Part shown: positions 1 through 64,000 of the stretch, piece after piece
Layout: each line of letters starts with the position of its first letter
Numbering within the stretch: position 1 is the stretch's first letter
Origin: a plasmid
Assembly (NCBI RefSeq): GCF_056746865.1
Contig: NZ_JBWKMP010000003.1
Direction: 5' to 3' (one strand)
DNA length: 64,000 bases
Position numbers and translations under genes: made by a program
The notes under the pieces: model-generated
Databases searched by the model: none
Told to the model about the DNA's origin: nothing
The model's input: only the letters and a program-made list of their open reading frames with translations

Positions 1-99
1 AAGATAGAAGCTCAATTACGAAAGGAGCAGCGTCAGTTGGTGGCGATGACTAACCAGCTATGGAACGCCGCTGTGAAAAAACGTGAGGCTTCCCTATGA
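1..99 (+). CDS. 3' end of an upstream gene (C-terminal fragment, function unknown)
   Basis: Frame is open from the window edge (...KIEAQLRKEQRQLVAMTNQLWNAAVKKREASL*). Its TGA stop overlaps the ATG of the next gene (ATGA), implying translational coupling. Confidence 0.35.
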   Translation, partial: KIEAQLRKEQRQLVAMTNQLWNAAVKKREASL

Positions 100-1460
100 C
101 GTTAATTAACTGGGAAGCGCATCGAGCTAAGTTCCTGGAGTTAAGAGAAGAAACCGGGATCACCATAAAAGAATATTGCGAGCAGCATGACCTCAGCTTT
201 AACACCGCCAGAAAGCATCTCAATATGAAAAAAAATGAGGTTAAGGCGAAAGCTAAGGCTACCGGGAAAAGTACAAAACAGCGCGCAAAAAGCAGCGCCA
301 CCGGCTCAAAAAAAGAGCAAAAAAAGGCTAATAAAAGCACAGAATTTACAAAAACTGACAAATCGTTGGCTGGTGGACGGTTCCGCGCCATGCCGCAAAA
401 ACAAAATGCGGATCACAAAGAAAAGCCAAGTAATAACAACAAGATACACAAGGATGTGAAGGGATCATTTTGTGATGAAATGGGAGAAATGATCCCTAAA
501 AGCAGCGATAAAGCCCAACGAAACAAGGGATCATTGCAAATGATCCCTGATTCATCAGCTCAAAGCACCACTTTGCCTGCCACCAACGTCGCCCGTGAGA
601 TGATGAAGAACGGCGCGACTGAACATTTACGACTTGCGATACAGATGGCGCAGGAACGAGCAATTCAGTATCAGGCTATCGTTGACCAGGAAGCGGAGCG
701 ACTACAGGAAGAGATTGACGCCCTCGGTGATACACAGCCAGAGGGGATGCACCCAGGGCAGCGTCTTCTCGGACTGATCAGCGATGCGGCCTACTACATG
801 AATGACTTTATCACCAGGCTGGCAGCCATCTATCAGAACGAGCAGAAGCTACGCCAGGGGGATGAAAAACTTGCGCAGGGCGCGCGTCAGCAGGCATTCA
901 GGGAGGCTGAGGCCAGAGAAAAACTGGCGATTGCCCGCCTACAAGCCGAGCAGCGTGGCAAGGAGATTGAGTATCGCATTGGCGCTGACGCACGCGCCGC
1001 CAGGGTTATCGCCGCCGCTATACGTATGCGTGAGCGCGAGGAGCTGGATGATATAGGTGTTGCTGAATATATCGAGCGGCAGGGCGTCAGTGTCCCGGCT
1101 ATCCTGGCGGCACGAGCGGCAAAAGCGATCTCACTTCTGGAGCCTCCGGTTTCTGACGTTAACGATGTTGATGATGAGCAACTGGATAAAGAGGCGAAGC
1201 AGTTTGCCGAGCAACAAGCTGGACTCCCACAATGGCTTGCACAACGCCGGGCTGAAGTAGCGAAAATCGTTGATAGGCTTGGGATGGGGGATTACGACCG
1301 GAACGGAGAACGTAAAGCCGGTGAATTTGAGGCCAATGATGAAGACCTGAATATAGACCCTTCCGCGACGGCTGATATCTACGGTGATTATGACGCGGGG
1401 GATACCGGTTTTGATGCTGTAGATGACGAGATTGCGATAGACCAGCCGGAGGATGACTAA
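96..1460 (+). CDS. pacA: terminase small subunit-like DNA-recognition protein (P1 PacA-like)
   Basis: 454 aa. N-terminal HTH-like stretch (ITIKEYCEQHDLSFNTARKHL), a Lys-rich linker and an acidic C-terminus. Stop overlaps the start of the terminase large subunit (TAATGG). GATC-rich inverted repeats sit in its 5' third, as for pac inside P1 pacA. Confidence 0.55.
   Translation: MTLINWEAHRAKFLELREETGITIKEYCEQHDLSFNTARKHLNMKKNEVKAKAKATGKSTKQRAKSSATGSKKEQKKANKSTEFTKTDKSLAGGRFRAMPQKQNADHKEKPSNNNKIHKDVKGSFCDEMGEMIPKSSDKAQRNKGSLQMIPDSSAQSTTLPATNVAREMMKNGATEHLRLAIQMAQERAIQYQAIVDQEAERLQEEIDALGDTQPEGMHPGQRLLGLISDAAYYMNDFITRLAAIYQNEQKLRQGDEKLAQGARQQAFREAEAREKLAIARLQAEQRGKEIEYRIGADARAARVIAAAIRMREREELDDIGVAEYIERQGVSVPAILAARAAKAISLLEPPVSDVNDVDDEQLDKEAKQFAEQQAGLPQWLAQRRAEVAKIVDRLGMGDYDRNGERKAGEFEANDEDLNIDPSATADIYGDYDAGDTGFDAVDDEIAIDQPEDD
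461..548. other. candidate pac (packaging initiation) site: two inverted pairs of AGGGATCATT / AATGATCCCT, giving 4 GATC Dam sites
   Basis: GATC at 464, 491, 529 and 542. Each pair is a perfect 10-bp inverted repeat, with spacers of 17 and 3 nt. The repeats lie inside the pacA-like ORF, matching P1 pac architecture (clustered TGATCA/G hexamers within pacA). Confidence 0.4.
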
Positions 1461-2968
1461 TGGCTGGTGGTCGTAAGATTAAGTGCGTCACCAGTGATCC
1501 ACGTTGGCGCGATATGGTTATCAGGTATCGATACAACTTTACCCAGGCGGTTGTCGATATTTTTGGGATGTTCCCCTCCCACCAGCAGCAGCAGATCATT
1601 CAGTCAGTGCAGGAGACGGGGAGCAGGACGACCGTTACGTCCGGACACGGAACGGGTAAGTCGTCCCTTACCGCGATGTTGCTACTAATTTTTATGATCC
1701 TGTTCCCCGACGCCCGCGTCATTATTGTTGCGAACAAAATAGGCCAGGTAAAAACAGGCGTATTCAAATACGTGAAACAGTTTTGGGCGAATGCTGTTAA
1801 GCGCCACGGCTGGTTACAGACCTATTTTGTCCTGTCTGACACCATGTTTTATGAGCGTTCCCGTAAAGGGATATGGGAAGTGCTCTGTAAAGGTTATCGA
1901 CTCGGTAACGAAGAGGCACTGGCGGGGGAGCACGCGGAGCATTTACTGCTAATCCTTGATGAAGCATCGGGCATATCCGATAAGGCGATTAACGTCATGA
2001 CGGGGGCGTTAACGCAGAAAGATAACCGTATGCTCATGCTTTCCCAGCCTACGCGTCCAAGCGGTTACTTTTATGAATCTCACCATTCAAGGGCAAAGGC
2101 AGAAGGCAATCCGGAAGGTGTCTGGACGGCAATAGTCCTTAACTCTGAAGAATCACCATTCGTTGAACCGAGCTTTATTCGTGAGAAATTGCTGGAGTAC
2201 GGCGGCAGGGATTCGCTGGAGTACATGGTTAAGGTGCTGGGCCAGTTCCCGCGTGCAATTAACGGGTATTTGCTTGGTCGTGATGAGTGCGACCGCGCCG
2301 CACGGCGTAAAGTGTTGCTGGAGAAAGATTGGGGCTGGGTAGCGACCGCTGACGTCGGTAATGGTCGCGATAAATCGGTGCTCAATATATGCAAAGTATC
2401 CGGTTATCGTGAGAAACGACGCGTTGTGAACTTTAAGATACTGGAGATGCCAGGCACTATGGACCCGTTGGCTTTTGCCGACTTTATCTATAACGAATGC
2501 ACTCCTGATAAATACCCGAACATCACCATTGCTGTGGATGCTGATGGCTTTGGTTCAGATACGTGTGCGCAGCTTGTCCGCCGTGGTGCTAATCCCGTTC
2601 GCATCCGTTGGGGTAAGCCTATGTTTGCGCTAAGAGACAGAGAACGCTTTGTCAATCAGCGTGCTTACGCCAATATTATGGCAGGGGATGCCATTAAATC
2701 CGGGCGTATGCGTATCGATAGTGACCCCAAAACCGCAGATCAGGCATCAAAAATCCCGTATATGCTTAACGAAGAAGGGAAGGTAGCGATGATGCGCAAG
2801 GAGCACATGCGGCAGAAGTTAAACATCAAGTCACCGGACAGATGGGATACCTACTGCTTCACTATGCTGGTGGATTACGTGCCTGCTAATGAAGACATTG
2901 GCGCAGAACTCGCAACATTCCGCGATCAGGTGTTGGCAGAAGTGGATATTCCTGATATTGACATTTAA
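1460..2968 (+). CDS. pacB: terminase large subunit (ATPase plus RNase H-like nuclease; P1 PacB-like)
   Basis: 502 aa. Walker A-like VTSGHGTGKSS and Walker B LLLILDEAS. C-terminal nuclease-type acidic motifs ATADVGNGRD and IAVDADGFGS. Translationally coupled to the upstream TerS-like gene. Confidence 0.8.
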   Translation: MAGGRKIKCVTSDPRWRDMVIRYRYNFTQAVVDIFGMFPSHQQQQIIQSVQETGSRTTVTSGHGTGKSSLTAMLLLIFMILFPDARVIIVANKIGQVKTGVFKYVKQFWANAVKRHGWLQTYFVLSDTMFYERSRKGIWEVLCKGYRLGNEEALAGEHAEHLLLILDEASGISDKAINVMTGALTQKDNRMLMLSQPTRPSGYFYESHHSRAKAEGNPEGVWTAIVLNSEESPFVEPSFIREKLLEYGGRDSLEYMVKVLGQFPRAINGYLLGRDECDRAARRKVLLEKDWGWVATADVGNGRDKSVLNICKVSGYREKRRVVNFKILEMPGTMDPLAFADFIYNECTPDKYPNITIAVDADGFGSDTCAQLVRRGANPVRIRWGKPMFALRDRERFVNQRAYANIMAGDAIKSGRMRIDSDPKTADQASKIPYMLNEEGKVAMMRKEHMRQKLNIKSPDRWDTYCFTMLVDYVPANEDIGAELATFRDQVLAEVDIPDIDI

Positions 2969-2990
2969 AAGCCCCGGCGATTCGGGGCTT
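2967..2990. terminator. bidirectional hairpin between convergent pacB and the minus-strand gene
   Basis: AAAAGCCCCGGCGATTCGGGGCTT: 6-bp GC stem with flanking A/T runs on both strands. Confidence 0.5.
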
Positions 2991-3005
2991 GTGGGTGGCT
3001 TGCGA

Positions 3006-4044
3006 TTACCAGAGTTTTGCCGCGTACATCGTTTGTGTGAATGTGTACCCATAGCGTTCTTCAACGCTTTTACCGTATTTTTTCCTGGCTTCAGTAAGGC
3101 GGATGCCTGTCAGGTCATCGCCGGAGGCAATCATAACTTCCAGTAGTTCCAGGTCCATTTTATCCAGCCTTGCCATTGCATCTTTAGCCTCTTGAATTTT
3201 CCGGCTAACGATCTGGTGTATGGCTGGATCGGCTTCGGCCAGCATTTTATCTGATTTGTTTTTTAAACTCTGATTGCGGATATCAATGTTTCTCAGGATA
3301 TATGACTTCACGACGTAGCTTGGCTGCTGCTTTTCCAGATCACGAACCCGATAAAGGTCAAATTCGCCGAGAAGTCCGCACGGAAGCGGTTTAATGCCAG
3401 TGTAAATGGTAAGGGTGCGGCGCTCACCAACGTTGTTAACAACGGGAATCTCTGTGTTTGCTTTTTTTGCAAAGATCAGCGCACCGTGCGTACCCACTCT
3501 GAAGCGTGAAAGTCCATTGTTGCCCTCAATATTGGTGGTAATCACCACATCGGTATAACCTTCTTTTCTTGCGCGGTATACCTCGCCCTCACGTTCAGCG
3601 GCGAAGAATCTGCGTTCTTCTTCAAGCGCACCGACAACCTGTGAAAATATCCTGTTTTTCATGCTTTTCTTTATAGTTTTATCGTATTTTTTCAGCAGGT
3701 CTTCGCGCGTAAATGTTCTCGTTGTGGTTGCGCTTTGCATAACGATGTGCGTACTCTGATTAGTATCCTCAACAATGAATGGGATCGGTAAATAAACCGA
3801 CTCAACAATGTTTGAGGCTTTGTCATCATCCTTGCGACACAGATCAACAAAGGCTTTCCATTCGGCTATGCATTTTTCAGCTTCTTCTAATACAGCCGGA
3901 TCATGTGTTAATGCAACATGGCGAAATTCCTCGCCAACATAACTGGTATCATGGAAAACAGAGTTTGCGACCACCAGCTCTTTCCACCTTTCAGCGGTTT
4001 GCAGGAACCGTTTGTACTCATTCTCGATCGACTTCTTACTCATT
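3006..4044 (-). CDS. hypothetical protein; positional analogue of the P1 c1 immunity repressor (function unproven)
   Basis: 346 aa from the MSKKSIENEY start with AGGAATAATG RBS; the longer track ORF lacks an RBS. Lies between pacB and lox-cre on the opposite strand, as c1 does in P1. Its upstream region carries operator-like TTTTCTAACA motifs. No sequence similarity to P1 C1 could be recalled. Confidence 0.5.
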
Positions 4045-4057
4045 ATTCCTACTCGAT

Positions 4058-4075
4058 TTAGTTTTCTAACATAAA
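4058..4075. promoter_or_regulatory. operator-like motif copy (TTTTCTAACA core) upstream of the minus-strand repressor candidate
   Basis: One of about 14 copies of the core ATTTTCTAACA found across 10 intergenic sites. Confidence 0.4.
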
Positions 4076-4145
4076 AGTCCTGTGACAAATTTATGCTGAA
4101 TAACAAGGTGAGTAAAGGATAAAACCGCTTTTTTTTGATTGTTCC

Positions 4146-4161
4146 TATTAGAAAATGTAAC
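4146..4161. promoter_or_regulatory. operator-like motif copy (TATTAGAAAATGTAAC)
   Basis: Variant of the dispersed motif, in the regulatory region between the repressor candidate and lox. Confidence 0.35.
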
Positions 4162-4238
4162 CAGGAGCGGCTACCGCATGGCTGACGGATTTGCGAAGTG
4201 ATCTGGTCGGTGTTTTTTTGGGAAAAAAGTTCCGATTT

Positions 4239-4272
4239 CTAACTTTAAATAATTGGCATTATTTAAAGTTAG
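4239..4272. other. lox-like recombination site (34 bp: 13-bp inverted arms CTAACTTTAAATA, 8-bp spacer ATTGGCAT)
   Basis: Perfect inverted arms (15+4+15, or 13+8+13 in loxP layout). The arm matches the loxP arm ATAACTTCGTATA at 9/13 positions. Sits 150 bp upstream of the Cre gene, as loxP does in P1. Confidence 0.6.
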
Positions 4273-4423
4273 GCTATAATCTCCAGTAAACAGGCAGTAT
4301 TGACAAGGATGAAAAATCATGCCTCGAATCAAAGGCTTGAATTTTGAAAATTAACTTATAACTACCCTGTCAGTTTTCTATTTTTCACGTAGCGTTATCT
4401 GTATATAGAGGTTTAATAGTTTC

Positions 4424-5452
4424 ATGGGTGAACTAGTTATCTCCGGCGGTTCTGGTGGTTTTCTGCGCGATATTGGCACCGAATACCAGGAAGCTGCAAA
4501 AAACTTTATGCAGTTCATGAACGACCAGGGAGCTTATGCTCCAAATACGCTTCGAGATCTCCGTCTGGTGTTTCATTCCTGGGCGCGGTGGTGTAATTCG
4601 CGCCAGCGCCCCTGGTTCCCGATTACGCCGGAAATGGCCCGCGAGTATCTTCTCCAGTTGCATGAGGCCGATCTGGCCTCGACCACCATTGATAAGCACT
4701 ATGCCATGCTTAACATGCTGCTTTCGCAATGTGGCCTCCCGCCGCTGTCGGACGATAAAAGTGTGTCTCTGGCCATGCGGCGCATCCGGCGCGAAGCGGC
4801 AACGGAAAAAGGCGAGCGAACAGGCCAGGCTATACCGTTGCGGTGGGATGATCTGAAATTGCTCGACGTGTTGCTGTCCCGTTCCGAGCGGCTGGTGGAC
4901 CTGCGCAATCGGGCGTTTCTCTTCGTGGCATACAATACCCTGATGCGTATGTCAGAAATCTCGCGCATCCGCGTCGGAGATCTGGACCAAACAGGTGACA
5001 CTGTAACGCTGCATATTTCACACACGAAGACCATCACGACCGCCGCCGGACTTGATAAGGTGCTTTCTCGTTACACTACCGCCGTACTGAACGACTGGCT
5101 GGAGGTGTCCGGACTTCGAGAACATCCGGACGCGGTGCTATTCCCGCCAATACACCGCAGTAATAAGGCCAGAATCACGACAACGCCCCTTACTGCACCT
5201 GCAATGGAGAAAATATTCAGCGATGCCTGGGGGTTGCTGAACAAACGAGATGCCACGCCGAACAAAGGAAGATACCGGACGTGGACAGGCCATAGTGCGC
5301 GTGTTGGTGCGGCAATTGATATGGCTGAGAAACAGGTGTCAATGGTCGAGATCATGCAGGAAGGTACATGGAAAAAGCCCGAAACACTTATGCGATATTT
5401 GCGCCGTAGCGGGGCATCCGTTGGTGCAAATAGTCGCCTGATGGACTCATAA
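4424..5452 (+). CDS. cre: Cre-family tyrosine site-specific recombinase
   Basis: 342 aa. Long collinear matches to P1 Cre: LAMRRIRRE, RNRAFLFVAYNTLMRMSEISRIRVGDL, HISHTKT, WTGHSARVGAAIDMA, IMQEGTWKKPETLMRYLR. Catalytic R..HxxR..Y pattern is present. Confidence 0.9.
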   Translation: MGELVISGGSGGFLRDIGTEYQEAAKNFMQFMNDQGAYAPNTLRDLRLVFHSWARWCNSRQRPWFPITPEMAREYLLQLHEADLASTTIDKHYAMLNMLLSQCGLPPLSDDKSVSLAMRRIRREAATEKGERTGQAIPLRWDDLKLLDVLLSRSERLVDLRNRAFLFVAYNTLMRMSEISRIRVGDLDQTGDTVTLHISHTKTITTAAGLDKVLSRYTTAVLNDWLEVSGLREHPDAVLFPPIHRSNKARITTTPLTAPAMEKIFSDAWGLLNKRDATPNKGRYRTWTGHSARVGAAIDMAEKQVSMVEIMQEGTWKKPETLMRYLRRSGASVGANSRLMDS

Positions 5453-5468
5453 ATTAATTTTCTAACAA
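5452..5468. promoter_or_regulatory. operator-like motif copy (TTAATTTTCTAACAACC) just after the cre stop
   Basis: Near-identical to the copy after ref (25208..25229). Confidence 0.4.
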
Positions 5469-5498
5469 CCTTTTTAGACAGTGCATTTTAATGTAAAG

Positions 5499-5528
5499 TA
5501 CCCTCGCCTATTGCGGAGGGTACTTTGC
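5499..5528 (+). terminator. hairpin GTACCCTCGCCTATTGCGGAGGGTAC followed by TTTG
   Basis: 10-bp stem downstream of cre; the U-tract is short. Confidence 0.4.
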
Positions 5529-5869
5529 ACAATCGTATTACGGAATCAAAACGCTTCACTGTTGACGGTTACACCATAACCTTCACTGCGGGCGTTAAGC
5601 GCGACCAGGCGGTCGTGGTGTTCGGTGTTATGACCGGACTTGATGCCGTTCCCGTATTTACCCTCGAAAAAAACTGGCGAAATCTGGAGGAAGCTGAACG
5701 CTACGTCCGGAAAGTAACCGTCATTGCTGCTGAAAAACTCCTGGCCCACTATCAGGAAAATTATCGCGCTATGACCGAGAAAATTAACCATGTTTTCACT
5801 CGCCCCACCAGCGGCTTCATTGCCCCTGATGCGAATGCCGGGCGCTATCCGGCAAGGGGGCGCAAATGA
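5525..5869 (+). CDS. hypothetical protein (start uncertain)
   Basis: 114-aa ORF, first gene of a six-gene operon with 4-nt overlaps between genes. No recognisable motif. Confidence 0.4.
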   Translation: MHNRITESKRFTVDGYTITFTAGVKRDQAVVVFGVMTGLDAVPVFTLEKNWRNLEEAERYVRKVTVIAAEKLLAHYQENYRAMTEKINHVFTRPTSGFIAPDANAGRYPARGRK

Positions 5870-6354
5870 AAACTTACTACCCATCCCTGAACTGTTATCC
5901 AACCACTAATCCTGAGCTGTCAGGGAAACTTCTGTCCCTCCTGGCTGATAGTCCTGATGAATGGCATAAGCCTGGTGATATCAACACACAGTTCCCTGAG
6001 TACGGGTGTATCCGCACCCGAAATGAGCTGAAGAACCTCATTGCTCACGGTTTTGTCCGTCACCGTAGCGGGAAAGGCTATCAGTTGGCTATCCCACAAG
6101 GAGAGGCAAGAGAACTCTTTGGCTATCGAGAAAGCCAGACGCAAGCGCGGGTGATCGCAGAAATTATCCGTAATGGCAGCGTCTATGCCCGCAAATTCTG
6201 GCTGTCTGGCGGTGGTGATGCATCACAGTTCTTGCGTGCTGTGCGATCGCTGGAGGAACAAGGTGTTATCGAGAATACCTGCGTCTCCGTTCCGACCGCT
6301 CCGCATATCAAACGCCGGATTTATACATTTACCCGGAGAGCTAAAAAGCAATGA
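5866..6354 (+). CDS. hypothetical protein, possible winged-helix fold
   Basis: 162 aa. ATGA overlap with both the upstream and downstream gene. Confidence 0.5.
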   Translation: MKTYYPSLNCYPTTNPELSGKLLSLLADSPDEWHKPGDINTQFPEYGCIRTRNELKNLIAHGFVRHRSGKGYQLAIPQGEARELFGYRESQTQARVIAEIIRNGSVYARKFWLSGGGDASQFLRAVRSLEEQGVIENTCVSVPTAPHIKRRIYTFTRRAKKQ

Positions 6355-6845
6355 TTAACGTGAAAGTGAAACGCCTTCATCCGGCGGCAAAACTCCCCGT
6401 TTACGCCACCGCCGGATCGGCGGCGATGGATTTTGTTGCTGTTGAAATAACGCCGGGTATCGATAGCAACGGCGCTATTTCCTCAAGCTGGTGGGTGCAT
6501 ACCGGCCTCGCTATGGCGATCCCTCCTGGCTGGTGTCTGAAACTTTATCCTCGTTCCGGATTGGGCTGCAAAAAGCATACGCGCCTGGCTAACTGCGTAG
6601 GAATTATCGACTCCGATTATCGCGGTGAAATCAAAGCAAAACTGATTACAGATCCCGGTGGTGAAGGCGTTTGCCTCAAGCCAGGAATGGCGGTCATGCA
6701 AGGCATTTTTGAGCGTGTTGAACCGGTATCGCTGGTAGAAGTTGATGAACTCGATGAAACAGAGCGAGGTGCTGGTGGCTTTGGTAGCACATCGGAAGAC
6801 CGCATTGAAATCAAGCGTACACCGCTTCAGTACGCAAAGTTTTAA
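6351..6845 (+). CDS. dut: dUTPase (trimeric dUTP diphosphatase)
   Basis: 164 aa with the five dUTPase motifs in order: AGSAAMD, PRSGLG, GIIDSDYRGE, and C-terminal GxGGFGSTS. Confidence 0.85.
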   Translation: MINVKVKRLHPAAKLPVYATAGSAAMDFVAVEITPGIDSNGAISSSWWVHTGLAMAIPPGWCLKLYPRSGLGCKKHTRLANCVGIIDSDYRGEIKAKLITDPGGEGVCLKPGMAVMQGIFERVEPVSLVEVDELDETERGAGGFGSTSEDRIEIKRTPLQYAKF

Positions 6846-6859
6846 GTAGAGGAAAGGCT

Positions 6860-7510
6860 ATGAATAACATGCCAACGAAAGAGCTTTTTAAGTTCCTTCC
6901 CAAATACAAAGCTCACAAAAACGTTAGTGCATCGAAAATTAAAAATGTTGTTATTTTCGGAGTAACTGATGCCCCACTTTGGGGCTGCATCGAACTCGTT
7001 GAACCAAAAGGGGCAACAGTTTGTGTTGACGCAATGTTTTTACAAAAACACCGACCAAAAACTGGCGGGTATCTGATCGTTTATGAAAACGGTTATCTGT
7101 TCTATGCCCCGGAGAAACCATTTGAGGAATGCTATGGCCTGGTTAACGACGCCTCCAAAAATGGAACCACGGTCATCATTACGGATGACAACGGCGTGAT
7201 GATTAATCTTACTGGGAGCGTAACTATTTCTGCTGGTGGCATCACCACCCAGCAAGAAGAAATCGACCTTGAAGCAGCCGACTTCTCTGATGCGCTAATG
7301 TGGTTGAAGGAAGGCAAGAAAGTTGCCCGACGCGAGTGGAAAGGCGAAAAGCAATTCTGCTGGTTAGTTCTCGCTGGAAGCGTCAATTTACACGGCATTC
7401 ACGTTCCTTATGGTGACCATTTTGTATTGAAAGATGCACAAAATATGGACAGCGTTTGGTTGCCGTCTGTGGATGATTTACTGGCCTGTGACTGGTTTGT
7501 TGTGGAGTGA
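6860..7510 (+). CDS. hypothetical protein with a C-terminal DUF2829-like domain
   Basis: 216 aa. C-terminus FSDALMWLKEGKKVARREWKG...WLPSVDDLLACDWFVVE resembles the phage DUF2829 signature. Confidence 0.5.
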   Translation: MNNMPTKELFKFLPKYKAHKNVSASKIKNVVIFGVTDAPLWGCIELVEPKGATVCVDAMFLQKHRPKTGGYLIVYENGYLFYAPEKPFEECYGLVNDASKNGTTVIITDDNGVMINLTGSVTISAGGITTQQEEIDLEAADFSDALMWLKEGKKVARREWKGEKQFCWLVLAGSVNLHGIHVPYGDHFVLKDAQNMDSVWLPSVDDLLACDWFVVE

Positions 7511-7516
7511 TTTAAC

Positions 7517-8323
7517 GTGGAAAATACCAAGAACATTCAATATCGCTTGCGTAACGGCCTGCTGGTGGATGTAAACGATGATATGTCCCTGCCCTTTGCC
7601 ACCATTGAGCGAACCATCCTTACATACCTGGGCTTAGACGAAGAGTTAGATAGTGAGAATGGCATTGCTATCTGGCGTGACGGAAAAACGGGAGTCAGAC
7701 GTTTTATTACGGCAAGAGGCATTCAGTGCACACAGGAAGAATTGTTTGAACTGGCGCAGTCTTATGGATGCATCGCGTTAGATCCCCTGTATGACCCAGC
7801 CATAGCACAACAACTCATTCGAGAGCTGTCGCTTTCGGTCACGCCAATAATCTTCCGCCAGGGAACCTTAACCGGCACATGGCGTGTAGAACGCATCTCT
7901 AAATATCAGCCATATAATATCCATTTGAACGGCACTATTACTGGTGTGGATCAACCAGTAGCAGGTGAAAACAAAGACCTGGAACTTGCAGTAATGATGG
8001 CAGCTTGTCGCGTGCTTGGCCTGGGCAAGCAGATGTTTATCCATTTCCCAAACGGCGCGGAAGGCGAAGTAGAGCTGATTTCCTGCGACTTTTCCTTAAC
8101 CTGGATGCTTGATGAATTCCTGGACAAAACAGTATTCCGTGCTGAAGAACTGGATATGTATGTCACCTCAAGTATTCCTAATGACGTGAAAGTTGAGGCC
8201 ATCGCTACAGCCAGGGCGAAATGCCGTGCGGCGATTGCAGAACAGGCCAAAGAAGAACAGTCCGATGAAGTCGCGGCAGATGTGGAGGCAGAGGTAGCGG
8301 AGGATGCTGATGCTGACGCCTAA
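7517..8323 (+). CDS. hypothetical protein (GTG start, acidic C-terminus)
   Basis: 268 aa. Stop overlaps the start of the TerL-like paralogue by 20 nt. Confidence 0.5.
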   Translation: MENTKNIQYRLRNGLLVDVNDDMSLPFATIERTILTYLGLDEELDSENGIAIWRDGKTGVRRFITARGIQCTQEELFELAQSYGCIALDPLYDPAIAQQLIRELSLSVTPIIFRQGTLTGTWRVERISKYQPYNIHLNGTITGVDQPVAGENKDLELAVMMAACRVLGLGKQMFIHFPNGAEGEVELISCDFSLTWMLDEFLDKTVFRAEELDMYVTSSIPNDVKVEAIATARAKCRAAIAEQAKEEQSDEVAADVEAEVAEDADADA

Positions 8324-9410
8324 AAACATCACCGAATTACCAGAGTGGAGAGAGCTGGTAAGCAAATATAGCCATGACTGGGCATTAGCAGCAGAAGAGT
8401 TGATGGGTGTTAAGTTAACCCACCAGCAAAAGCTAATTGTTGAGGCGATTCAACAAAAAGGTTCAGCAGTCAGCGTCACCACTCCTGAAGGGATAGGCCA
8501 AAAGACGGTTATCGCTATAATTAGTATTCTTTATACAATCCTGATGCCTGAGTCTAAAACGGTTATTGTTTCCCCAAAGTTCTATAATTGTCGCAGGCAA
8601 GTTATCCAATACATAAGTACGTATTGGGATAGAGTCAGTAACAGAATCCCATTGCTGGGAGAATATTTTAAAGTCGACGGAAACGGCATCAATCATCGTT
8701 ACCGGGAATATTGGGGCTGCGAAATTAAGCCATATCACCGAAATTATGAGGAAGGTTTCGGTGGATATTATGCTGAACATCTTTTAATCATTGTTACGGA
8801 GGCGGCTCTTGCTGGCGATCGGCTATTCAGCATGTTAAGAGCATCGTTAGTAAGTGACGATTCACGTATACTTTTAATGTCCGCTCCTTCAGAGGAGGAG
8901 CATGGACACTTTTACGATTCCCATCATGGTCGTGCAAAATCAGAAGAAAATCCATGTGGTATTTATACAGCCATCAAGCTGAACGCAGAAGATACCCCCA
9001 TTATTTCACAAGGTTATCTTGATAACATTGCAGAAATATATGGTGGTAAAAACAGCGATTACTACCGTCGCATGATTCTTGGTGAGTTTCCAGGTATTAG
9101 GGAGGCTGTTCTTGAATCAGATATGCCGAAAACAATGCGCTTTTCGATGCCTGATGGTAGTGAATGGATAATGCCATTACGAGTGATAGCCCGGCATCAT
9201 GCACAGCACCACGCCAAAAAACATGGCGTTACAACATTGGAGTGGTTGAAATCGCACACCATTCCACTCTTCACTGCAGATCACAATGCTATCGTTGAGT
9301 GGGCAAAAACAATTCCGTGGGAGAATGTCGCTGAATACGCCCACATGCTAAAACCGCCGAAAGACAGGCAAGAAATTAGCTGGCTGACAGCAGAAAAAAT
9401 CATTGAGTGA
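8304..9410 (+). CDS. degenerate paralogue of the terminase large-subunit ATPase domain (no nuclease domain)
   Basis: 368 aa, collinear with residues ~40-300 of the pacB product. HQQKLIVEAIQQKGSAVSVTTPEGIGQKT aligns to HQQQQIIQSVQETGSRTTVTSGHGTGKSS, and YYAEHLLIIVTEAALAG aligns to EHAEHLLLILDEASGIS. The Walker A lysine is displaced (GQKT) and the Walker B Asp is replaced by Thr. The C-terminal 120 aa are unrelated to the nuclease domain. Confidence 0.7.
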   Translation: MLMLTPKNITELPEWRELVSKYSHDWALAAEELMGVKLTHQQKLIVEAIQQKGSAVSVTTPEGIGQKTVIAIISILYTILMPESKTVIVSPKFYNCRRQVIQYISTYWDRVSNRIPLLGEYFKVDGNGINHRYREYWGCEIKPYHRNYEEGFGGYYAEHLLIIVTEAALAGDRLFSMLRASLVSDDSRILLMSAPSEEEHGHFYDSHHGRAKSEENPCGIYTAIKLNAEDTPIISQGYLDNIAEIYGGKNSDYYRRMILGEFPGIREAVLESDMPKTMRFSMPDGSEWIMPLRVIARHHAQHHAKKHGVTTLEWLKSHTIPLFTADHNAIVEWAKTIPWENVAEYAHMLKPPKDRQEISWLTAEKIIE

Positions 9411-9445
9411 TAGTAGGAAGCCCGCCTGGTTGAGCGGGCTTCTTT

Positions 9446-9826
9446 TCAAATATTGGAACCATATAGTTCACGTAGTTTATCCGCTACTGAAGATACGGGG
9501 ATTTCACCAGTTGCAGCCCCCACCGCAAGTTCCACCAGCACGGGAGAATCATATACCTGTATACCGTTACGGCGTAGAAATAGCAGCGCACTGTTTAGCG
9601 CGGTACGCTTATTGGCATCATTGAATATATGCCCTCTCGCTGTAGCCACCAGGTAGGTGGCGGAGACTTCGAAAAGGTCGGTGATCTCTTCGTAGGCAAC
9701 TCTGGCCTGAACTCTCCCGATAATGGCCTCTGCCCTGCCCGGATCTGACATGCCAGGCAGGCCGCCGTAGCGGCTTATATTCGCATCATGAAGCGCAATA
9801 AGTTCTTCCGGTGATATATGCCTCAT
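9446..9826 (-). CDS. doc: Doc toxin (Fic/Doc family), P1 death-on-curing
   Basis: 126 aa, essentially identical over its length to P1 Doc as remembered ([39 protein letters not shown]...). Confidence 0.95.
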
Positions 9827-10053
9827 TATCGGTTAACCAGTTCCTTGTTGGTGGAGTCCAGGGTGTCAAACAGGGATGCAAATTCAGCATCCAGCGCCGC
9901 TTTTTTGTAGGCTTCGAAAGTAGCCTTGCTGACAATTACTGCTGGCTCACGGCCTCTGCGGGTGATTTCAACCTCTTCCCCGGCTTCAACATTGTTGAGC
10001 ACTTCAGAAAGGTTGCCACGCGCGGTACGGAAGTTAATGGATTGCATAAACAC
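9826..10053 (-). CDS. phd: Phd antitoxin
   Basis: 73 aa beginning [39 protein letters not shown], matching P1 Phd. Stop and start overlap with doc. Confidence 0.95.
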
Positions 10054-10119
10054 CTCGTGTACTCGTTATGTGTACACAATTATAAACTTCACAGGCATAA
10101 AGCACCAGCACTTTGCAGC

Positions 10120-10509
10120 TTAAATAACCGGACAATCATCAAATTCCCCACTTCGGGCATCATTGATGACATGAGTGATCACACCAAAAACAGCATTACT
10201 GCCCGTGTATCCATCGTCATCTACTGGTAACGCCTCTTTCTTCCCGGTGCTTAAGTCCTCCAGGTGCTGGCGCGGATACTTCCTGTATCTCTTTATGCGA
10301 TATTCACCCTCCATAGCGCACACAAGCAGAGAACCATCAACCGGAGTAAGCGAGGAATCAACCACCAGCAAAGCACCCTGCAATATTCCCTCACGGTGAT
10401 GGCTATCAGCTGCCCGCATGAAGTAGGTCGCTGAAGGATGTCTAATTATCTGCTGATCAAGAGAAATTCGGCTTTCAACATAATCCGCCGCAGGAGAAGG
10501 GAAGCCCAT
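10120..10509 (-). CDS. humD: UmuD'-like S24 peptidase-fold protein (P1 HumD)
   Basis: 129 aa with a LexA/UmuD C-terminal domain (catalytic Ser/Lys spacing) and no N-terminal cleavage arm. humD-phd-doc order is as in P1. Confidence 0.8.
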   Translation of the reverse strand: MGFPSPAADYVESRISLDQQIIRHPSATYFMRAADSHHREGILQGALLVVDSSLTPVDGSLLVCAMEGEYRIKRYRKYPRQHLEDLSTGKKEALPVDDDGYTGSNAVFGVITHVINDARSGEFDDCPVI

Positions 10510-10632
10510 AGCGTTTTACCTCAATGATACTGTTTATTCATACAGTATACATTGAAAAGGCATAGTTTGTGAAAGCGGGGTTTGTAGGCGCGCCACGCTG
10601 GGGGCTAATCACATTTCTCCCCCATCTTGCCG

Positions 10633-10884
10633 TTATTTTTTTGGTGCATCCTCGTTCTGATACACCGGATCGCTCCCTTTTGGCAACTGGAGGCTTAACT
10701 GCCGATAGTGCCGTAACCGTTCCATGAAATAGGTGCGCAGATTCTCTGGTTGCTCGCGGGCTACCTGTTCAGCTATGACAGGTATGTTCAATCGCTCTTT
10801 GTACGCCACACCGCTGGCAGCCAGATCAACGTTAACCTTATCCCGTTCTTCCTGACTTTTAGCTGCAATATTCCAGTCGCTCAT
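10633..10884 (-). CDS. hypothetical protein
   Basis: 83-aa ORF at the distal end of the long leftward operon. Confidence 0.45.
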
Positions 10885-10886
10885 AT

Positions 10887-11159
10887 TTAAGGCTCACATT
10901 TCCAGATGGTATTCTGAACACCCGAACCGGGCGCAAGATTAGGGTTGGCGTTCGCGCTATGCTGATATACTGCTTTAGACTTCCCATATTGCTGACAGGC
11001 TTTATCTGCGGTTTTTTGCAGGCTATCCAGGCCATACCAACCATCTGACTGTATGCTTACCTTTTCACCGTCGTTGTATTGCACCATTGCACACCCAGAT
11101 ATAGCCAGTATCGCACCGACAATAACGCTTTTCCATAAAACTCTATGCAACATATACAA
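10887..11159 (-). CDS. lipoprotein (signal peptide plus lipobox AISGC)
   Basis: 90 aa. N-terminus [21 protein letters not shown] has the typical SPII signal. Confidence 0.6.
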
Positions 11160-11198
11160 AAATCCCCTCTGTGAATTGAGGGGATTTTAGCATGGTGA

Positions 11199-11834
11199 TC
11201 AGATATCGGCCTTATTCGGAATTTTATCAGCCACCAGCGGCAATAAAGCCTTCGCCATTTCATGAACCAACATGGCATCAATGACGCCTAGCGTATGGCC
11301 CGGTTTAATGTTTAATGCCGCCTCAAGATGACTCCTTTCCAGGCCGCTTTTCTCGGCTTGTTTATGACGATCTGGTGTAATAACTTCGCCCAAAACGCGG
11401 CTAATTTTTTCTCGTAATTGCTGGGTGCCAGCACACTTGATCGCTGTATCGTGGAGACGGTTAACCAGTTCGCGATAAACATGCGGCTTAATGCGGATAC
11501 GTTCACCGGTGACGCCCTTTCCTGGCGCTGGCACCGAACTATCCGGATAGTTGCCAGCCTCGTAAGCTACCCGCAGCCAGTGCATGAATGTTTCAGTGGA
11601 CACACAACCACAGTCCACATCGATTTTTCCGCGTTGCTGTTCCAGCCACTGCTCAAAATTCAATCTACACGTATTACTTTCATGTTGCTCTTTTTGTCTC
11701 AAGGCCAGCATCTGCTGGGCTATTTCCAATACTTCATCTGCCGTATATCCAGCACCGTGACCATACATTTCGATACGGGAAATAATCTCTGATATACGCT
11801 CTTCAGTGATTCTGGTCATTTCTTTTTGCGCCAT
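11199..11834 (-). CDS. hypothetical protein sharing a ~40-aa module with the DUF4406 protein at 23758..24369
   Basis: 211 aa. KPHVYRELVNRLHDTAIKCAGTQQLREKISRVL resembles APHIYRELVNALRDIAAVYHGTEQLRERLAHTI. Confidence 0.55.
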   Translation of the reverse strand: MAQKEMTRITEERISEIISRIEMYGHGAGYTADEVLEIAQQMLALRQKEQHESNTCRLNFEQWLEQQRGKIDVDCGCVSTETFMHWLRVAYEAGNYPDSSVPAPGKGVTGERIRIKPHVYRELVNRLHDTAIKCAGTQQLREKISRVLGEVITPDRHKQAEKSGLERSHLEAALNIKPGHTLGVIDAMLVHEMAKALLPLVADKIPNKADI

Positions 11835-12187
11835 TTCTTTTCACATTCCTTAGTCCATTTTTCAATGTTCATTTTGGCAATATCAGTCATTCCATCACCT
11901 AAGAAATACTTTTTCCGGTATGTCTTGCACTTAAACCACACTACAACAGCCACCAGCCAGAAAATAAAAGGCCATACAGCAATACCAACGACAGCCGCGA
12001 TAAAGCCCAATAGCCATAAATGAAGCTCTCCAACTTCTGTTTCCGGCAATATTCTTAAAGAATTAAACAGCAGGCTGAACGAATGGTCGTATGCATTGGC
12101 GGTATAAGACATGCAATCCATATAATTAAAGTCATAGCCTGCGGCTGCCGCCCATAATGGGCGGTCAAGAAAATGTTTTAGTGTCAT
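11816..12187 (-). CDS. small membrane protein
   Basis: 123 aa with two hydrophobic helices (WLLGFIAAVVGIAVWPFIFWLVAVVVWF). Confidence 0.45.
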   Translation of the reverse strand: MTLKHFLDRPLWAAAAGYDFNYMDCMSYTANAYDHSFSLLFNSLRILPETEVGELHLWLLGFIAAVVGIAVWPFIFWLVAVVVWFKCKTYRKKYFLGDGMTDIAKMNIEKWTKECEKKWRKKK

Positions 12188-12196
12188 TATATAAAT

Positions 12197-12490
12197 TTAA
12201 GGTTCAGACCAGTTATCTTCAATAGCAATGCTTAATCTTTGTAGCCATTCTGCTAATTTCAGCATTGCTTCTCTTTCGCTTAAACCACGAGGAAAATCAT
12301 CAAGCGAAATTGTTGGCTTGAATCCCCCGCAATTATCCATTTCAACTGTCAGATTTTGTTCCAGCACGGTATTTCTTACGCGGCTATTGTGCCGAAGCAA
12401 ATATACTGAGCGTGATTTATTGGTTTTGTGGTCTAGCTTATATTCGGTAAGTATCATCTGGCTTTTGCCATGATTATTACCTCTCCACAT
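12197..12490 (-). CDS. hypothetical protein
   Basis: 98 aa from MWRGNN, with GAGGT RBS 4 nt upstream. Confidence 0.4.
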   Translation of the reverse strand: MWRGNNHGKSQMILTEYKLDHKTNKSRSVYLLRHNSRVRNTVLEQNLTVEMDNCGGFKPTISLDDFPRGLSEREAMLKLAEWLQRLSIAIEDNWSEP

Positions 12491-12497
12491 ACTTACC

Positions 12498-12620
12498 TCA
12501 CTTAATAAAACAACTCCATGCGTAGTTGATGATTTTTTCCCACGTAATATAAATCTGCACTCCGGCAGTAAAACCAAAGCCAACAATTGCTGAAAAAATC
12601 AAAACATTTACTTTTGACAT
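12498..12620 (-). CDS. small hydrophobic peptide (40 aa)
   Basis: MSKVNVLIFSAIVGFGFTAGVQIYITWEKIINYAWSCFIK. Not in the ORF track because it is under 60 aa. Confidence 0.25.
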   Translation of the reverse strand: MSKVNVLIFSAIVGFGFTAGVQIYITWEKIINYAWSCFIK

Positions 12621-12668
12621 TATAAATTTTCTCTCGGTGTCGTAGGTGATAGCACCATAATTGATAAT

Positions 12669-12902
12669 TTAGTGAGTTAGCAGTTCCATTTTTTTGATGA
12701 TTTCCGCATGAGCATCATCGTTATCAACACTTAGCTCGTTTAATGCTTCTCGCACTACATCAACTTCTTCAGGCTGAAAGAAGTCGTCGCGGTAATCACC
12801 AAATAGAACCGAAACCAGCCTGCCACCAGCAACATCAAGATTGGCGCTAACAGGTGGCTCTTTGCCATCCTCAAATTCGACTACAAAAGTTAATTTTCCC
12901 AT
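12669..12902 (-). CDS. hypothetical acidic protein
   Basis: 77-aa ORF. Confidence 0.45.
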   Translation of the reverse strand: MGKLTFVVEFEDGKEPPVSANLDVAGGRLVSVLFGDYRDDFFQPEEVDVVREALNELSVDNDDAHAEIIKKMELLTH

Positions 12903-12978
12903 CGTTACCCCCAGAAGATAAAAATAGCGGCAATCGCCATAGCTACGCCTACAATCGCAAATGCTTCAGGCCAGCTTA

Positions 12979-13239
12979 TTACCTCACCTCCAGTCTCCAT
13001 ACCGCCTGACCAATCCGGCTGGCATGGGTATCTTTGGATACTGTTCCATCTTTAGCCAGCTCCATAAGAATTTTGCGCAAATCTGCCGAACGCCATTCTT
13101 CATCAGGAAATTCCTTCTCCATTGCCAACCGCAGATTCCAGGTTGCTATCGTGAATGGATATTCCCCGCCGAGAGCTTTCTCTTGCAGGGCAGCACGGGA
13201 ACGTATCACCTGCAAAACCTTCTCTTTTACATCCATCAT
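12979..13239 (-). CDS. hypothetical protein
   Basis: 86 aa from MMDVKEK. This start gives an ATGA overlap with the upstream gene; the longer track ORF would overlap it by 76 nt. Confidence 0.4.
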   Translation of the reverse strand: MMDVKEKVLQVIRSRAALQEKALGGEYPFTIATWNLRLAMEKEFPDEEWRSADLRKILMELAKDGTVSKDTHASRIGQAVWRLEVR

Positions 13240-13934
13240 TTTGCCTCCTGCGGCGGTTCTGGTAGCGGCATCCAGTGTGATGGTATCCACGACGCACCAG
13301 GTATTACCCACCCATCATTAGCGTCAGGATGCCCCGGGATGTAAGTCGCCCATTTCATTCGCCAGTCACCTTTCCTGTCAAACTCCCTGGCAACAAGAAC
13401 GGCTGTTTTGGTATCCGGCATTCGCTCACTACAGCTTATCCAACTATCCGGAATTACCGGATAGTTGCCCGACAGCTTGTTCAACTTGTAAGTCTGGCTT
13501 ACAGGTTTGGCACCATGAAGCATGGCGTCGCTCCGCTCTATGCCATCCAGCGCGATTCGCAGTGCCTGAATTGTGGTAGAGCTATCGTTTGGGGCTATTC
13601 CATATCGCTCGAATACAGCTAAATGGTTGCGCATAATCTCAGGCGTAAGCTCTTTGTAAGCATAAGCAAGAGACTCTGATGCATTATCCGGCACAACCGA
13701 CGCAAGCGCGGCAGCATAAACAGGAATAACGTCCACTTGCTCTTTATTGCTTTCATCCGTTAAAGCCCAGAATAATTTCCCGGCCGGATGTTTGAAAATA
13801 TAAGCAATTGGTTCTGCTTCCAGCGATGCCAGAGCAATTTCATACGACCGTCGCTCAATATTGTCTCGCACGTCCAGGCTGCTGATACGCTCTTTGATTT
13901 CTTTAATCAGTTCTTTGTCGGTTAAAGTGGTCAT
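13236..13934 (-). CDS. DUF551-like C-terminal domain protein (lambdoid accessory type)
   Basis: 232 aa. C-terminus GWVIPGASWIPSHWMPLPEPPQ fits the DUF551 W-x-LP-PP signature. Confidence 0.5.
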   Translation of the reverse strand: MTTLTDKELIKEIKERISSLDVRDNIERRSYEIALASLEAEPIAYIFKHPAGKLFWALTDESNKEQVDVIPVYAAALASVVPDNASESLAYAYKELTPEIMRNHLAVFERYGIAPNDSSTTIQALRIALDGIERSDAMLHGAKPVSQTYKLNKLSGNYPVIPDSWISCSERMPDTKTAVLVAREFDRKGDWRMKWATYIPGHPDANDGWVIPGASWIPSHWMPLPEPPQEAK

Positions 13935-13944
13935 AAATTATGCC

Positions 13945-14181
13945 TCAGTTGTATCCGATTGGATTAACCGCAACAAGAACGCCATCCGCGAACAAATCTT
14001 TAATGAGGTGTTCGCTCGGCTCGCCTTTTTCGTACTCTTCAATAAGGTAAGTGTCTCCATCTTCATTGATATAAACAGGAAGGATGGAGCCGTTGATAAA
14101 GTAGGTTCCGTTGTTATCGAGGATTTTTGCCTCGGCGATTTGTTTTTTGGTAAAACGCTCTTCTTTTGTCAAAGTTGCCAT
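13945..14181 (-). CDS. hypothetical protein
   Basis: 78 aa from MATLTKEER, with AGGAAAG RBS. Confidence 0.45.
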   Translation of the reverse strand: MATLTKEERFTKKQIAEAKILDNNGTYFINGSILPVYINEDGDTYLIEEYEKGEPSEHLIKDLFADGVLVAVNPIGYN

Positions 14182-14182
14182 A

Positions 14183-14401
14183 TCAGCTTTCCTTATATGG
14201 GTTGATTTTGTTGTGCAATGTGTTGAACGACGCCCATACCACGTCGTTATACAATTCAATAACTGGCTCAATTATTTTCCCGATTCCCCATACCAGAATT
14301 AACGGGGATATCGGTATCATCAACACGATAAACAGAATGAGAAACAGAAATTCTGTTATTCGGCTTCTTTGCGGATATTCTTTTCTGAATAATGTTGGCA
14401 C
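14183..14401 (-). CDS. small membrane protein (GTG start)
   Basis: 72 aa. AAGGAGAGTGATGTG junction with the upstream gene. Hydrophobic core FLFLILFIVLMIPISPLILVWGI. Confidence 0.4.
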   Translation of the reverse strand: MPTLFRKEYPQRSRITEFLFLILFIVLMIPISPLILVWGIGKIIEPVIELYNDVVWASFNTLHNKINPYKES

Positions 14402-14402
14402 A

Positions 14403-14624
14403 TCACTCTCCTTTGCCCGCAGCTTTCGCCTGCTCTTTAGCAAGTCGCTCCGCTTCTCTGAAATCCCAATCCACTCGATGTGCGATATCAATTGCAGAAC
14501 GCACGGTTCGTTCAATTAGCGTATCCAGGTTATCAATTGTCATTGCCATATCTGGATTTCGAGATAAAATCTCCGCCCTCTGAATCTGCCAGTTGTTACA
14601 GGTTTCAAGTAATGAGTTAGCCAT
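14403..14624 (-). CDS. hypothetical protein
   Basis: 73 aa from MANSLLETC, with AAGGAGAGTGATATG RBS/junction. Confidence 0.45.
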   Translation of the reverse strand: MANSLLETCNNWQIQRAEILSRNPDMAMTIDNLDTLIERTVRSAIDIAHRVDWDFREAERLAKEQAKAAGKGE

Positions 14625-14625
14625 A

Positions 14626-14814
14626 TCACTCTCCTTTAGTGCGCAAGTGGTTTTTCCAGCGGTTTTGCGCCGCGCTGGGCTTTTTGCAAAAACCACAATC
14701 CATCATCCCGTAATATTTCATCAACCCCATCCGTCGGTTGCTGAGTCTCACCCACTGCCAGACGCCAGGAGCGTTTCTACGAACTAACAGAATCTTTGCT
14801 TTACGGTTTTTCAT
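14626..14814 (-). CDS. small basic protein (MKNRKAK...), third of a tandem trio
   Basis: 62 aa. Its start region is duplicated 173 bp upstream. Confidence 0.3.
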   Translation of the reverse strand: MKNRKAKILLVRRNAPGVWQWVRLSNRRMGLMKYYGMMDCGFCKKPSAAQNRWKNHLRTKGE

Positions 14815-14987
14815 CTTACAGCGTACCCTTTCTTCCGCCTGTTCTGTGACGCAGTAGGCTTACGCTTTGCGGCAAAAGCCACCTGACCAAATGGATGGAG
14901 TACCGCTATCTTATGGTTGCTAATAACCAGCTCCACCACACGCACAGGTCGCTGTAAAAAAAGTCGTTTTGCCTTACGGTTTTTCAT
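14811..14987 (-). CDS. small basic protein (MKNRKAKRLF...), paralogue of 14626..14814
   Basis: 58 aa. Stop overlaps the next start (ATGA). Below the ORF-track length cutoff. Confidence 0.3.
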   Translation of the reverse strand: MKNRKAKRLFLQRPVRVVELVISNHKIAVLHPFGQVAFAAKRKPTASQNRRKKGYAVR

Positions 14988-15160
14988 CGCTTTGCTCTCC
15001 TGCGTCTCTTTGCTGCTCGTCGTGCCGCTGCAATACCGGTATGGCGGCGCTTTGGTGCCGGGATGATGTTGTCAGCCATCAGGACATACGGCTTTGCAAT
15101 TAGCGCAGAAGCCCAAAAACGAGTCGGGTACGGTAACAAGCCGATACATGCCACACGCAT
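14984..15160 (-). CDS. small Arg-rich basic protein (MRVACIGLLPYP...AARRAAKRRRRAKR)
   Basis: 58 aa. TAATG overlap with the upstream gene and ATGA overlap with the downstream gene. Confidence 0.3.
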   Translation of the reverse strand: MRVACIGLLPYPTRFWASALIAKPYVLMADNIIPAPKRRHTGIAAARRAAKRRRRAKR

Positions 15161-15912
15161 TACTCACCTCCTTTGATGCGAATGCCTGCGGCGCGGATTG
15201 CAGCGATGACTTCAGAAACTTTGTATGCCATTACCGTTTGGTAATCATCGTGAAAATCTGTTCGATGAAGCATGCTGCTACGTTCCGGGAGCGATATTTC
15301 CCGAGCATCCAGTTCCTTAACGCGTTCCTCCAGTTCGTAGACCCTGCATTGTTCTCTATCATCAATCAGATATACCCCAAGACATTCGCTTTCTACCCAA
15401 CCGCCAAAATCATGATCGTAACGCTCACATGAAAACTCACCGTCACCGTCCTTTGTTGGAATGGTGTAACTATCTAATGGGCCACCATATGTCGGCACAT
15501 TTCCCAATGTTGGATGCTCAATCCACATGAAAAATGCACGTCCGGTTATTGGGCAAATATCTGGCCGCCATTGGTTACGAACAGCCTTGGTTTCGGATAA
15601 TTCTTCAGCGTGTTGTTTTACTTCCTCAAGCTCAACTCTCAGCTTCCCTACCGTTAGCGCAATATCCTCGTTCTCCTGATCGCGGCGTTTTATGTATTGC
15701 TGGTTTCTTTCCCGTTCATCCAGCAGCGCCAGCACGGTTTCTGGTCCGGTCAGAAATTTGAAGGCGTTGAGCGCATCAATATCCACACCGTAATCTTTAA
15801 GTTCCTGTTCACTTAACAAATCATCATCAGCTGGCAACATTAACAGGCGTTCCATTGCTGGAATTGCACGTTCCGCCGCCTCACGCAGTGCCTGGTAATT
15901 AATTTCGCTCAC
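15160..15912 (-). CDS. Ead/Ea22-like mosaic protein, family A (ends [10 protein letters not shown])
   Basis: 250 aa. Shares a 37-aa identical block ([36 protein letters not shown]) and about 100 bp of near-identical DNA with 22074..22748. Confidence 0.55.
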   Translation of the reverse strand: MSEINYQALREAAERAIPAMERLLMLPADDDLLSEQELKDYGVDIDALNAFKFLTGPETVLALLDERERNQQYIKRRDQENEDIALTVGKLRVELEEVKQHAEELSETKAVRNQWRPDICPITGRAFFMWIEHPTLGNVPTYGGPLDSYTIPTKDGDGEFSCERYDHDFGGWVESECLGVYLIDDREQCRVYELEERVKELDAREISLPERSSMLHRTDFHDDYQTVMAYKVSEVIAAIRAAGIRIKGGE

Positions 15913-16571
15913 TGGTTGCCTCCTTTGCGAAGCTGGGCAGCAAAGTCAACTAACCACTCAGTCATTTCAACCTTCCCTACCAGGTCGGAACCAGGGTGCA
16001 TACAGCAATCACTCTGCGCCGCTTTGAAATCCTTACACTCATATTCTTTGGCCACCAGATTTTTTGCAGCTTCTATAGCAGCATCCACCCCCTGCGCCCG
16101 CACTTCAGCCAGAAAAGCATCGGTAGCTGGAGTTTCGCTGTGGTGTAGGGCATCGTTGATAATCATTGCAGCAACACCAGCCTGCCCTGCATCCGTGACC
16201 GACACATGCTCAAGAGTTACGGCCATTGCGTGTTTCAGCCCAGCGTTCTCTGCCACCAGCGCAGCGATATTAGTCTCAAGCTCTGAAATTCGGCACGTGG
16301 CATCAATATTTGTGTCCTCCAAGCACTTAATTTCACCAAGCAGCTCCAGTGCAACCTTTGGGTTGAACGCGGCAACATGACGAGCGTTGTTCTCTGCATT
16401 TTTCTGTCCATCAAAGCCGGTCCATTTGATAACGTCTTCACATCGTTCATCACCGGGCGTGTGCACCGCATAAGTACCAGTATCCGTCGAAATAAATGCG
16501 ACCCATTCGTCTGGTGTTGCCTTTTCTGCCGCCTCACGCAGTACCTGATAGTCAATTGTCATTCTCGCCAT
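15909..16571 (-). CDS. Ead/Ea22-like mosaic protein, family B ([14 protein letters not shown]...LRKGGNQ)
   Basis: 220 aa. Conserved motifs are shared with 21036..21803 and 22951..23454; the C-terminal tail is shared with 17200..17439. Confidence 0.55.
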   Translation of the reverse strand: MARMTIDYQVLREAAEKATPDEWVAFISTDTGTYAVHTPGDERCEDVIKWTGFDGQKNAENNARHVAAFNPKVALELLGEIKCLEDTNIDATCRISELETNIAALVAENAGLKHAMAVTLEHVSVTDAGQAGVAAMIINDALHHSETPATDAFLAEVRAQGVDAAIEAAKNLVAKEYECKDFKAAQSDCCMHPGSDLVGKVEMTEWLVDFAAQLRKGGNQ

Positions 16572-17239
16572 CCTTCACAGTTGTAATCACTACAGCCTTC
16601 AAAATCATATGGGCTGTACTGCCAGGTTATTTTTCCGCAATGCGGACAATTCCAACGCACCTTCCCGCTTCGCGACTTCTTTCTTCTGTTCTGCTCTTTC
16701 AACCAGTCAGGCATGATCAAACCTGCGCCCTGAACCATTGTTCTGCGGTTAAAGTTATTGATATTGAACGTCCGGCGCTTTGCTGCATCAGCAATGGAAA
16801 ATGGCAACCAAACTATTCCTGGTTCGTTTTTGTTGGCGACGCTAAAGATGGTCGCTTTACTGAAGTCATCTGTTGGCAATCCACCGTGTTGAAGCCAGTA
16901 AACATCGTTGCCGTTCCAGCTACCTTTTTTGTAGGCCACATACGCAGTGCAATCTGACTCAATCAGGCTTTCTGTAGGGATGTACTGGCAATCAACGTGC
17001 CACACAGCCATTGCATCCACGCTATCAGCGCAAACAGGCTGATCGATATCTCGCCCACAATTCCAGGCTTTTTGGGCTTCTTCCAGCGTGTAAACATGAG
17101 CGCGATCGATATCAGAGCTATAACCATTGCCGTTATGGCAATGGAATGAGGCGTTATTACCCACAGTTTCACGCAAGCACATCATGTAAAAACGGTTACT
17201 CACTGGTTGCCTCCTTGGCGGAGTTGCGCTGCGATGCAT
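16559..17239 (-). CDS. hypothetical protein with C-terminal CxxC..CxxC zinc-ribbon-like motif (start uncertain, 17239 or 17185)
   Basis: 226-aa ORF ending NCPHCGK...CSDYNCEGW. Confidence 0.4.
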   Translation of the reverse strand: MHRSATPPRRQPVSNRFYMMCLRETVGNNASFHCHNGNGYSSDIDRAHVYTLEEAQKAWNCGRDIDQPVCADSVDAMAVWHVDCQYIPTESLIESDCTAYVAYKKGSWNGNDVYWLQHGGLPTDDFSKATIFSVANKNEPGIVWLPFSIADAAKRRTFNINNFNRRTMVQGAGLIMPDWLKEQNRRKKSRSGKVRWNCPHCGKITWQYSPYDFEGCSDYNCEGWRE

Positions 17240-17439
17240 GAAAAAAAAGACTCCCGAGTGTGACAGTTAAGAGCTGGTGCGAACGCCGCGTTAAGAACGG
17301 CGGCATCACAGCCGTCATCAATATAGAGCGCAATTTTTTTCTCCAGGCGCGCTTTGGCTTCCTGCAACTGCATACCCCGGCACGCACGCGGGATATAATC
17401 AGCAATTTGAGCGATAGCTTTTTCGTTCTGTTTAAACAT
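17200..17439 (-). CDS. small protein carrying the family-B C-terminal tail (AAQLRQGGNQ)
   Basis: 79 aa. Confidence 0.4.
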   Translation of the reverse strand: MFKQNEKAIAQIADYIPRACRGMQLQEAKARLEKKIALYIDDGCDAAVLNAAFAPALNCHTRESFFSCIAAQLRQGGNQ

Positions 17440-17635
17440 GCTTCACCTCGATAGGCTTGATGGTGTCTAACAGCAGTCGGCGGCGCGTATTTTCTGCAAA
17501 ATGGCGGCGTCCAGTTTCTTTGTGGTAAAACTCGTTTTTGCCGACGACCCACATCCGCTCTGTTTGGTGCAGTTTTTTTACCTTCGGGCCATCTTTGGTG
17601 ATCACGGTACCGGTATGGGTTTTTACGATTGTCAT
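17432..17635 (-). CDS. hypothetical small protein
   Basis: 67-aa ORF with an 8-nt overlap with the next gene. Confidence 0.35.
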   Translation of the reverse strand: MTIVKTHTGTVITKDGPKVKKLHQTERMWVVGKNEFYHKETGRRHFAENTRRRLLLDTIKPIEVKHV

Positions 17636-17718
17636 GCCACTACCTATTCGAACAGATGAACGAGACAGGCCGATGCTCGTCCACCTGAAAAACTGACGAT
17701 TTGATGCATACTCACGGT

Positions 17719-18447
17719 TTATTCCTGAATGCGCTTAAACTCGATTACCCACACCCAGGGATTAGCGTTCCAGCTTTCTTCACCATAGATGGATTCCCAC
17801 AGGCGCTGGAACGCAACCTTGGCCATTGCGAAATCCCCCTTGGGAGTAAGGAATGTTCCCGGGTGATCAGGAAGCAAACTTCCAGCAGGCGGAACGCCCT
17901 CAGCCCTTGCATCGCATTCGCTGATATCGTTCAACCGTTCAACGCGCACGTTGGTAATTTCCAACAGAATGCGTGATGCCCATCGCGGCATGTGAATTGA
18001 TGGACGCCACCCACCATCAAACTTTTCATTCACAGTGTGAGGTTTCCAGTCGGCATCATCGGGTATCGACCATAAGCCGTAATCACCAGGTTTTTGCTCG
18101 CAACTGGCCCGATAAATCCTTGCTGCGTTCTTCTCATCGCCACGACAAAGGTTGTCGTTCCAGTCCACACTGCAACCATCCTCATTGCCTAATATCGCCC
18201 ATGTTTCACGAACCCAAATTCGATCGCCGACGATACCAAATGGGCAATTGAAAACACTGCTTACACCATCAGCCCCGTACCACTGAAAACCTGCACCAAT
18301 TTTTCTAACCATCACTGGTGCTTCTGGACCAACTTCCGCAGGCTGATTTTTCATTATCCGCCGCGTCTGCGTTTTCCTTCCTTCGAGGATGGCCCGGACC
18401 ATCTCATCGTTAAAAATCATCCCGCGTTCTTTCATTTTTTGATCCAC
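17719..18447 (-). CDS. ASCH-domain protein
   Basis: 242 aa. N-terminal FNDEMVRAILEGRKTQTRR matches the ASCH signature (E. coli YqfB ILAGRKTITIR). C-terminal WVWVIEFK matches YqfB FYVIEFK. Confidence 0.65.
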   Translation of the reverse strand: MDQKMKERGMIFNDEMVRAILEGRKTQTRRIMKNQPAEVGPEAPVMVRKIGAGFQWYGADGVSSVFNCPFGIVGDRIWVRETWAILGNEDGCSVDWNDNLCRGDEKNAARIYRASCEQKPGDYGLWSIPDDADWKPHTVNEKFDGGWRPSIHMPRWASRILLEITNVRVERLNDISECDARAEGVPPAGSLLPDHPGTFLTPKGDFAMAKVAFQRLWESIYGEESWNANPWVWVIEFKRIQE

Positions 18448-18451
18448 TCCA

Positions 18452-19447
18452 TCAGTTATTGAACGTGATCACTCCGCGCTCGATGGCGAAGTCGAAAAGC
18501 TGGTTGGCGGCTACGTAAAGGCGTATGCCATGTGCTTTTTCCCATGCCCGGACATCGTTTTCTGCGCTTCTGGCGCATTCATCGCAAAGAGGAACGGCCC
18601 AGCGATCGTGTTCGTTTAACGAGCGGGCGCGGTACATGAACGGGTGATTAACTTTGCCTCCGCATCCGATGCACGGACGAGAAATCACAAACCGGAGATA
18701 AGCCGGGCTTTTACCGAGAACCGCTTTTGGTCGGCGCATATACAGCAGGCCGGAATCCTCATCTACAGACAGGTTGACGATCTGCTCTGCGGTTATGTCC
18801 ACCAGCTCACGGGTGCTGTGCTCCCAGGTGATATCCGATTCTTTCAGTGTGCCGGTAGGGATTTCCTGTTTTGGCTGACAAAATGCAATGCGACCGGCTT
18901 CATCTGGCAGCTCGTCTTTCAGATTCCGGCGAATGGCCCAAAAAGTGAGTTCAACCATGCTCAGATCGCGTTCTGGCGGTAGTTTTAACTCGCTCGCAGC
19001 CCAGTTCATAACCCAGTTGGCACGATTCAGGGATAACTGGTCATCCAGCTTGCCGTACCCCTTCATCATGTATTCCGCATCATGCTTCCAGCACAGGCGA
19101 ACGGCAGAGCCGTTATAGAAATGAGTGGTTAGCTGGTGGCTGCAATCGCGCTTATCGTGCGCCTGGCAATCGTGGATATTGGAACTTACCCAATGAACAA
19201 GCGAATCTTCACCGCCTAATGCGTTAAATACGCGCTCGCTTTGAAAAAATGCTTTCAGAGACTGGTTGGCAACCAGCGAATAGTTCAGATCCACTACGCC
19301 ATCTGGCGTGTTTTCAGCCTGTTCGCGCGGAAGTGGAGAGATAATGAAACGGCGACCTGCGCCAATGTAGTTGCTGGTGGGCTTGTCTACCGGAAAGACA
19401 GCCACACCAGCTCCGTTTACGAAATGAGGTGTGATTATTGCACTCAT
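18452..19447 (-). CDS. DUF968-family prophage protein
   Basis: 331 aa with multiple Cys/His clusters (CIGCGGKVNHPFMY, CDEC). Resembles the lambdoid YdfU-type proteins of this length. Confidence 0.55.
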   Translation of the reverse strand: MSAIITPHFVNGAGVAVFPVDKPTSNYIGAGRRFIISPLPREQAENTPDGVVDLNYSLVANQSLKAFFQSERVFNALGGEDSLVHWVSSNIHDCQAHDKRDCSHQLTTHFYNGSAVRLCWKHDAEYMMKGYGKLDDQLSLNRANWVMNWAASELKLPPERDLSMVELTFWAIRRNLKDELPDEAGRIAFCQPKQEIPTGTLKESDITWEHSTRELVDITAEQIVNLSVDEDSGLLYMRRPKAVLGKSPAYLRFVISRPCIGCGGKVNHPFMYRARSLNEHDRWAVPLCDECARSAENDVRAWEKAHGIRLYVAANQLFDFAIERGVITFNN

Positions 19448-19489
19448 AATGTATACCGACTCTGTTTTGTTCCGAGCGGTAAAATAATA

Positions 19490-19519
19490 TGTTAGAAAAT
19501 TAAAATCAATATTCTAACA
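19490..19519. promoter_or_regulatory. operator-like inverted pair TGTTAGAAAAT...ATTCTAACA
   Basis: Intergenic, between the phosphatase and the DUF968 gene. Confidence 0.45.
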
Positions 19520-19551
19520 CGGTTTTGAGTGCATAAACGATGTGTTCAGGA

Positions 19552-20268
19552 TTACGGCTGGCCTCCCTTCACCTGCTTTAGCGTCAGATTTCCGCAAAAA
19601 ACCGCGCCAGTGTCTATGTAGTGCTGGTTCCAGAAAGATTTCGGGCTGTTTACTGGCGTATGCCCGAAAATAAAGCTATCTGCACCAGTGATCATTCCAC
19701 CAACACCATCAACCGCGTCATAAAATCGCTCACGCCGCCAGGTAACATTGAGATCGCTAACAGGTTTACCAAACTGGTATTCGTTATCAGGATAGTCGGC
19801 ATGGGCTATAACGATAGTTTCATGCCCGGTGTTCAACTCAATGATATAGGGTAAACGTCTTACCAGCTCCACCAGCGCCCTGGCTAATATTTCCCGATCA
19901 GCGTCCAGCATGAAGAACCATTGGCCGCCATTCATTAGCCAGTTATTCACGTTGCCTGCGGGGCTTAACGCATCGATCATTAATCGCTCGTGGTTTCCCA
20001 TAACCGACCGAAACCAGGGCATCTGCAATAGCTCCAAGCATTCAACATTTTCGGTGCCGCGATCGATAAGGTCGCCAACCGATATCAGTAAATCCTGTGT
20101 CGGGTCAAAGTCCACACGATGAAGTTCAGACATCAATCTGGTGTAGCAACCATGCAGATCACCAACAACCCATATGTTTCTGTAGCCTGAACCATCAATA
20201 CGGCCATATAAATTCACTTCATGCAGCGCCTGGGTCATGCGGCAACCTTCTCCCGCAGCCAGATACAA
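19552..20268 (-). CDS. Ser/Thr protein phosphatase (lambda PPase-like metallophosphoesterase)
   Basis: 238 aa with GDLHG, GDLIDRG and GNHE motifs in calcineurin-fold order. Confidence 0.85.
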
Positions 20269-20546
20269 ACCGGGCCATCTTCAGTGTCATGAATAGAGCC
20301 AACAAACCATCCTTCGCCCTCTGGTCGCTCTGGTTCCCAGGCGGCAATATCGGGACCATCTGCGTCCAGATTAAAATGATCTTCATCCATACTGCGAATA
20401 GTCCACTGAAGATTATTATCCTTCATCCAGGCGTCAAATTCCTCAGTGGATATATATTCACGACCTGCGCAAAACTTTTCATATTCCGGATGTGTCCAGC
20501 AGCCATATTCATCACGTTCTACCGGCATTTCTTTAATGATGCTCAC
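20235..20546 (-). CDS. hypothetical protein
   Basis: 103-aa acidic ORF. Confidence 0.4.
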
Positions 20547-20767
20547 TCTTCATCCTCCAAGTCGGCAACGGCCTCCATCACATCAGAACCGCGAATAACC
20601 TCAAAAGCACGGCAGGCCATTTCAAACACCTGTTGTTCTTGCGGATGCGGTGACTCCCAATACTTAAAACCAGGTCGATGCTCGTAACCCAACATGGAAT
20701 AAAAATCGCCAGCAAGTTCAATCGCTGCATCAACAAGTTCGCGATTTGTCATCGTCTGTTCTGTCAT
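20543..20767 (-). CDS. hypothetical protein
   Basis: 74-aa ORF overlapping its neighbours by 4 nt. Confidence 0.4.
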   Translation of the reverse strand: MTEQTMTNRELVDAAIELAGDFYSMLGYEHRPGFKYWESPHPQEQQVFEMACRAFEVIRGSDVMEAVADLEDEE

Positions 20768-21039
20768 TTTGTTTTCTCCTGTCTGAACATCACTATCATC
20801 AGGTCGCCTTTTGTCGCTATCCTGGCTGTTGTACCTGGTTCAATGCGGCTAAGCTCAAATGCGTCATAGAACGCTTCTAATGCCTTCTGGCGTAGTTCCT
20901 GTTTGCGCCGTTTTTTCCACTGTTTTAGGAAAATGGAACCCAGCCATCGCCATGTACGGGACATGATGTAAAGCCAACCGAGAAGTGCCAGACCGGTATT
21001 TAGGAGCGTATCGATCGTTATTGTCGTGTCGATATTCAC
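20764..21039 (-). CDS. small membrane protein
   Basis: 91 aa with one TM helix (LALLGWLYIMS) followed by a basic stretch. Confidence 0.4.
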   Translation of the reverse strand: MNIDTTITIDTLLNTGLALLGWLYIMSRTWRWLGSIFLKQWKKRRKQELRQKALEAFYDAFELSRIEPGTTARIATKGDLMIVMFRQEKTK

Positions 21040-21803
21040 TGGCTGCCTCCTTTGCGAAGCTGGTCGGCGAACAAACGTACACTAGACGCTTCACTGCGTA
21101 GAAACTTAACGGCATAATCAAAACCACCTCGTTCTGCGTCGTCTGCTCCGTTGTCGAGGTTATCTGCGTACATCTCTACCCCCTGCGCACGTACTTCAGC
21201 CAGGAAAGCATCGGTGGCTGGGGTATCAACACGGATACTGTCGCGCAAGATGAAAAATGCATTGAGCATTCCAGTCTCTGGCACTTCATCCTGATGCTTC
21301 TCATACGCATCAAGAGCCTTCATCATCTCAGCTCCGAATGGTTGAGGGTGCACAGACTTCAGCTCCGCATTCTCCGCCGCCAGCACCGCGCGTTCGCTCT
21401 CCAGTTCTGTAATGCGCCGTCTTGCAGCATCCAGTTCAATCGACAATTTTCCCAACTGCTCTTTATGCTTCTTGTATTCCTGATATGCGTGCCAAGACTG
21501 ACCTTTGCGCACACTATCCGTGATATCAGTAATCTGTTCTGGTGTTAGCGTGGTCAGTGGCTGTGCTGGGAAAATCAGCACTTTCCCAGCATCCCAATCA
21601 AAACCCACCTGAATTGACTGAACCTCAACTGATGGTGTTGAACCGATGCGACCAGGCGAATGAACAACGATCGTTACATCCATATCGCGACGATGGCTGT
21701 GGTTGTTGGACAAAATACGATTCACCAACTCCGAGAATTTGGAAAATTTCATGCTGATTCCCTTTGCTCTTCCTGGATAATGTTGTTGCAATCTTTCACG
21801 CAC
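21036..21803 (-). CDS. Ead/Ea22-like mosaic protein, family B
   Basis: 255 aa with [18 protein letters not shown]...[11 protein letters not shown] and a central coiled coil. Confidence 0.55.
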
Positions 21804-22072
21804 TCGTTGCAGATGAAAACGTTGTCCCCGGCAATTAACTTTTTAACGGTGTGCTGGGATTTGTTGCAGAAGCTGCAATAAAGCGTTGGACTGGCTGATA
21901 TGGATGGTGCGCCAGATGTCAGCCGCGCGATGTCGTTCTTGCGACGCAATATCACACGGCTGCACTCGACCAGCATCTCCGGGGATATATCCTCCTCCGT
22001 GGCGAGCGCCTCCAGACGTTCGAGCAAGCGAAATACTTTTTCCTGGGTGATTGCAGAATGCGATGTGGTCAT
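21749..22072 (-). CDS. ClpX-type C4 zinc-finger domain protein (ZBD only, no AAA+ module)
   Basis: 107 aa from MTTSHS, with [57 protein letters not shown] is close to the ClpX N-terminus [40 protein letters not shown]. Confidence 0.6.
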
Positions 22073-22073
22073 C

Positions 22074-22748
22074 TCACTCTCCTTTGATGCGAATGCCAGC
22101 GGCACGGGAGTCATTCCATCGCTTTACTTCTTCACGAATTACGTCAATGCATTCTTTCGAATCCATTAGGTAATCTTCATCAAAAAGCCTTTCCTGTTCG
22201 TTTTCTATCGCAACAATGATTGCTTCAACTAACTTTTGTGCCTGAGAACCACTTTCTAACTCTGCAATGCGCTTCTCTGCGGCTTCCAGCTTCTCGCGCA
22301 TATCGTCAACGTACTCGACCAGAGATCCGCCAGCAGGAATTTCGCACTCCTCGACCAGTTGGAAGTAGATATCAGCTGCGGCCCGTGTGTTGCTATGCCT
22401 AGCGTCGCCCATCTCACCTTCACGAAGAGCATCGCGTTCGGCGGTAAGATTGGCTATTTTGCTGTCTTTGCCTTCAAGCTCAACGCGCAGCTTCCCTACC
22501 GTTAGCGCAATATCCTCGTTCTCCTGGTCGCGGCGTTTTATGTATTGCTGGTTTCTTTCCCGTTCATCCAGCAGCGCCAGCACAATGTGTGGCGTTATCA
22601 AGGACTCAAATTCGGCAACAGCTTGCTCACCTCGCTTGTAATTCTTAATCCCACCTAAATCTTTCGCGTTCTGTGCCGCCTCACGCAGCGCCAGTGTGTC
22701 GATGTCGATGTCGATGTTGCTCATTGTGCCTCCTCGATTTCGTCCCAT
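22074..22748 (-). CDS. Ead/Ea22-like mosaic protein, family A
   Basis: 224 aa. Shares an identical block with 15160..15912 and the same 3' DNA junction CTCACTCTCCTTTGATGCGAATGCC. Confidence 0.55.
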
Positions 22749-22954
22749 TCCACCCAGGCATTCTCTCCATCAGCATCGATTTCACCTTTGTGACCGCATT
22801 TGGAACAAACGGCCTCATCACCCGCCCACAAAGAATCTTTGGTTACCGACCATCCTGTTACCCTGGCTTTGCCGTGCTGGCACCTAGGGCAATCATCAAG
22901 CCATTCGACTTCGACCGTTGAAGGACCAAATCCATGTTCAGTTCGGATGCTCAT
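22721..22954 (-). CDS. zinc-ribbon protein (CPRC...CSKC)
   Basis: 77 aa from MSIRTEHGF. ATGA overlap with the upstream gene. Confidence 0.4.
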   Translation of the reverse strand: MSIRTEHGFGPSTVEVEWLDDCPRCQHGKARVTGWSVTKDSLWAGDEAVCSKCGHKGEIDADGENAWVEWDEIEEAQ

Positions 22955-23454
22955 GACTGAACTCCTTTGCGAATCTGTTCCGCCCATTCTTCAAGGGATT
23001 TCTCCGCATATTCACCGGACAGGCCATCAATCGGATGCGGTTCATTAGCCAACTCTTCTTTCGCTGACAAAATCATGCGTGTAACGTCGAAAACTTCACG
23101 CAAAGACTTATTGATAAATCCGTGATTGAACGCAGCAGCAAGACGGCTTGCGGTGTAGTTAATCCCCTCGTTGCGTGCCTCCGCACGTATTTCAGCCAGG
23201 AAAGCGTCGGTGGCTGACATATTTCCTGTTGCCTTCATGGCCTTCAAAATAACCAGAACGCCATCTTGCCCAACCAACTCGGAGATAATCTCAGTGTTGT
23301 CGCCAACAACCTCACAGAATGCCTGAACAGCTTTACGAGCAAGTGCATTCTCCGCCGCCAGCGCCGCGCGCTCTTTCTCAAGTCGGGAAATTTCCGTTAC
23401 ATACTCAGCGTTACGCTCTGCCAGTTGTGCGGGCGTTAAACCTTCAGACTTCAT
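22951..23454 (-). CDS. Ead/Ea22-like mosaic protein, family B (short)
   Basis: 167 aa with [19 protein letters not shown]...WAEQIRKGVQS. Confidence 0.5.
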   Translation of the reverse strand: MKSEGLTPAQLAERNAEYVTEISRLEKERAALAAENALARKAVQAFCEVVGDNTEIISELVGQDGVLVILKAMKATGNMSATDAFLAEIRAEARNEGINYTASRLAAAFNHGFINKSLREVFDVTRMILSAKEELANEPHPIDGLSGEYAEKSLEEWAEQIRKGVQS

Positions 23455-23761
23455 GCACTCTCCTTTCGAAATAAACGTACTGATTAATCATGCCCAGGGG
23501 CATTTCGAACTTTTCTGCGATCTCACGGCGGGGAACGCCACACTGATGAAGCTGCCGCGCCAGCTCTATATCGCTCTGCCGGTATTTGGCTGACTGGTGA
23601 AAGTCACCTTTCAGAATCATGCTGATCCGCAATTGCCGCGCTTTAGTCCTGACAGCACCACCGGTACGCCCGATCAGTCTCCCAATACCCTCGACTGTCA
23701 TAGTCCCGGCGCACTGGCGGAGTATCATGATTTCTGCCCTTCCCCATCCCCGCCAGCTCAC
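23444..23761 (-). CDS. GcrA-like N-terminal domain plus HTH protein
   Basis: 105 aa. MSW...EGIGRLIGRTGGAVRTKARQLRI resembles the GcrA N-domain (MSW..LW.EG.SASQIA..LG.SRNAVIGK.HRLGL). A second HTH-like segment is REIAEKFEMPLGMINQYV. Confidence 0.45.
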   Translation of the reverse strand: MSWRGWGRAEIMILRQCAGTMTVEGIGRLIGRTGGAVRTKARQLRISMILKGDFHQSAKYRQSDIELARQLHQCGVPRREIAEKFEMPLGMINQYVYFERRVHEV

Positions 23762-24369
23762 GCAGAACTCCTTCTAACCAAAAGAACGCCATCTTCAGAA
23801 ACAACGTTGCAGGACTTCAGGTAATTCATTGCCTCTTTCGGTAATGGATTCTTTGGATCGGCGCTTGCCAGGGATTTCGATAACCTCATGATAAATTTGA
23901 TCATTACCTTCTGACGGAGCTTGTGCTCATGGGATGCAGACAGGTAATAGGAAATGGTATGGGCTAAACGCTCACGAAGCTGTTCTGTGCCGTGATATAC
24001 AGCAGCGATATCACGCAGTGCATTGACCAGTTCCCGGTAAATATGCGGAGCAACCTGGCATTCAATGTTGGTTGGTGACTCATAAATTACATTCAGCCCC
24101 AGCTTTTGAGCCAGCTCGTGCTCTGCACGAGCGCCAACTGATTCCTCCCACCCCTTGAGCAAATAGACCGCATTAGCCGAACGCACCATTGCAAGGCAAA
24201 TATCCATGTATTCGCTCTGGCAGAGGCCAGCAGGTAACAGCGCCGGATTCAGAACAATATGCCCTACCTCCATCAGCTCTTTTGCTTTCGAAAAAAACGC
24301 TGTGCGGTTGTAGTCGGGATAACCAGTCATCGGACCCGCGATGTAAATTTTCATAATGCGTTTTGACAT
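23758..24369 (-). CDS. DUF4406 (nucleoside 2-deoxyribosyltransferase-like) domain protein
   Basis: IYIAGPMTGYPDYNRTAFF...GHIVLNP is the DUF4406 signature. The C-terminal module is shared with 11199..11834. Confidence 0.55.
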   Translation of the reverse strand: MSKRIMKIYIAGPMTGYPDYNRTAFFSKAKELMEVGHIVLNPALLPAGLCQSEYMDICLAMVRSANAVYLLKGWEESVGARAEHELAQKLGLNVIYESPTNIECQVAPHIYRELVNALRDIAAVYHGTEQLRERLAHTISYYLSASHEHKLRQKVMIKFIMRLSKSLASADPKNPLPKEAMNYLKSCNVVSEDGVLLVRRSSA

Positions 24370-24524
24370 CAAAGTTTCCCCAGGAACGTTACGCAAAAGT
24401 TAATGAGAGCAAAGAGTTCAATGCCCAGCTCAAACAACGCCAGGACAGTGAAAAACAGGGCATATAGCAACCCAATTTCTGTACCGGATTGCTGGTGGAT
24501 TGCACTTATTGCGACAAGCATCAT
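24369..24524 (-). CDS. small hydrophobic peptide, first gene of the leftward operon
   Basis: 51 aa, MMLVAISAIHQQSGTEIGLLYALFFTVLALFELGIELFALINFCVTFLGKL. GGAGG RBS. Its TGA stop overlaps the next ATG. Confidence 0.3.
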   Translation of the reverse strand: MMLVAISAIHQQSGTEIGLLYALFFTVLALFELGIELFALINFCVTFLGKL

Positions 24525-24564
24525 GACCTCCTGATATAGCGTCTGAAAAAAGTATCTTCATTTT

Positions 24565-24596
24565 GTGTTAGAAAATCAATTTTGATTTTCTAACAC
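24565..24596. promoter_or_regulatory. 32-bp near-perfect palindromic operator GTGTTAGAAAATCAATTTTGATTTTCTAACAC in a divergent promoter region
   Basis: 15+2+15 palindrome built from two copies of the dispersed TGTTAGAAAAT motif. Lies between the leftward accessory operon and ref. Confidence 0.55.
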
Positions 24597-24640
24597 TTTT
24601 GATCAACCATAGCGGCGATGTAGACAAACCGGGTATTTCT

Positions 24641-25216
24641 ATGAAGCAAAGCTATTGGGAGAAACAGACACAAAAAGCCCTGCAAAAACTGGCTGATCCG
24701 AAATGGCGGGAGGAACAAAGGGCAAAGCGTCTTCAGCAAGCTCAACGCCAGCAGCAGCGTGCGCGAGAAAAAGCCGCATCGCCTGAATATCGGCAAAAGA
24801 AAATTGAAAAAGCGAAGCAATATGAACAGCGAAGAAAAGAGAAGGCCGCTTCTGCTCCTGTCAAAAAAACTCGCGCGTCACGCGGCCTGAAAGGCAGAAC
24901 ACTCACAGCAGATGAGCGCCGGATACAAACTGCCATCGGTGCTCTCCCCTGCATTGCCTGCCATATGCACGGACAGCATAGCCCTGTGGTATCCCTGCAC
25001 CACATCTTCGGGAGAACAGCAGAAAACGCGCATAAATACGTCCTCCCTTTGTGTAAATGGCACCATCAACACGCAGCGCCAGCAGAGATCCGCGAGCAAT
25101 ACCCCTGGTTGGTTCCTGTTCATGCTGATGGAAAAATAGGCGGCAAAGCAGATTTCAGGCGGCACAATGCTGATGAAATGACGTTGTATCAGATGGTGAC
25201 TGAATTAATAAATTAA
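24641..25216 (+). CDS. ref: Ref-like HNH endonuclease (P1 recombination enhancement function type)
   Basis: 191 aa from MKQSYWEK (a TTG-initiated extension is also possible). Highly basic, disordered N-terminus. C-terminal Zn/HNH-like pattern LPCIACHMHGQH...LHHIFGR...CKWHHQH. Located downstream of the operator, in a P1-like context. Confidence 0.5.
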   Translation: MKQSYWEKQTQKALQKLADPKWREEQRAKRLQQAQRQQQRAREKAASPEYRQKKIEKAKQYEQRRKEKAASAPVKKTRASRGLKGRTLTADERRIQTAIGALPCIACHMHGQHSPVVSLHHIFGRTAENAHKYVLPLCKWHHQHAAPAEIREQYPWLVPVHADGKIGGKADFRRHNADEMTLYQMVTELIN

Positions 25217-25229
25217 TTTTCTAACATTT
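25208..25229. promoter_or_regulatory. operator-like motif copy (TAAATTAATTTTCTAACATTTT)
   Basis: Near-identical to the copy after cre. Confidence 0.4.
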
Positions 25230-25547
25230 TAAGTTGAATTGTGAAATTCGCCGTTGTACATTCACAACCGATTGGTACACCGGTCAACTTTTTGAGACAA
25301 ACCGTTTGGTTTTTCGTATGATTGCCGCCGCCATACCAATGGCGGTGCAATATAGGTGGCTGAAAAGCCCCCGTTGACTCACGGTGTTCCAACCTTTATT
25401 GCGCCGCCACCAGACCGTGGAACAGTCGATGGCGGCTCCGAAAGCAAGGAGTCACTACACTATGAACAGCTACTGTCTTTTCCCATCACTCGTTATCCGC
25501 CACTCACGCGATAATCTGCATTCTTTACTCGCGCTGGGGGTGTCAAA

Positions 25548-25715
25548 ATGACCGTTCGCTATCTCAACTTTCAAATCCAGAACATCACTGGCGGTTGCTA
25601 TGACTGGTTTGTCACTCTCGGAAAAGAAGTGATCACCGGGAAGCTGGATGAAGTGAAAGCTAAAGCAATGGCCTACGCCTGCAAGCAAGCCCAAAAGAAG
25701 AAAAGAAAAGCATAA
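25548..25715 (+). CDS. small basic-tailed ORF (55 aa)
   Basis: MTVRYLNFQIQNITGGCYDWFVTLGKEVITGKLDEVKAKAMAYACKQAQKKKRKA, with GGGGG RBS and followed by a terminator. Below the ORF-track cutoff. Confidence 0.3.
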   Translation: MTVRYLNFQIQNITGGCYDWFVTLGKEVITGKLDEVKAKAMAYACKQAQKKKRKA

Positions 25716-25828
25716 GAAAACACACAGTTGCGCCCTGGCATTATCGTGGGGTATATTTCTACGGCACCTTAGAAAAACGGGTGCCGGGATTGGAACCCCG
25801 GATAATGTCAAAGGCGACACAGACGCCG

Positions 25829-25855
25829 AACGCGTCTTTTTTTGTGTCATGCCAT
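25829..25855 (+). terminator. rho-independent terminator (GACGC-CGAAC-GCGTC plus T7)
   Basis: 5-bp GC stem followed by TTTTTTT. Confidence 0.45.
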
Positions 25856-25879
25856 CGCACAGCCATACTTAGCGTTTAG

Positions 25880-26020
25880 CTCAGAGATCAATGGTAGTGC
25901 TGGCTGGGCTGCCGAAAGGCAGGCCGGTTCCCTTTGACGCCGGTAGTTCCAACCCAGTCAGTGCTACCGCCATTGAGATTGGAACCTCACGCGGTAGCTC
26001 CTTAACTTAGTCAAAGGAGG
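25880..26020 (+). ncRNA. candidate c4-like antisense RNA region upstream of icd/ant-like genes
   Basis: Non-coding 150 bp with a tRNA-like TAGCTCAGAG...GGTAGTGC segment. Mutually complementary short elements (GGTTCC/GTTCCAACC versus GATTGGAACC x2) sit upstream of the icd-like start, as for P1 c4 a'/b' pairing with ant mRNA. Confidence 0.25.
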
Positions 26021-26028
26021 CTGCCAAT

Positions 26029-26244
26029 ATGGCTACTATCCCTACCCCAACTCATTCTGAATTTATCTGGCGTTTCTATTCCTGCCAAAAACACCTTTAT
26101 ATCTGCGTAATGGCTGCTACCGAAGCAGAGGCGCGCTCATACCTTCCCGAAGAACCCTGCATTTTTGCTGCTCGCTTCACTCTTGATGCGATGGAGATCC
26201 TCAATTACTGGAATCTGCCAATGAACTGCGTGGAGGTGCACTGA
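26029..26244 (+). CDS. small ORF overlapping the antirepressor start (P1 icd-like position)
   Basis: 71 aa with GGAGG RBS. Its stop overlaps the ATG of the Ant-like gene (TGATGA). Confidence 0.4.
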   Translation: MATIPTPTHSEFIWRFYSCQKHLYICVMAATEAEARSYLPEEPCIFAARFTLDAMEILNYWNLPMNCVEVH

Positions 26245-27185
26245 TGAATCTGTCCATCTCTCAAAAAGCGACAATGACCAGCATTGAGATCGCGGAACTG
26301 GTAGGAAGTCGCCCAGATAGTGTGAAGAGAACTATCGAAACACTGGCTAAAAAGAGTGTGATTCAATTTCCACAATCTGTGGAAATTGAAAATAAACAAT
26401 CAGTTGGCCCTCGTCGATTTTCCAAGGCTTACATCTTTGAAGGCGAACAAGGAAAACGAGACAGCATCATTGTCGTCGCGCAGCTCTCTCCGGAATTTAC
26501 CGCCCGGCTGGTGGACCGCTGGCGCGAACTGGAGAATGCCCGGGTACAGTTAAAATCCAAAGCCGAAATCCTGGCCGAAATGGCGCAAATGCATCTTGAG
26601 CATGAACGCCGGATCAACGCCGTTAATGCCCAGGTAGCCGAAGTATCGGCACAAGTGTCCAGGGTCACCGAAACACTTGAGCAGATCAAGAAAGGCAATA
26701 TTCCAGAAGGCTACATTGGCTATCGCCAGTTGGCGGCAAAATGCGGCCTGACTGAAGCCAAATGCCGCAACCTGGTCAACGCTTACCGGATACCCACTGA
26801 TACGCATGAGTTTTTAACTCCCGACGGTTTGCTTGCGCGACGCTCCATTGTGGCCCTGGCCCCCTTCCGGAAAGCCTTTAAGCAGGTTATGTCGGAGGCA
26901 GAACCACGTAACAAACGCTGGTATCATCCCAGGATGGGGCTATTTCAGGCCATTCACCATCCTGTGCCTGAAAGTCCAAAGGCAAACCTGTCGTTGCATA
27001 CCGCCAGAGAGAAGATTAAAACAGGGTATGCAACCGTATGCCGTCGAGCATCCTGGCCTGAAAGTGTCTGGGTATGGCCCGAAAGAGGCTCACGGAAAAA
27101 CTGGCGCACCATTCGCGACGGCAAGATCTGTGCGATTGATTTACAGCCAGAAGATGTAGCAGCGACCGACTGGATTGTTAGTTAA
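26244..27185 (+). CDS. Rha-family phage regulatory protein / antirepressor-like
   Basis: 313 aa. N-terminal TMTSIEIAELVGSRPDSVKRTIETLAKK resembles the Rha/Ant N-domain; there is a central coiled coil. Confidence 0.5.
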   Translation: MNLSISQKATMTSIEIAELVGSRPDSVKRTIETLAKKSVIQFPQSVEIENKQSVGPRRFSKAYIFEGEQGKRDSIIVVAQLSPEFTARLVDRWRELENARVQLKSKAEILAEMAQMHLEHERRINAVNAQVAEVSAQVSRVTETLEQIKKGNIPEGYIGYRQLAAKCGLTEAKCRNLVNAYRIPTDTHEFLTPDGLLARRSIVALAPFRKAFKQVMSEAEPRNKRWYHPRMGLFQAIHHPVPESPKANLSLHTAREKIKTGYATVCRRASWPESVWVWPERGSRKNWRTIRDGKICAIDLQPEDVAATDWIVS

Positions 27186-27193
27186 TAGATTTG

Positions 27194-27216
27194 CCCCGGT
27201 CATGCCGGGGCTTTAA
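27194..27216 (+). terminator. hairpin GCCCCGGTCATGCCGGGGC followed by TTT
   Basis: 7-bp GC stem immediately after the ant-like stop. Confidence 0.5.
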
Positions 27217-27223
27217 CTACTAA

Positions 27224-27562
27224 GTGACCGGACACAGCAAAATGTATGCCACGAAAAAAATTGATTTCACTTATTCTTCCGCCACAATTGAGCGGCGCTT
27301 CACCCTCATTAGAGAGTTGGAACTGTCAAAAGTCTGGTATCAAATTCTACTGGATGAAGAGTTCTCACTGATGATAATGGCTGAAAAAGAAGCAATGCCG
27401 AATGACCGGCATAAAGTCATTGCCAGCCTTGACCTGGTGACAAACAGATACTGGGAGACAGAGGAACTGCGTGAAGCGGGAGTAATTCGTGACCTGATGG
27501 AGAGTTCCGTTCCCCGCCGCTATCGTGCGGGAAACGAAATCTCCGTGATTAAAGGGGCTTAA
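27224..27562 (+). CDS. hypothetical protein
   Basis: 112-aa ORF. Confidence 0.4.
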   Translation: MTGHSKMYATKKIDFTYSSATIERRFTLIRELELSKVWYQILLDEEFSLMIMAEKEAMPNDRHKVIASLDLVTNRYWETEELREAGVIRDLMESSVPRRYRAGNEISVIKGA

Positions 27563-27951
27563 AGCTCACCAGCACGCTGTTTTTCAAGCGTAGATTTAAC
27601 ATTGGGCGCTTTCCCTTTAAAAGAATGGAAAGTGCCACATTTTTCTGTTTTAACCTCGCGCAGAGCTTCGCCATCGGCGTTCTGCCATTGATGAGATAAC
27701 GTCATATCACCGCGAGAAGGAACATCCAGCGAGTACAACGTGTAAGTTCCCCCCATCTCGGCATACTCCTGGAACACATAGCTCATTACGTCAGATTCAG
27801 TTTTCCGGTGCGCGTTATCGACCTTATTCCCATTCAGAAATATGGCGTTCGGATAGATTTTTATATCAAACCTACCGCACTTCACTTGTAAATTCCCGGC
27901 GTGAGCGATCAAAGGGAAAGCTGCCAATAAAGCAATAGCTAATCTTTTCAA
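27559..27951 (-). CDS. exported protein with a cleavable signal peptide (periplasmic)
   Basis: 130 aa. MKRLAIALLAAFPLIAHA-GN is a classic Sec signal. Confidence 0.6.
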   Translation of the reverse strand: MKRLAIALLAAFPLIAHAGNLQVKCGRFDIKIYPNAIFLNGNKVDNAHRKTESDVMSYVFQEYAEMGGTYTLYSLDVPSRGDMTLSHQWQNADGEALREVKTEKCGTFHSFKGKAPNVKSTLEKQRAGEL

Positions 27952-27971
27952 TTCTGCCTCCGCTGCGTAAC

Positions 27972-28592
27972 TTATTGCCCGTATTGTTTACACCATTGCT
28001 CTGCCATTTGTGGGGCTAAAGGCCCAGCCACTGCGCTGTATTCTGCTGTTTTGCTTTGCACGCATGAGGCAGATGGTTTTTTATTGCGCTGTTCCTTGAG
28101 TTGTTTTTCATAGGCAACGATGGCATCGAAACCAGCTACATCTTCCTCCCTCATGAACCCTTTCTTGATCAGAAACTGCTGACCTTCCGGCACCAATGCT
28201 AGAGCATACAACGGCTGCAACAGCTCCCCCAATCCTTCCCGGCTATAAACTTGAAACTGCATCCAGCTTTTACTTAACGCTGTCATAGTGTCTTTGGTGG
28301 AATAGCCAGCCTTGCGTATAGCCTTGTCTAATCGATCTGCTGAATACGCAAACAAACAGAAATCGCCCTTTCCTGTAAACCCCGGTTCAACCGGTTGCAA
28401 CGTGATATTTTCTTTTTCGCAAAAGTCTATAAATTCATCAGGTCTATCGGTTTTATAGTCCCGCAATACCTTCAGTCCAGCCTCATACTTTGCAGGTAAC
28501 GCGCCTGCATAGGCAGCATTAAGAGAAACTCCCCCCAATATAACCGCGAGCACTGCTCCCAAAACCCTTAACTTCACAAAACCATCCTTCAT
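27972..28592 (-). CDS. exported protein with a signal peptide (periplasmic)
   Basis: 206 aa from MKDGFVKLRVLGAVLAVILGGVSLNAAYA. The upstream part of the track ORF lacks a coding look. Confidence 0.55.
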   Translation of the reverse strand: MKDGFVKLRVLGAVLAVILGGVSLNAAYAGALPAKYEAGLKVLRDYKTDRPDEFIDFCEKENITLQPVEPGFTGKGDFCLFAYSADRLDKAIRKAGYSTKDTMTALSKSWMQFQVYSREGLGELLQPLYALALVPEGQQFLIKKGFMREEDVAGFDAIVAYEKQLKEQRNKKPSASCVQSKTAEYSAVAGPLAPQMAEQWCKQYGQ

Positions 28593-28857
28593 GTAAACAA
28601 ACTGAAGTTTTATGTTACAAAAGCAAACATCTACGCCAAAATGACTTAGGCCAAATTCAGCGCGAATAAAAAAATCAAAAAAATTGTTGACACTATTCTG
28701 GAAATCACAATCTGGACAAAATCCATTGCGCAAACGGCTCCCGTTGAAGGTTCTTTTGACGACTAACTTTCAGCCGATGCGCGGTAGGGAGTCATAACGC
28801 CAAAGCAGGCCGCCATGTGCGGCCTTTTTTTGTGCCTGCTATCGTGGAGTAAAAGCC

Positions 28858-29511
28858 ATGCAAAAGATCGCAATATTCAGTCTTTCTACTAACAAGCCGC
28901 TGATGGCTACGGCAGTCCTGAAAGACGGCGCGCTTGTAATTGACAAAGTAAAGCCGCTCCCTGCATCTGCTATTGAACAAAAACGAAAAATTCCACCAGC
29001 AATTGCCGAGCTGCGTAAAAGTGAATTTAAGGTGCTGGTTGACGAAATCACGCCAACCATTTCAGCCGGTACAGGTGCCAGCCAGGTAACATTAAAAACA
29101 CGGCACGCCGACGGCAGAGCAGCGATCATTGTCGGCATGGAGAGATACCGGGAGCTGAAACTACAAAGGCTGCTATCCCTGCCTGACAAGAACAAAGGGG
29201 CATTTGAGATCCCCGACTCTATCGTCGATACCGAATACAACGGCAACGGTGAAGAGGTTTATCGAGTTAACTGGCAAGATATCCGACCAGAGCACATCCT
29301 GATGATTCTGTGCTGCTATGCAACGGTATACCACAATGTTGCCAGCGCGGATTACCTGAAACAAATGACAGGAGCGGTAGAGAAAGAAAACAAAGCAGGG
29401 ATAATGGCCTCGTTCCTGTCCATTATCAGCGATCAAAAAGCTAAAGCAGGAAATACCCAACCAAAATCGCTGGCCGGGCAAGTAATTGATGAAGATACGG
29501 TGATACTTTAA
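28858..29511 (+). CDS. hypothetical protein
   Basis: 217-aa ORF, first of a three-gene plus-strand cluster. Confidence 0.5.
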   Translation: MQKIAIFSLSTNKPLMATAVLKDGALVIDKVKPLPASAIEQKRKIPPAIAELRKSEFKVLVDEITPTISAGTGASQVTLKTRHADGRAAIIVGMERYRELKLQRLLSLPDKNKGAFEIPDSIVDTEYNGNGEEVYRVNWQDIRPEHILMILCCYATVYHNVASADYLKQMTGAVEKENKAGIMASFLSIISDQKAKAGNTQPKSLAGQVIDEDTVIL

Positions 29512-29842
29512 TCAACTCAGTAGCTTTGTTAACTCCCTTAATACCAGGTAGAAGAGTAACAAAAATACTAACGCCAGTATTTGCGTGGTCAACGAGGCGT
29601 TCATAAACAGAACAATTAGCTTTAACAATTCGAGAATAACGTCCATGTCATTCACACTATTTAATTTTTAATCTACAGCCAGCAAACAATGAAGCTGGCC
29701 CCCGCATAAAGATTAATGAAAGTCACTTGTCACCAGTGAGGGGATTTATGAACCACATCCCCCTGAACTGGTGGACTGTCTGTTTCTCGCATTTCACACC
29801 CTGCATACAGTTCCCCCCAGGTTATGACTGTGAGGAACTGTT

Positions 29843-30172
29843 ATGAGTTACAGCAGGCTCGACGATCGATGCATTGAAGACGATGTGCTGCGCGCACTAT
29901 TCCATCAGGAGATGATCAAGCGGGTATCGGAGTACCACTCCGATAATTTCCAGTACACGATAAAAATTGATGAGGTTTATCGCTCAGACCTGGCGGCCTA
30001 TCGCGCCTATGGCAACGCTGATTTGCGCTGGGTATTTCGCGTGCTGGTGGGCCATGAGTCAGAAATGGAAGAAATGCCGGTCGGGACAACGTTAACTCTT
30101 CCTGACGCAGCATGGCTAAGAAACAAGATTCGCGATTACGCTGGCTCGGCACCGGAGATAGAAAATGCCTGA
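29843..30172 (+). CDS. hypothetical protein
   Basis: 109-aa ORF. Stop overlaps the next gene by 8 nt. Confidence 0.5.
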   Translation: MSYSRLDDRCIEDDVLRALFHQEMIKRVSEYHSDNFQYTIKIDEVYRSDLAAYRAYGNADLRWVFRVLVGHESEMEEMPVGTTLTLPDAAWLRNKIRDYAGSAPEIENA

Positions 30173-31361
30173 CTTCCTGAAAAATCAGGACGGGCGATAT
30201 ATCACTGACGGCCTGTCCTCTAAGGATTTCACACGCGTATTTGAACTCATCAGGAAAGAGCAAAACCGCAAACGCCGCCAGGCGAACAGGACACTCACGC
30301 CGGGCAGGCTTAGGAATAAATCAGCCGAAGACATTCTTAAGCTGGGGAAAAAGAAAGGCGGCACGTTCTTTACGCGTGACGATCTGAAAGGCTTCGAAAA
30401 GCTGCGAAGCAAAGCACGCGAAAAATATGACAGCAAGACGGCTGGCATTACATACGCACAACTGGTAGCGTCCAGCCAGGCTATCGATATTAAGCGAGCA
30501 AATAACGCCGTAGACGACGGTTCTGGTATCAAAAGAGCTACGCCCGTATCTCTTCGTCACAATGTGATTAATATCCGCGTGGAAGCGTCCGATATATCCG
30601 TTCACCAGCACCACATTGTCCGGGTACGTTTTGAAGAATGGGATCAGATGGTCGATGACATCGCAGAAGACGATAAATCAGCCCTGAAAGTCACAAAATC
30701 ACTGTGTGCCGGGCGAGTGTCTTTCGACTGTGACTGCGGTCGCCATCAATACTGGTATCGCTACATCGCCACTGCGGGTAACTTTGCCCTGGCCCCGCCA
30801 AAAGAATACGCCTATCCAAAAGTTCGCAACCCTAAGCTGCAAGGCGTCGCCTGTAAACATGTGATCCACTCAATGACACGACTACAGTCTGCCAGTTGGC
30901 AGATGAGTATTGCTCGTGCGCTACAAAAGGCTGCAACGCAAATTGCATTTGGTGACGATCGCCGCCGTACAACCAAACACTTCTCAAAAGAAGACGAGAA
31001 GGAGTTTAATCGCAATCGTAGCAGTAAAACGAACGTTGAAGCCGCCAAACGCGAATGGAGGCTCTATCAGAAGCGCCAGGCAGCTTTAAGTACAAAACTG
31101 GCGAAGGACAACGGCAAGATCGACAAGCTACGTGACCAACTGACCAGGGCCAGAAAGTTGTCAGACGCACAGAAAAAACGAGCGGCAGCAAAAGAAGCGG
31201 CCTTGCAACGTGAGAAACAGAAAAACAAGGAGCTTCAGCAACGCCTTGCCGATCAGTTCGCACTGAAGAAGCAGGCGTTCATTGATGCGCTGGTCATGGC
31301 AGGAACGTCACCTGGGCAAGCTGAAAAAATGTTTATGGAGTACGTGAAGAAAGGTTCTTGA
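30165..31361 (+). CDS. SWIM zinc-finger protein with a Lys/Arg-rich coiled-coil C-terminus
   Basis: 398 aa. FDCDCGRHQYWY...(26 aa)...CKHVIH fits the SWIM CxCx(n)CxH signature. Confidence 0.55.
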   Translation: MPDFLKNQDGRYITDGLSSKDFTRVFELIRKEQNRKRRQANRTLTPGRLRNKSAEDILKLGKKKGGTFFTRDDLKGFEKLRSKAREKYDSKTAGITYAQLVASSQAIDIKRANNAVDDGSGIKRATPVSLRHNVINIRVEASDISVHQHHIVRVRFEEWDQMVDDIAEDDKSALKVTKSLCAGRVSFDCDCGRHQYWYRYIATAGNFALAPPKEYAYPKVRNPKLQGVACKHVIHSMTRLQSASWQMSIARALQKAATQIAFGDDRRRTTKHFSKEDEKEFNRNRSSKTNVEAAKREWRLYQKRQAALSTKLAKDNGKIDKLRDQLTRARKLSDAQKKRAAAKEAALQREKQKNKELQQRLADQFALKKQAFIDALVMAGTSPGQAEKMFMEYVKKGS

Positions 31362-31372
31362 TTGACAACAAA

Positions 31373-31391
31373 GGCGGTCATACAGACCGCC
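31373..31391. terminator. hairpin GGCGGTCATACAGACCGCC between convergent genes
   Basis: 7-bp stem; a T-rich tail is present on the minus strand. Confidence 0.45.
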
Positions 31392-31395
31392 GAAC

Positions 31396-31755
31396 TCATA
31401 CACCAACCAGGCTTTCAAGAGGAATGCCAAACTGGGAATGTAAACGACGAATCATAGGTAACGTTAAATTTCGTGTTCCATTTAGCACTTCGTAAACACG
31501 ATTTGACTTACCAATCGCCGGTTCCAGATCCTTCACGGTCAGCCCTTGCTGTTCCATACGGAATTTAATGGCCTCAATAGGTGATGGTGGCTCAATTGGG
31601 TAATGTTTTTTCTCGTACTCCTCAATGAGAAGACACATGACCTCAAAGAAATCACCTTCCGGGGTGTTCATTTCCGGTTCGTTATCGAACATCGGTTCGA
31701 CCGCACGCAGTGCGGCCTCATAATCTTGTTCTGTACGGATAGGTTTAATGTTCAT
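31396..31755 (-). CDS. HigA-like (E. coli YgjM-type) HTH antitoxin homologue with no cognate toxin (orphan)
   Basis: 119 aa from MNIKPIRTEQDYEAAL. The C-terminal HTH GLTVKDLEPAIGKSNRVYEVLNGTRNLTLPMIRRLHSQFGIP parallels E. coli HigA GLTLSDLPEIGSKSMVSRVLSGKRKLTLEHAKKLATRFGIS. Confidence 0.6.
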   Translation of the reverse strand: MNIKPIRTEQDYEAALRAVEPMFDNEPEMNTPEGDFFEVMCLLIEEYEKKHYPIEPPSPIEAIKFRMEQQGLTVKDLEPAIGKSNRVYEVLNGTRNLTLPMIRRLHSQFGIPLESLVGV

Positions 31756-31765
31756 TAATTCCAAA

Positions 31766-31793
31766 GGAAAGCCCACTTGTTAAGTGGGCTTTT
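31766..31793. terminator. hairpin GCCCACTTGTTAAGTGGGC plus TTTTT between the two antitoxin genes
   Basis: 6-bp stem with T/A runs on both strands. Confidence 0.45.
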
Positions 31794-31811
31794 TGTATGT
31801 GTTTAACTATA

Positions 31812-32150
31812 TCAGGCTGCTTTTTTATTCAGGTTCCGCTGAGAAATAAATTTTTCAGCAGTATTGATACGACTTAACTCTTCCTGAACGCGCATATCAT
31901 TTTCGACTTCCCACAGGTCTACTGCGGTCTGAAGATTAATCCAAAAATCTACAGAAGTATCGAATGCTTTTGCCAGGCGATATGCCATATCCATCGTTAG
32001 CTTACGATTGTTATTAACAAGAGCACTTACGGTGTTACGATGAACATGAAGTATTTCTGCTAACTCGTTGATCTTAAGCTCTAACGGCTCCAGGTATTCG
32101 TACAGCAGGATATCACCTACAGTCGTCGGTTTTCTGGTTGCCTGTTTCAT
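31812..32150 (-). CDS. higA: HigA antitoxin (XRE-family HTH)
   Basis: 112 aa. HTH ELAEILHVHRNTVSALVNNNRKLTMDMAYRLAKAF. Immediately downstream of higB. Confidence 0.75.
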   Translation of the reverse strand: MKQATRKPTTVGDILLYEYLEPLELKINELAEILHVHRNTVSALVNNNRKLTMDMAYRLAKAFDTSVDFWINLQTAVDLWEVENDMRVQEELSRINTAEKFISQRNLNKKAA

Positions 32151-32221
32151 TTTTTGCCCTTACTAGCGTGCGTATTAAGTGGACTCTGGTCAGTACCTGG
32201 CCCATCCGCCGGGTATTTGTT

Positions 32222-32524
32222 TTAGTATTTGTGAGGGTCGAGATACAAGTCCTCGGCCTTTCCGTTAACCCACTTAAAAATTAACCTGTATTGCTTATTC
32301 ACCCTTATTGATGAATAGCCGTTTAGCTTCCCTGACAATTCCTCATACCGATTACCTGGTGGTGATCTCAAGTCCTTCCAAGTAGTTGCAGCATTGATAA
32401 TATCCAGCTTCCGCAACAATGTAATCTGAATATCAGAAGGTATCTTTTTGTGTGGTATTGAAAATTCAAAAAAATCATCAAGCCACTCATCCCTGAAATT
32501 CTTTATGTTAATCTTTTTGCTCAT
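32222..32524 (-). CDS. higB: HigB toxin (RelE/ParE superfamily; plasmid maintenance killer family)
   Basis: 100 aa. FRDEWLDDFF...KKIPSDIQITLLRKLD...NRYEELSGKLNGYSSIRVNKQYRLIFKW is typical of HigB. Toxin-first gene order. Confidence 0.8.
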   Translation of the reverse strand: MSKKINIKNFRDEWLDDFFEFSIPHKKIPSDIQITLLRKLDIINAATTWKDLRSPPGNRYEELSGKLNGYSSIRVNKQYRLIFKWVNGKAEDLYLDPHKY

Positions 32525-32687
32525 CGATCATTTTATCCTCCATGATTATTAATGAATGTCATAATGATAGCGCACTGTTGCACCGTGCGCAAGTGCATAT
32601 TGTAACAATTCCCCTCCTCCATCCAAAATCACAATCTCCCGAAAATCTTCCTTTCGATACCTGATAAATCGACCTTTGAGGACGCTT

Positions 32688-33482
32688 ATGGGCCGTTTTG
32701 ATGAATGGCTTGCTGATGATGCAAGCCTGATGAGAAAGGGAACAGAACATGACAGCACGCAGAGAGAAGAGACAACGACGGTTGAAGCGAATGAAGGAAG
32801 CACAACGGAAAATGGGAAGGTCAGTACAGGGCCATTCAGTATTCTGGAAGAACACGCTGCCACCGAAGCAGATAGCCGCCATGATAATTGGCCTGATAAT
32901 GCTGGTGACTCTGTTACGGAAGTGATTGAACCTGACATCGCCCCCCTACCGGCATCGCTCGCTAACAGAGAACCAAACCAGCAGCTTAAAACCCGATATA
33001 ACGGACACAAAGCGTTCAACGACCAGATCCGCGCCGATTGGATGCTCATTATTGAATCAAGCCCTGACGCATTCGAGGCGCTTTTATATCGCCCGGCTGA
33101 TGGCACCTATGGCGTCGTAAACGATGAAACAGGTGAAGAGTCATTCACGCAACTGGACAACAACCAGCGTGAGCTTACCTATCTGGAACCGGAAATCGTA
33201 TACGTCCTGGACAACCCGGACGGAAGGGATTCGTTTCATGCCATTGATGCCGATGGAGAACAGGATGGTCTTGCTGATGAAGTGCTAATCCTGCGTATTG
33301 CTGCAAACAACGTACCTGTTGGTTCAATCCTGGAATGGAACGAAGAAATGGCGAATGGCCTCGCCCGCCGCTGGTGGTACGTGCACCGAATCTTCAGCTA
33401 CGGAACACAACACGTCGGCTCCCTTTATTACTGCATCCCGGCCAGGAACTTTGATACCACTCAAAACGGAGTGATCGAATGA
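32688..33482 (+). CDS. hypothetical acidic protein
   Basis: 264 aa from MGRFDEW, with GAGGA RBS. Confidence 0.45.
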   Translation: MGRFDEWLADDASLMRKGTEHDSTQREETTTVEANEGSTTENGKVSTGPFSILEEHAATEADSRHDNWPDNAGDSVTEVIEPDIAPLPASLANREPNQQLKTRYNGHKAFNDQIRADWMLIIESSPDAFEALLYRPADGTYGVVNDETGEESFTQLDNNQRELTYLEPEIVYVLDNPDGRDSFHAIDADGEQDGLADEVLILRIAANNVPVGSILEWNEEMANGLARRWWYVHRIFSYGTQHVGSLYYCIPARNFDTTQNGVIE

Positions 33483-34246
33483 CATCCAACAAAACTCTCC
33501 TGTCCCGCATTGGCGAGTGGCAGACAACGCGTACTGGAAAATTCCAGACAACTGGTCTGGAAAGAGTGGATAACGCTTTTGCTACGCTAATCAGTGACAT
33601 TTTTTCTGACGTAACGCTGGTGGAACCAGCAAAAGAAGAAAGGCGCTTTGCATCATTCCTGAGTCGCCCACCAGCGGAGCGTGTTTATGTTGCCCGTTTT
33701 GATAACGCGGTCGAGTTCCTTAAAGCGGTTCGCCGTGCTAATGCCGGGCAAGGGAGAAAGCCAGAGAATCCGAACATTAATCGCGATGCGCTCCCTCTGA
33801 TTAATATCTCGCGCTCAATGGATATCAGCTATATCAACAATGACCAGCAGATAGACCGCAAAAGCTGTGATCACTTCTGCGAACCTGGCAGCGGTATGCC
33901 TTTAGTAGCCCTGGAATACACCCAGGCAAATCTGACGTATGACGTTACATTAATGGCGACGGATAAGGCGACCATGAGTCTGATGTGTAATTCGCTAGGA
34001 GCACGTCTTCGCTTGATGGCAGGAACGCAGTTTGAAGCAACAACCCCGCTGGTACGAGTACCCGTCCCGCTAATTTGCGCGATTCAGGATGCTAAAGACA
34101 TCAGTTTTACTGATGTTTCAGCCCCAATTGGGGAAGAGCGTATTTATGCTGCACAAACGGCAATTAGTGTTATAGCAGACGTGATCACCGCCTGGGAGCT
34201 GGACGCGAAACGAATTATTACTGAAACCTCTCTGAGAATGGGGTAA
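33479..34246 (+). CDS. hypothetical protein (baseplate-associated by position)
   Basis: 255 aa, overlapping and preceding the hub/spike genes. Confidence 0.45.
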   Translation: MTSNKTLLSRIGEWQTTRTGKFQTTGLERVDNAFATLISDIFSDVTLVEPAKEERRFASFLSRPPAERVYVARFDNAVEFLKAVRRANAGQGRKPENPNINRDALPLINISRSMDISYINNDQQIDRKSCDHFCEPGSGMPLVALEYTQANLTYDVTLMATDKATMSLMCNSLGARLRLMAGTQFEATTPLVRVPVPLICAIQDAKDISFTDVSAPIGEERIYAAQTAISVIADVITAWELDAKRIITETSLRMG

Positions 34247-34249
34247 GCC

Positions 34250-35230
34250 ATGTCCCAGGAGCTACAGCAATACTTTCTACAGTCCGTTACCATCAACGGA
34301 AACAAAGTACCCAGGGAGTGGATATTCACTGCCGTATATGTGGAAAAGGCAAACCTGCGTGCACCATTGCTGAAACTGGAAATTCACGACATTACCGGCA
34401 CCATAATTGATGACTGGAAAACAAAATACGGCGCAGCACTGGTTGCAGAGATGGGAGATCCACAAGGCAATTCAGGCACGTTTAAAACAACTTTTTTCGT
34501 AACATCTGCGGTGCTGGCTGGTGATGTCATCACGGTCATTGCAGTCAGTGAAGACGTTCGGATATTTAAGATCCCCGCCATACGGGCTAACCTGCATACA
34601 AATAAAACGCCTGATACCATTTTCAAGACGTATACCGGTACACTGAAAATCGCCTCCAGCGCATTGAAACGAAGCTGTACGTACCATCTTTCCGCCGGGG
34701 AAAAACCCTCCAAAATGCTATCTGAAATGGCCCGCGATAAAGGCGCTTTATGCTGGGCCTGCCGTGGTCAGTTTAACTTTTATACATTAGCTGACCTTAT
34801 GAAAGCCAAACCATCATTCACCTATGAAGGGAACAACCCCAGGGCGGAATACACGATTTCAAAAATGAGGCTTATACAGCAAGAGTATGCCGTTACGGCA
34901 AATACTCAGTATCGATTTACCGGCTATTCAATGACTGAAGGCTATGTCGAATATGGCGATAGCTCACTTCCAATACGCTATATATCCGATCCGGATATGG
35001 AAACTCTGCGCAATATGCAATTGTCGCTCGTACCCAAAATGGATATTGAGGTCGCGGGTAATCCCGACATCACGCCGGGAATGGTTATTGAGATCCTCGT
35101 GTATCGTTACGACCAGGAAAATAAGCTGGACGAATCGTTGCCTCGTAAGCTGTTGGTGAAAAACGTAGCCCATTTTGAGGACCGGATCGGCTATACAACA
35201 CGAATGATATTAGGAGTACCCAACCAGTGA
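34250..35230 (+). CDS. putative baseplate hub protein (gpD / Mu gp44-like position)
   Basis: 326 aa immediately upstream of, and overlapping, the gpV-like spike gene. No motif-level proof. Confidence 0.35.
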   Translation: MSQELQQYFLQSVTINGNKVPREWIFTAVYVEKANLRAPLLKLEIHDITGTIIDDWKTKYGAALVAEMGDPQGNSGTFKTTFFVTSAVLAGDVITVIAVSEDVRIFKIPAIRANLHTNKTPDTIFKTYTGTLKIASSALKRSCTYHLSAGEKPSKMLSEMARDKGALCWACRGQFNFYTLADLMKAKPSFTYEGNNPRAEYTISKMRLIQQEYAVTANTQYRFTGYSMTEGYVEYGDSSLPIRYISDPDMETLRNMQLSLVPKMDIEVAGNPDITPGMVIEILVYRYDQENKLDESLPRKLLVKNVAHFEDRIGYTTRMILGVPNQ

Positions 35231-35904
35231 AACGCAGAGCGCAAATCGTAGGGACCAAACACCCTGCCGGACTTATGCGAGCGCAGGTCCGCATACTGCC
35301 TGACTGGAACGGTGTACCGGATGAAGACCTCCCATGGGCAGAGTATCAAATGCCTATCGGTAACGCCTTTACACCTACAGTCAGCGGCGATTTAGTCTGG
35401 GTCGAATTTCCTTATCTGGATGCTAAAGGCAGGATAGACACGCGCCGACCTTTAATCGTTGGCGCGGCGCAGGATGCCCCAGGAGGCGTACCAAATGTGC
35501 CTCCGGAAGCCTCCGGACAAGGAAACGGATGGTCGCCAGAAGAAGTTGATGGTGCTCCTGCCCGCCCCCAGTTTTCGGCGACTGAAGATTTTGTTATTCA
35601 CCGAAACAATATCCTTGAGGTCAGAACGGCTGGCGGTGGCTATGAAATAGCAAACACCGCCGCAGGATCAAGGATAGGGATGAACGAATCCGGCCAGATT
35701 TACATAATCGGCCCGGCGAATATAGTGCTTAATGCTGGAGGTGAGGTTAACGTCAAATCAAGCAGCAAAACCAATGTATCCTCAGATGGAGACGTTAATG
35801 TAAAAGGCAGCAATGTAACCGTCGCCGCTGATGGTGATATAGCCCTGAAAGCTGGTGGCGCGCTAAAAGCAACAGCGAGCAATTTCTCCTTTGTGAAGGG
35901 ATAG
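35227..35904 (+). CDS. baseplate spike protein (gpV/gp5-like OB-fold plus beta-helix)
   Basis: 225 aa. N-terminal RAQVRILPDWNG...WAEY..P.G....PTVSGDLVWVEF matches the Phage_base_V OB domain. C-terminal repeats VNVKSSSKTNVSSDGDVNVKGSNVTVAADGDIALKAGG look like a beta-helix. Confidence 0.6.
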   Translation: MKRRAQIVGTKHPAGLMRAQVRILPDWNGVPDEDLPWAEYQMPIGNAFTPTVSGDLVWVEFPYLDAKGRIDTRRPLIVGAAQDAPGGVPNVPPEASGQGNGWSPEEVDGAPARPQFSATEDFVIHRNNILEVRTAGGGYEIANTAAGSRIGMNESGQIYIIGPANIVLNAGGEVNVKSSSKTNVSSDGDVNVKGSNVTVAADGDIALKAGGALKATASNFSFVKG

Positions 35905-35911
35905 CAAAATG

Positions 35912-35956
35912 CAAAACTGTGTTAGATAATTGAGTTTTATTTTCTAACACAGTTTT
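35912..35956. promoter_or_regulatory. 15-bp perfect inverted repeat CAAAACTGTGTTAGA...TCTAACACAGTTTTG carrying the TCTAACA operator motif
   Basis: 15-nt spacer; sits directly upstream of rdgC. Confidence 0.45.
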
Positions 35957-35963
35957 GCGAAAC

Positions 35964-36869
35964 ATGAGATTAGTCGCCTTTAAAAACATATACGTCTATC
36001 GCCTTGCCCGCGAAATTAAACTGGACTCAACCACCGTTAGTGATGCCTTAAGCCAATTCACATTCACTCCATGCGCATCACAAGAAATGGCAAAAGTCGG
36101 ATGGGTGCCGGTTCTGGCTGACAACCTGATCCATGAATACCACGGTTTTCTACTTCTCCAGCAACAGCGAGAAATTAAGCTCCTGCCCTCTCATGTCATT
36201 AAGGAGGAAGTGCAGAAAAAAGTGGAAAAGCTCGAAAATGAGCAATCTCGTAAGCTGAAGAAGTCGGAAAAAAACACCCTGAAGGATGAAGTTCTCCACT
36301 CTTTGTTGCCTCGCGCATTCACTCGCAAATCATTGTCGCGAATCCTTATTGATCGCGACAACTATCTGGTCTTCGTAGAAGCTTCCAGCGCCAGAAAAGC
36401 AGAAGAAATGCTGGCGCTCTTACGTAAATCACTTGGCAGCCTGCCAGTGATTCCATTCACGCCGATAGAACCGCTCGAAATGACTATGACCGAATGGTTC
36501 AAGTCAACATTTCCTCAAGGCTTTAAAGCAGGCGAAGAAGCCATATTGAAATCTCTGTTCGATGACGGCGGCGCAGTTCGTTGCAAGAAAGTAGACCTAC
36601 AGTCAGAGGAAATAATGACTCATATTGAAGCCGGAAAAGTTGCAACAACAGTTGCAATCAACTGGCAGGACCGCGCGACCTTCAGGTTAAACGATGACAT
36701 GAGCATCAAAGCACTGACGTTTTGCGATGATCTCTATGACCAGAACGATGACATCGACCGTGAAGATGTTGCCCAGCGATTTGATGCTGACTTCATTCTG
36801 TTCACAAGCGAATTATCCGCGATGTTTAGCTCGCTGGTGGAGGCCATTGGCGGTGAAGCAGAGCATTAA
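35964..36869 (+). CDS. rdgC: recombination-associated protein RdgC
   Basis: 301 aa, collinear with E. coli RdgC: FKNxxVYRL, FTPCxSQxMAKxGWVP, KLLPSxVIKQ, KLKKxEKxxLKDEVLHSLLPRAF, ALLRKSLGSLPVxP, EDIDREDxAQRFDADFIL. Confidence 0.85.
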   Translation: MRLVAFKNIYVYRLAREIKLDSTTVSDALSQFTFTPCASQEMAKVGWVPVLADNLIHEYHGFLLLQQQREIKLLPSHVIKEEVQKKVEKLENEQSRKLKKSEKNTLKDEVLHSLLPRAFTRKSLSRILIDRDNYLVFVEASSARKAEEMLALLRKSLGSLPVIPFTPIEPLEMTMTEWFKSTFPQGFKAGEEAILKSLFDDGGAVRCKKVDLQSEEIMTHIEAGKVATTVAINWQDRATFRLNDDMSIKALTFCDDLYDQNDDIDREDVAQRFDADFILFTSELSAMFSSLVEAIGGEAEH

Positions 36870-37533
36870 TAACCGACCGCTGGCGGTGAGTCTTTGTGAT
36901 TATACAGGGAATATGGTTTCCCCCTGGCTGGAACACGGCATTGATGCAGTCATTGTCGATCCGCAACACCAGGAGTCCGGCAGCCAATTGATGGAGTCAG
37001 GTGCTGTACTCACACGTATCAGCGCAATTATTGACAGTGATGAGGTCTACAATTTCCTTCGGAAAAATTTGCACAGAGTTGTATTTTTAGCCGGTTTCCC
37101 TCCATGTACTGACCTGGCTGTATCTGGCGCACGCTGGTTCGCAGATAAAGCAAAAAAAGATCCGGTTTTCCAGTTCAAAGCAATGCAGGTTGTCTGGCAG
37201 TGTTACGACATTGCAAAGATGATTGGTTGCCCGTACATGATTGAAAACCCGGTCAGCCAAATATCGACATTCTGGCGTAAACCTGATCACATATTCCATC
37301 CTTATCACTTCACTGCATATTGCAAGGAAGACAATTACACCAAAAAAACATGCCTGTGGAGCGGACAAGGATTCATCATGCCAACTCCGCGAATCGACAA
37401 GTCGTTAGGTGATCCAGATAACCGAATACACAAGGCACCGCCAGGGCCTGAAAGAGCGAATTTTCGTAGCGCGACACCTTACGGTTTTGCAAGAGCTGTA
37501 TTTGAAGCAAATAAGGAGGGAATCCGTGGCTGA
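36850..37533 (+). CDS. short C5-cytosine DNA methyltransferase-like protein
   Basis: 227 aa from a GTG start with GGAGG RBS. Motif I-like LCDYTGNM, PC motif LAGFPPCTDLAVSG, ENV-like MIENPVSQ. No target-recognition domain is apparent. Confidence 0.45.
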   Translation, partial: AVKQSINNRPLAVSLCDYTGNMVSPWLEHGIDAVIVDPQHQESGSQLMESGAVLTRISAIIDSDEVYNFLRKNLHRVVFLAGFPPCTDLAVSGARWFADKAKKDPVFQFKAMQVVWQCYDIAKMIGCPYMIENPVSQISTFWRKPDHIFHPYHFTAYCKEDNYTKKTCLWSGQGFIMPTPRIDKSLGDPDNRIHKAPPGPERANFRSATPYGFARAVFEANKEGIRG

Positions 37534-38274
37534 TATTGGTGCTAAATTTATTTCTTATAGCGACAATCATCGTCCTGCGGCGGAAGCCACTATCAGCCAT
37601 ATGCGACGTATTCGCTCGGAGGACGAATTTGATCGCCCAGTCTTTAAGTGGGTCGGCGGCAAATTTTCTGCACTGCCCATTATCTTCGAACACCTGCCCC
37701 ACGGAAAACGGTTGATAGAACCTTTCGTTGGAGGTGGCGCTGTTTTCACTAATGCCGGATTTAAAAGCAACCTGCTGAACGATATCAATAATGACCTGAT
37801 TAACTTCTATCAGACATTGCAGCGTGAAGGGCATTCTCTTATCACACTGGCATATCGTTTTTTTCAGGATTACAACTCTGCTGATGCATTTTTGAATGTT
37901 CGCAATGCATTCAACAATGGTGCTTATGATTCCCTTCACCATGCAGCGGCGTTCCTGTATCTCAATCGTCATTGTTTTAATGGCGTCACTCGCTATAACC
38001 GTAAAGGAGAGTTCAACGTCGGATATGGAAAGCAGAAATCACCCCACTTCCCTCTCGCGGAAATGGAGGCGTTCCTGGCTGACGATATTTCAAAGTATTC
38101 GGAATTTGTGTCCGGCGATTTTGCTGGTGTAATTGAGGCTGCCGGGAATGATGATGTGATTTTCTGCGATCCCCCCTATGAACCATTGCCTGACACTACC
38201 GGATTTACAAATTACTCAGGGCATAGCTTTAGGTTTGAAGATCAACAACGGCTGGTGTCACTGCTGGTGGATGC
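37527..38274 (+). pseudogene. Dam-like N6-adenine DNA methyltransferase, 5' portion, interrupted by IS2
   Basis: GTG start after AAGGAGG. FKWVGGKF (Dam LKWAGGK-like motif I) and DPPY (motif IV). The frame is broken at the IS2 junction after ...LLVDA. Confidence 0.7.
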
Positions 38275-38285
38275 TGGATTTGCCC

Positions 38286-39191
38286 CTATATTTCCAGACA
38301 CCTGTTATCACTTAACCCATTACTGGCCCGCTGCCGTAGATATTCCCGTGGCGAGCGATAACCCAGTGCACTATGCGGATGCCATTCGTTATAATGCTCG
38401 AACGCCTCTGCAAGGTTCTTTGCTGCCGTTAACCCGTCTGGTTTAGGCATGATACTGATGTAGTCACGCTTTATCGTTTTCACGAAGCTCTCTGCTATGC
38501 CGTTACTCTCCGGACTCCGCACCGCCGTGTTCTTCGGTTCAAGCCCCAACATCCGGGCAAACTGCCGTGTTTCATTAGCCCGGTAGCATGAACCATTATC
38601 CGTCAGCCACTCTACTGGAGACGCCGGAAGCTCGTTGCCGAAGCGGCGTTCCACCGCTCCCAGCATTACGTCCTGTACTGTTTCACTGTCGAAGCCGCCC
38701 GTAGTGACTGCCCAGTGCAGTGCCTCACGGTCACAGCAGTCCAGCGCGAACGTGACTCGCAGTTTTTCTCCGTTATCACAGCGGAACTCGAACCCGTCAG
38801 AGCACCATCGTTGATTGCTTTCTTTCACGGCCACTTTGCCAGTATGTGCCCGTTTCGATGGCGGTACAGCGGTTTTTCGCTCAAGCAACAGCGCATTCTG
38901 GCGCATGATCCGGTAAACACGTTTGGCATTGATCGCAGGCATACCATCAAGTTCGGCCTGTCTGCGAAGCAGCGCCCATACCCGACGATAACCATACGTG
39001 GGCAGCTCTCCGATAACATGGTGTATACGGAGAAGCACATCCGTATCATCTGAGTGACGGCTGCGGCGACCATCTTTCCAGTCATCGGTTCGTCTGAGAA
39101 TGACGTGCAACTGCGCACGCGACACCCGGAGACAACGGCTGACTAAGCTTACTCCCCATCCCCGGGCAATAAGGGCGCGTGCGCTATCCAC
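38286..39191 (-). CDS. insD: IS2 transposase InsD (orfB; DDE integrase domain)
   Basis: 301 aa beginning [29 protein letters not shown]... Expressed as an InsCD fusion by -1 frameshifting. Confidence 0.9.
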
Positions 39192-39514
39192 TTTTTTGCA
39201 CGCCCGTATTCAACGGCTTCTTTAAGGAGTTCATTTTCCATCGTTTTTTTGCCGAGCAGGCGCTGGAGTTCTTTAATCTGCTTCATGGCAGCAGCAAGTT
39301 CAGAGGCAGGAACGACCTGCTCTCCTGCGGCCACAGCAGTAAGACTTCCCTCCTGGTATTGCTTGCGCCAGAGAAATAACTGGCTGGCTGCCACACCGTG
39401 TTGCCGGGCAACAAGGGAGACCGTCATTCCCGGTTCAAAACTCTGCTGAACAATAGCGATCTTTTCCTGTGTAGTACGCCGTCTGCGTTTCTCCGGTCCT
39501 AAGACATCAATCAT
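39149..39514 (-). CDS. insC: IS2 InsC (orfA; HTH)
   Basis: 121 aa beginning [41 protein letters not shown]... Confidence 0.9.
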
Positions 39515-39605
39515 CTGCTCTCCAATGACTAGTCTAAAAACTAGTATTAAGACTATCACTTATTTAAGTGATATTGGTTGTCTGGAGATTCAGGGGGCCA
39601 GTCTA

Positions 39606-39779
39606 GATGCCCACAGACGCGGAGCGAAAATTGTGATAACAAACAGTGGTGCGCCTAACATTCGCGAACTTTACGTTGGCAATGGCTTCAAGGTGTATCC
39701 TATGCCATCCCGTCGCTCTGTATCCTGTAAAGCATCAACGCGAATGATAGCTAACGACATTATAGCCACACTTAATTAA
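39606..39779 (+). pseudogene. Dam-like methyltransferase, 3' portion, displaced by IS2
   Basis: Continues in frame through the target duplication (...VDA|[15 protein letters not shown]...). Resembles the E. coli Dam C-terminus (RGAKVLVSNHDT). Confidence 0.6.
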
Positions 39780-39799
39780 GAAAAGCCCCATATGGGGCT

Positions 39800-39905
39800 T
39801 TTATAACATCAAACAAGCACCGTTACGGTACACTAACAACACCATTCTGGTACTAAAAAGGAATCAAAGTAGCCTCAAAATAACACATGGACCCAAAACG
39901 GTGTC
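39800..39905. repeat. centromere-like repeat block downstream of the parFG-like operon
   Basis: AACAACACCATTCTGGTACTAAAAAGGA and AGCCTCAAAATAACACATGGACCCAAAACGGTG; both units recur, permuted, upstream of the operon at 40986..41075. Confidence 0.4.
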
Positions 39906-39914
39906 ATTCCGGCG

Positions 39915-40202
39915 TCATTTTGTATCCTCAGACTCTGCAAGCATGAGGATAGCATGGCGGATCATATTCAATTTGCTGCGATTATGCTTTTTGCTTAACG
40001 CATCAAGTACCTGGTACTCGTATTCATTGAAGCCAACACGAATGGATTTAAAATCACGTGGGGCGTCCTTATCGAGCACTTTGTTGTCTTCTGGTTGCTC
40101 ACCCGGCACCAAATCAGCTTTGCTGGCAAAAGCCTCAATTCGGCGTTCAAGATCGAGGTCTTTTACTTCGGGGGCTTTTACCGATTTACGAGGCTTAATC
40201 AC
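39915..40202 (-). CDS. small partition protein (ParG/ribbon-helix-helix type, by size, position and predicted C-terminal helices)
   Basis: 95 aa immediately downstream of, and overlapping, the ParA-type ATPase gene. Confidence 0.5.
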   Translation of the reverse strand: MIKPRKSVKAPEVKDLDLERRIEAFASKADLVPGEQPEDNKVLDKDAPRDFKSIRVGFNEYEYQVLDALSKKHNRSKLNMIRHAILMLAESEDTK

Positions 40203-40836
40203 TTAATAACTCCTTAACCAACATCTGGATTTCACCTTTAGCTTTCCCGTTGTCCATCTCAACAACGCCCTTCCCTTCAGCCATACAATCGCGGTAAACC
40301 TTGCGATCGCGAATGATGGTTTTCAGCAACTTCAGTTGCGGATATTCAGCCAGGTACTCTTTGGCCTCATTGGCTTCATTCACAACCGGATTGGATGGGG
40401 CCATTGTTAAAACTGCGCACGCCTTAATGCTAGGATTAGGCATCAGATCCAAAGCCTCTTCAAAGACTTCAACAAAATGCGCCAGCGTGTCTAAATCTGG
40501 CTGAGATGGCCTGAATGGAACAAGCAAAACATCCGCCGCAGTAATACCGGTGCGCATCTCTTTGCTATCACGACCAGCGGTATCAACAACCACAAATTCA
40601 TAACGCTTGTCCAGATCAAGAAGTGTTTCACGAATATTCCCAAACTTCTGGACGCAATGAATTACTGGAGAAACCTCTGCCGCATTACGGTCCGATGCCC
40701 AACGGGCAGATGTTCCTTGCTTATCTGCATCAAGTAGAACTACGTCCTTATTTGCGCGGGCAAGCTCCGCACAAATGTTTACGCTGGTGGTTGATTTGCC
40801 ACAGCCACCTTTTTGGCTGGCTACCAATATAATCAT
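40195..40836 (-). CDS. ParA/ParF-type partition ATPase (small type Ib)
   Basis: 213 aa with deviant Walker A KGGCGKST, VVLLDAD, VVVDTAG. Confidence 0.8.
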   Translation of the reverse strand: MIILVASQKGGCGKSTTSVNICAELARANKDVVLLDADKQGTSARWASDRNAAEVSPVIHCVQKFGNIRETLLDLDKRYEFVVVDTAGRDSKEMRTGITAADVLLVPFRPSQPDLDTLAHFVEVFEEALDLMPNPSIKACAVLTMAPSNPVVNEANEAKEYLAEYPQLKLLKTIIRDRKVYRDCMAEGKGVVEMDNGKAKGEIQMLVKELLSD

Positions 40837-40985
40837 ATCCGTCCCTCGGTGTTATTTTGGTATCAAAATGGCTCCAAACAGAAGCCTTATTGATGCGGTT
40901 TTGGCTCTATAGTGGAGTCACTATGCTTTGCAAAAGTATAACACTAAACACTCGAAATTTGCCCTCTGTTGCATCCTGTTTAACA

Positions 40986-41075
40986 CGAAGTCAGCCTCAA
41001 AGTGGAACCAGACACAAAACAGCACCACAACAACACCGTTTTGGTACTAAAAGAGCACCAAATTAGAACCATAAC
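40986..41075. repeat. centromere-like repeat block upstream of the parFG-like operon
   Basis: AGCCTCAAAGTGGAACCAGACACAAAACAGCAC and AACAACACCGTTTTGGTACTAAAAGAGCA, homologous to the units at 39800..39905. Confidence 0.4.
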
Positions 41076-41080
41076 AGTAT

Positions 41081-41106
41081 AAAAAAGGCTGCAAATTGCA
41101 GCCTTT
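41081..41106. terminator. hairpin AAAAAAGGCTGCAAATTGCAGCCTTT terminating the minus-strand parMR operon
   Basis: 8-bp stem with a T6 tail on the minus strand. Confidence 0.5.
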
Positions 41107-41121
41107 GAAGATGTAGATTTG

Positions 41122-41487
41122 TTAATCAGGGAGTGAGTTTGCCAAATTCTGTGCAGAGCGGCTTTTCGAAACGCCAGGTTTTTTAACATCCGCTGAGGCT
41201 GAGGGGTTTCCTTCAGGGTTTTCCCGAACTTCAGGCGAAATTTCAAGAAATGAAACCAGCATTTTTCTGATCACTTCAGGGCTATTATCACCGGATAAAA
41301 GCGATGCCAACATGGGAGGTAATCTGCTATCAACCTCGCCAAGAGCGATACCTGCAAGCATCGCTGTGCGCGCCATATCATTGCGATCTCTTAATGGATG
41401 GCCCTCAAGTTTTGCATCAGCATATTGCTCACTGGCGTTAAGACCAGGACGAAGATAAAACAATACTTTTCGACGTTCCTGAGACAT
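41122..41487 (-). CDS. parR: ParR-like centromere-binding protein (by position after parM)
   Basis: 121 aa directly downstream of the actin-like ATPase gene. Confidence 0.45.
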   Translation of the reverse strand: MSQERRKVLFYLRPGLNASEQYADAKLEGHPLRDRNDMARTAMLAGIALGEVDSRLPPMLASLLSGDNSPEVIRKMLVSFLEISPEVRENPEGNPSASADVKKPGVSKSRSAQNLANSLPD

Positions 41488-41497
41488 GGCAACCTCA

Positions 41498-42454
41498 TCA
41501 ACCGATAGATTTTAGACCATAGACAAGAGCAAGTTGTGGATCATCAGCAACGAAAAACCTATCGTCACGAATGTTTACCTGCTCACGGATAGCATCAGCA
41601 ACAAGCGGCGCGCCGCCACCAATGACCATAACATGCGTGTATCCTTTGAAATCACTGATCACATCCAGTACGCGTGTACGGAGTCGTTCTATGCTTGACG
41701 AAATGGCTTTCTTAACATCATCAATAGCAGACGGATCGTTAATATTGTCGGTCAAATAATCCTCATCATCACGATTAATGATTAATTGATCGACATTATA
41801 ATTAGAGGTTTCGGTATTCGCTTTTGCAAGTGCCTGTCTGACCTCTTTAGTTACCAGCGAAACGCCGAGATTAGAATCGCCAAATACGCGAGAAACGGCG
41901 GTCATTTGCCCGGCGACCATCGACACATCCAGAGTAGTCCCACCAAGATCAACAATAAGCACAGAATGCGCTGGCACAAGGCTGTCGCACAGACCGATCC
42001 CTGCGGGTATTGACTCCGGGCGCACAGTCACTTTTTTGATAGTAAAAACCTGACCTTTGTTAAGGGTGACTGGTCGCATCAGGCTGGCCTTTTTCCGCTC
42101 AATATTTTTCATGTTGTATTGTGCGTCGTCGTCATAAAACTCTGCCAGTGGCAACGTGACAACTATTTCCACTTCTTGAGGCTCAATGCCACTTGTAAGC
42201 AGGGCATGATGAACAGCAAGCACATTAAGCGGGCTGTATTGCCATTCAACGTTATTCGTCGGCAGCACATCCGGCGAGATCAAGTCATATGAATATTTTT
42301 CGTCATCAATGATGTAGTTAAACGGCTTTCCTGCGCCAAATGTGGCGGACCATCCACGTTTAAAACTGTTCGGACAGATATGGGTTCGAGTTTCCCCGTC
42401 TTGTTCCCACAGCATTTTGATATTGGTAGAACCATCGTCGATAAAAATGCGCAT
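41498..42454 (-). CDS. parM: ParM/StbA actin-like segregation ATPase
   Basis: 318 aa from MMRIFIDDGSTNIKM (GGAG RBS), matching the ParM N-terminus (FIDDGSTNIK). Further actin-fold phosphate motifs VLIVDLGGTTLDVS and MVIGGGA. Confidence 0.8.
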   Translation of the reverse strand: MRIFIDDGSTNIKMLWEQDGETRTHICPNSFKRGWSATFGAGKPFNYIIDDEKYSYDLISPDVLPTNNVEWQYSPLNVLAVHHALLTSGIEPQEVEIVVTLPLAEFYDDDAQYNMKNIERKKASLMRPVTLNKGQVFTIKKVTVRPESIPAGIGLCDSLVPAHSVLIVDLGGTTLDVSMVAGQMTAVSRVFGDSNLGVSLVTKEVRQALAKANTETSNYNVDQLIINRDDEDYLTDNINDPSAIDDVKKAISSSIERLRTRVLDVISDFKGYTHVMVIGGGAPLVADAIREQVNIRDDRFFVADDPQLALVYGLKSIG

Positions 42455-42539
42455 CATATTGCTCCACTTCTGAGACACATTTGAGAAAGAATTGAATTTT
42501 ATATGAGAAAACAAAATAAGACCAGAAGTTAGATAGCGT

Positions 42540-42680
42540 AAAAAGCATCAAACAAGAGACGTAAGAGAGACGCAAAAGAGACTTAGATGATACATGATGT
42601 ACCCACGATACCCGTTTGAGACAAATCAGAGACAAATGTGAGAAGTAAGAAATCTGAAGAGTGAAAATCACAAAGTGGAG
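42540..42680. repeat. parC-like iteron array (about 8 copies of (A/T)GAGAC(A)AA(T)) in the divergent region upstream of parM
   Basis: AGAGACGTAAG, AGAGAGACGCAAA, AGAGACTTAGA, TGAGACAAATC, AGAGACAAATG, TGAGAAGTAAG and others. Confidence 0.4.
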
Positions 42681-42706
42681 AAGATTTAAGAAAAAGGAGG
42701 TGTTAG

Positions 42707-42991
42707 ATGAGTGCAATAGCGACCAGTGACACAGTTTGTTCTGGTCATGGAGGATTCCCTCCGCGACCTGTAGCAGAAACAGTTTCCTGGTTTACCGTAA
42801 ATGGAAAGCCAGTGGTTGTAGATGGGGGAGCGTTCCCCAGCCATACAGACGGAAATAGCGCGCACCCCGGATCAGCCGTATCGACGCGCTCATGGTTTGC
42901 AATAGGCGGGAAAGGAGTTGTTTGTGTGGGAGATCCCCTTTCTTGTGGCTCAGTCATCGCCAATGGTGAGGCAATTTTTCAGGTGTCATAA
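42707..42991 (+). CDS. PAAR-like spike-tip protein (tentative)
   Basis: 94 aa with repeated small hydrophobic/Gly motifs and conserved Cys/His (CSGHGG...SHTDG...HPG...GDPLSCGSVIANG). Confidence 0.35.
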   Translation: MSAIATSDTVCSGHGGFPPRPVAETVSWFTVNGKPVVVDGGAFPSHTDGNSAHPGSAVSTRSWFAIGGKGVVCVGDPLSCGSVIANGEAIFQVS

Positions 42992-43785
42992 TGCTTGATT
43001 CAATCGCTGAAGTTAATGCATTCAAAATTCTAAATGCATCAGGCACAACTACGCCTGCATCTATCACGCTAAGTAAAACAGCGTCATCCAATGCCAGTTC
43101 TCTGGAAGAGAATATCCAGGCTCTTATCCTGAAGGATAAAGCATACCCGGCGTCGGTGGTTTCATGGGTCAATCAGCTTTCTGTCTTTTCAGAACAACTG
43201 AAAACTGTCAGTGCAGAAGCAACCAATTTAGCCGACTCGCTGTCTCCGTATACTTCGCCAACTGAATTACTTCAGATGAAAATTGGCTGGGAATGTTACG
43301 TCAAAGGTAATGAGTTATCTCCTGCGCCAGAATTTGCTCTCGTAACAGTTATGGGAGATACCCTGCATCCGCAATCGCTTATTGACGCGTTGGCAGCATT
43401 TGAACTGGTGCCAATCACTTCAGCCATGACCGCTATAAATGCAAAAGTTCAGGCGTCAAGCGGGGAGGCTTCAGGCAACGGAAGTTCCACCGGAACAACA
43501 CAGCAACCAGCACTAACAGAAGAAGAGATCAAAGCACTAAAAGACGCTGTGGAAGCAGCAACAGAACAAATAAATGCAATAAACAACACGAGCAGTAGTC
43601 TCTCAACACTTGTACAGCAAGTTAAGGACTCTACCGGAAAAGCCAAACAGGGACTGGAGAATGCTGTAGCTATTACGTTAACCGGTTCTCTACTGGGCGA
43701 TGAAGTAATGAGTCCGGCAATCAGTTTGATCATGCCACAAGGTGTGATCGATGCGCTCCAAAACAACACTAAAAAGGAACCATAA
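42991..43785 (+). CDS. hypothetical Ser/Thr/Ala-rich protein
   Basis: 264-aa ORF with overlapping stop and start with the upstream gene. Confidence 0.45.
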   Translation: MLDSIAEVNAFKILNASGTTTPASITLSKTASSNASSLEENIQALILKDKAYPASVVSWVNQLSVFSEQLKTVSAEATNLADSLSPYTSPTELLQMKIGWECYVKGNELSPAPEFALVTVMGDTLHPQSLIDALAAFELVPITSAMTAINAKVQASSGEASGNGSSTGTTQQPALTEEEIKALKDAVEAATEQINAINNTSSSLSTLVQQVKDSTGKAKQGLENAVAITLTGSLLGDEVMSPAISLIMPQGVIDALQNNTKKEP

Positions 43786-43855
43786 CCACACCATTTAAGC
43801 CCATAAATGGTTACAAATTGGTACACATATCACACCAACAAAAAATCTGAAGAGG

Positions 43856-44314
43856 ATGGTTTTGAAAAAGATAATTTTGATAGTAGTTGCGCTTTTAGCC
43901 ATTTATGGAATTTACCGTACTACGGCGGCAGTTATCGATCACATCAGGTATATCCGTTCCCTGGAAGACTCAAAATCACAACTTGAAAGCGAGAACAACA
44001 CGCTTTCTACCGCATTGCAGTTAAGTGAAAAATCGCGATCTGCCATGATGGCTGAAAACGAAAGAATTAAAACACTGGAGAAGGAGTACCAGCGCAAAAC
44101 AGCAGAACTGAATACCAGCCTGATCAAACAACGGGAGGAAAGCCAGAATGAAATCAATCGTCTTGAAACTGCGTTACGCAATGCCGGGGTTAATGATGTG
44201 CGTGTGCCTGATGACGTTATCAGGATGCAGCGGGAACGGGCAAAAGAAATCAATCAGCGTGCCAATGCAAATTACCGTAGAAGCCACCAGCAAACCGCAG
44301 GGAAATCTGATTGA
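43856..44314 (+). CDS. i-spanin (Rz-like; N-terminal TM helix plus periplasmic coiled coil)
   Basis: 152 aa. TM segment IILIVVALLAIYGIY followed by a charged heptad-rich region. Confidence 0.55.
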   Translation: MVLKKIILIVVALLAIYGIYRTTAAVIDHIRYIRSLEDSKSQLESENNTLSTALQLSEKSRSAMMAENERIKTLEKEYQRKTAELNTSLIKQREESQNEINRLETALRNAGVNDVRVPDDVIRMQRERAKEINQRANANYRRSHQQTAGKSD

Positions 44315-44528
44315 TTATACCCCTTGCATAGTGCCAGAGGACACGCCTGTGCTGTTAAACAAGTATCCGGCATACACTGAACAGTTATTCAGCACTATCG
44401 ATGAATGCAACCAACGAAACGCACTGAATAACCAAAGGAATAGGGAGATTTGGGAAGGGAAGGGGGTTAAGGCTCCTGAAGCCAGATGTCCTGGCTGTCA
44501 GCTTCTTCGAAACCGTGACAGACGTTAA
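44148..44528 (+). CDS. o-spanin (Rz1-like lipoprotein) in +1 frame, overlapping the 3' part of the i-spanin gene
   Basis: Lipobox LMTLSGC. Starts inside the Rz-like gene and extends past its stop (overlapped architecture). The start could be at the internal M at 44184. Confidence 0.45.
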   Translation: MKSIVLKLRYAMPGLMMCVCLMTLSGCSGNGQKKSISVPMQITVEATSKPQGNLIDYTPCIVPEDTPVLLNKYPAYTEQLFSTIDECNQRNALNNQRNREIWEGKGVKAPEARCPGCQLLRNRDRR

Positions 44529-44949
44529 AGTCACTCAAGCGATACTGGCGCTGACGGCCTCTATTTCGCTCATGCCAATGCATATATCCACCAGCAAATG
44601 CCAGCGGACAATCGCTATAGTCGATGTAGCCAATACCATTACCCAAACGCGCTTCGCGCGCCCCGGCTTTCCAGGACAGCAGAAAAGAGTCACGATCTGC
44701 CAGCATGACTACAAAATCATCCAGATCGCCTATGCAGTGAAGAATGCCTGCCTTGCATAACTGTTTGAGTGCCTTGGACTGACTCAGGATGTCTTCACCG
44801 TAATACTGAAAACAATCATCAACAATAGCGGGATAGCCAGCGGGTGGATTCAGGCTGGTTGGTATAGCTGACGCGATAGCCAGCATTAAACGATATTGTG
44901 TTTTCGATGGGTTCGCGTGACTCATGTTTCCTCTACTCACTGTCTCCAT
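44467..44949 (-). CDS. hypothetical protein
   Basis: 160-aa ORF. Confidence 0.4.
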   Translation of the reverse strand: METVSRGNMSHANPSKTQYRLMLAIASAIPTSLNPPAGYPAIVDDCFQYYGEDILSQSKALKQLCKAGILHCIGDLDDFVVMLADRDSFLLSWKAGAREARLGNGIGYIDYSDCPLAFAGGYMHWHERNRGRQRQYRLSDFNVCHGFEEADSQDIWLQEP

Positions 44950-45329
44950 GCATTTTTCAGCTCCGGAATATCAGCCATTTCAACCAGCTTCCGAAGCCCC
45001 GCGCTGACCTTCCCATTACCAACCGCAGCAAGCCAATCCCTTACTGACTTCGGCATATAAAGAGTGGTCGTTACAGGATCTTCCACTCTTACAGGCGTGC
45101 CAATTTGAGGCCACTTAACAGATGCCAAAACGTCAGAAGGCGGGGTAAGCGCGGGAACATTAAGAATAGCCTTTCCTGAATGGAGAATCACGATTCGTTC
45201 AGCCAGGGAAAGAATGTCTCTTTCAGTAAGGATTGATGACAGTTGAGCTTCTACAAGGCATCTGCTGCTTGTATTCAGAGAATGGCTTTTAGCACCATTT
45301 TTGTATGAAACGAAGATCTTGTACGCCAT
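44937..45329 (-). CDS. hypothetical protein
   Basis: 130-aa ORF. Confidence 0.4.
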   Translation of the reverse strand: MAYKIFVSYKNGAKSHSLNTSSRCLVEAQLSSILTERDILSLAERIVILHSGKAILNVPALTPPSDVLASVKWPQIGTPVRVEDPVTTTLYMPKSVRDWLAAVGNGKVSAGLRKLVEMADIPELKNAWRQ

Positions 45330-45330
45330 T

Positions 45331-45410
45331 TGTTCTAATGTTTTATGTTAGAAAATTAAGATTAAACCATACTAACACAAGATTGTTAACGAAAATTATT
45401 TTTCTAATGC
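45331..45410. promoter_or_regulatory. cluster of four operator-like half-sites (TGTTCTAATG, TGTTAGAAAATTAA, CTAACAC, ATTTTTCTAATGC) in a divergent promoter region
   Basis: Same core motif as the other dispersed sites. Lies upstream of the head-protein candidate. Confidence 0.4.
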
Positions 45411-45488
45411 TATTGACTAAATAACAAAGTGAGTATTGTCACCTCGTCAAAAGAATCTTCACGCCGCGCCCGAATTTAGGGTTTAACC

Positions 45489-47186
45489 GTGAACAAGAAC
45501 ATTGAGCCAGCTCGTAAGCGCGAGCGCGAGATTATGAATCGGGCGGCAAGCGTCATGGCTATGACCGTCGATCCAACCACTGATGCTGCCGGTAACATGA
45601 TTACCGACAACGAAGTGATGATGGCTAACCTGGAAAAAGCTATCCAGAAAGAGCCAATGTTTGAAGGCGTTGGACCAGAAGCAGCTCGCCAGATCATTGG
45701 TAGCTGGGCCATGTCTATTCATGAATACAAACGCCAGCATGGGCATTATCCGGCAAGCGATGTATTAGCCAACGCCCATGTAGCACTTGAGCGCCTGATG
45801 ATGGAGTCCGCTAAAGAGACGCATGAAGGCGCTGGCAAAGCCATGTTTGAATCAGTAGCCAAGGACATGCGCACCTCCGATGGTGTAATGAAGGTTGCAC
45901 AATATGCCGCACTGATCCTGCCTGCTTCTCTCGGCGCAGCCACCAGCGACGCATGTACGTTTATCCCTTGTGATCGTGATGAAACCAATATTTACGAGCT
46001 GACCAACGTTGCTGGTACAAAATTCGGTACATTCGAGCAGGGCGATGAACTGAACATGCAGTCTGCTGGCGTGTATTCGCAGATGAAACGCCTGTACATC
46101 CTGACCGAAAAAGGCGATGGCAGCAAAACCACCTTCCAGTTTGATATCCAGAACTTCGAAGGCCAGGCCTGCCCGCTGCGCCAGGGCTACAACAAACTGC
46201 TGATTAACCGCAAACCGTCCAAAGTAGATGATGGTGACGGCAACCTGTATTTCAACGACAAAGACGTCAACGGCAACTCTTTCTCTGCTACAGCAAAAGT
46301 TAAATACGATACCGGCGTTATCGATATCACCTTTAATGAAGCACCAGCAGAAGGCACAGAAATCGCTGTTCAGGTTGAAATCAACATTGAACGCAATCCG
46401 AGCCTGATACCAGTCATTAACCAGTCCATGCGCAATTACGCCCTGCGCCCGTCGCAGTACGTGATCGCATCCGAACATACGGTTATGACAGCATCTGACC
46501 TGAGCCGTGAACACGGACTCGAACTGGCAGCATTGCAATTCTCCGCAATGCGCAACTGGATTTCCCACGAAATCGATATGATGCGCCTGCGCACTCTGGT
46601 ATTCCACACAGTTTACGGTCGTGAATTTGATGTGGCACTGCCAGAAGCGCAGAACTACGAATCGTGGGTTGGTTTAATTCGCCATGTAGTGAACGCGCTG
46701 TCACAGGACATGGCTGACCGCACCCTGACTACCGGTATCCGTGGTGGCTTTGCTGGTGGCGATGCTGCTAACTTCCTGCGTTCCTTACCGCCGCAGCACT
46801 TCCAGTTGGCACCGGGCTATGTACAGTCGCCGTACATTCAATACATCGGCACCCTGTTTGGTTCCATTCGTATCTACGAAGTGCCGAAGCCTATCTGCAA
46901 ACAATTCCAGGAACATGGCTACGACTTTGGCCTGGACGACATCTACTTCTATGGTCGTGGCGAAGGCATTGGTAAAGCTGGCCTGGTCGCTGGTGATGCT
47001 GTGCCTGCTATTCCGTATGTCCACGAAACAAATCCAGCCCTGGTAAACCGCACCACTCTTTGGGGTACAGCAATCAACGATGTGCATCCGCGCAACGGTG
47101 AGAACTATTTCACTCGCCTTCGCCTGACACGTTCGAAAGAAGGTGCGATTGACATGTTGAGCGGGCAAATCAACGAAAAAAAGTAG
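45489..47186 (+). CDS. putative major head (capsid) protein
   Basis: 565 aa (about the size of P1 gp23). Followed by an Ig-like decoration-type ORF. A dnaX-type -1 slippery heptamer sits at its stop. No fold-level proof is possible from sequence alone. Confidence 0.4.
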   Translation: MNKNIEPARKREREIMNRAASVMAMTVDPTTDAAGNMITDNEVMMANLEKAIQKEPMFEGVGPEAARQIIGSWAMSIHEYKRQHGHYPASDVLANAHVALERLMMESAKETHEGAGKAMFESVAKDMRTSDGVMKVAQYAALILPASLGAATSDACTFIPCDRDETNIYELTNVAGTKFGTFEQGDELNMQSAGVYSQMKRLYILTEKGDGSKTTFQFDIQNFEGQACPLRQGYNKLLINRKPSKVDDGDGNLYFNDKDVNGNSFSATAKVKYDTGVIDITFNEAPAEGTEIAVQVEINIERNPSLIPVINQSMRNYALRPSQYVIASEHTVMTASDLSREHGLELAALQFSAMRNWISHEIDMMRLRTLVFHTVYGREFDVALPEAQNYESWVGLIRHVVNALSQDMADRTLTTGIRGGFAGGDAANFLRSLPPQHFQLAPGYVQSPYIQYIGTLFGSIRIYEVPKPICKQFQEHGYDFGLDDIYFYGRGEGIGKAGLVAGDAVPAIPYVHETNPALVNRTTLWGTAINDVHPRNGENYFTRLRLTRSKEGAIDMLSGQINEKK

Positions 47187-47290
47187 CAGTGGCGAACGTG
47201 TCAGTTTCACCAACGGCAATTGAAGTAAACGAAGGTGAAACTATCGCCGCAAGCACTTCAAAGACACGAAAAACACCCAAAAAGAAGTAA
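47177..47290 (+). other. candidate -1 programmed frameshift: slippery heptamer A_AAA_AAG (47177..47183) at the stop codon, opening a 35-codon -1 frame extension
   Basis: GAA AAA AAG TAG in frame. The -1 frame reads VAVANVSVSPTAIEVNEGETIAASTSKTRKTPKKK* (stop at 47288..47290). The extension matches the N-terminal strand of a Big_2 Ig-like domain. Confidence 0.35.
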
Positions 47291-47327
47291 GACAAGCCCC
47301 TGAATAGGGGGCTATATGGAGGAAAAA

Positions 47328-47606
47328 ATGGCTGATATTCAGGTAACTATTACCCCACCAAATGCGACAGATAAAACTTTCACTGTCGAATCCGATCATC
47401 CGGAAATTGTGAGTGTTGATGGAACCACATGCACCGCAGTATCTGCTGGTACTGCGGTACTAACCATCAAAACTACAGATGGAAATAAAACCGCAACATG
47501 CACTGTAACGGTTAATGAAGCCGCAGTAAGTGTCAACTCTGTCAGCGTTGATCCGTCAACCAAAGAAGTGACGGTAGGTGACAGCTTCACGGTCGGCGAA
47601 GCCTGA
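47328..47606 (+). CDS. Ig-like (Big_2) domain protein, probable head decoration / Hoc-like
   Basis: 92 aa from MADIQ (GGAGG RBS, 5 nt spacer). IQVTITPPNATDKTFTVESDHPEIVSVDGTTCTAVSAGTAVLTIKTTDGNKTATCTVTV matches the Big_2 consensus lacking its first strand. The C-terminus VSVNSVSVDPSTKEVTVGDSFTV is another first-strand copy. Confidence 0.55.
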   Translation: MADIQVTITPPNATDKTFTVESDHPEIVSVDGTTCTAVSAGTAVLTIKTTDGNKTATCTVTVNEAAVSVNSVSVDPSTKEVTVGDSFTVGEA

Positions 47607-47608
47607 TA

Positions 47609-47637
47609 AAAGCCTCCCCATGCAAATGGGGAGGCTT
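47609..47637 (+). terminator. hairpin AAGCCTCCCCATGCAAATGGGGAGGCTT
   Basis: 11-bp stem immediately after the stop; the U-tract is weak. Confidence 0.45.
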
Positions 47638-47671
47638 CTCTCATCCGCTCGATAAAGAGGAAAAGAGCAGC

Positions 47672-49327
47672 ATGAATAAAATTGGTTTTTCTGTTGGTCA
47701 GGCGGCGGGCGTTGCGGTAGCGGACGTAAATGCCGATGCTATTCTGTCCAACACATCTGGCGGTGCTTCCGTCTTTGCCGGGCTGGTGATTTCCCGCAGA
47801 GGAGCACCAGGCAAGGTTTTGCAGGTTACAGCAGCCAACTATCAGAGCGTGTTAGGTTCACCTCTTCACCCGCGCACCGGGGCCGCATTTGAACCATATC
47901 GCCACGTTGAACGCGCAGTAAAAGGCGGCACCGGTTATGTGGTTCGCGTATGCGCAAAAGACATGAAAGTACCGGGCATTGCCGTTTCTGTTCAGGCCAG
48001 GTCGAAAAGCACCAAGTCAGCAAAAACTCTGCAAATTGCTCCGACCGAAGCAACGGTAAATATCGGCGATACACTGACCGTTCGTGCCGTTTCTGGAGCC
48101 ACTTCTCCGGTAACTTTCGCTGCAAGCGAAACACCTGAAATTTCCGGCAGTGAACTGGCTATTTTCTACATAAAGGACGGTGATGCTTCGACAAACCGCA
48201 CGTTATCACTGACCCGTGAGGACGAAGAAAATGACCTGTTCACTCTGGAACTGAAAGAGACACAGACCGATGGTTCTGTAGAAACTTTGGAAAGCTACCA
48301 GGTTTCTTTCGATCCGGATGCAACGAACGATATGGGCCAGCCAGCATGGATTCCTGCGTTGTTAGAAAGTCAGTCCTCCAGGCTTGGAGCTGTACTGGCT
48401 GATGGTGCCGAAGACTCCGCTCACTTGCTGACTTTCGAAGATGTAGCGTTTGAAGGCGGTACAGATGGCGATCTGTCCTCAATTGACGCTGATGATTATC
48501 TGAAAGCGTTAGAGGTTCTCGAAGCGTCAGAAGTTAATTATACCGCACTGCTTTCTATGGGCTGCTACGACGCATCCGTGCTGGCAAAAATTAATTCGCT
48601 GGCAGAAGACGTTCGCGTGGATATGTTCTACGACCTGAAATGTGCTCAGACTGGTGATAACGCTATCGCGGAAGCTAAATCACATGGTTTCGGCAAATCC
48701 CACCAGGCTGCACGTTATCACTTCCCGTACTCATGCCGTGACACTTTCAGCGGTATGAATGTGGTTTACGGAATCAGTTGTGATGCGTTCGTGGCAAAAG
48801 CGAAAGGCGTTGCGCTTGTGTCTGATGTAGGCGGCTGGCATTACGCCCCGGCTGGTCTGTCTCGCGCAATCATTGATCGCCAGAACATCACCAGACTCTC
48901 CGGAATTGGCACAATCGATCGTGAAGCGTATGTGACCGCTCGTATTAACCCTGTAAGCGTTGCAGCGGATGGTTCTGTCTACATCGACGACTCCCTGACG
49001 ACATACAGCAAAAATAACTATCTGCGATTCCAGCACGTTTCATCACTGATGAATGCAATTGCCCGCAATTTCTATGAAGTTGCTCAGGCAATCAAGCATG
49101 AACCTGATGGCGTTACGCAGGAAAGTCTGACTAACGCACTGACAGATCTTCTGGACCGTTTTTATGCGGCTGGTGCGCTGGTTACACCACGCGATGAATC
49201 TCAAGGTTCTGACCCTTATGTGGTCAAGGTAACTCAAAAAGACATCGACTTGTGGGAAGTGGAATGGTCCGTGTGCCCAACAGGCACTGCCCGTCGAATC
49301 CTCGGCAAACCAATCCTGATGCGTTGA
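47672..49327 (+). CDS. putative tail sheath protein
   Basis: 551 aa, a large protein between the head genes and the tube-like gene. Assignment rests on size and order only. Confidence 0.35.
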   Translation: MNKIGFSVGQAAGVAVADVNADAILSNTSGGASVFAGLVISRRGAPGKVLQVTAANYQSVLGSPLHPRTGAAFEPYRHVERAVKGGTGYVVRVCAKDMKVPGIAVSVQARSKSTKSAKTLQIAPTEATVNIGDTLTVRAVSGATSPVTFAASETPEISGSELAIFYIKDGDASTNRTLSLTREDEENDLFTLELKETQTDGSVETLESYQVSFDPDATNDMGQPAWIPALLESQSSRLGAVLADGAEDSAHLLTFEDVAFEGGTDGDLSSIDADDYLKALEVLEASEVNYTALLSMGCYDASVLAKINSLAEDVRVDMFYDLKCAQTGDNAIAEAKSHGFGKSHQAARYHFPYSCRDTFSGMNVVYGISCDAFVAKAKGVALVSDVGGWHYAPAGLSRAIIDRQNITRLSGIGTIDREAYVTARINPVSVAADGSVYIDDSLTTYSKNNYLRFQHVSSLMNAIARNFYEVAQAIKHEPDGVTQESLTNALTDLLDRFYAAGALVTPRDESQGSDPYVVKVTQKDIDLWEVEWSVCPTGTARRILGKPILMR

Positions 49328-49370
49328 TTTATCTTCCCCGCTGAAACGCGGGGATGAATGAGGTTTCCTA

Positions 49371-50117
49371 ATGAAAAACTATTCTGTTGTTGATCCATTC
49401 ATGCGCGCGCTATTTGCAGGCAAAACAGCCGATAACGCAGATACAGCCATACTGGAAAGCGCCAAAGATTCTGGTTGTTTTGAAAGTGGCGATAACGCCA
49501 TCCTGGAAAGTGCCAAGAATGGAACCGATGGCGCGGATATCGAAGCCGCAATGATGGAAGCGGTGGAATCCCGTGCACAAAGTGACATCCGCAGTCTGGC
49601 AGCTTCAATGCTGGCGAGCTGGGTAGAAGATGGCGACCCTGAAGCGGATTCATTTGATGCGCTGGCAATCACAATGGCTGGCCTGGCCGACATTGACGAA
49701 GACACAGAACTGACCGACGAACAGGTTGACGCATATAACGACGCACTCGCGGCGTTGGCTAACGCGGCTGTGGCCCTGGGCGCTGATCAGGACGACGTCA
49801 CCGAGATGATCGATGACGAAGATGACGCGGCAGCAGAACGCGTATTTGACGCACTGTCAGAAAGCGATAGCGAAATGATGGAAGAAGCCATTGCGATTTA
49901 CACCGTTGCTGGTGGCAATGCCGCAATGCTCGAAGCTGTCAGCAAAAAAGTCGTTCGTGATGGCAAGGTTACTATCATCCGCAAACGCCCGCGCCCGCGT
50001 CGCATGACGTCCTTACAAAAGCAGGCGCTGAAAAAAGCTCGCCTTAAGGCGCATACGTCGATAGCTAACACTCGCCGCCGCAAGTCTATCCGCATTCGCA
50101 AAAAACGCGGTCTGTAA
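49371..50117 (+). CDS. highly acidic protein with an extremely basic C-terminal tail
   Basis: 248 aa, roughly 25 percent D/E, ending RKRPRPRRMTSLQKQALKKARLKAHTSIANTRRRKSIRIRKKRGL. Internal direct repeat TAILESAKDSG / NAILESAKNGT. Confidence 0.5.
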   Translation: MKNYSVVDPFMRALFAGKTADNADTAILESAKDSGCFESGDNAILESAKNGTDGADIEAAMMEAVESRAQSDIRSLAASMLASWVEDGDPEADSFDALAITMAGLADIDEDTELTDEQVDAYNDALAALANAAVALGADQDDVTEMIDDEDDAAAERVFDALSESDSEMMEEAIAIYTVAGGNAAMLEAVSKKVVRDGKVTIIRKRPRPRRMTSLQKQALKKARLKAHTSIANTRRRKSIRIRKKRGL

Positions 50118-50135
50118 TGATGTAAGCCACCTGTA

Positions 50136-50753
50136 ATGGTGGCCTGTTTGGGAGAAATAGCAGTGATTTGCGGCGCTAACGTTGCGGACGGAATCAGTCC
50201 GCTAATGAAAGCATACATCATATCAAGCGAGGATATGGTCATCGGATATATCGGCGAAGGTTCCTCTGCCGAATTAACGTCTCTGTGGCAGTCGCCATTT
50301 GAAGATAAAGCGATGGGCAGCATGTTAGGCGCTATTAGCGAGGCGGCATCATCTCTTGCAGGCATCGTGCAGACATCATCAGGGTACACGAGTAAAAGCC
50401 GGTTCAACTCCACCCTCGTGTGGGAAGGGCAACAACCGCCGGAATTTACCCTTGTACTGGATTTTTTAGCGATGTCCAACGCCAAAACGGAAGTGAATGA
50501 CGCCATCACGACGTTGCTGAAAATGGCATCGCCAGAACTAAACGACATTACGCCTTTTGGTCGAGTCCCGGAGGCCGTAACGATAAATATCGGCAGGAAC
50601 GTGATGTTAACGAACGTTGTGATCAAAAGCGTCAGCTATCAGCTTGACGCCCCGCGCACATCGGAAGGCTATTTCACCCACAACACGGTCACTCTGCAAT
50701 GCAGTGGTAACACATCTATTAACCGCAGCAATATCTCATCTGTTTTTGTTTAG
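50136..50753 (+). CDS. hypothetical tail-associated protein
   Basis: 205-aa ORF. Confidence 0.4.
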   Translation: MVACLGEIAVICGANVADGISPLMKAYIISSEDMVIGYIGEGSSAELTSLWQSPFEDKAMGSMLGAISEAASSLAGIVQTSSGYTSKSRFNSTLVWEGQQPPEFTLVLDFLAMSNAKTEVNDAITTLLKMASPELNDITPFGRVPEAVTINIGRNVMLTNVVIKSVSYQLDAPRTSEGYFTHNTVTLQCSGNTSINRSNISSVFV

Positions 50754-50761
50754 GAGTAATT

Positions 50762-51253
50762 ATGGCCGGTTTTTCAAACACAAAAGCCGATCTCGCCTTC
50801 CTGAAAGCCAGATTCAACAAGAACCTGGCAGCAGGCGAAAAATTAATTGGCACTGAATATTGGATGACCATTAAGGGATACGAAAATCTGTCAGTGCTGA
50901 TCCGCACCGCGCAGTTACCGGAAATGACGCGTGAAGACGTAGAAGATTACGCTCCAGGCGGTATGAAGTTCAACCAACACGGCCCGCTGCGTAACTCAGG
51001 TGAATTTCAGGTTACCTGTGCGGAGACGATTGAAGGTGTTGTACTCGCTGCCGTCAAAGAGATGGTTTATCAGAAGAAATATCTGGATATCTCTTTCCAG
51101 GCTGCCGCTGAATCTAACAGCGGTGACAGCAAAGGTCTGTCACGTACTTACTCACACTGCAAAGTGTATTCCGATGCCGTTGATTTCTCATCAGAAGATG
51201 TAACGGCGGTTGTCAGACCGACCCTGCGTATTGTGTACAACTGGGTTGAGTAA
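50762..51253 (+). CDS. putative tail tube protein
   Basis: 163 aa, size typical of tube proteins. The C-terminus ...LRIVYNWVE is reminiscent of T4 gp19-type tube proteins. Confidence 0.35.
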   Translation: MAGFSNTKADLAFLKARFNKNLAAGEKLIGTEYWMTIKGYENLSVLIRTAQLPEMTREDVEDYAPGGMKFNQHGPLRNSGEFQVTCAETIEGVVLAAVKEMVYQKKYLDISFQAAAESNSGDSKGLSRTYSHCKVYSDAVDFSSEDVTAVVRPTLRIVYNWVE

Positions 51254-51304
51254 TACCGATCCCGCTCAAAAGAGCGGGATTATCCCCCTCCGTCCGGAGT
51301 ATTT

Positions 51305-51856
51305 ATGACACCTTCTGAACTATTAGAAAGCGTTAAAGCGCGATTCAATCCTCTTCTTGTACGGGAAGAGGAAACACTGAAAGCATTCCTGCTCAAAGCG
51401 TTGACTACTTACCAGGACAGGGCAGGCGTAGTTAAGGCGTTAAAGCTGGAGAAATCAGACGGCACGGCGATCCCTGTTCCGGATGATTATCTGTCTCTGG
51501 TCCACGTCACTGACCACAACGGGCTTCTGGTTTACGCCGACGAGATTGCCGGTTTTGTCGAACTTGAGCTTACCGGTTCTGAACGCTGGCCTTTCAAGAT
51601 GCAATACCTTGTAAATCTCCGCGATCGCAACCTGGATGAGTGGCAAGTGCCACCTGCGATTATCGGAATGCTTGAGGAATATCTTGAAGCACTTATCAAT
51701 GTCCGCAACGTTGCCCGCCAGCGAAGGGCGTCAATTGATGGCAAGTTTGATTACTCCGATCTTCCTGATGAGGCGACGCTCTACGCGCGTGTTCAGGAGA
51801 TAGAAGAAAAAATGGCAGCCAACCGGGCCATTATCCCTGGTGCTACCATTTTTTAA
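51305..51856 (+). CDS. hypothetical tail-module protein
   Basis: 183-aa ORF overlapping the next gene by 17 nt. Confidence 0.4.
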   Translation: MTPSELLESVKARFNPLLVREEETLKAFLLKALTTYQDRAGVVKALKLEKSDGTAIPVPDDYLSLVHVTDHNGLLVYADEIAGFVELELTGSERWPFKMQYLVNLRDRNLDEWQVPPAIIGMLEEYLEALINVRNVARQRRASIDGKFDYSDLPDEATLYARVQEIEEKMAANRAIIPGATIF

Positions 51857-52577
51857 CACGGAGGGCTACGTGAGTATTTTTAGTGCTACAACGCAAACGC
51901 TAGCCAGTGCGGTATCGTTTAGCGCGAAATCGTTCACCAGCAACCTTATCAGCGACATTCTGGATAGAGCGGTGTCTGGCAGTGGCGTTAGTGGGAGCTA
52001 CGGCAATGACATCGCTTACGGAAAGAACGTAGTTGCTACGGCTATGCGTATCCGCTATGCCCAGGGCTGGCAGTGGACGGTAGACGTAGACGGATTAAGC
52101 GGCTTTGATATGTTCGTTAAGGACATCACTTACAGTAGCGGGAATATTGAAACAGAAAGCAAAATCATTGGTAGCGTCGAGTTCAATAAGCCAACGCACG
52201 TAACCGCCGGGCCGGTAACAATGACGGTCAGAGACACAGAAGACGGCAAAATAATGAATTGGTTCAAAGAGCGCCGCGCTCGTGTAACCAATAGCGATGG
52301 TACGCTAAACCTGCCGCCAGATTATCTCATGAATATCAGGCTATACCGCGTTACACAGGAAGGCGGGAAAGAGCTGGAAGAGGAAATGCGTGTATTTCCG
52401 ACTCAGATAGGAGAGATCAGCCGCTCACGTGATCAGGTGTCCGAATTCTTGTCCTATCCGATCACGTTCCAGCGATACACATCTGCCGGTTCCGGCCTGT
52501 CCGCATTAGTCAATGGAGCTGCTGGTTTAGCAACAAGCGCACTTAAAAGCGCCGCCAGCAACGTGATCAAGTTTTGA
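51840..52577 (+). CDS. hypothetical tail-module protein
   Basis: 245-aa ORF. Confidence 0.4.
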   Translation: MLPFFNTEGYVSIFSATTQTLASAVSFSAKSFTSNLISDILDRAVSGSGVSGSYGNDIAYGKNVVATAMRIRYAQGWQWTVDVDGLSGFDMFVKDITYSSGNIETESKIIGSVEFNKPTHVTAGPVTMTVRDTEDGKIMNWFKERRARVTNSDGTLNLPPDYLMNIRLYRVTQEGGKELEEEMRVFPTQIGEISRSRDQVSEFLSYPITFQRYTSAGSGLSALVNGAAGLATSALKSAASNVIKF

Positions 52578-52599
52578 AATGCAATATTAAAGTGCGAGA

Positions 52600-52920
52600 A
52601 GGTGGGGAAGGGGCAAACTTGAGGGCAATATCTACACCTGCTGTTTACGTCAATGATGGCATTTTTTACACATCACAACAAAATCAACGCGTTACAACCA
52701 TAAAACATTCAACAGTAGTGCGATAAAAATAGCTATAGCATACGATGCCATCTGAGGGTGATTTTTACACATTCCTTATTAATCAATAAATTACAAATAA
52801 TGTTAGCCGTTAAAGATCCAACCAACTAACTAATGATGTAAGAATTGCCCTCAATCTCCCATCTTTAAGGGCAAATCCTACACCTACAGAGAGGTGTAGA
52901 AATTGCCCTTAAGACTGCTG
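52600..52920. repeat. incA-like iteron cluster downstream of repA, with copies in both orientations
   Basis: TTGAGGGCAATATCTACACCTG (52609), GAATTGCCCTCAAT (reverse, 52846), TTAAGGGCAAATCCTACACCTAC (52871), GAGGTGTAGAAATTGCCCTTAAG (reverse, 52896). Confidence 0.6.
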
Positions 52921-53664
52921 ATAGGTGAATTTTATTTTTGTAACTCTGCCACCTTCTGTAACCTCTGAGAAAACTATTTTCATTTTTGTGTTTTTTTCGA
53001 TTTCAGCTACAGCTTTTGCCAGAAAGCTTCTCTTAAATTCGGCGTACCGTTGATAGCTTTTGGGAAGACCATAACGCTCCCGCATCCATTCAACGCCAAG
53101 TATAGCGAAGCCGCTCCCATCATCCTTTCTATACTGGCATAAGGACTCATAAAGCCGCATAGAATAAGGGTTTGTCAGGCGAGACACTTCAGTAAAATTC
53201 AGCCTCGTGAACCTCTTATCAAGCAGAGTAAAAAACGGCATGAGATATGGATTCAGATGAATAATGTAAGTCCCCCGGCGTGGTGAGTAAGCCTCCTTAA
53301 TCATCCAGGGATAAGACTCATAACTGTCTTCTGATTCGGTTGATTCATCAGGGTTATATATCGTGACTTTCTTCTCACTAAGTCCGGAGATAGCTTTACG
53401 AATATCCTTGCTGGCTTCAGCAGAGGGCAAATTATACATCTCTGCATATTCGTTGACCGTCAACTCACAGGCACCTGAACCAAGAACGCCATCCTTAGAA
53501 GCATAGCGAAGTCTTCCCACCACAATAAACAACAGTCGCTTTTGGTCGCGTGTCAGGTGATAAGCCGCCTCTGTGATCTCATTGGCCTGCGCCAAGCTAC
53601 GGCTAATTGGTGTCGCTGATTCAATCAGACTGACGGCTTTTGCCGTTAATTCCGCTCTGTTCAT
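52909..53664 (-). CDS. repA: iteron-binding plasmid replication initiator RepA (Rep_3 / P1 RepA-type)
   Basis: 251 aa from MNRAELT. Flanked on both sides by 19-22-bp iterons. The central winged-helix-like region and acidic patch are typical of Rep_3 initiators. Confidence 0.75.
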   Translation of the reverse strand: MNRAELTAKAVSLIESATPISRSLAQANEITEAAYHLTRDQKRLLFIVVGRLRYASKDGVLGSGACELTVNEYAEMYNLPSAEASKDIRKAISGLSEKKVTIYNPDESTESEDSYESYPWMIKEAYSPRRGTYIIHLNPYLMPFFTLLDKRFTRLNFTEVSRLTNPYSMRLYESLCQYRKDDGSGFAILGVEWMRERYGLPKSYQRYAEFKRSFLAKAVAEIEKNTKMKIVFSEVTEGGRVTKIKFTYQQS

Positions 53665-53697
53665 AACCCTGTGTGATCCTTCAAATGGTGAGGGCAA

Positions 53698-53821
53698 TTT
53701 TTACATCACTTTGAGGGCAATTACTACACCTTTTGAGGGCAAATCTTACACCTGCTGAGGGCAAATCTTACACCTCAATAGCTTAATTGAGGGCAAATCT
53801 TACACCTTGGTCCTCTACAAG
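53698..53821. repeat. incC-like array of five direct iterons (TGAGGGCAAATCTTACACCT consensus) immediately upstream of repA
   Basis: Copies start at 53698, 53721, 53744, 53766 and 53800, with about 22-bp phasing. Confidence 0.75.
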
Positions 53822-54000
53822 CCCCGCCACCCCTGGCCTCCGCGATGCCTAAAAAGGATCTAAAAAGGATTAAAAAGAGAAAAAGGTTTATAAAAATACT
53901 CTGTGGATATGTGAATTGCGTCACTTAAGGTGTAAAAATCACCCTCAATAGTTGCTGTTCGATCGACAAAGATCCTTATTCAATACTCCCACAAATCACA
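53822..54000. other. putative oriR: A-tract repeats (CTAAAAAGGAT x2), DnaA box TGTGGATAT (rc ATATCCACA), an inverted iteron and clustered GATC sites
   Basis: DnaA box at 53901..53910. GATC at about 53857, 53962 and 53973. Reverse iteron GGTGTAAAAATCACCCTCAAT at 53928. Confidence 0.4.
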
Positions 54001-54050
54001 CACTCCCTATCCTCTGAAAAACTAACTGAACCTAGCTTTCGGAGGAATCC

Positions 54051-54875
54051 TTGAACATTCCCAAATTCCCATTGCCTTCACAGCCTGAAATAGAAATTCA
54101 GTTTCATGCACCTACTGTGAAAGATGCCCTGAAATATTCAGACATCAATCCGGCAGAAGACGAGGCAACCACAACAGAATACCTCAATGCTATGCAAGAC
54201 GGCGAAATTAACGACAGCTCAAACTGGACAGTTCAGGATCGCAGAACCGCGCTTTGGTGGATCTTTGTTAATTCCAGGCCTGATGCCGTCATGACTTACT
54301 CATACGAGTGTGGTCACTGTGGAAACGTTCATCACGCAGATATTAACCTTTCAGACCTTGCCGAAACGGTAGAAATCCTGACTGTCCCGCCGTTTATTAA
54401 AACTATGGTCCCTATAAACGGAGTACCAACCGAGTGGACGCTTAAACCACTAACAGGGAAAGGAGCTGAATTGCTTGAGCGTATGCGCGCCACTTTGCCT
54501 GATATGAAAACTCCAGAGTACAGTGCTGAGGTTGCTCGTCTCCGCATAGCTGAGTTGGCCTTGTGTACATCTCTGAACGACGATCCAGAAGACTTCACAC
54601 AAGCTGCAAACAGACGATTCGATATCATTGAAAACATGGCTCTGGAAACCGAGTTTACCCCTCTGGTAGCTCGCATTCAGCTCATGCAGAAAGACCTTCG
54701 CCACGGCTTAAAAATGGCTATTGAACGAGGCACAAGCCGCCTGATCCTACCGCCACAACGCTGCAAAAACGCTAAGGAGGGTGCAGACGTGACTACCACG
54801 CTGTACGCCCCATTTCTCAATAGAGAGTTTATCCCATCAATTAGATCTGAATGGATGGCTAACCATTATCAATAA
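54051..54875 (+). CDS. hypothetical protein preceding the tape-measure/injection protein
   Basis: 274-aa ORF. Confidence 0.45.
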   Translation: MNIPKFPLPSQPEIEIQFHAPTVKDALKYSDINPAEDEATTTEYLNAMQDGEINDSSNWTVQDRRTALWWIFVNSRPDAVMTYSYECGHCGNVHHADINLSDLAETVEILTVPPFIKTMVPINGVPTEWTLKPLTGKGAELLERMRATLPDMKTPEYSAEVARLRIAELALCTSLNDDPEDFTQAANRRFDIIENMALETEFTPLVARIQLMQKDLRHGLKMAIERGTSRLILPPQRCKNAKEGADVTTTLYAPFLNREFIPSIRSEWMANHYQ

Positions 54876-54926
54876 CCTGACGTTATACGGCTACCAGCCA
54901 GTTAGTGACGTTGAACAATTACCGCA

Positions 54927-57900
54927 GTGGCGGGCACTCCATATGGAAAAAGCACTGGAAGAGAAATACAAAGCCCACGCCAAAAAAACAGGGTGATCAC
55001 CGCCGATGTAAGTGAGGTTATTTTGAACGATAAAAAAGACCGAATAGCGATAATCGACGCAATACAAACGGCAAACGCGAAAGAGCTAGCTGCGCTTTCA
55101 GAAATAAAAAAAGCACTTGAGTCTTACGGACGCAATCCTGATACCAGCGACGCACCACAAGGACGCGTAAGTCGTCGCCTGGCCCGAACAGGGAAAGCAG
55201 GGGCGCAACGCAACAGTTTCACACAGGGGCCGTATAAAGACCGGCTCCCTACCAGGAAACAGAGATTACGTATAAACAACACTAGCGAGATAGATAATCC
55301 GCAAAAAGCAGCAGCAGATCACCGCACCGCTCATTCGGAATCAAAAACAGCACCGCTGGCTGAAGGCAAAGCCACGAAGTCATCACCTGAGCGCATTCAA
55401 TCGCTCACTCCTGACATTCAGCCTGCAAGGCAAGAACAACCAGTTAGAGAAAACCAGAGCATCGCTGGTGCACCGTTACGGGATAGCAACGGACGATTTG
55501 CCTCTCAGAAAAAAAACGAGGATCTCGCACGCCAGAATGAGCTACGCGCACAGGCAAAACTACAGGTTGGGTTCCTGCGAAAACTCGGTTCCATTATGGG
55601 GGTTGATGGTTCAGGGAAAGCCGACGATGGAGCTGTAACCGATGCTGCCGGGGTAGGGGCTGGTGGTCCACTATGGATGGCAGCACGGGGCGTATTTGAT
55701 ATCAGCCGCGAGATTACTGGTAAGGCTAAATCATTGAAAGAATGGATAGATAATGGCAACGACAAGGCGGCTGGCGCACCGGTGGTCGCAAAAGCCCCCG
55801 CCATTACTTACCCGGCACCTGACAATGAAAGGAAGACTCCAGATAACGCGCCCGGTTCAGCAAAGGCATTTACTGAAGCCGTTAAAGAAAAATCTGTGCG
55901 TGCGATCGAAGAACAAACGAAAGTTCTTCAACGCAACGACAGCCAGATAATTGATGAGCTGGAAACTGTATCCGAAGAGATCCGGAAGCTAAGAAAGTCC
56001 CAGGAGAGTGGGCTAAAACTGAGCGACCTCCTCGGCGGTGGCAGATTACGCACCAAAATATCCCCTACACGCGGTCGTAGCAGTGCACGTGGTGGCAACA
56101 CGGGCCGCACTGGAGACAGTAAAGAAAACAAGGGCAAGAAGGGAAAAAACACCAGCAAACCTACTGAGACGGGCAGGAGTCAGGAAGGCAAAGAGGGGAA
56201 AAAAAATCAGCCAGGCAAAAACAACAGTGCGGGCGAGGAAAAAAATCGGACAAAAAATGCTGGTGGGAACGAGGGTAGTACCTCACCAAAATCATCGGGT
56301 GATAAATCTTCAGTTAAAACCAGAGCAGGTAAGGTCACTGAAGAAAGTGTAGCCAAAACGGCGACTGGTGGAGCGGCAGGGAAAGACGCTGGTAAAGCGG
56401 CAACTTCCGCTGGGGAAAGCCTTACCAGGAAAGAGGCGGGTAAGGTTGCCGTTGCCACTGGTGAAAACATCGCGAAAAAAGAAGCTGGAAAAGTGGCTCT
56501 CAAAGCTGCCGGAGGTGTTGCCGCAAGGGCCGGATTCAGGGCGATTCCAGTCATCGGCCAGGTGGCTATGGTTGGTTATGATGCCGTAGACGGCTACAGC
56601 GACACAGAAGCGCAGAGGGCGACTTATAACCTGAAGGAAGGGCAGGACGTTACAACACAGCAAAAGAGCGCCTACGCCGCTGCTAACGTCCTGGATATGG
56701 GCGGTCTGGTGACGGGAGCGGCTAACCTCATTGGCGAGGGGATGTCCGCGCTAGGCTTTGAAGGTGTCGGACAAAAACTTCAGAGTCTTGATACCAGCAA
56801 TATCGCTCGCGGCATAAATAGTTCTATCGACGCGTCGAAGAACGCATTCAGCAGCCTAAAAGAATCGTTCTCATCAAGCAGCGAAGGCACTGCGCAGGTT
56901 AAGAAAGCCGTTGAAGATGGCACCAAGCAAACGGTAGCCGCAATTAATGATCTGGCCCGACAGCTACAGGGCGGGCGCAGAGGTGAGGATGGCGTGGGTG
57001 AACACGGCTACAAATCGCCAGACGAATTTAAAGCGCCTGAAAAAAATACAATAACGGCTGATCTGAATATAGGCGGAAGCAACGCCAAGAACAGGAATTA
57101 CCGGAATAACAACCTGGGGAACCTGGTTTTTGCAAATCAGGAGGGGGCGGTACTGGAAGCGCCGAACGCGAAAGGCGAACAGCGTTTTGCGCGGTTTAAT
57201 ACGCCCGAAGAAGGGATTCGGGCATTGGCAAACCAGGTATCGAGTTATTACAACGGTACAAGTGCTGCCGCCGGGTATCAGAAGCTGCAAACAGTATCCA
57301 GCATCATTTCAAAATGGGCACCACCAACAGAGAACAACACCAATCAGTACATTGAAAACGTCAGCAAATATCTCGGGGTATCCCCCAACGATAAAATAGA
57401 CGTTAGCAACCCTGAAGTTATGACGCACCTTGTTCGCGCCATTGCGACGAAGGAGGGGGGTAACCCGGCGGTTAACAACAATTTCATCAAAACAGCTCTT
57501 GGTTCATTCAACGCTAAAACTGGGCGTTGGGAAGGGCAATTCAATGATGAAACGCTGGAACACATTAATAAAATCCAGAAGGAAAAGGGCGGTCCTCTAA
57601 TCGCTCGCAACTCCCAATATAGTGTCGGTAGCAAAGTCAAATACGCCAACGGCTCATCTTCTGCTATTCCTGCGTCAAGCGTAGCCCAGGCTGTAATGCC
57701 TAGCCCTACTGACGTGGTTCAACACGCACAGGCAGCTAAAAAACCGAAGGCAGCTCAACAGGAAAATGCCCAAGCGATCAGCCACGCGAAAGCTAGTGGC
57801 AATTCTTCCGCCGCAGCCGGATTGACGGAGCGGTTAATGAGTGCAGACGGTGTTGGGGGCGTCATCGCCGGGATAGTTGGGGGAGATCCCAATATGGGGC

Positions 57901-58790
57901 TAAATCTCGGCCCTGTCAGTTCTCCGGAAGAGATGTCCTCGTTAGCAGCAAAAGCCAAGCAATTGGATAAGTTTCTTGTTGAAAAAATATCCAGAGCAAC
58001 GGGCAAAAACTTTAGTTTCCAGAAGGCGGAACAGATCGCCGATATCACTACGGCTATACAGCAAAAGCGCAACGTTAACCGCGATACAGAAACCATTGGC
58101 CTGCTTCCGGAGAGTCCGGCAACCATCAGCGAGAAGCGTGCCACATCGACACCGGCGGGTGTGCAGATGTACGACAACGGCTACAAGGTGGTTGAAGGTG
58201 AGGACAGGGGCTTCTTTGGCTCGCTATTTGATTCAACTGTGTCAGGGCTTAACCAGGTAGGCTCCGCCGTCCTCCCCGCCGTTGGAGATAACCTCTCGCG
58301 ACTTGTGGGCGGTATTGATAGCACCGGAATGTTAAATGACTTTGTATTGCAGTCCTCTGGACAGAATACCGATGTTGCTCGCGCTATTAGTCCGTTAACA
58401 AGGAGTGTTGGCGGTTGGCTGAATGGTGGCATACAGAAAACGGCGGATACGATCAGGGACACAACTGGCGCAATCAATCAAAGCCTGTTTGCTTCGGGCG
58501 TGGCTGCTAAAGAACCGTTCCTTGCAATGCCTCCGCAGCTACCAATCGTCACGGACCTCGCACGAAGCGGAATAAGGCAGATGCTAACAACAGATACCGC
58601 AAATAACGATCCGGCTATGTTGAAAGCACTGGAGAACGTTTATTCCGTTCTTAAAGAGATTCTTGGCGTAAGCAAAGACAACCGCAAAGGCGATCAGGAC
58701 AAAGTTGTGAACACATCACAACCACAACCTCGTCAGCGTGCCAGCACGACTATCAATGACCCATCTCTTGACAAATTACTGGAGGATTAA
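54927..58790 (+). CDS. Sit-like tape-measure / injection protein with a probable peptidoglycan-hydrolase-type C-terminal domain
   Basis: 1287 aa. Long Lys/Gly/Ala-rich low-complexity middle and a conserved C-terminal region (NLGNLVFANQEGAVLEAP...KEGGNP). Directly upstream of the baseplate genes, as for P1 sit. Confidence 0.5.
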   Translation: MAGTPYGKSTGREIQSPRQKNRVITADVSEVILNDKKDRIAIIDAIQTANAKELAALSEIKKALESYGRNPDTSDAPQGRVSRRLARTGKAGAQRNSFTQGPYKDRLPTRKQRLRINNTSEIDNPQKAAADHRTAHSESKTAPLAEGKATKSSPERIQSLTPDIQPARQEQPVRENQSIAGAPLRDSNGRFASQKKNEDLARQNELRAQAKLQVGFLRKLGSIMGVDGSGKADDGAVTDAAGVGAGGPLWMAARGVFDISREITGKAKSLKEWIDNGNDKAAGAPVVAKAPAITYPAPDNERKTPDNAPGSAKAFTEAVKEKSVRAIEEQTKVLQRNDSQIIDELETVSEEIRKLRKSQESGLKLSDLLGGGRLRTKISPTRGRSSARGGNTGRTGDSKENKGKKGKNTSKPTETGRSQEGKEGKKNQPGKNNSAGEEKNRTKNAGGNEGSTSPKSSGDKSSVKTRAGKVTEESVAKTATGGAAGKDAGKAATSAGESLTRKEAGKVAVATGENIAKKEAGKVALKAAGGVAARAGFRAIPVIGQVAMVGYDAVDGYSDTEAQRATYNLKEGQDVTTQQKSAYAAANVLDMGGLVTGAANLIGEGMSALGFEGVGQKLQSLDTSNIARGINSSIDASKNAFSSLKESFSSSSEGTAQVKKAVEDGTKQTVAAINDLARQLQGGRRGEDGVGEHGYKSPDEFKAPEKNTITADLNIGGSNAKNRNYRNNNLGNLVFANQEGAVLEAPNAKGEQRFARFNTPEEGIRALANQVSSYYNGTSAAAGYQKLQTVSSIISKWAPPTENNTNQYIENVSKYLGVSPNDKIDVSNPEVMTHLVRAIATKEGGNPAVNNNFIKTALGSFNAKTGRWEGQFNDETLEHINKIQKEKGGPLIARNSQYSVGSKVKYANGSSSAIPASSVAQAVMPSPTDVVQHAQAAKKPKAAQQENAQAISHAKASGNSSAAAGLTERLMSADGVGGVIAGIVGGDPNMGLNLGPVSSPEEMSSLAAKAKQLDKFLVEKISRATGKNFSFQKAEQIADITTAIQQKRNVNRDTETIGLLPESPATISEKRATSTPAGVQMYDNGYKVVEGEDRGFFGSLFDSTVSGLNQVGSAVLPAVGDNLSRLVGGIDSTGMLNDFVLQSSGQNTDVARAISPLTRSVGGWLNGGIQKTADTIRDTTGAINQSLFASGVAAKEPFLAMPPQLPIVTDLARSGIRQMLTTDTANNDPAMLKALENVYSVLKEILGVSKDNRKGDQDKVVNTSQPQPRQRASTTINDPSLDKLLED

Positions 58791-58795
58791 GACCG

Positions 58796-59170
58796 ATGCT
58801 TTATGAGATTGATGCCCGCCTTCAGACAAACGAGAGCGGGGTGGTGATCGCTGAAGGCGACACAAACGCCTGGATAGCCCGACTCGATGAATGGCTACGG
58901 ACACCAAATGGCAGCGTTTACGGATTTCCGTCATGGGGGAATCCGATGGAGGAGTTCAAACACGAACCCTTCGGTTCTGATACGTCACACATTGTTGAAG
59001 TGGCGATTGAAGCGCGAATGATGACGAAGCTACAGCAGGACTTACCAGGGCTTGGACTCCAGGCGATCCGCTGCGCGACTGTCTCTGAAGACCAGTTACT
59101 AATTAGCTTCCAGGCAAAAGGAGGCACCGTGAATGTTGTTATGCAGAAAGATAGCGGAGATACAGCGTGA
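58796..59170 (+). CDS. baseplate wedge protein (gpW / gp25-like)
   Basis: 124 aa. WLRTPNGSVYGFPSWGN resembles P2 gpW ILRTPVGSRVMRRDYGS. Confidence 0.5.
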   Translation: MLYEIDARLQTNESGVVIAEGDTNAWIARLDEWLRTPNGSVYGFPSWGNPMEEFKHEPFGSDTSHIVEVAIEARMMTKLQQDLPGLGLQAIRCATVSEDQLLISFQAKGGTVNVVMQKDSGDTA

Positions 59171-60597
59171 GTATTACCGAATTACTGGACAAGTTTAATG
59201 CCAAGCTGAACGAAAACCCCTGGTGGGCGCGATTTGTAAACAGCCAGTTTATTCAAATGCAGTCCGTTTTGGGCGCGCAGATTGTTTATATTGCGCGTAC
59301 ATTTGCAAGCCGTGCACTTACAGAAGGATTCATTTCCACCGCGACGCGTAGAGCAAGTATTCTCGCGGCAGCGGAAGACCGTGGCTATGTCGGTCGTTTG
59401 GTCGATGCGTCATACGGCACTGTTTCCATCACCAACAAAACCGACAGGGATATTACTCTACCCGGAGGGGCTGAATTACTGACAAGTGACCAGACACCAA
59501 TTGCAACCAGCAGTAGTGTTGTTATCCCTGCTGGTGAAACAGTACCCGGCATAGAAGTAAAACAGCATGAAGCAGTCAGCGTAACGTTCGACGTGGTGCA
59601 AGAAACACCATTCTTGACGCTGTTACTTTCCCGTGAGTTAACAGCAGAAGTCGCCAGCCTGGAAGTTGTCGTGATAACTAATGGTGTCGAGGAAAAATGG
59701 ACACATAACCCCCTGTTCCGCATGTCCAGGGATAACAGTAAACATTATGTGTTGGTTTATAAGCCGACAGAACAGATCGGCGTGCGCTTCGGTGATGGAT
59801 CAATGGGGATGATGCCAGCGGCAGGGAGTCAGGTACGCATTGATATTATGGCAAGCCTCGGTGATTACACGCTGGCTGAAGGCCAGAAACTTGAACCAGC
59901 AGGGAACATCTCCGGGTATGTCGAATCACTGGAAGTAAAAACCGATTCGATCATTTCTGGCGGTGGTGGCATGGAAACTACCGAGGAAACCCGAAACAGG
60001 GCGCAGTATTATGTGGCCTACGATGAGCAGGTTGTTTGGGGCGGTGATTACCGCCAGTTCATTCAGAACGTGGTCAGTGGCACGTCATGGCTTAACGTGT
60101 GGGGGGAGGCGCTACAGGAGAAAATCACGGGCTTTGATGTGCGTAATATCAACAAAATTTTCTTTTGTGGGCACAAGCCCGGCGTAACACAGGAAGCTCT
60201 GAAAACAGAGATATTATCAGCCCTTGAGAGTATCCCTAATGAGCTGAATAAGAAGTTCGAATACGTCGCCACCAATGAACAGCCGTTCAACATCAAATTT
60301 ACCGGTATCGTAAAAAAGAGTGTGCTGGTGGATGACGCGCTAACTGCAATTAAAGCGGCACTGGAGGAGAACTTCGGTAAAGACTCCATGTCATTTAGCC
60401 AGCTATTGCAGAGTGATGACGATTCACAGCAATGTTATGCACAGGTCAAAGTAAAAGATATCTGGCGAGTAATCGAATCGCTGGATATGTTCCTGTCTTA
60501 TGACGTGGCTACGCAGAACATGAAAGAAGCTGTGTACTTTAATGATTTTGTTTATCTGGACGTGGAATCATCAACGTTCAGCATAACCTATCCGTAA
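59167..60597 (+). CDS. baseplate protein J-like
   Basis: 476 aa, overlapping downstream of the gpW-like gene. Order W-J-I-fibre is as in P2, Mu and P1. Confidence 0.45.
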   Translation: MSITELLDKFNAKLNENPWWARFVNSQFIQMQSVLGAQIVYIARTFASRALTEGFISTATRRASILAAAEDRGYVGRLVDASYGTVSITNKTDRDITLPGGAELLTSDQTPIATSSSVVIPAGETVPGIEVKQHEAVSVTFDVVQETPFLTLLLSRELTAEVASLEVVVITNGVEEKWTHNPLFRMSRDNSKHYVLVYKPTEQIGVRFGDGSMGMMPAAGSQVRIDIMASLGDYTLAEGQKLEPAGNISGYVESLEVKTDSIISGGGGMETTEETRNRAQYYVAYDEQVVWGGDYRQFIQNVVSGTSWLNVWGEALQEKITGFDVRNINKIFFCGHKPGVTQEALKTEILSALESIPNELNKKFEYVATNEQPFNIKFTGIVKKSVLVDDALTAIKAALEENFGKDSMSFSQLLQSDDDSQQCYAQVKVKDIWRVIESLDMFLSYDVATQNMKEAVYFNDFVYLDVESSTFSITYP

Positions 60598-60606
60598 GAG
60601 GTCACA

Positions 60607-61449
60607 ATGCAGAATAACTGGCTAAAAGAGCGTCTGACGCAATTTAAACAGGATTCTAAATTGTGGGCCGCCTTTGTTGATACGATTCAGGACGTGTGGA
60701 ATGAATCGGTTGAACCTATTCTCACGCGAATAAGCAACCGTAAATCGTTTTTCACAATGGCAAGGGAGGATATGGACACTCGCATTGCTGAATATGGTCG
60801 TTTCTTTGTTATCACAGAAACGGACAAAACACGCAGGCCAATGCTATTAGCTCAACGACTGGATGAGGTGCACTTCAAAGGAACAGTAAGGCCGATAGAG
60901 CAAACGTTCTGGCGTGAATTTGGCACAATCCCCGTCTCATGGGAACCTTTGTATGCGCCTGTCGATACAGAAAAACATCCCTATGGTTCATTCTTCGCGA
61001 CCGCAAATGAAATACCGACCGCTCAGGCACAATATGGTGAGTTTTTCCTGACATCCAGAGGGCTGGTTGTCGTCAACCAAAATAAGCTGTATCGAGCTTA
61101 TGATAGCGATGACCGAGACGTTGCTGTACAGAAGCTACTTGCTGATTTTGATACGGTTATAGCGCCGCTATTGCCATTGCATATCGTGTTTGATGGTGTT
61201 TCTTTCCAGTTAAGCGCAACATTGCCGGAAATGGCGGAGATCCTGAATTGCTTATCTGCGGAAGTGTCCTTTATTGAGGGGGTGTACACGACGCAAGAGA
61301 TGGTCGATGAGCTATCTATTAGCGATACGATCATTCAAATAGGCGGCATCCAGTTCGCAGGAAGGCCAGACCGGACGACGGAAAGAGTGCTTCATCTCGA
61401 TGAACTCCCGCTCGACGCCTGGGCGCTGGATTATAATTTTGCACCTTAG
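60607..61449 (+). CDS. tail protein (gpI-like position)
   Basis: 280-aa ORF. Confidence 0.35.
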   Translation: MQNNWLKERLTQFKQDSKLWAAFVDTIQDVWNESVEPILTRISNRKSFFTMAREDMDTRIAEYGRFFVITETDKTRRPMLLAQRLDEVHFKGTVRPIEQTFWREFGTIPVSWEPLYAPVDTEKHPYGSFFATANEIPTAQAQYGEFFLTSRGLVVVNQNKLYRAYDSDDRDVAVQKLLADFDTVIAPLLPLHIVFDGVSFQLSATLPEMAEILNCLSAEVSFIEGVYTTQEMVDELSISDTIIQIGGIQFAGRPDRTTERVLHLDELPLDAWALDYNFAP

Positions 61450-61565
61450 CAAACCAGGCCCCGCCAACCTGGGTGGGGCCATTTCTCAAAACAAAAGACC
61501 ACTGGAAATCACAAACTGAACATACTGCCCTTCGATTTATTGCTTGTTAAAGGGGCTATGTTCGT

Positions 61566-62012
61566 ATGGCTGAAACTTTAAAATCCCAAAGCGATTCCAG
61601 TATTTACAAGGCGCAACTCCTTTCTTACTACTACTCTCGCCGTGCAGAGTCTGCAATCGGCAGAGGTGAGCGTTTTGTTATGACAAAGGCTTATTGGTGC
61701 AAGTCCGATCTTGTGACGGTAAATAGTGCTGGTGGCTGGACTATTTCTGATATTCCGCTCGACTTCAAGTTAAGTGATGCACAGCATTTTGCTGAATCCA
61801 ATCTCATTCTTTCCAGCCTCGATGGTGTCATTACGATTAATGCCGCTTTTCCACAAGAAACGATGCCGGACGATACACCTTACGATTTCAATACGCTGGT
61901 TCTCGTAGATGCAGAGGATCAGGCTTTTGGGGTTGTTTGTACTCAACAGGACACCTTATTCAAAGGTAAGCGATACAGCTTGCTCATGACCATTGAACAG
62001 GTCGAGGGATAA
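61566..62012 (+). CDS. hypothetical tail fibre-proximal protein
   Basis: 148-aa ORF. Confidence 0.4.
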   Translation: MAETLKSQSDSSIYKAQLLSYYYSRRAESAIGRGERFVMTKAYWCKSDLVTVNSAGGWTISDIPLDFKLSDAQHFAESNLILSSLDGVITINAAFPQETMPDDTPYDFNTLVLVDAEDQAFGVVCTQQDTLFKGKRYSLLMTIEQVEG

Positions 62013-62014
62013 TT

Positions 62015-64000
62015 ATGTGCGCAGATAAAGTAAAGAACATTGTCACCTTATCTTCGGACATTTCCGCTCCACTAATTGCAGACATGCAATACTTTGAGCT
62101 GTATAGCACCGAAGCTCTAAACAGGAAGATGAAAAATATCGTTCTGCCCGGTGTGTACTGTGGGTTTGAACCGGTGCCAGGGGATGGCCTGTTTGTGCGG
62201 ATTACATCCGAGAAAACAGAGGGAAGAGGGGCGGCTTCAGTTGACGTGGGTAAATGTCAGATATCCGTGCAGCAAGTCAGTGATGTTGTTGTTCCTGTAG
62301 AAGCAGGTGTAACGACAATCATCGTTCTTGAAGCTAATTACGAACATGGAGTGAAAACCAGCCAGGTAGATAGTTCATCGGATATTAGCGCAGCGAGAAT
62401 TATAGCTCTCGTTGATGAGGGCATAGCATCTAACCAGATTGAGCTATGCCGAGTGATCGTGCCTGACAATGCTCAAGCCGTTACCGCAGATATGATTAGC
62501 ACTAAATATCGCGCTAATCGTGCTGTAGGTGTTGAGTTCTCCAGTGCTTTGGATAGTGACGAAGAATATAAAGCTGCAACCCCCCTTGCTATCAGCACGT
62601 TAAATAAACTTAAAGCTCCGGTTGATAGCCCGGAATTTATAGGTATCCCTACATCTCCAACTCCGGAACAAGGTACAAACAGTACACAAATCGCAAACGC
62701 TGCCTTTGTTCAGGCCGCTATAACCGCACTTATTGATGGTTCTCCTTCAGCGTTGGATACGCTGAAAAAAATTGCAGATGCAATAAACAATGATCCCCAG
62801 TTTAGCCAGACGATTAATGATGCTTTAGCTCTTAAAGCGCCGTTATTAAGCCCGGCATTTACGGGGGTTCCAACAGCTCCTACGGCGTCACAAGGTACGA
62901 ACAACACTCAGATTGCAACAACCGCTTATGTTCGTGCCGCTATTTCTGCATTGGTCGGCTCATCACCAGAAGCTCTTGATACTCTTAATGAGCTTGCTGC
63001 GGCGCTGGGCAATGACCCGAACTTTGCGACTACAATGACAAATGCCCTGGCAGGTAAGCAGCCTCTCGACGCAACCTTAACCGCGCTCGCTGGCCTGGCG
63101 ACGGGGGCAAATAAATTACCGTACTTTACCGGAACAGACACTGTAGCCCAGACTGATTTAACGTCAGTCGGTCGCGATATTCTTGCTAAAACAAGCACAC
63201 TGGCTGTTATCCAATACCTTGGTTTAAGAGAACTCGGAACCAGCGGAGAAAAGCTCCCCCTGTTGAGCACAGCTAATACCTGGAGTGCACGCCAGACTTT
63301 CAGCGCGGGGATCACTGGTACGCTGACCGGGAACGCCGATACTGCGACGAAATTAAAAACAGCCAGAAAGATTAACGGTGTGGCATTTGATGGGTCGGCA
63401 GATATTACTCTGACCCCTGAAGATCTTGGCTTAACGGATATTGCTTCTCAAGCTGGTAACGCAGTTCAGCGTTCTGGCGACACAATGGGGGGGCAGCTAA
63501 AAATTGGCACAATAAATGCCCTTCGAATATTTAACCAGGACTTTGGCCTTATCTTCAGGAGATCCGAGGAATATCTTCATCTTATCCCGACAAATGAAGG
63601 GGAGGGTGAAAATGGTGACATCGGGCCATTAAGACCATTTTCTATAAACTTAAGAACTGGGTTGGTGTCCATCGGTAACGGCGTAAAAGTTGGCGGTGGT
63701 ATTACTGGTAATTTGACGGGAAACGCAGATACTGCCACAAAGCTCAAGACAGCTCGAACGATCGGCGGAGTGTCATTTGATGGCAGCGCCAATATCGACC
63801 TGCCTGGCGTGAATAAAACAGGTAATCAGAGCACTACCGGCAATGCTGCAACCGCAACGAAACTTCAGACGGCACGCACAATCGGCGGAGTGTCATTTGA
63901 TGGCAGCGCCAATATCGACCTGCCTGGCGTGAATAAAACAGGTAATCAGAGCACTACCGGCAATGCTGCAACCGCAACGAAACTTCAGACGGCACGCACA
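62015..64000 (+). CDS. tail fibre protein (partial, continues beyond the window)
   Basis: Frame is open from ATG 62015 to the window end. Repeated collar motifs (SPAFTGVPTAPTASQGTNNTQIATTAYV) and GNADTATKLKTAR...FDGSADI fibre repeats, as in P1/Mu S and lambda Stf-family fibres. Confidence 0.7.
   Translation, partial: MCADKVKNIVTLSSDISAPLIADMQYFELYSTEALNRKMKNIVLPGVYCGFEPVPGDGLFVRITSEKTEGRGAASVDVGKCQISVQQVSDVVVPVEAGVTTIIVLEANYEHGVKTSQVDSSSDISAARIIALVDEGIASNQIELCRVIVPDNAQAVTADMISTKYRANRAVGVEFSSALDSDEEYKAATPLAISTLNKLKAPVDSPEFIGIPTSPTPEQGTNSTQIANAAFVQAAITALIDGSPSALDTLKKIADAINNDPQFSQTINDALALKAPLLSPAFTGVPTAPTASQGTNNTQIATTAYVRAAISALVGSSPEALDTLNELAAALGNDPNFATTMTNALAGKQPLDATLTALAGLATGANKLPYFTGTDTVAQTDLTSVGRDILAKTSTLAVIQYLGLRELGTSGEKLPLLSTANTWSARQTFSAGITGTLTGNADTATKLKTARKINGVAFDGSADITLTPEDLGLTDIASQAGNAVQRSGDTMGGQLKIGTINALRIFNQDFGLIFRRSEEYLHLIPTNEGEGENGDIGPLRPFSINLRTGLVSIGNGVKVGGGITGNLTGNADTATKLKTARTIGGVSFDGSANIDLPGVNKTGNQSTTGNAATATKLQTARTIGGVSFDGSANIDLPGVNKTGNQSTTGNAATATKLQTART
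63781..64000 (+). repeat. exact 120-bp tandem repeat (40-aa unit) inside the tail fibre gene
   Basis: 63781..63900 is identical to 63901..64000 for as far as the window extends. The unit encodes DGSANIDLPGVNKTGNQSTTGNAATATKLQTARTIGGVSF. Confidence 0.85.

Follow-up and report, generated by a model that had tools for sequence, protein, structure and literature searches.

The window, a 64-kb stretch of plasmid DNA, opens with a pacA-like gene on the + strand (96..1460), recognised by homology and as an open reading frame, whose 454-aa product is the putative small, DNA-recognition subunit of a pacase. It is followed by a pacB-like gene (1460..2968, + strand) for a 502-aa large terminase subunit, which matches the large-subunit terminase family phrog_2 (E 4e-41) and, weakly, Terminase_6N; pacB is annotated in phage D6, and its product is presumed to be the nuclease/ATPase that cuts at pac. 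Further to the right lie a gene for a C1-like repressor, a 32-bp rox site (4240..4271) identical to D6 rox, and a gene for a Dre recombinase (4424..5452, + strand) with 94% amino acid identity to D6 Dre. The resulting order, lpa-pacA-pacB-c1-rox-dre, is that of P1, with a recombination site and recombinase of another type. By its gene content the element is a D6-like phage-plasmid, combining PacA and PacB with the C1-like repressor, the D6-identical rox and the closely similar Dre. The window and D6 belong to sister clades, with about 80% nucleotide identity over the 3-kb pac region and about 75% over pacA, and 130 PLSDB plasmids were matched.

PacA shares 74% amino acid identity with D6 PacA, matches phrog_1711 'terminase' (E 2e-167) as well as the small-terminase phrogs 370 and 51, and can be aligned over its full length with P1 PacA (20% identity, E 5e-8). 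Pfam and NCBIfam contain no matching model, and no relative was found among the solved structures in the PDB. By homology, both subunits belong to a PacA/PacB pacase of the P1 group of terminases. An AF2 model shows a helix-turn-helix at the N terminus (aa 6-42), followed by a basic, disordered linker (aa 49-159) and by long coiled-coil helices, with pLDDT about 85 at aa 1-45 and below 50 at aa 49-159; the pTM of the model is low (0.29), and nothing beyond the confidently modelled N-terminal helices and the disorder of the linker is taken from it here. A survey of phage-plasmids gives the impression that the D6-like subgroup is without pacA (PMC7969092). To judge from sequence comparison, pacA is present in this subgroup in a highly diverged form, and this impression is to be corrected.

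Within the pacA-like gene, a short repeat occurs in four copies of alternating orientation: AAGGGATCATT in the forward orientation at 459-469 and 525-535, encoding KGSF and KGSL, and its reverse complement, read as AAATGATCCCT on the + strand, at 487-497 and 538-548, encoding EMIP and QMIP. The copies form two inverted pairs with arm separations of 16 nt and 3 nt, occupy 89 bp in all (the longest gap between repeats is 28 bp) and lie at nt 364-453 of the 1365-nt open reading frame, that is, 27-33% along it, with one GATC each at 463, 491, 529 and 542. This arrangement of four GATC repeats as two inverted pairs in the 5' third of the gene had been described in the first-pass annotation and is confirmed. 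The element GCGGATCACA upstream of them (408-417, + strand; GCGGATCAC, with GGATCA at 410-415 and its GATC at 411) can probably be counted as a fifth repeat of the pac-like site, weaker than the others; its GGATCA is invariant in the D6 clade. With this element, the cluster extends over pacA nt 313-453, about 140 bp in total, and holds five GATCs in 135 bp. All five elements read TGATCC/GGATCA, and neither TGATCA nor TGATCG occurs within 400-560. The exact 10-mer AGGGATCATT is found four times on both strands of the window, always in the cluster, where 0.06 copies would be expected, and in 100 dinucleotide shuffles four copies were never reached. The repeats form the tightest group of four GATCs in the window (83 bp vs 154 bp for the next), and GATC clustering by itself is unremarkable at this place (P about 0.4).

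Relatives of pacA were gathered from IMG/VR and by exact-protein look-ups; a profile search of genome contigs with the PacA alignment returned zero relatives. Among representatives of the D6 clade, 28 of the 32 positions in the motif cores are invariant, against 105 of 306 in the remaining linker (Fisher p 5e-9); in the GATC cores of the repeats 15 of 16 positions are invariant across the clade, and D6 retains all five GATC elements. The repeats stand out as islands of conservation in a fast-evolving part of PacA, the predicted disordered linker. More widely, a family consensus 5'-RGGGATC(A/T)TTT-3' reappears, in forward and reverse orientation and in each of the three frames, in every PacA relative down to 33% identity, and it encodes peptides as different as GDH, KGSF and EGII, or NDP, KRSP and MIP. 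In D6 the encoded KG is replaced by RR, yet GATCATT is retained. Because the motif sits in different frames, the residues change and the encoded segment is predicted to be disordered, there is a strong comparative case that the repeats are under selection as DNA and not as peptide.

The same tendency is seen in counts across 10 clades (PacA identity down to 33%), which are not phylogenetically independent: pacA nt 100-560 holds 4-8 GATCs, at a density 3-5 times that of the flanks; 54% of these GATCs have the full context GG-GATC-W-TT, vs 0 of 176 GATCs in the rest of these loci (p 3e-23); and GGGATC/GATCCC ranks first in a de novo k-mer count, with at least two copies in 10 of 10 clades and a 16-fold enrichment. 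Copy 4 (538-548) is the best conserved family-wide. Single copies are missing in the relatives L037, L026 and L031, and therefore no one copy is essential. In distant relatives the repeats fall into two blocks, at about pacA nt 160-240 and 370-500; the clade of the window has one compact block and one upstream element. The motif is restricted to pacA in all relatives examined, and in a close relative scanned end to end (92.8 kb) the repeat 8-mers cluster in pacA only. The earlier proposal of a pac-like, Dam-methylatable cluster inside pacA has thus gained strong comparative signs of selection at the DNA level, together with a gene context like that of P1. As a side observation, one IMG draft contig (L030) begins at pacA nt 320, just past the upstream GGATC; this is a single case. 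Entries with an N-terminally shortened PacA (P0011 and others) were also considered as physical DNA ends and rejected, being internal to long contigs.

Taking the sequence evidence together with the analogy to P1, we consider it probable that the cluster at ~408-548 serves this D6-like phage-plasmid as pac, the recognition site at which packaging is initiated. It could instead be a regulatory element sensitive to Dam and SeqA, in which SeqA on hemimethylated GATCs, or modulation of a promoter, ties the expression of pacA and pacB or some other process to replication, while packaging starts elsewhere. Such a role would suit both the five GATCs in 135 bp, the tightest cluster of this kind in the window, and the GATC core, the most conserved part of the motif. 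However, GATC alone suffices for SeqA and Dam, whereas the flanks (GG on the 5' side, WTT on the 3' side) are conserved family-wide and absent at other GATCs, and this conservation beyond GATC therefore points to a sequence-specific binder. Moreover, no sigma-70-like promoter was detected on the sense strand of 1-1600 or anywhere near the repeats, and the position of the cluster mirrors that of P1 pac. A purely regulatory role seems unlikely to us.

The inverted repeats might also act as hairpins in RNA or single-stranded DNA, affecting translation or stability of the pacA mRNA, or ending antisense transcription at the 526-548 hairpin. The 105-nt segment folds better than its shuffles, with z of -3.6 to -4.7 for the window, D6 and L037, and the minus-strand hairpin 548-526, followed by a T-rich tail, was flagged as terminator-like; inverted repeats, however, fold well automatically. 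The pairing partners vary among relatives and the substitutions are non-compensatory: in D6, copy 1 reads GGAG although copy 2 would require GGGG, and copy 3 reads TTCA although pairing would require ATTG. In distant relatives unpaired copies of the same orientation occur, and the arm spacings range over 13-63 nt. The motif is conserved and the helix is not, which makes a hairpin function distinctly improbable.

Binding of another protein unrelated to packaging, such as a nucleoid protein of the host, a factor for partition or replication, or the C1-like repressor, appears very improbable as well. Many DNA-binding sites typically consist of repeated 10-11-bp motifs in either orientation, but this one is confined to pacA, the iterons and partition genes are located elsewhere and have different repeats, and it is common for a small-terminase gene to harbour its own pac site, as is established for P1. 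Finally, a chance pattern, or selection on a peptide repeat KGS[FL] / [EQ]MIP, is effectively refuted already: the copies are in frame with one another in this pacA, with spacings of 66 and 51 nt, but the shuffles never reach four copies, and relatives retain the motif in other frames and with other residues in a segment that is predicted to be disordered and otherwise evolves freely.

If the cluster is indeed the pac site, we infer PacA binding, the position of cleavage, the direction of packaging and its methylation dependence in the following form. During lytic growth, the N-terminal helix-turn-helix of PacA would bind the asymmetric GATC-centred repeats, here arranged as convergent pairs, and bring in PacB, which would cut within or beside the cluster. 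Headful packaging would then proceed rightward via pacB and c1 toward rox, about 3.7 kb away, so that Dre could circularise the terminally redundant DNA. The adenine methylation state of the GATCs probably gates cleavage as in P1, fully methylated sites being cut and hemimethylated sites being bound and left uncut; Dam dependence of D6-type pac cleavage is suggested purely by this analogy. Methylation gating of P1 pac cleavage is documented (PMC10028697, PMC12707154), and the P1 background of the first-pass annotation agrees with these sources. For D6 or any relative, we found no mapped packaging ends in the literature; a pac annotation is absent from both D6 GenBank records (MF356679 / AY753669), and none of the full texts searched describes a D6 pac site, though the D6 repeats may already have been mentioned in print.

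A more speculative extension, which we regard as doubtful, is that the D6-type pacase reads the asymmetric GATC 10-mer in an orientation-specific manner and that PacA discerns the new strand of a hemimethylated site, making pac a strand- and orientation-aware packaging switch; loss of the phage Dam, as through the IS2 insertion in this element, might then lead to a packaging-poor, plasmid-only lifestyle. Such strand-aware reading would set the asymmetric 10-mer against the palindromic TGATCA copies among the P1 hexamers.

The Dam-family adenine methyltransferase gene of the element is split. Its 5' part (37526..38274, + strand; codons 1-249; Pfam PF02086, E 7.5e-49) holds the FxGxG and DPPY motifs, and its 3' part, the last 56 codons, lies at 39611..39779 on the + strand and continues the rejoined reading frame. 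Between them is a 1331-bp IS2 insertion in the minus orientation (38275..39605), flanked by a 5-bp target duplication, GATGC, at 38270-38274 and 39606-39610. The insertion fits the description of IS2 in the IS3 family, an element of ~1.3 kb with terminal inverted repeats, a 5-bp target duplication and two overlapping transposase open reading frames; here these frames are InsC-like (39149-39559, 136 aa, HTH_Tnp_1) and InsD-like (38286-39191, 301 aa, rve). Thousands of records hold IS3-family (IS2) copies with which it shares above 99% identity. The rejoined protein of 305 aa shares 100% identity with the uninterrupted Dam of NZ_LR890273.1; against TIGR00571 it scores 231.6 bits, above the cut-off of 114.85, and E. 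coli Dam structures are matched with E about 1e-51. In this element, the D12 methyltransferase open reading frame is broken after codon 249; the gene is intact in close relatives, the insertion is private to this element, and it is recent.

Among the window's open reading frames of at least 100 aa, the Dam-family gene is the sole carrier of the amino-methyltransferase motif [DNS]PP[YFWH]. The claim that the only dam-like gene is split by IS2 stands as to the split and the GATGC duplication, and its 'only' holds for the 64-kb window; the other ~30 kb of the element includes, in relatives, a DarB-like protein of 2278 aa. Because IS2 destroyed the element's own Dam gene, it is reasonable to suppose, by analogy with P1, that this element would rely on host Dam alone for pac. 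The consequence is limited in a normally Dam+ E. coli host, and the lesion would matter only for packaging of this isolate under Dam-limited conditions. The same dependence had been extended to a GATC-rich oriR, which we did not recover: the RepB iterons (52618-52912 and 53687-53813) have a repeat unit without GATC, and the nearby GATC cluster at 52415-52568, the second densest in the window, lies inside a tail-tube gene. This cluster carries P1-like ACGTGATCA copies and was used as a negative control; only 1 of its 4 GATCs is kept in D6, and location and non-conservation together rule it out both as pac and as oriR.

D6-like plasmid-prophages occur commonly in Escherichia, Salmonella, Klebsiella and Enterobacter of clinical and animal origin. 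If confirmed, the proposed site would define pac for this lineage of plasmid-prophages as a whole and make pseudo-pac sites predictable, that is, the chromosomal or plasmid sequences mis-packaged by D6-like phages. A pac cassette of 90-140 bp could serve for D6-based phagemids and transduction tools without cross-reaction with P1, and the lineage would offer a second, independent system for studying the gating of packaging by adenine methylation.

The location of the proposed site has parallels in other phages. In P22 (gene 3), SPP1 (gene 1) and Sf6, pac lies inside the small-terminase gene, is recognised by the product of that gene and starts unidirectional headful packaging. To our knowledge, these pac sites are neither GATC-based nor gated by methylation, and the TerS proteins of these phages have no sequence relationship to PacA. 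Within the lineage, D6 has the same five GATC elements, at pacA nt 316, 368, 396, 434 and 447, and the same repeat family, rox and Dre; the four main copies are perfect in the window, whereas D6 copies 1 and 3 are degenerate (GGAGATCATT and GGGATCTTCA).

The closest known counterpart is the P1 pac site, reportedly described by Sternberg and Coulby and by Skorupski, Sauer and Sternberg. It comprises ~161 bp in pacA with seven TGATCA/G hexamers (HEX4 and HEX3), a central IHF site and mapped cut sites. In both elements pacA carries the site in its 5' third (nt 195-376 of 1194 in P1, nt 313-453 of 1365 here), in the linker directly after the N-terminal helix-turn-helix, and the site consists of several short repeats, with a Dam GATC at the centre of each and the pentamer TGATC shared on one strand. 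Also common to both are the operon order, from lpa to the recombinase, a recombination site to the right of pac (rox at 3.7 kb here, lox at about 4.0 kb in P1) and a Dam-family methylase gene of their own, here split by IS2. The likeness to P1 does not extend to the repeat itself: unlike the TGATCA/G hexamer, it is an asymmetric 10-11-mer, RGGGATC(A/T)TTT, in convergent inverted pairs. Five elements lie in about 140 bp (four of them in 89 bp), against seven in about 161 bp and two blocks in P1, and the D6 clade shows no evident two-cluster layout of the P1 kind, with its long spacer in the centre. A scan of the window's pacA over nt 1-620, allowing at most one mismatch, gave no match to the IHF consensus WATCAANNNNTTR; the P1 site was recovered by the same scan, the consensus being a weak predictor. 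The D6-type site is thus best read as a variant of the known P1 pac mechanism, with no recognisable IHF site, a tighter layout and a different, asymmetric repeat.

The first gene in the window is lpa-like and represented only by its 3' end; it is followed by a 454-aa PacA-like ORF (96-1460), a 502-aa ORF for PacB, the large terminase subunit (1460-2968), a C1-like repressor ORF on the minus strand (3006-4106), a 32-bp rox site identical to that of phage D6 (4240-4271), and a 342-aa tyrosine recombinase 94% identical to Dre (4424-5452). This order, lpa-pacA-pacB-c1-rox-dre, is the same as in P1 and D6, and the identity of rox together with the similarity of the recombinase indicates that the element uses Dre/rox rather than Cre/lox. 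ORF 96-1460 matched phrog_1711 'terminase' (E 2e-167) as well as small-terminase phrogs; it shares 74% identity with D6 PacA and, over a full-length alignment, only 20% with P1 PacA (E 5e-8). Over its first 3 kb, the window is 99.5-99.9% identical to six non-mobilizable plasmids of 90-94 kb from E. coli and E. marmotae, 98% identical to a seventh plasmid, and about 80% identical to D6 and about 120 D6-like plasmids. In one 99.9%-identical relative, NZ_CP085065.1, phd/doc is followed by hsdM/S/R, an operon for type I restriction-modification (29178-35258 of its locus, L003), whereas the counterpart in the window (about 8300-15300) has no ORFs of that size, pointing to an accessory-gene swap between near-identical elements.

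Four GATC-bearing repeats, described in the first-pass annotation as two inverted pairs inside the pacA-like gene, were indeed recovered by repeat search: on the plus strand, AAGGGATCATT (459-469, 525-535) alternates with its reverse complement AAATGATCCCT (487-497, 538-548), the arms of the two pairs being separated by 16 and 3 nt. Counting both strands, the 64-kb window has four exact copies of the 10-mer, all inside 459-548, while dinucleotide-preserving shuffles gave a mean of 0.06 copies and never reached four. The four GATCs fall within 83 bp; no other four in the window lie as close together (154 bp for the second-tightest group), and GATC is slightly under-represented there overall (218 versus 244 expected). 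Plain GATC clustering in the window is not significant on its own (P about 0.4), and thus the non-randomness is due to the 10-11-mer, not to GATC density.

Conservation points in the same direction. In a codon alignment of nine D6-clade representatives (70-97% nucleotide identity), pacA varies most in the segment for aa 48-160; there the motif core is invariant at 28/32 positions, versus 105/306 for linker positions outside the motif (Fisher p 5e-9), as are 15 of the 16 GATC positions and an upstream GGATCA (410-415). Relatives read the motif in all three frames, giving unrelated peptides (GDH, KGSF, and EGII from forward copies; NDP, KRSP, and MIP from reverse copies), and in D6 Lys-Gly is changed to Arg-Arg, yet GATCATT is kept. 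An AlphaFold model of PacA, built on a 15-sequence alignment, confidently places three helices in an N-terminal bundle (aa 6-42, pLDDT about 85) and also shows long helices of the coiled-coil type; pLDDT below 50 at aa 49-159 suggests that the repeat DNA encodes a disordered linker under little protein constraint.

The signal extends to ten clades with PacA identity down to 33%, collected from IMG/VR, Logan, NCBI, and JGI. In all of them pacA nt 100-560 contains 4-8 GATCs, with a density 3-5 times that of 4-5 kb of flanking sequence, and 57 oriented sites yield the consensus 5'-RGGGATC(A/T)TTT-3' (G at -1 in 52 sites, T at +5 in 50). The full GG..W-TT context surrounds 54% of the pacA sites versus 0/176 GATCs in other parts of these loci (p 3e-23, uncorrected for shared ancestry), and 1 of the 213 remaining GATCs of the window. 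Moreover, a k-mer count that did not presuppose GATC placed GGGATC/GATCCC at the top, 16-fold enriched and with at least two copies in 10/10 clades. By these sequence comparisons, the repeats are a DNA-level signal.

We consider this cluster to be probably the pac recognition site. PacA would bind the repeats via its HTH, PacB would cut at a predicted position near them, and headful packaging would run toward rox, which lies 3.7 kb from the repeats. Cleavage would probably depend, through the GATC cores, on full adenine methylation, as in P1; on this analogy, we regard Dam-gated cleavage at the cluster as roughly an even bet. A SeqA/Dam regulatory cluster is an unlikely alternative that leaves the conserved motif flanks unexplained. 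An RNA hairpin or antisense terminator is improbable, since covariation gives no support and the pairing partners differ among relatives, and a binding site for a protein other than PacA is about equally improbable. Peptide repeats or chance are scarcely credible, being refuted by the multi-frame motif use, the conservation islands, and the shuffle counts.

The candidate pac repeats are arranged differently in PacA relatives at 33-56% identity from Klebsiella, Enterobacter, Raoultella, and metagenomes. Loci L038-L042 carry the motif in two blocks (pacA nt 157-240 and 370-500) about 140-170 bp apart, and L035 has copies at nt 142-226 plus one at 327. The upstream block is without positional homologue in the window's clade, indicating that the repeats turn over. 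As a separate observation, a draft contig of a D6-like element (L030; IMGVR_UViG_2537562191_000021, 1-30) starts at pacA nt 320, directly after the conserved upstream GGATC, a single case that may reflect either a genuine terminus of the DNA or an artefact of assembly. Truncation at the N terminus, or a frameshift, is annotated for PacA in many public assemblies (protein entries P0011, P0024, and P0012), for example in a 326-aa form beginning MAKMIP; at both loci examined, L046 and L047, the truncated pacA is internal to a long contig.

The proposed splitting of the element's dam gene by IS2 was confirmed. The methyltransferase domain in ORF 37409-38446 is of the D12 class (PF02086, E 7.5e-49) and includes both the FxGxG and the DPPY motif; past this domain the ORF enters a minus-strand IS2 copy of 1331 bp (38275-39605), which has InsC/InsD ORFs and is flanked by a perfect duplication of the 5 bp GATGC. 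Removal of IS2 and one duplication copy in silico restored a 305-aa protein 100% identical (916/918 nt) to the product of the intact 'Dam family' gene of NZ_LR890273.1, scoring 231.6 bits on TIGR00571 (cut-off 114.85) and matching E. coli Dam structures (E about 1e-51). With its last 56 residues cut off by IS2, the enzyme is very probably inactive; the junction is absent from PLSDB plasmids and from 5,426 complete E. coli genomes, so the lesion is recent and private. That this is the only dam-like gene holds for the window, where it is the sole ORF of at least 100 aa with a [DNS]PP[YFWH] motif, but not necessarily for about 30 kb of the element beyond it; the counterpart in relatives encodes a DarB-like 2278-aa protein, without a second Dam annotation. 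The element may plausibly depend on host Dam, which is of little consequence as long as the host is Dam+, the normal state; loss of the element's own Dam might, at most, lower methylation capacity late in lytic growth. Directly upstream of dam and overlapping it, after the RdgC gene (35955-36869), lies a methyltransferase-like ORF (36727-37533) that matches phrog_757 'DNA methyltransferase' (E 4e-78) and no Pfam or NCBIfam model, and is called hypothetical by RefSeq in relatives; judged by eye, its FPPCTDLAVSG looks like cytosine-C5 methyltransferase motif IV.

The suggestion of a GATC-rich oriR is not supported by our data. The RepB-family initiator gene repB (52909-53697, minus strand) and two groups of iterons on either side of it (52618-52912 and 53687-53813; unit TGAGGGCAAATCTTACA, about 17-22 bp) are a typical iteron plasmid replicon, and the repeat unit contains no GATC. 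The nearby GATC cluster, second densest in the window (52415-52568, four in 154 bp), is unconserved coding sequence at the 3' end of the tail-tube gene, where three copies read ACGTGATC(A/G), like P1 pac hexamers. It served as a negative control: D6 keeps 1/4 of these GATCs, though the region is more conserved overall, and thus the cluster is probably due to chance.

The D6 GenBank records carry no pac site annotation, and a large phage-plasmid survey reported the D6-like subgroup with only pacB homologues (PMC7969092). What seems to be new is that the D6 lineage has a repeat of its own, distinct and shared across the family; defining it would hardly surprise a specialist but can serve D6-based packaging tools and the comparison of methylation-gated packaging systems.

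The methylation-gated pac inside pacA of P1 is a textbook case. In the annotated P1 record, the cleavage points (pacA nt about 276-285) have four TGATCA hexamers on one side (nt 195-229) and three to four of the TGATCA/G type on the other (nt 325-376), and an IHF site adjoins the cuts. P1 pac comprises about 161 bp with seven hexamers, Dam methylation gates its cleavage, and packaging fell about 9-fold when the hexamers were recoded synonymously (PMC10028697); in Dam- hosts P1 requires its own dmt methylase (PMC12707154). The cluster in the window has a matching position in pacA, within the 5' third and in the linker that follows the N-terminal HTH, and also consists of GATC repeats. However, its unit is an asymmetric 10-11-mer (TGATCC / GGATCA) instead of TGATCA/G, and its copies stand in convergent pairs in a compact layout, whereas P1 has two blocks, which L038-L042 resemble more closely. 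An IHF consensus scan that recovers the P1 site finds no match at the window's cluster. Finally, the recognition-helix residues of PacA, NTARKHLN, are nearly invariant in the D6 family and differ from NTARRYLR of P1, which fits one motif across the D6 family and another in P1.

Follow-up and report, generated by a model that had tools for sequence, protein, structure and literature searches.

The plasmid DNA analysed here (a stretch of 64,000 nucleotides, the window) carries a short word that recurs between its genes, and the question this raises is which factor reads the word and which genes are thereby controlled. A sequence-only reading had listed ten such sites and proposed a repressor regulon. 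The window comes from a D6-like plasmid prophage related to phage P1, and the motif is predicted, with a probability of roughly 0.85, to be the operator of the element's own C1 repressor.

A recurring word in non-coding DNA

The core ATTTTCTAACA has seven exact matches in the window against 0.07 expected, a count reached by none of 100 shuffles, and 14 matches with at most one mismatch against 1.48 expected. Extension of the 11 best sites gave an asymmetric 17-bp site, A-N-N-T-T-A-ATTTTCTAACA, with the consensus AAATTAATTTTCTAACA, an information content of about 21 bits and TTCTAACA as its most conserved bases. A position weight matrix finds 12 sites of at least 14 bits in the window, against 0.53 in dinucleotide shuffles; because the matrix was trained on the same sites that it scores, this enrichment is circular, and the non-circular test is the counts of exact and one-mismatch cores. 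The strong sites number 11, at eight loci (Table 1). At three loci they form inverted pairs with an identical spacing of 19 bp, in which the AT-rich ends of two inverted 17-mers overlap by 4 bp, giving a 30-bp bivalent operator.

All eight locus centres are non-coding, in a window of which 11.8% is non-coding (P ~4e-8), and the only core-like matches within genes (at 13789, 48360 and 51848, one mismatch each) are about the number expected by chance. Enrichment and restriction to non-coding DNA confirm that the motif is real, and bear out the earlier claim that it is essentially absent from genes.

Not all of the ten listed sites survive alongside these 11. The match at 4231-4245, read as abutting a lox site, is rejected as an operator: it scores 8.5 bits, a level with about 9.5 shuffle matches per window, runs into the left arm of rox at its first bases, and is not conserved in D6. 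Of four half-sites proposed at 45331-45410, one is strong and one weak (Table 1), and the other two fall below chance level. A further match, absent from the earlier list, at the end of ant is conserved in D6 over its coding part only, with a GC-rich terminator hairpin following, and is probably fortuitous.

Table 1. The c1 gene, rox and matches to the motif in the window; operators are predicted
Feature	Position	Strand	Score (bits)	Context
c1, master lytic repressor, 345 aa	3006..4043	-		predicted binder of the motif
c1-proximal operator GATTTAGTTTTCTAACA	4055..4071	+	23.0	end 12 nt from c1 ATG; read towards c1, TGTTAGAAAAC
c1-distal operator GGTTACATTTTCTAATA	4146..4162	-	16.3	inverted relative to the proximal site, 91 bp centre to centre
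rox, for Dre	4240..4271			exact reverse complement of canonical rox
Monovalent operator AAATTAATTTTCTAACA	5451..5467	+	27.6	on dre stop codon; precedes rightward operon 5525-9410 (orf117-like, dut, isaA-like)
Bivalent operator	19490..19519	.	26.9 (19490-19506); 22.8 (19503-19519)	between ppp-like 19552-20268 and pdcB-like 18452-19447, both leftward (Pfam Metallophos and DUF968)
Bivalent operator	24566..24595	.	26.0 (24566-24582); 25.3 (24579-24595)	divergent spacer, leftward orf88-like operon and ref (~24641-25216)
Monovalent operator	25210..25226	+	27.6	on ref stop codon; heads immI-type unit: isrK-like RNA, C4 RNA 25887-25974, icd, ant 26244-27185
Doubtful match AAATCTATTAACTAACA	27176..27192	-	14.8	last codons and stop of ant
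Bivalent operator	35920..35949	.	21.9 (35920-35936); 24.0 (35933-35949)	precedes hrdC and methylase genes
Monovalent operator	45346..45362	-	25.8	divergent spacer, leftward orf52-like 44937-45329 and major capsid gene 23 (45489-47186)
Weak candidate site AAATTATTTTTCTAATG	45393..45409	+	13.7	partly conserved in D6; uncertain

The element, its repressor and the conservation of the sites

By sequence identity the recombination module consists of dre and rox, not of cre and lox as had been labelled: the recombination site is identical to the annotated D6 site, and the recombinase is 94% identical to D6 Dre. The element, for which a comparison with SSU5-like elements had been suggested, resembles D6 (MF356679, AY753669) and is not SSU5-like. 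D6 and D6-like plasmid prophages have the gene order of the window, and D6 carries the motif at the same positions, with some operator pairs degenerate; its records annotate rox and cix sites and no operators. In D6-like elements lxc is reported to be absent (PMC6799933). The rest of the closest complete plasmid, NZ_CP104667.1, has the motif before lpa, repL, a second icd-ant unit and pmgR/S, and this replicon type holds 22 sites of at least 12 bits; sites beyond the window are taken from this 98.7%-identical plasmid, not from the replicon itself.

The minus-strand product put forward earlier as a repressor is identified by homology as C1. It is 80% identical to D6 C1 and a distant homologue of P1 C1 (21% identity, E 1e-7), with which it has phrog_1678 in common. 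The precomputed Pfam family of its homologues is PF27008 Phage_P7_repressor_C1, and its AF2 model has a pLDDT of 81.6. The c1 allele of the window is a distinct variant, about 80% identical to that of D6, and two alleles dominate in IMG/VR.

Across 34 related loci, with C1 proteins 43-100% identical, the offsets of the motif are constant. In 33 of the 34 the c1-proximal site has an offset of -28, and the site after the recombinase gene keeps its offset in all 34 loci reaching it, and in D6. Over seven lineages (C1 identity 43-100%) the spacer upstream of c1 has a mean identity of 54%, and its only invariant blocks are the two operator sites (TGTTAGAAAA in the proximal, TTTTCTAA in the distal); on this alignment they stand out as phylogenetic footprints from spacers that have otherwise diverged, and the proximal one is the predicted autoregulation site of c1. 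D6 also conserves the 19490..19519 pair, TGTTAGAAAA of the 45346..45362 site, and both the operator and the promoter hexamers at 25210..25226. The core is unchanged across C1 proteins only 43% identical, and therefore repressor and operator do not covary within the clade.

A core that stays invariant while C1 diverges to 43% would also fit a shared host factor or a conserved phage protein. The sites could then bind a second phage regulator (e.g. of the Rha/Ant type, with an HTH) or a host nucleoid or global regulator, with C1 acting elsewhere. We consider this very unlikely, as P1 lives in the same host and has a different word at the orthologous positions, one that is a proven C1 site. In every lineage the putative c1 promoter is flanked by two sites, as autoregulation predicts, and the best-conserved part of C1 is its N-terminal 245 residues, the conserved core of the family. 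Among E. coli regulators, the motif is not known to fit the consensus of LexA, CRP, IHF, Fur or DnaA.

The palindromic copies could instead be RNA hairpins, serving as terminators or processing sites, with the single copies as their decayed halves. The palindrome at 24565-24596 is flagged as terminator-like (a 14-bp stem, then TTTTGAT), and the hrdC pair is nested in a longer palindrome (35911-35958) in which 19 of 20 arm positions pair and the flanks covary, with six compensatory pairs in 25 contigs. These covarying parts are, however, the flanks of one locus only, and neither the 8-nt centre nor the core covaries. Most loci are single asymmetric sites that are unable to fold, and these are conserved as strongly as the pairs. 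The stems are AT-rich, and in D6 the ref pair keeps its left half while its right half has decayed without compensation. Of the explanations considered here, hairpins are the least probable.

Promoters and the proposed mode of control

The putative c1 promoter, TTTACT-17-TAAATT (4088..4116, minus strand), matches the consensus at 8/12 positions and lies between the two c1 operators, with both hexamers conserved in six of the seven lineages. Four bivalent operators have a hexamer resembling a -35 element at their centre. The centre of the 19490..19519 pair provides TTGATT in a candidate TTGATT-17-TATTTT, a leftward TTGATT-17-GATACT is found at 24566..24595, and the 25210..25226 site ends 8 nt before TTGAAT-17-TACATT. 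These putative promoters were assigned by a looser 8-of-12 rule; a strict sigma-70 scan gives no strong promoter on most sites.

The genes behind the sites include ref (Pfam RecA_dep_nuc, 6e-36), hrdC (RdgC; Pfam 1e-100) and, in the unit behind 25210, a true C4 antisense RNA (77 bits, Rfam C4). The 45346 site had been placed before the head genes, but gene 23 carries a late-promoter-like box of its own, which makes the leftward orf52-like operon the more plausible target of the site. When compared with the motif, the box of P1 late promoters, CAAGTGACT, proved unrelated.

The -35-like TTGAT(N) at the bivalent centres, together with TGTTAGAAA, which resembles an extended -10, might suggest that the motif is a positive element, an early-promoter module common to the sites and recognised by RNA polymerase or an activator. 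This is less probable still than a different binding factor. The sites face either way with respect to the gene downstream, and their distances from it vary, with those of c1 and pmgS between promoter and ribosome-binding site, that at 25210 upstream of the -35, and both the 5451 and 25210 sites on stop codons. In addition, the most conserved bases are not promoter hexamers, and the site architecture copies that of P1 operators.

Under C1 control, the repressor would in a lysogen occupy the sites and block transcription. Its targets in the window would be c1 itself, the operon after dre, two leftward early operons, ref, the C4-icd-antirepressor unit, hrdC with the methylases, and the orf52-like operon; beyond the window they would be the late-gene activator lpa, the lytic replication gene repL, the second icd-ant and pmgR/S. 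At bivalent sites, with a -35-like centre and one half-site in the promoter spacer, C1 would occlude RNA polymerase, whereas at c1, and in the related plasmid at pmgS, the site lies past the putative promoter and ahead of the ribosome-binding site. On induction an antirepressor would inactivate C1, so that all units fire together, and Lpa would then switch on the late genes. If this is true, the motif marks the genes silenced in lysogeny.

Relation to Tus-Ter, lambdoid and P1 immunity systems

For the AlphaFold models of two C1 proteins the sole structural match is E. coli Tus (Foldseek E ~1e-7), and C1 is predicted to share the fold of this replication-terminator protein, with TM-scores of only 0.34-0.45. 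Sequence comparison of C1 with Tus gave no convincing similarity (hhalign probability 0.4-11%; Pfam Ter family without match). The Ter core GTTGTAAC is absent from the C1 motif, and a possible likeness between Ter and the motif, TATGTT..AA..CTAAA, requires a gap. Nothing in the analysis points to replication-fork arrest.

As in lambdoid CI/Cro systems, the repressor would shut lytic promoters and regulate itself. Lambdoid repressors are HTH dimers acting on symmetric operators clustered at two sites, whereas here there are many dispersed asymmetric sites and the predicted binder is a non-HTH protein.

The closest parallel is P1, whose C1 binds 22 dispersed asymmetric 17-bp operators and controls RepL and Lpa (PMC8546580). 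The P1 record annotates C1 operators, derived by experiment, ahead of c1, ref, mat (on the ref stop), c4-icd-ant, kilA-repL, rlf (which directly follows repL), hrdC-dmt, pmgR/S and lpa, a list that is not exhaustive. At the positions orthologous to these, the window, D6 and the remainder of NZ_CP104667.1 carry the motif. The pair at 24566..24595 is the counterpart of P1 Oref, and that at 35920..35949 of Odmt, which precedes uhr-hrdC-dmt; P1 Omat lies on the ref stop, like 25210..25226, and Oc4 heads c4-icd-ant. Common targets are c1, ref, the ref stop codon, C4-icd-ant, repL, lpa, hrdC-dmt and pmgR/S. Both systems use asymmetric 17-bp sites (21.0 bits here, 19.9 in P1) in about 22 copies per ~92-kb replicon (22 in P1 by its own matrix), and both mix monovalent sites with overlapping inverted pairs.

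There are also differences. The bivalent span is 30 bp with a 4-bp overlap here and 28 bp with a 6-bp overlap in P1; C1 here bears at its C-terminus an additional helical region of about 100 aa, absent from P1 C1; the D6-like element has two icd-ant units; and the P1 targets ssb and ban have no counterpart. Between c1 and rox lie about 195 bp, whereas in P1 the spacer from c1 to lox is about 700 bp long and holds coi, imcB and imcA; no credible coi-sized ORF was noticed on viewing the shorter spacer.

The word itself is different, as the sequence-only reading had noted. The P1/P7 C1 operators (ImmC; Op/O sites) have the consensus ATTGCTCTAATAAATTT, to which the motif has no significant similarity (best matrix correlation 6.98, null mean 7.35). 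In a cross-scan of the two matrices neither finds the other's sites, and cross-recognition is not predicted. Homology, position, conservation and specificity thus support the dispersed C1-type immunity regulon first proposed from sequence, and from them we infer that C1 binds the sites. The system is a relative of the known P1 C1 regulon, with a different operator word.

A D6-like plasmid prophage and its C1 repressor

The first 12 kb of the window share 81-85% identity with phage D6 and up to 99.5% with ~90-kb E. coli plasmids, and have the D6-like gene order pacA, pacB, c1, recombination site, recombinase. Reading the sequence alone had led to a lox/cre label for the last two, which was not borne out, as the site is an exact rox and the recombinase is 94% identical to Dre of D6. 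The element is therefore a P1 relative, a plasmid prophage of the D6 type. Such prophages are common among E. coli and Salmonella, and the window has matches in hundreds of plasmid records. A near-consensus sigma-70 promoter, TTGGCA-16-TATAAT (11/12), lies mostly within rox and is directed at dre. The Chi sequence GCTGGTGG is present in 42 copies in the window (1.9 expected), and is the top 8-mer in related loci too.

The protein encoded by c1 has 80% identity to C1 of D6, and 21% identity over 241 aa to C1 of P1 (BLASTP, E 1e-7). The window and P1 proteins both match phrog_1678 (6e-159 and 3e-140), and homologues carry the precomputed Pfam assignment PF27008, Phage_P7_repressor_C1. By these sequence matches, the protein is a homologue of P1/P7 C1. 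The family is small, with 87 clusters (50% identity) in a set of 1.84 billion representatives. A scan of genome contigs found no C1 relatives.

A probable asymmetric operator word and its distribution

The core ATTTTCTAACA occurs in seven exact copies in the window, against 0.07 expected, and in 14 copies when up to one mismatch is allowed (1.48 expected). When the best sites are aligned, conservation extends six bases upstream of the core, giving the 17-bp asymmetric motif AAATTAATTTTCTAACA, which carries 21 bits. A matrix built from the 11 best window sites finds 12 sites of at least 14 bits in the window and 0.5 in shuffles, and the tally for the window is 11 strong sites and two weak ones. 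All eight strong loci lie entirely within the non-coding 11.8% of the window (P about 4e-8), while core-like matches within genes are one-mismatch only and about as numerous as chance predicts. The recurrent, dispersed intergenic motif proposed by the sequence-only reading is therefore real, its frequency being lower both in coding and in shuffled sequence. The inverted pairs at 19490, 24566 and 35920 all have a start-to-start spacing of 19 bp and a 4-bp overlap of the two 17-mers. Some of the sites originally listed did not hold. The one placed at 4231-4245 lacks conservation, overlaps rox and has a score no better than chance, and of the four half-sites seen at 45331-45410 one, perhaps two, are credible, with two of them rejected or downgraded. 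A further match, absent from that list, falls on the codons for the C-terminus of the antirepressor (27176-27192) and was also downgraded.

C1 of P1 binds 22 dispersed asymmetric 17-bp operators and controls RepL and Lpa (PMC8546580). Operator positions were taken from the annotated P1 record. As the window is ~70% of the replicon, the remainder was scanned in NZ_CP104667.1, the closest complete plasmid (98.7% identical), along with the whole of D6. The window and this remainder together hold 22 motif sites of at least 12 bits, and the P1 matrix likewise finds 22 sites in P1. Beyond the window, more pairs occur ahead of lpa and below pmgS. Position by position, the sites match the P1 annotation (Table), and the targets common to P1 and the D6-like replicon are c1, lpa, repL, c4-icd-ant, ref, hrdC-dmt and pmgR/S. 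The immI-like unit suggested after 25210 was recovered, with a C4 antisense RNA (Rfam, 77 bits) followed by icd and ant; directly 5' of the C4 RNA there is a match to the isrK family of Hfq-binding sRNAs (61 bits). With a homologous repressor, corresponding positions and ~22 copies, the dispersed sites mirror the C1 regulon of P1, as had been proposed. The observed motif is confirmed and its reading as a dispersed C1-type regulon is supported by sequence comparison; C1 binding to the sites and repression of the adjacent promoters are predictions.

Features of the window and of the remainder of the replicon, with P1 counterparts
Feature	Position	Context	P1 counterpart
c1	3006-4043 (-)	predicted repressor of the motif sites	c1
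C1 extension	3006-3300	C-terminal third of C1
Sites 4055 and 4146	4055, 4146	both sides of putative c1 promoter	Oc1a-e
AATAACAARGTGAGTA, copy 1	4099-4114 (+)	c1-rox spacer
rox	4240-4271	exact match to Dre rox site	lox
Sigma-70 promoter	4253-4280 (+)	mostly within rox
dre, recombinase	4424-5452	94% identity to D6 Dre	cre
Site 5451	5451
Pair 19490	19490
Pair 24566	24566	upstream of ref	Oref
Site 25210	25210	on stop codon of ref; heads unit with C4 antisense RNA, then icd and ant	Omat; Oc4
isrK-family match	25764-25842 (+)	immI-type unit
C4 antisense RNA	25887-25974	unit behind 25210
hrdC palindrome	35911-35958	gene 5/hrdC junction
Pair 35920	35920	upstream of hrdC (RdgC, Pfam 1e-100) and methylases	Odmt
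Site 45346	45346
AATAACAARGTGAGTA, copy 2	45420-45435 (+)	just 5' of major capsid gene 23
Motif pair	NZ_CP104667.1 remainder / D6	just 5' of lpa	Olpa
Motif	NZ_CP104667.1 remainder / D6	just 5' of repL	OrepL
Motif	NZ_CP104667.1 remainder / D6	between repL and second icd-ant unit	Orlf and Oc4
Motif	NZ_CP104667.1 remainder / D6	5' of pmgS and below pmgS	OpmgR and OpmgT
Second inverted repeat	3340-3400 of the locus taken from NZ_CP104667.1	5' of repL

Conservation, putative promoters and the nature of the sites

Conservation was followed in 34 further loci with a c1 homologue, from IMG/VR contigs (32) and three assemblies reached via proteins of 50, 48 and 43% identity. In all of these loci the motif has constant positions: downstream of the recombinase gene, 5' of lpa, around pmgS, and at -28 and about -120 relative to c1. 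In an alignment of the c1-upstream spacer from seven lineages (mean identity 54%), no blocks other than TTTTCTAA and TGTTAGAAAA are invariant. They flank a conserved TTTACT-17-TAAATT, which we infer to be the c1 promoter. The core stays the same over the whole range of C1 identity, from 100% to 43%, so covariation of repressor and site is no test within the clade, and P1 provides the sole contrast. That another conserved factor, rather than C1, binds the sites is disfavoured, because P1, which shares the host, has its proven C1 sites at matching positions.

Possible modes of repression are suggested by the hexamers near the sites. In four bivalent operators, i.e. two inverted, overlapping 17-mers (pdcB-like, orf88-like, icd number 1 and lpa), TTGAT(N) occupies the centre and a plausible -10 hexamer follows 16-17 bp downstream, so that one half-site would fill the promoter spacer. 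The 25210 site ends 8 nt 5' of TTGAAT-17-TACATT, and both site and hexamers are kept in D6. At c1 and pmgS, the site would be placed between promoter and RBS. The two c1 sites are inverted and 91 bp apart, which recalls the C1-mediated looping reported in the autoregulation of P1. We infer the promoter assignments at the operators from such hexamers; strict scans for sigma-70 promoters and for terminators were uninformative at most of the sites. Downstream of the repL operator, a second inverted repeat, ACAGTGTG-TTTTTAT-ACACTGT, follows directly (NZ_CP104667.1).

Two other identities for the motif were considered. An Lpa-dependent late-promoter box is excluded, as the -22 boxes of P1, CAAGTGACT, are unrelated to it. 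A separate 16-nt repeat, AATAACAARGTGAGTA, does resemble CAAGTGACT, and both of its copies may therefore be Lpa-dependent late promoters; the copy in the c1-rox spacer shares bases with the putative -35 of c1 on the opposite strand. RNA hairpins, the other alternative, cannot explain single asymmetric sites, and in the D6 ref pair one half has decayed without compensation. The hrdC bivalent operator lies within a palindrome with 20-bp arms. Across 25 viral contigs, the sequences that flank its cores differ yet stay complementary, with compensatory changes in six pairs, and the 8-nt centre varies freely. Such a compensatory flanking palindrome is missing at the other bivalent operators, and suggests an added hairpin function for the hrdC pair at the gene 5/hrdC junction.

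Tus, the replication terminator, binds an asymmetric site as a monomer and represses its own gene via TerB, a site just 5' of its start codon. TerB and the proximal C1 operator share one orientation, and they end 10 nt and 12 nt, respectively, upstream of the start codons of tus and c1. In P1-like and D6-like phage-plasmids, C1 may be a structural relative of Tus and act as a monomeric clamp on long asymmetric sites. The dispersed 17-bp operators would then be Ter-like sites that serve to silence transcription, and Tus would have an ancestor in common with this small repressor family; we put this reading at a little under even odds. That bound operators act as orientation-dependent barriers to replication or transcription is far less probable again. 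Since the C1 models are predictions and have low TM-scores against Tus (0.34-0.45), the resemblance is a lead. At the sequence level a link is weak or absent: the Pfam Ter family did not match C1 at E up to 10, and hhalign against Tus gave a probability of 0.4% with a 9-sequence profile and 10.7% (138 columns, E 0.003) with the 87-member C1 family profile. A literature search found no connection between C1 and Tus. If confirmed, the link would explain, for the first time in structural terms, why a monomeric C1 recognises asymmetric sites, and hint at the origin of the taxonomically restricted Tus. Of all these findings, the Tus-like predicted fold and the covarying hrdC hairpin most deserve further study.

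A literature search whose reach did not extend to the D6 genome paper (Gilcrease and Casjens, 2018) found no paper on operators of D6 or D6-like elements, and none with the motif string. The GenBank records of D6 annotate rox and cix, not operators. Priority for the description of these operators is therefore uncertain.

Predicted immunity specificity in comparison with P1 and P7

The window motif does not match the P1 operator consensus, ATTGCTCTAATAAATTT, a difference already noted from the sequence and upheld here. In the D6-like replicon the P1 matrix reaches at best 11.1 bits, with no sites of at least 12 bits, and each phage's matrix misses the sites of the other. No offset or orientation gave a similarity between the two words above column-shuffled controls; TCTAA and an AT-rich tail are common to both, but imply opposite orientations. 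Given the mismatch to the P1 matrix, the element would have the same kind of system in a different specificity group: on sequence grounds, a P1-type C1 regulon of known kind with its own operator word. As in P1, a homologous C1 goes with ~22 asymmetric 17-bp sites, arranged as both monovalent and bivalent operators, and the targets are shared. The geometry differs by 2 bp, bivalent pairs spanning 30 bp in the window versus 28 bp in P1 (Oc1ab, Obanab). The c1-rox spacer is ~195 bp, far below the ~700 bp in which coi, imcB and imcA lie in P1, and for a D6-like plasmid the absence of lxc has been reported (PMC6799933). At its C-terminus, D6-type C1 is extended by a helical region of ~100 aa, which P1-type members do not have and which is missing from most of the 87 representatives of the family (250-285 aa). 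This extension might stand in for the missing partners Lxc and Coi, or give C1-C1 contacts at paired sites.

The operator word gives a predicted silent regulon of the lysogen. Predicted to fire on induction are lpa, repL, the two antirepressor units, ref, hrdC with the methylases, and several uncharacterised operons. Practical handles could include operator decoys, reporters and native-context control of the widely used Dre/rox module. The word would set these elements apart from P1/P7 as an immunity group of their own. Since even widely differing C1 alleles go with an unchanged core, the C4/antirepressor units are probably where D6-like elements differ in immunity, as is the case between P1 and P7.

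Follow-up and report, generated by a model that had tools for sequence, protein, structure and literature searches.

The 34-bp palindrome at 4239..4272 of the window, by which we mean the whole 64,000-nucleotide stretch of plasmid DNA that was analysed, is very probably rox, the site naturally targeted by Dre recombinase, whose gene begins 151 nt downstream, in a D6-like P1-family Escherichia plasmid prophage. On the minus strand, its core (4240..4271) reads TAACTTTAAATAATGCCAATTATTTAAAGTTA, which agrees base for base with the published 32-bp rox TAACTTTAAATAAT-GCCA-ATTATTTAAAGTTA (PMC4777119). A direct alignment of the window with phage D6 (AY753669, 'Enterobacteria phage D6 immC region') showed the same 32 bp to be identical; the D6 record carries a misc_recomb feature at 4909..4940, annotated as 'region of crossover (rox) site for Dre recombinase', upstream of 'dre: tyrosine recombinase; similar to the P1 Cre recombinase'. 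Everything about Dre/rox that was testable here agreed: the sequence of the site, the orthology of the enzyme, its specificity residues and the genomic setting. The finding is a re-identification of a known system, in which the sequence had been read accurately and the functional guess was correct.

Dre/rox of phage D6 was reportedly described by Sauer and McDermott in 2004. The system, also dated to 2004 in later work, is in wide use (PMC4777119, PMC3553980, PMC4957104), and recombination of rox by Dre without cross-reaction to loxP has repeatedly been shown, in eukaryotic cells as well as in E. coli (PMC4777119, PMC3553980, PMC4957104). An earlier, sequence-only reading of this DNA had presented the palindrome as a novel lox-type site of use as an orthogonal Cre/lox-like tool. 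The novelty has to be given up, the 32-bp core being identical to published rox and the adjacent recombinase a 94% Dre allele; the assignment as a lox-type recombination target of the adjacent Cre-family recombinase holds, given the identity with rox and the place beside Dre. The pair is indeed such a tool, but one that already exists as Dre/rox (PMC4777119, PMC3553980, PMC4957104), a routine companion of Cre/loxP in mouse, zebrafish and bacterial genetics. What is gained is the correct label: the window belongs to a D6-like plasmid prophage, and the 'tyrosine-type recombinase/integrase' of ~190 plasmids is Dre, with an unannotated Dre target 150-151 bp upstream in those plasmids.

Symmetry and uniqueness of the palindrome

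Positions 4239..4272 read CTAACTTTAAATAATTGGCATTATTTAAAGTTAG and form a perfect palindrome in which both 13-bp arms pair throughout. The arms CTAACTTTAAATA and TATTTAAAGTTAG are fully complementary around ATTGGCAT, as had been stated when the site was described as a perfect 34-bp 13-8-13 structure, but the true symmetry is 15+4+15, because the outer two bases on each side of the 8-bp 'spacer' also pair. In its 34-bp form, rox consists of two perfect inverted arms of 15 bp, 4239-4253 and 4258-4272, which flank TGGC, an asymmetric core of 4 bp at 4254-4257. The site can still be read as 13-8-13, yet its asymmetry is confined to the central 4 bp. Published comparisons of rox with loxP use this 13-8-13 register (PMC4777119). 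Within the 32-bp core, the left 14-bp arm TAACTTTAAATAAT (4240..4253, plus strand) and the right 14-bp arm ATTATTTAAAGTTA (4258..4271, plus strand) each represent, by their identity with rox, one Dre binding half-site, while the TGGC core (4254..4257, plus strand; GCCA in the published orientation) sets the direction of the site and lies within the crossover region. The base pair outside the 32-bp core is C:G in the window, giving 15-bp perfect arms, and A/G in D6, where the arms are 14 bp long.

The match to loxP, recomputed on each arm, was 9/13, the value given before, and overall 20-21/34 positions were identical; loxP itself (ATAACTTCGTATA-ATGTATGC-TATACGAAGTTAT) was absent from the 64-kb window. 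The distance of ~150 bp to the Cre homologue was likewise accurate, with 151 nt between the 34-bp site and the ATG at 4424.

Chance does not account for the palindrome at 4239..4272. Among 20 random 64-kb sequences generated by a Markov-1 model, perfect arms mostly reached 9-11 bp at their longest and never exceeded 13, and the pattern of the arms plus any spacer (at most 3 mismatches) was matched once in the window vs. never in 100 shuffles. Perfect palindromes with 15-bp arms numbered two in the window, at 4239..4272 and 24565-24596. A search for a second copy of the site elsewhere in the replicon, suggested by the sequence-only reading, found the site once in the window (64 kb) and once in NZ_CP098907.1, the closest complete plasmid; the P1 genome, too, has a single loxP. 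The next-best candidate, inside pacB, had 9/28 arm mismatches and was set aside as a chance match.

The Dre allele and related recombinases

The dre gene (4424..5452, plus strand) encodes a 342-aa Cre-family tyrosine recombinase whose identity is 94% with D6 Dre and 41% with P1 Cre. Its alignment with D6 Dre was gapless, with 322/342 identical residues, and 15 of the 20 substitutions fell in the N-terminal 102 residues (residues 2-102; N-terminal DNA-binding domain). Pfam matches were PF00589 (Phage_integrase, 2.6e-17) and PF02899 (N-terminal SAM-like domain). In the alignment, all seven Cre-type active-site residues were kept (R175, E178, K202, H290, R293, W316 and Y325, the counterparts of Cre R173, E176, K201, H289, R292, W315 and Y324), and the active-site numbering published for Dre is the numbering of the window protein (PMC4777119). 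When Cre K43, R259 and G263 are changed to the Dre/Panto residues R, P and K, Cre recombines rox (PMC4957104); the window protein has R44, P259 and K263 at these specificity positions, which is the Dre state. None of the 20 substitutions relative to Dre (0/20) affected an active-site or specificity residue. WP_021551777.1, annotated earlier in a public E. coli plasmid, is identical to the window protein.

The closest known system is D6 Dre/rox (AY753669, MF356679), with the same 32-bp core, core orientation and gene order as the window. The spacing is also the same, 152 nt from the 32-bp core, or 151 nt from the 34-bp form, to the dre ATG. D6 Dre has the length and the catalytic and specificity residues of the window protein, from which it is 20 substitutions apart (94% identity), whereas ~110 bp on the c1 side of rox are unalignable between D6 and the window, and DNA identity over the region as a whole is 83-86%.

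P1 Cre belongs to the same protein family and has the same active site, at 41% identity to the window protein. Both loxP and the window site are 34 bp long and match at 9/13 positions per arm; each is placed between the recombinase gene and the c1 immunity region, and each is presumed to serve in cyclisation and dimer resolution. The asymmetric core, however, comprises 4 bp in rox and 8 bp in loxP, and there is no cross-recombination (PMC4777119). The two loci also differ in layout: between loxP and cre there are ~420 bp, which contain cra and three cre promoters, whereas the window site lies 151 nt from dre and is overlapped by a promoter-like element.

Panto/pox and two clades of recombinases, here termed the 55% and 45% clades, are likewise Cre-family enzymes of P1-like elements, with AACTTTAAATA- or AACTTTATATA-type arms that are near to rox, and Panto recombines both rox and pox (PMC4957104). 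They differ from the window pair in their recombinases (45-55% identical), in their spacers and in a distance of 250-400 bp between site and gene. The 55% clade may be Panto/pox. Farther away stand Vika/vox, VCre/VloxP, SCre/SloxP and Nigri/nox, Cre-like tyrosine recombinases with 34-bp 13-8-13 sites adjoining the gene (PMC3553980, PMC3082901, PMC4957104). They were found by reasoning similar to that applied earlier to this DNA, namely from a site beside a recombinase gene, but their sequences are distant (Vika is 23% identical to Dre; PMC3553980), their sites are unrelated and their hosts are Vibrio, Shewanella or others.

A new lox-type site of new specificity, served by an uncharacterised Cre homologue and therefore yielding a new orthogonal pair, would fit the divergence of the site from loxP (9/13 per arm) and that of the protein, 41% identical to Cre and 20 substitutions from published Dre. 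We consider this extremely improbable: the identity of all 32 bp with published rox already refutes it, the catalytic and specificity residues are in the Dre state, and Dre and rox had been noted earlier in E. coli strains by Karimova et al. (PMC4957104). It also appears unlikely that, with rox itself unchanged, the variant Dre differs measurably from D6 Dre in activity, in spacer tolerance or in a specificity relaxed toward related sites such as those of the 55% clade, which would make it a useful new allele. The concentration of the 20 substitutions in the N-terminal DNA-binding domain is in favour of such a difference, and Panto, at 52% identity to Dre, also recombines rox (PMC4957104), so that specificity within the clade can be relaxed. 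Against this, the cognate site and the known specificity residues are both unchanged and the same site is retained at an equal distance throughout the lineage, which argues for unchanged recognition.

Conservation and exchange at rox

Eighty viral-contig loci were fetched by recombinase protein homology alone, and for each locus the best 13-8-13 palindrome within 800 bp upstream was taken, with no assumption about its sequence. The Dre clade (at least 87% identity, 32 loci) had a rox-type site at 32/32 loci, at 150-151 bp from site to protein-match start. The Cre type (42-43%, 27 loci), which served as positive control, gave loxP at 23/27 loci with a corresponding distance of 473-481 bp. The 55% clade had GAAACTTTAAATA-ATAAGCCT-TATATAAAGTTTC, with at least five spacer variants, at ~253-265 bp, and the 45% clade had xTAACTTTATATA-ATGGGACT-TATATAAAGTTAG at ~400 bp. 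Both of these clades (L070-L085 and L086-L089, respectively) were found in roughly 90-kb viral contigs and have 34-bp sites of their own. Loss of the palindrome where the recombinase is conserved, which had been named beforehand as an outcome that would speak against the site, was not seen, since every relative keeps its site. The retention of a rox-type site next to the gene across lineages indicates that the palindrome is co-inherited with the gene. Another 23 loci were found by an exact-arm pattern, so that arm invariance among them is partly built in; the 32 Dre-clade loci and the other homology-fetched loci are free of that bias.

The exact 32-bp rox was present at 21/32 Dre-clade sites. 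An A-to-G change at the 9th base of the left arm occurred in 10/32 homology-fetched sites, alone in nine of them and with further changes in L067 (IMGVR_UViG_2908543018_000007), where the core is changed from TGGC to TGGA and the innermost right-arm base is also altered; one of the 32 Dre-clade sites had the core GGGG. All 14 columns of the right arm (14/14) were invariant in 25 distinct upstream regions, its first-base variant in L067 coming from the homology-fetched set. This innermost position is critical for incompatibility with wild-type rox (PMC4777119). The core was TAGT in the Salmonella Typhi plasmid pK91 (L007, NZ_CP029912.1) and TAGC, with unchanged arms, in L016, whose recombinase is 69% identical. 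Among the sampled plasmids the arms were unchanged even where the DNA identity of the recombinase gene was 79%, and the orientation of the core relative to dre was the same in every locus. Natural rox variants beside intact dre genes were thus found in L067, L050/L023, L007, L016 and the L003/L044 group, and these may be natural heterospecific rox types. For recombinase engineers and phage-plasmid biologists, a by-product of the comparison is this set of natural variants beside Dre alleles of 69-100% identity.

A scan for rox arms in species-representative genomes gave a single match, in a Clostridia MAG (L010, OZ007016.1; 6381-6412), which was rejected as there is no recombinase nearby. This palindrome has exact rox arms, the spacer TAAT and A7 and T6 flanks, with no dre-like gene within 8 kb, and appears to be an unrelated hairpin, the match being a coincidence of AT-rich sequence.

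The similarity of the window to more distant relatives starts at 4221-4237, at the left edge of rox. The ~110 bp between rox and the c1 leader (within 4044-4238) are unalignable between lineages, while the c1 leader is conserved; within this otherwise unalignable left flank, every lineage has an A/T run, 10-20 bp away from the site. The flanks fall into two types on the left and two subtypes on the right, and all four combinations occur, which implies at least one exchange at or near rox. Such an exchange would be compatible with Dre-mediated crossing-over between co-resident elements, although this does not amount to proof. An ORF spanning the site on the minus strand (4171..4332) was rejected as a gene: no PHROG family was assigned to it, and on its left it extends into the DNA that is unalignable between lineages.

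Promoter overlap, presumed role and host element

A sigma-70-type promoter match, TTGGCA-16 nt-TATAAT, lies at 4253..4280 on the plus strand and reads toward dre, with 11/12 consensus positions. Its -35 hexamer (4253-4258) is made up of the rox core and the single base that adjoins it at either end, the stretch between -35 and -10 is occupied by the right arm, and the -10 hexamer (4275-4280) starts 3 bp beyond the right arm. This was the sole match of at least 11/12 on either strand of the 64 kb; because chance alone would give ~1.2 of them in 64 kb, what speaks for the element is where it lies and how well it is conserved, and not that it exists. The -10 was TATAAT in 24/25 distinct upstream regions, including the 69% lineage, and CATGAT in the remaining one. 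Around it, in the same 25 regions, 0/3 columns of the 3-bp linker and 2/20 columns of the next 20 bp were invariant. The match of the -35 hexamer falls to 3-4/6 in three natural spacer variants.

With the -35 on the rox core and the right arm between -35 and -10, bound Dre should hinder RNA polymerase, and Dre occupying rox would in this way limit its own synthesis. That Dre at rox competes with RNA polymerase and represses its own expression is suggested by this arrangement, with a likelihood that we place between somewhat below even and about even. The conserved overlap, a second by-product of the comparison, thus hints at autoregulation. A literature search found no paper on Dre autoregulation, with Sauer and McDermott 2004 and the D6 genome paper outside its scope. 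Only tentatively can a wider picture be proposed, which as a whole we rate as rather doubtful: rox would be the core of a self-repressed dre promoter, its natural variants would be mutually incompatible rox types that limit Dre-mediated fusion or exchange between co-resident D6-like phage-plasmids, and such exchanges would have left their footprint in the sharp homology break at the left edge of rox. P1 Cre/loxP differs from the window in having no promoter on the site, the nearest cre promoter being ~100 bp from the lox centre. Caution is advised for rox in constructs, in which rox followed by a natural-like flank would amount to a strong bacterial promoter.

Two further promoter candidates were considered in this region. 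On the minus strand, TGGAGA-16-AATAAT (4285 to 4258, 9/12) was taken as chance, its -35 region not being conserved in D6-type relatives. Midway between rox and dre, a perfect TTGACA (4300-4305) is kept in all Dre-clade relatives except L016. As a -35 element it was rejected, the best -10 at 18-nt spacing being TCGAAT, without A at position 2; it could represent a second, weaker dre promoter or a protein-binding site.

The overlap with an 11/12 promoter match, together with the position between the divergent c1 and dre genes and a minus-strand T-run ~11 nt downstream of the palindrome in all lineages, might suggest that the palindrome is mainly a transcription element (an operator or promoter of dre or c1, or a terminator hairpin) and that recombination is secondary or has been lost. 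This is very improbable, as the same DNA is an experimentally proven recombination target and an intact recombinase with all catalytic residues adjoins the site in every relative. An AT-rich stem with a distant T-run is, moreover, a non-canonical terminator, on which the terminator scan made no call, and the candidate repressor-operator motif GTTAGAAAAT is absent from the site. A regulatory role is compatible with the recombination role of rox and is no replacement for it.

Arm binding, synapsis in a tetramer, tyrosine cleavage and a Holliday junction are established for Cre/loxP. From Cre/loxP and the experimental literature on Dre/rox we infer the mechanism for the window allele, in which one Dre monomer would bind each inverted arm, two rox sites would synapse within a Dre tetramer, and Tyr325 would cleave inside the central crossover region, with strand exchange proceeding via a Holliday junction. 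Because the asymmetric TGGC core fixes the direction of the site, directly repeated sites would give excision or resolution. In P1, Cre/loxP acts in dimer resolution and in the cyclisation of injected DNA, and by analogy the role of the window pair would most likely be to resolve plasmid-prophage dimers before partition and to circularise terminally redundant phage DNA after injection. Dimer resolution or cyclisation had also been put forward in the sequence-only reading. Mutagenesis of rox is in support of a functional crossover region corresponding to the 8-bp spacer of loxP (PMC4777119), and a role in dimer resolution and cyclisation has been assumed for D6-like plasmids (PMC6799933).

The window represents ~64 kb of a roughly 90-kb D6-like E. 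coli plasmid prophage, a type recognised as a group (PMC6799933). The gene order is pacA-pacB-c1-rox-dre-orf-orf-dut, as in D6 through dut, followed by a Tad2-like ORF. The pacase/terminase gene pacA (96-1460, plus strand) is annotated as DNA pacase A subunit in D6 and the closest plasmid, and its downstream partner pacB (1460-2968, plus strand) is annotated in both as well; the two genes are part of what defines the pac-c1-rox-dre region of P1/D6 type. The 345-aa c1-type phage repressor (3006..4043, minus strand) was assigned from the D6 c1 annotation, homology, phrog_1678 and a same-sized gene in relatives; c1 and dre are divergently transcribed. After two small ORFs downstream of dre comes dut (6351-6845). 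The Tad2-like (Thoeris anti-defence 2) ORF at 6860-7510 (plus strand), three genes downstream of dre, matches PF11195 at 2.8e-18.

The window is 99% identical to and colinear with 89-94 kb E. coli plasmids, a few cargo differences aside. The closest of them, an 89-kb circular plasmid, carries repB, parM, phd/doc, higBA and P1-like head, tail and Dar genes; there are no tRNA genes in the window, while this plasmid has five just outside the part that the window covers. The dre region matched 193 plasmid records from Escherichia, Salmonella, Shigella and a few other genera, and relatives of it were present in 154/5426 complete E. coli genomes. Five of the 157 places matching rox-dre in complete E. 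coli genomes were chromosomal and may reflect the integration of phage-plasmids or errors of assembly.

The motif GTTAGAAAAT, extended roughly to TGTTAGAAAATTAA, occurred 17 times in the window at no more than 1 mismatch vs. 4.8 expected, and 0/100 shuffles reached 17. It is found as singles or as inverted pairs 18 bp apart in AT-rich intergenic DNA, at 4061-4070 (minus strand), 4147-4156 (plus strand), 5457-5466 (minus strand), 19491/19509, 24567/24585, 25216 (minus strand), 35921/35939 and 45347 (plus strand). These sites include the c1 leader, the DNA just past the dre stop and the vicinity of the C4/isrK RNAs, and the pair at 24567/24585 falls in the palindrome at 24565-24596; between rox and dre there is no copy. 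The motif is a candidate operator of the 345-aa C1-type repressor. The P1-type C1 operator ATTGCTCTAATAAATTT was absent from the window at up to 3 mismatches, and the rox palindrome is therefore no P1-type operator. In the P1-type immI region, Rfam identified isrK and C4 antisense RNA at 25764-25842 and 25887-25974 (plus strand).

Two segments of the window are absent from the closest plasmid. A 368-aa ORF (8304-9410, plus strand) between an isaA-like gene and doc/phd matches phrog_5902 (unknown function) and has weak similarity to terminase-large-subunit-type ATPases, with no match in Pfam or PADLOC; it is possibly accessory cargo. The other, a 1331-bp insertion at 38275-39605, interrupts a DNA methyltransferase ORF (37409-38446) and contains overlapping transposase ORFs on the minus strand (39149-39559 and 38286-39191; phrog_151/157), a layout that looks like that of the IS3 family. 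Its junctions overlap by ~5 bp in the comparison, which is consistent with a target duplication.

Follow-up and report, generated by a model that had tools for sequence, protein, structure and literature searches.

The window, the whole 64,000-nucleotide stretch of plasmid DNA that was analysed (contig NZ_JBWKMP010000003.1 of RefSeq assembly GCF_056746865.1), carries a six-gene operon on the plus strand downstream of a recombinase gene. In the earlier note the operon was placed directly after lox-cre, in the slot of the P1 cre-proximal accessory island. Nevertheless, the tyrosine recombinase gene (4424..5452, plus strand; Pfam Phage_integrase) matches D6 dre/orf118, and the site at 4240..4271 was identified by sequence as rox, the Dre recombination target, a matching site being labelled in the D6 annotation. 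By these matches the element is D6-like, with rox/Dre rather than lox/Cre, and the operon does not lie in the P1 island; nor does P1 hxr belong to that island, as had been supposed, for it actually adjoins isaB/ddrB. The packaging genes pacA-pacB (96..2968) lie away from the operon. Among them, pacB (1460..2968, plus strand; phrog_2, E 4e-41) encodes the real terminase large subunit of the element, in which the Walker A (GTGKSS) and Walker B (ILDEAS) motifs are both intact, and served as the reference for paralogy.

Two candidate operators of the C1 type flank the recombinase region, both on the plus strand. The first, of D6 type (4055..4071), precedes the c1 ATG by 12 nt, an autoregulatory position, and is kept in every D6-like locus examined. 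The second, AAATTAATTTTCTAACA (5451..5467), stands at the operon head and overlaps the dre stop codon; the copy at this junction is kept in the related loci L001, L002, L004, L014, L015 and L016. With up to three mismatches allowed, 11 copies of the motif were counted in the window where 0.26 would be expected; every copy is intergenic, and three form overlapping inverted pairs. In P1, Ossb/Op21 is situated upstream of ssb-isaA. Motif statistics, position and this analogy to P1 suggest that the candidate operators are bound by C1, and no strong sigma-70 promoter was detected beside the one at the operon head. Since a C1-type operator precedes the module containing gene 6 in both the P1-like and the D6-like lineage, the module is probably expressed early and repressed in the lysogen. 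Between dre and the first gene, a stem-loop (GTACCCTC...GAGGGTAC; 5498..5523, plus strand) found by sequence is conserved among D6-like loci and holds the putative ribosome-binding site of gene 1, GGAGG, within its 3' arm.

All six open reading frames were recovered at their expected positions. Genes 1 (5525..5869) and 2 (5866..6354) encode putative proteins homologous to D6 orf117 (phrog_1968) and orf116 (phrog_6669), respectively. The dUTPase and the DUF2829-like gene recognised earlier are both present: dut (6351..6845) encodes a trimeric dUTPase (Pfam PF00692; TIGR00576, 117 bits against a cutoff of 102.55), and gene 4 (6860..7510), which has a variable N-terminal extension, scores 66.7 bits with PF11195 (cutoff 25; E 2.8e-18) and matches the solved Tad2 structures 9eib and 8v3e at E ~1e-10. 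By domain and structure comparison gene 4 thus belongs to the Tad2 anti-Thoeris family, with gcADPR sequestration as its putative activity. One of the three genes formerly listed as unknowns, gene 5 (7517..8323), is a homologue of P1 IsaA (47% identity, E 2e-85; phrog_2326); its product is a strongly acidic protein, of net charge -22, whose C-terminal tail is likewise acidic. CRISPRi indicated that isaA of P1 is non-essential (PMC10695390). Gene 6 (8304..9410) is the last of the series, all on the plus strand. Overlaps of 4, 4 and 20 nt bear out the described translational overlap at three junctions, whereas the other two are gaps of 14 and 6 nt. The operon ends at an intrinsic terminator (AAGCCCGC...GCGGGCTT followed by a T-run; 9418..9446, plus strand) that adjoins the convergent doc gene and is kept both in D6 and in a deletion variant of gene 6.

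Gene 6 was confirmed as a relative of the ATPase half of PacB. BLASTP aligned its residues 7-263 with PacB residues 8-264 (258 aa, 33% identity, 59% positives, E 1e-51, 2 gaps), and the sequence blocks quoted earlier were found as described; similarity ends at about residue 263. The second ATG, at 8310, appears a more probable start than 8304, because GGAGG stands 6 nt upstream and the RefSeq product is 366 aa. The AlphaFold model (pLDDT 82) matched the TerL ATPase structures of P74-26, T4 gp17 and Sf6 in Foldseek (E 2e-8 to 1e-5), so that sequence and structure agree on an N-terminal ASCE ATPase fold of terminase type (8304..9095). This domain shares 33-38% identity over ~260 aa with the PacB proteins of P1- and D6-like phages. 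Its closest full-length relatives are the PacB proteins of the same phage group, and the likeness is confined to the P1-type PacB clade, other TerLs reaching just 24-26% identity.

The degeneration of the Walker motifs held up on alignment and extends to the whole family. GTGKSS of PacB has become GIGQKT and ILDEAS has become IVTEAA, and neither an in-register GK[ST] Walker A nor the Walker B Asp is kept in any of the 43 family members examined. Other Walker A alleles are GIGHKS, GIGRPQ, GIGETS, GVGTTT, GVGTKT and GTGTTT, and Walker B reads IVTEAA, IVAEAA, IVMDAA, IIVDSA, IVINSA, IVLNAS or IVPKAT. What gene 6 keeps is the Q-motif, the motif III serine and several non-catalytic PacB blocks; the parts conserved with PacB comprise the N-terminal helical region, GxFYDSHH, GG[KR][ND]S..Y and LGxFP. 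The N-terminal domain is also near-neutral to acidic, with a pI of 5.9, against a basic 9.2 for the ATPase domain of PacB. It is close to certain that gene 6 is a true paralogue of the PacB ATPase domain and a pseudo-enzyme. Judged by its sequence, which has neither catalytic Walker residues nor a nuclease domain, it is no second terminase.

In place of the RNase H-like nuclease domain, which is absent, there is a C-terminal domain (9096..9410, plus strand). It is indeed unrelated to what it replaces (hhalign probability of 0.2% for the tail family against the nuclease half of PacB), while its length is ~104 aa instead of the 120 aa first given. The domain matched no Pfam family and no known fold. 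It is widespread in phages, commonly as a stand-alone small protein, and its family is mostly acidic (median pI 4.8). In other phages it also occurs joined to DUF1351 and to unrelated N-termini, and one homologue is fused to a Lar restriction alleviation protein. In P0159, a Klebsiella-type variant, the tail domain comes first and is followed by a dead ATPase domain, so that the two are paired in both orders. Both domains of gene 6 yielded confident folded models.

Genes 1-5 are the counterparts of orf117-orf113, which belong to the conserved backbone of phage D6, and gene 6 is the sole variable gene of the operon. The earlier proposal of a variable cargo cassette therefore applies to gene 6, which comes and goes, and not to its five neighbours. 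Gene 6 is no ordinary P1 backbone gene, as it is absent from both phage D6 and reference P1, and in a plasmid of 99.5% identity it has lost 1,039 bp by internal deletion. Full-length copies occur in ~163 plasmids, compared with 457 plasmid records having at least 80% IsaA coverage (481 with any IsaA match), i.e., in roughly one third of IsaA-carrying plasmids. Throughout the P1/D6-type lineages gene 6 lies immediately 3' of isaA and usually close to a Tad2-family gene. In two unrelated contexts, too, a Tad2-like gene is found no more than 8 kb away. In P1-like elements the isaA-gene 6 pair follows ssb, and the arrangement ssb-Tad2-isaA-gene 6-hxr adjoins the dar anti-restriction operon. Two distant variants have no isaA nearby: one follows a DnaB/Ban-type helicase gene (L008) and the other lies near the gene for a RecA-dependent nuclease (L009). 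The reading frame is intact in 39 of 39 viral-contig copies and in the ~163 plasmids. In P1/D6-type phage-plasmids gene 6 is an accessory gene, dispensable and subject to purifying selection.

The N-terminal domain is constrained, though less so than the backbone genes (dN/dS 0.45-0.51 vs 0-0.2), and the tail hardly varies at all. Where the backbone has a dS of 0.01-0.05, only the Tad2-like gene (dS 0.78) and the gene 6 N-domain (dS 0.32) have been replaced; an identical gene 6 allele was also found on a backbone with dS of 0.5-2.6, and a mosaic breakpoint within gene 6 falls at the domain boundary. Gene 6 evolves far more quickly than PacB. In one comparison the N-domain reached dN 0.145 while PacA and PacB showed dN of 0.004 and 0; conversely, gene 6 was identical where PacA was 82% and PacB 92% identical, and PacB of 92% identity accompanied N-domains of either 53% or 100% identity. 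No covariation of gene 6 alleles with PacA, PacB or IsaA was observed. The pseudo-ATPase domain and the Tad2-like gene are therefore swapped as divergent alleles independently of these three proteins.

In agreement with the earlier note, no described equivalent of gene 6 was found in the literature. In phage satellites, packaging-interference proteins (e.g., SaPI Ppi and PICI Rpp) act on the small terminase subunit. They share with gene 6 the concept of a non-enzymatic binder of a terminase component that redirects or blocks packaging, but they are no paralogues of TerL, and their genes belong to the satellite instead of the phage. PacB/TerL of P1- and D6-like phages resembles the N-terminal 260 aa of gene 6 in homology and ATPase fold. 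Gene 6 differs in lacking the in-register Walker A lysine, the Walker B Asp and the nuclease domain, in not being located beside pacA, in its probable early instead of late control, and in being dispensable and faster-evolving. In T4, the ATPase domain of the terminase has a stand-alone paralogue, vs.8, which is uncharacterised (PMC13601566). By this description it is, like gene 6, a terminase ATPase copy devoid of the nuclease domain and a phage accessory protein limited to one phage lineage and encoded outside the packaging module. Unlike gene 6, vs.8 keeps both Walker A and Walker B, activates EcAvs2 (PMC13601566) and has no additional C-terminal domain. Tad2-type loci have been reported as anti-defence in P1/D6 phage-plasmids (bioRxiv 10.1101/2025.09.12.675607). 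Gene 6 shares their operon or module, their allelic replacement and their raised dN/dS; it is not homologous to Tad2 or to catalogued anti-defence proteins and is linked to them by position and evolutionary behaviour.

Taken as a whole, gene 6 may encode an early mimic of the terminase ATPase, i.e., a counter-defence decoy or blocker acting on a TerL partner, likely an immune sensor. This reading is tentative, with a probability of about 0.3. The protein would act through binding rather than catalysis: as a look-alike of the TerL ATPase made early, ahead of the real late terminase, it would occupy a partner that ordinarily engages TerL, most likely a host sensor of the TerL ATPase domain of the Avs1-3 or Upx type, and the fused small tail domain would block productive sensor activation. 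According to the literature, the TerL ATPase domain by itself activates Avs2 and Upx; a fold-alike lacking the features described there could bind without being a canonical trigger. A decoy is favoured by the paralogy and fold, by the family-wide motif loss in intact and selected reading frames, by the recurrence of the two domains in both orders, by the accessory status and by the lack of covariation with PacA, PacB and IsaA. It is further favoured by the arms-race pattern of replacement on a near-identical backbone, by the counter-defence neighbours (the Tad2 homologue, the dar operon and the Lar-fused tail homologue) and by the predicted early, repressor-controlled expression. A stricter version, in which a catalytically dead early mimic plugs or titrates Avs1-3/Upx and so shields the late PacB while the tail acts as a general 'silencing' adaptor, seems distinctly improbable. 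Under that stricter version, gene 6 would be the first phage-encoded pseudo-terminase to be recognised.

Several observations weigh against the decoy reading. Loss of the ATP site might wholly abolish binding to Avs2 or Avs3 instead of making it non-productive, and the nearest analogue, vs.8, triggers EcAvs2 rather than inhibiting it (PMC13601566). The neighbourhood argument is partly confounded, because all contexts are related early regions in phage-plasmids, where replication and recombination genes such as ssb, dnaB and that of a Ref-like nuclease are found as well. The predicted nature of the C1 assignment, the lack of a strong sigma-70 promoter match beside the operator and the variants L008 and L009, which lie apart from isaA, count on the same side. 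The decoy and dominant-negative roles suggested earlier are nevertheless viable as hypotheses.

Alternatively, the dead PacB-like domain could bind PacA (the pac-site or TerS-like subunit), PacB or the portal and regulate the packaging of its own element, as a dominant-negative or a timing brake on pac cleavage and headful packaging. Its kinship to the PacB proteins of its own group is consistent with such a role, and the PacB-conserved N-terminal helical region and non-catalytic blocks could be subunit interfaces. Gene 6, however, is missing from D6, from reference P1 and from about two thirds of relatives and is cleanly deleted in the 99.5%-identical plasmid, so packaging can do without it. 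It also stands behind an early C1-type operator and not among the late pac genes, and the independence of its alleles from PacA and PacB argues against the co-adapted regulator considered previously, leaving this explanation rather doubtful.

An early factor for replication, recombination or host takeover, in which the ATPase fold is a re-used scaffold working with IsaA, SSB or DnaB in a role unrelated to packaging or immunity, is similarly unlikely. Its appeal lies in the positions after ssb-isaA, after the helicase gene and near the RecA-dependent nuclease gene, as well as in the fusions of the tail to DUF1351 and unrelated N-termini. Yet gene 6 neither covaries with IsaA nor stays near isaA in its distant variants, allelic diversification of this kind is unusual in housekeeping-type early functions, and the low pI of the N-domain relative to PacB, together with that of the tail family, argues against DNA binding.

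Less probable still is a weapon between elements, directed against competing phages or satellites, whose terminase, TerS or portal it would poison at co-induction or as superinfection exclusion. The patchy accessory distribution and the fast turnover and horizontal exchange of N-domain alleles would suit it, and a terminase-like fold could plausibly co-assemble with foreign motors. C1-type control, however, predicts repression in the lysogen, when exclusion is needed, and no PADLOC-DB 2.0 model matched any of the six operon proteins at E <=0.01. Moreover, because the N-domain resembles P1-type PacB only, the targets would be close relatives, which are already kept out by immunity or incompatibility. 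The probable lysogen repression, the missing PADLOC match and the Tad2-family companion likewise make a novel defence cassette the least favoured of the three roles put forward in the earlier note.

Finally, a functionless, decaying pacB duplicate, which the lost catalytic motifs and the dispensability of the gene might suggest, is effectively refuted by conservation, as the reading frames are uniformly intact with dN/dS below 1, the tail is nearly invariant, the permuted fusion recurs and both domains model as folded.

Gene 6, the last ORF of the operon at 5525-9410, encodes a two-domain protein. Its residues 7-263 align with PacB, the large terminase subunit of the same element (1460..2968), at 33% identity (E 1e-51, two gaps), and its AlphaFold model (pLDDT 82) matches the ATPase domains of the P74-26, T4 and Sf6 terminases, supporting the paralogy with the ATPase half of PacB that had been proposed from sequence alone. 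The Walker A lysine and Walker B aspartate, earlier described as degenerate, are absent from this protein and from 43/43 family members tabulated, including alleles at 98, 88, 83, 81, 65, 50 and 38% identity. Members keep the Q-motif, the serine of motif III (missing only in a permuted variant, P0159) and several non-catalytic blocks. Translation likely starts at the second ATG (8310..9410, instead of 8304). A second functional terminase was ruled out, as the Walker A/B residues and the nuclease domain are missing family-wide; judged from these losses, the protein cannot act as a motor or a nuclease, and the earlier view that it is not a terminase stands. The identity matrix of the pseudo-ATPase domain is star-like (variants 31-75% among themselves, 33-38% to PacB), so that a single origin is not demonstrable from identities alone. 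Gene 6 is near-neutral to acidic against a basic ATPase domain in PacB, which is weak evidence since an outgroup TerL is acidic too. P1 IsaB showed no similarity and was rejected as a gene 6 remnant.

The C-terminal tail domain (residues 262-368) was compared with 1.8 billion representative proteins, giving 187 clusters at E <=1e-3. Most matches are proteins of 90-130 aa made of the tail domain alone; some have unrelated cysteine-rich or acidic extensions, and there are fusions with DUF1351 or with a Lar restriction-alleviation domain. Neither a Pfam family nor a relative among PDB sequences was found. The tail defines a large uncharacterised phage protein family, a widespread ~95-aa domain with no known fold, and gene 6 an uncharacterised two-domain family, phrog_5902. 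A degraded nuclease domain was ruled out, since profile comparison with the PacB nuclease half gave a probability of 0.2% and similarity to PacB stops at residue ~263; replacement of the nuclease by an unrelated tail had been read correctly. The family is typically acidic (median pI 4.8), which argues against DNA binding. In P0159, a Klebsiella-type protein, the order is reversed, the tail preceding a likewise dead PacB-like domain (GSGTGTTT; SVIVPKAT), and the existence of both fusion orders implies that the two domains function together. The tail consensus (window 9087-9407; homologous proteins P0010-P0157) reads MPDGSxWxVP...IAxxRA...EDTLPLF...DWAxNNMxWxDV...GWxNG with invariant tryptophans, and genes of this family usually sit among arrays of small early-type genes.

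While this structural reading was right, the genomic framing needed correction. Over 4300..9700 the window is 82% identical to Escherichia phage D6 and 82-99% identical to dozens of E. coli and Salmonella plasmids; by sequence comparison the element is a D6-like phage-plasmid, not P1 itself, and the supposed lox-cre locus is rox (4240..4271), the Dre recombinase target, with Dre. All six ORFs predicted for the operon were confirmed with unchanged coordinates, and a strong terminator at 9418..9446 closes it after gene 6. Genes 1-5 map one-to-one to D6 orf117, orf116, dut (orf115), the DUF2829 protein (orf114) and the isaA-like orf113, and therefore represent conserved backbone of the D6-like lineage. 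Gene 3 encodes a genuine dUTPase, gene 4 has a C-terminal Tad2-family domain (PF11195; E ~1e-10 to solved Tad2 structures), and gene 5, previously counted among three unknowns, is 47% identical to P1 IsaA. P1 isaA is non-essential by CRISPRi (PMC10695390). Accessory cargo, as the whole operon had been regarded, is a description that fits gene 6 only, which is absent from both phage D6 and reference P1.

Gene 6 is accordingly accessory. A plasmid 99.5% identical to the window has a 1,039-bp internal deletion that spares ~25 nt at the start and ~43 nt at the end of gene 6. Full-length copies are present in ~163 PLSDB plasmids, compared with 457 plasmid records covering >=80% of IsaA (481 with any IsaA match). 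In 36 of 36 viral contigs of P1 or D6 type that have sufficient flank, isaA is directly followed by gene 6. The order is dre-g1-g2-dut-Tad2-isaA-gene 6 in D6-like elements and ssb-(Tad2)-isaA-gene 6-hxr, adjoining the dar anti-restriction operon, in P1-like ones. Two distant variants lie on other phage-plasmid-like contigs with no isaA and with Tad2-like genes <=8 kb away. The isaA region has already been recognised as variable in P1-like elements, with no PacB-like gene described in either report (PMC6906374, PMC9603915); gene 6 explains part of this variable region.

Both gene 6 and the Tad2-like gene have been exchanged between backbones. Compared with a 65%-identity allele, gene 6 of the window is mosaic, with DNA identity of 0.55-0.62 over the pseudo-ATPase domain and 0.95-0.96 over the tail. 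Against a plasmid with a near-identical backbone (dS 0.01-0.05), replacement is confined to the Tad2-like gene (dS 0.78) and the N-domain of gene 6 (dS 0.32); against one whose backbone has diverged (dS 0.5-2.6), the gene-6 copies are almost the same (dS 0.03), a pattern that is read as horizontal transfer. In the N-domain dN/dS is 0.45-0.51, compared with 0.32-0.38 in the Tad2-like gene and 0-0.2 in genes of the backbone. PacB remains ~92% identical whether the N-domain is 53% or 100% identical, and no covariation of the N-domain with PacA (the pac-site partner of PacB), PacB or IsaA was found. By these measures the N-domain is functional, evolves under relaxed or diversifying pressure and shows no co-adaptation to the terminase of its own element. 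The Tad2-like gene is a hypervariable cassette (window 6860-7510; 7061-7723 and 2594-3034 in the D6-like loci L015 and L001), whose N-terminal part varies in length (versions of 146, 216, 220 and 233 aa). On a Klebsiella-type phage-plasmid contig (L009, 15418-16332) dUTPase and Tad2-like domain are fused in one 304-aa protein, which suggests that the adjacent genes of the window are functionally linked.

With respect to regulation, no site matching the P1 C1 operator consensus occurs within the window. A different 17-mer, AAATTAATTTTCTAACA, has 11 copies there at <=3 mismatches (0.26 expected by chance), all intergenic and including three overlapping inverted pairs as in P1 bivalent operators; the motif scan placed them at 4055-4071, 5451-5467, 19490-19519, 24566-24595, 25210-25226, 35920-35949, 45346-45362 and 45393-45409. 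Of these, one is 12 nt upstream of c1 and that at 5451..5467 heads the operon; both are kept in every D6-like locus and missing from P1-like loci. The 17-mer shares 9/17 positions with the P1 C1 consensus and looks like its D6-lineage counterpart, in which case it would define the C1 regulon of the element. In P1-like loci a classical operator, annotated in P1 as the C1-controlled Ossb, lies ~36 nt upstream of ssb. It may be inferred that in both lineages the gene-6 module is under repressor control and expressed early, an inference it stays because a search beside the operon-head operator gave no convincing sigma-70 promoter; the text of the P1 transcriptome paper holds no timing data for isaA or ssb. 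A conserved stem-loop (5498-5523) contains the GGAGG ribosome-binding site of gene 1 within its 3' arm, and a conserved weak promoter-like pair (TTTAGA, 15 nt, TAAAGT) lies just upstream (window 5471-5527). Read-through from dre would sequester this site and transcripts from the weak promoter would not, an arrangement that could uncouple dre from the operon.

No protein of tailed phages is more conserved than the large terminase subunit, which is now known as a principal target of innate immune sensors in bacteria (Avs1-3, Upx). Gene 6 encodes a conserved, rapidly evolving and catalytically dead copy of just the domain that is sensed, and is therefore a concrete candidate counter-measure against terminase sensing. 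The TerL ATPase domain alone suffices to trigger Avs2 and Upx, and Avs2 and Avs3 recognise active-site residues as well as bound ATP (PMC13601566). T4 vs.8, an uncharacterised ATPase-domain paralogue, has intact motifs (PMC13601566), whereas those of gene 6 are dead. Gene 6 is most simply read as a putative binding mimic of the terminase ATPase domain. That it is presumably expressed early, occurs with Tad2-family and anti-restriction genes, diversifies like a cassette and is independent of PacA and PacB favours phage-host conflict over housekeeping control of packaging, and a counter-defence role in general is given a probability of roughly 0.3. A dead mimic produced ahead of the real terminase could block TerL-sensing sensors of the Avs/Upx type, although a decoy specific to these sensors is a good deal more doubtful than counter-defence at large. 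Rival readings, each given a lower but appreciable probability, are regulation of the element's own packaging, interference between phages and some unrelated early function. A PADLOC scan gave no defence-system match, and neither a mimicry-based counter-measure against terminase sensing nor a paper describing a protein like gene 6 was found in the literature searched, consistent with the earlier note, which knew of no equivalent. The feature is real, well defined and undescribed, and a Tad2-type anti-defence gene accompanies it in the clinically common phage-plasmids of P1/D6 type.

Several minor features of the neighbourhood were also recorded. The IsaA homologue (window 7517-8323), with no match for IsaA among PDB sequences, is strongly acidic (net charge -22, of which -11 within the final 30 residues, EEQSDEVAADVEAEVAEDADADA), being reminiscent of DNA-mimic or SSB-tail-like proteins. 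A near-consensus sigma-70 promoter (window 4253-4280; TTGGCA, 16 nt, TATAAT; 11/12 matches) overlaps rox upstream of dre, so that dre transcription and recombinase binding may interfere with each other. In D6 an additional, pdcA-like gene separates isaA from doc; it is absent from the window. The slot downstream of phd/doc is a further variable site beside the operon, holding a type I restriction-modification M subunit in the close relative CP085065 (L002, 6880-8350) and a humD-like gene in the window (9826-10600).
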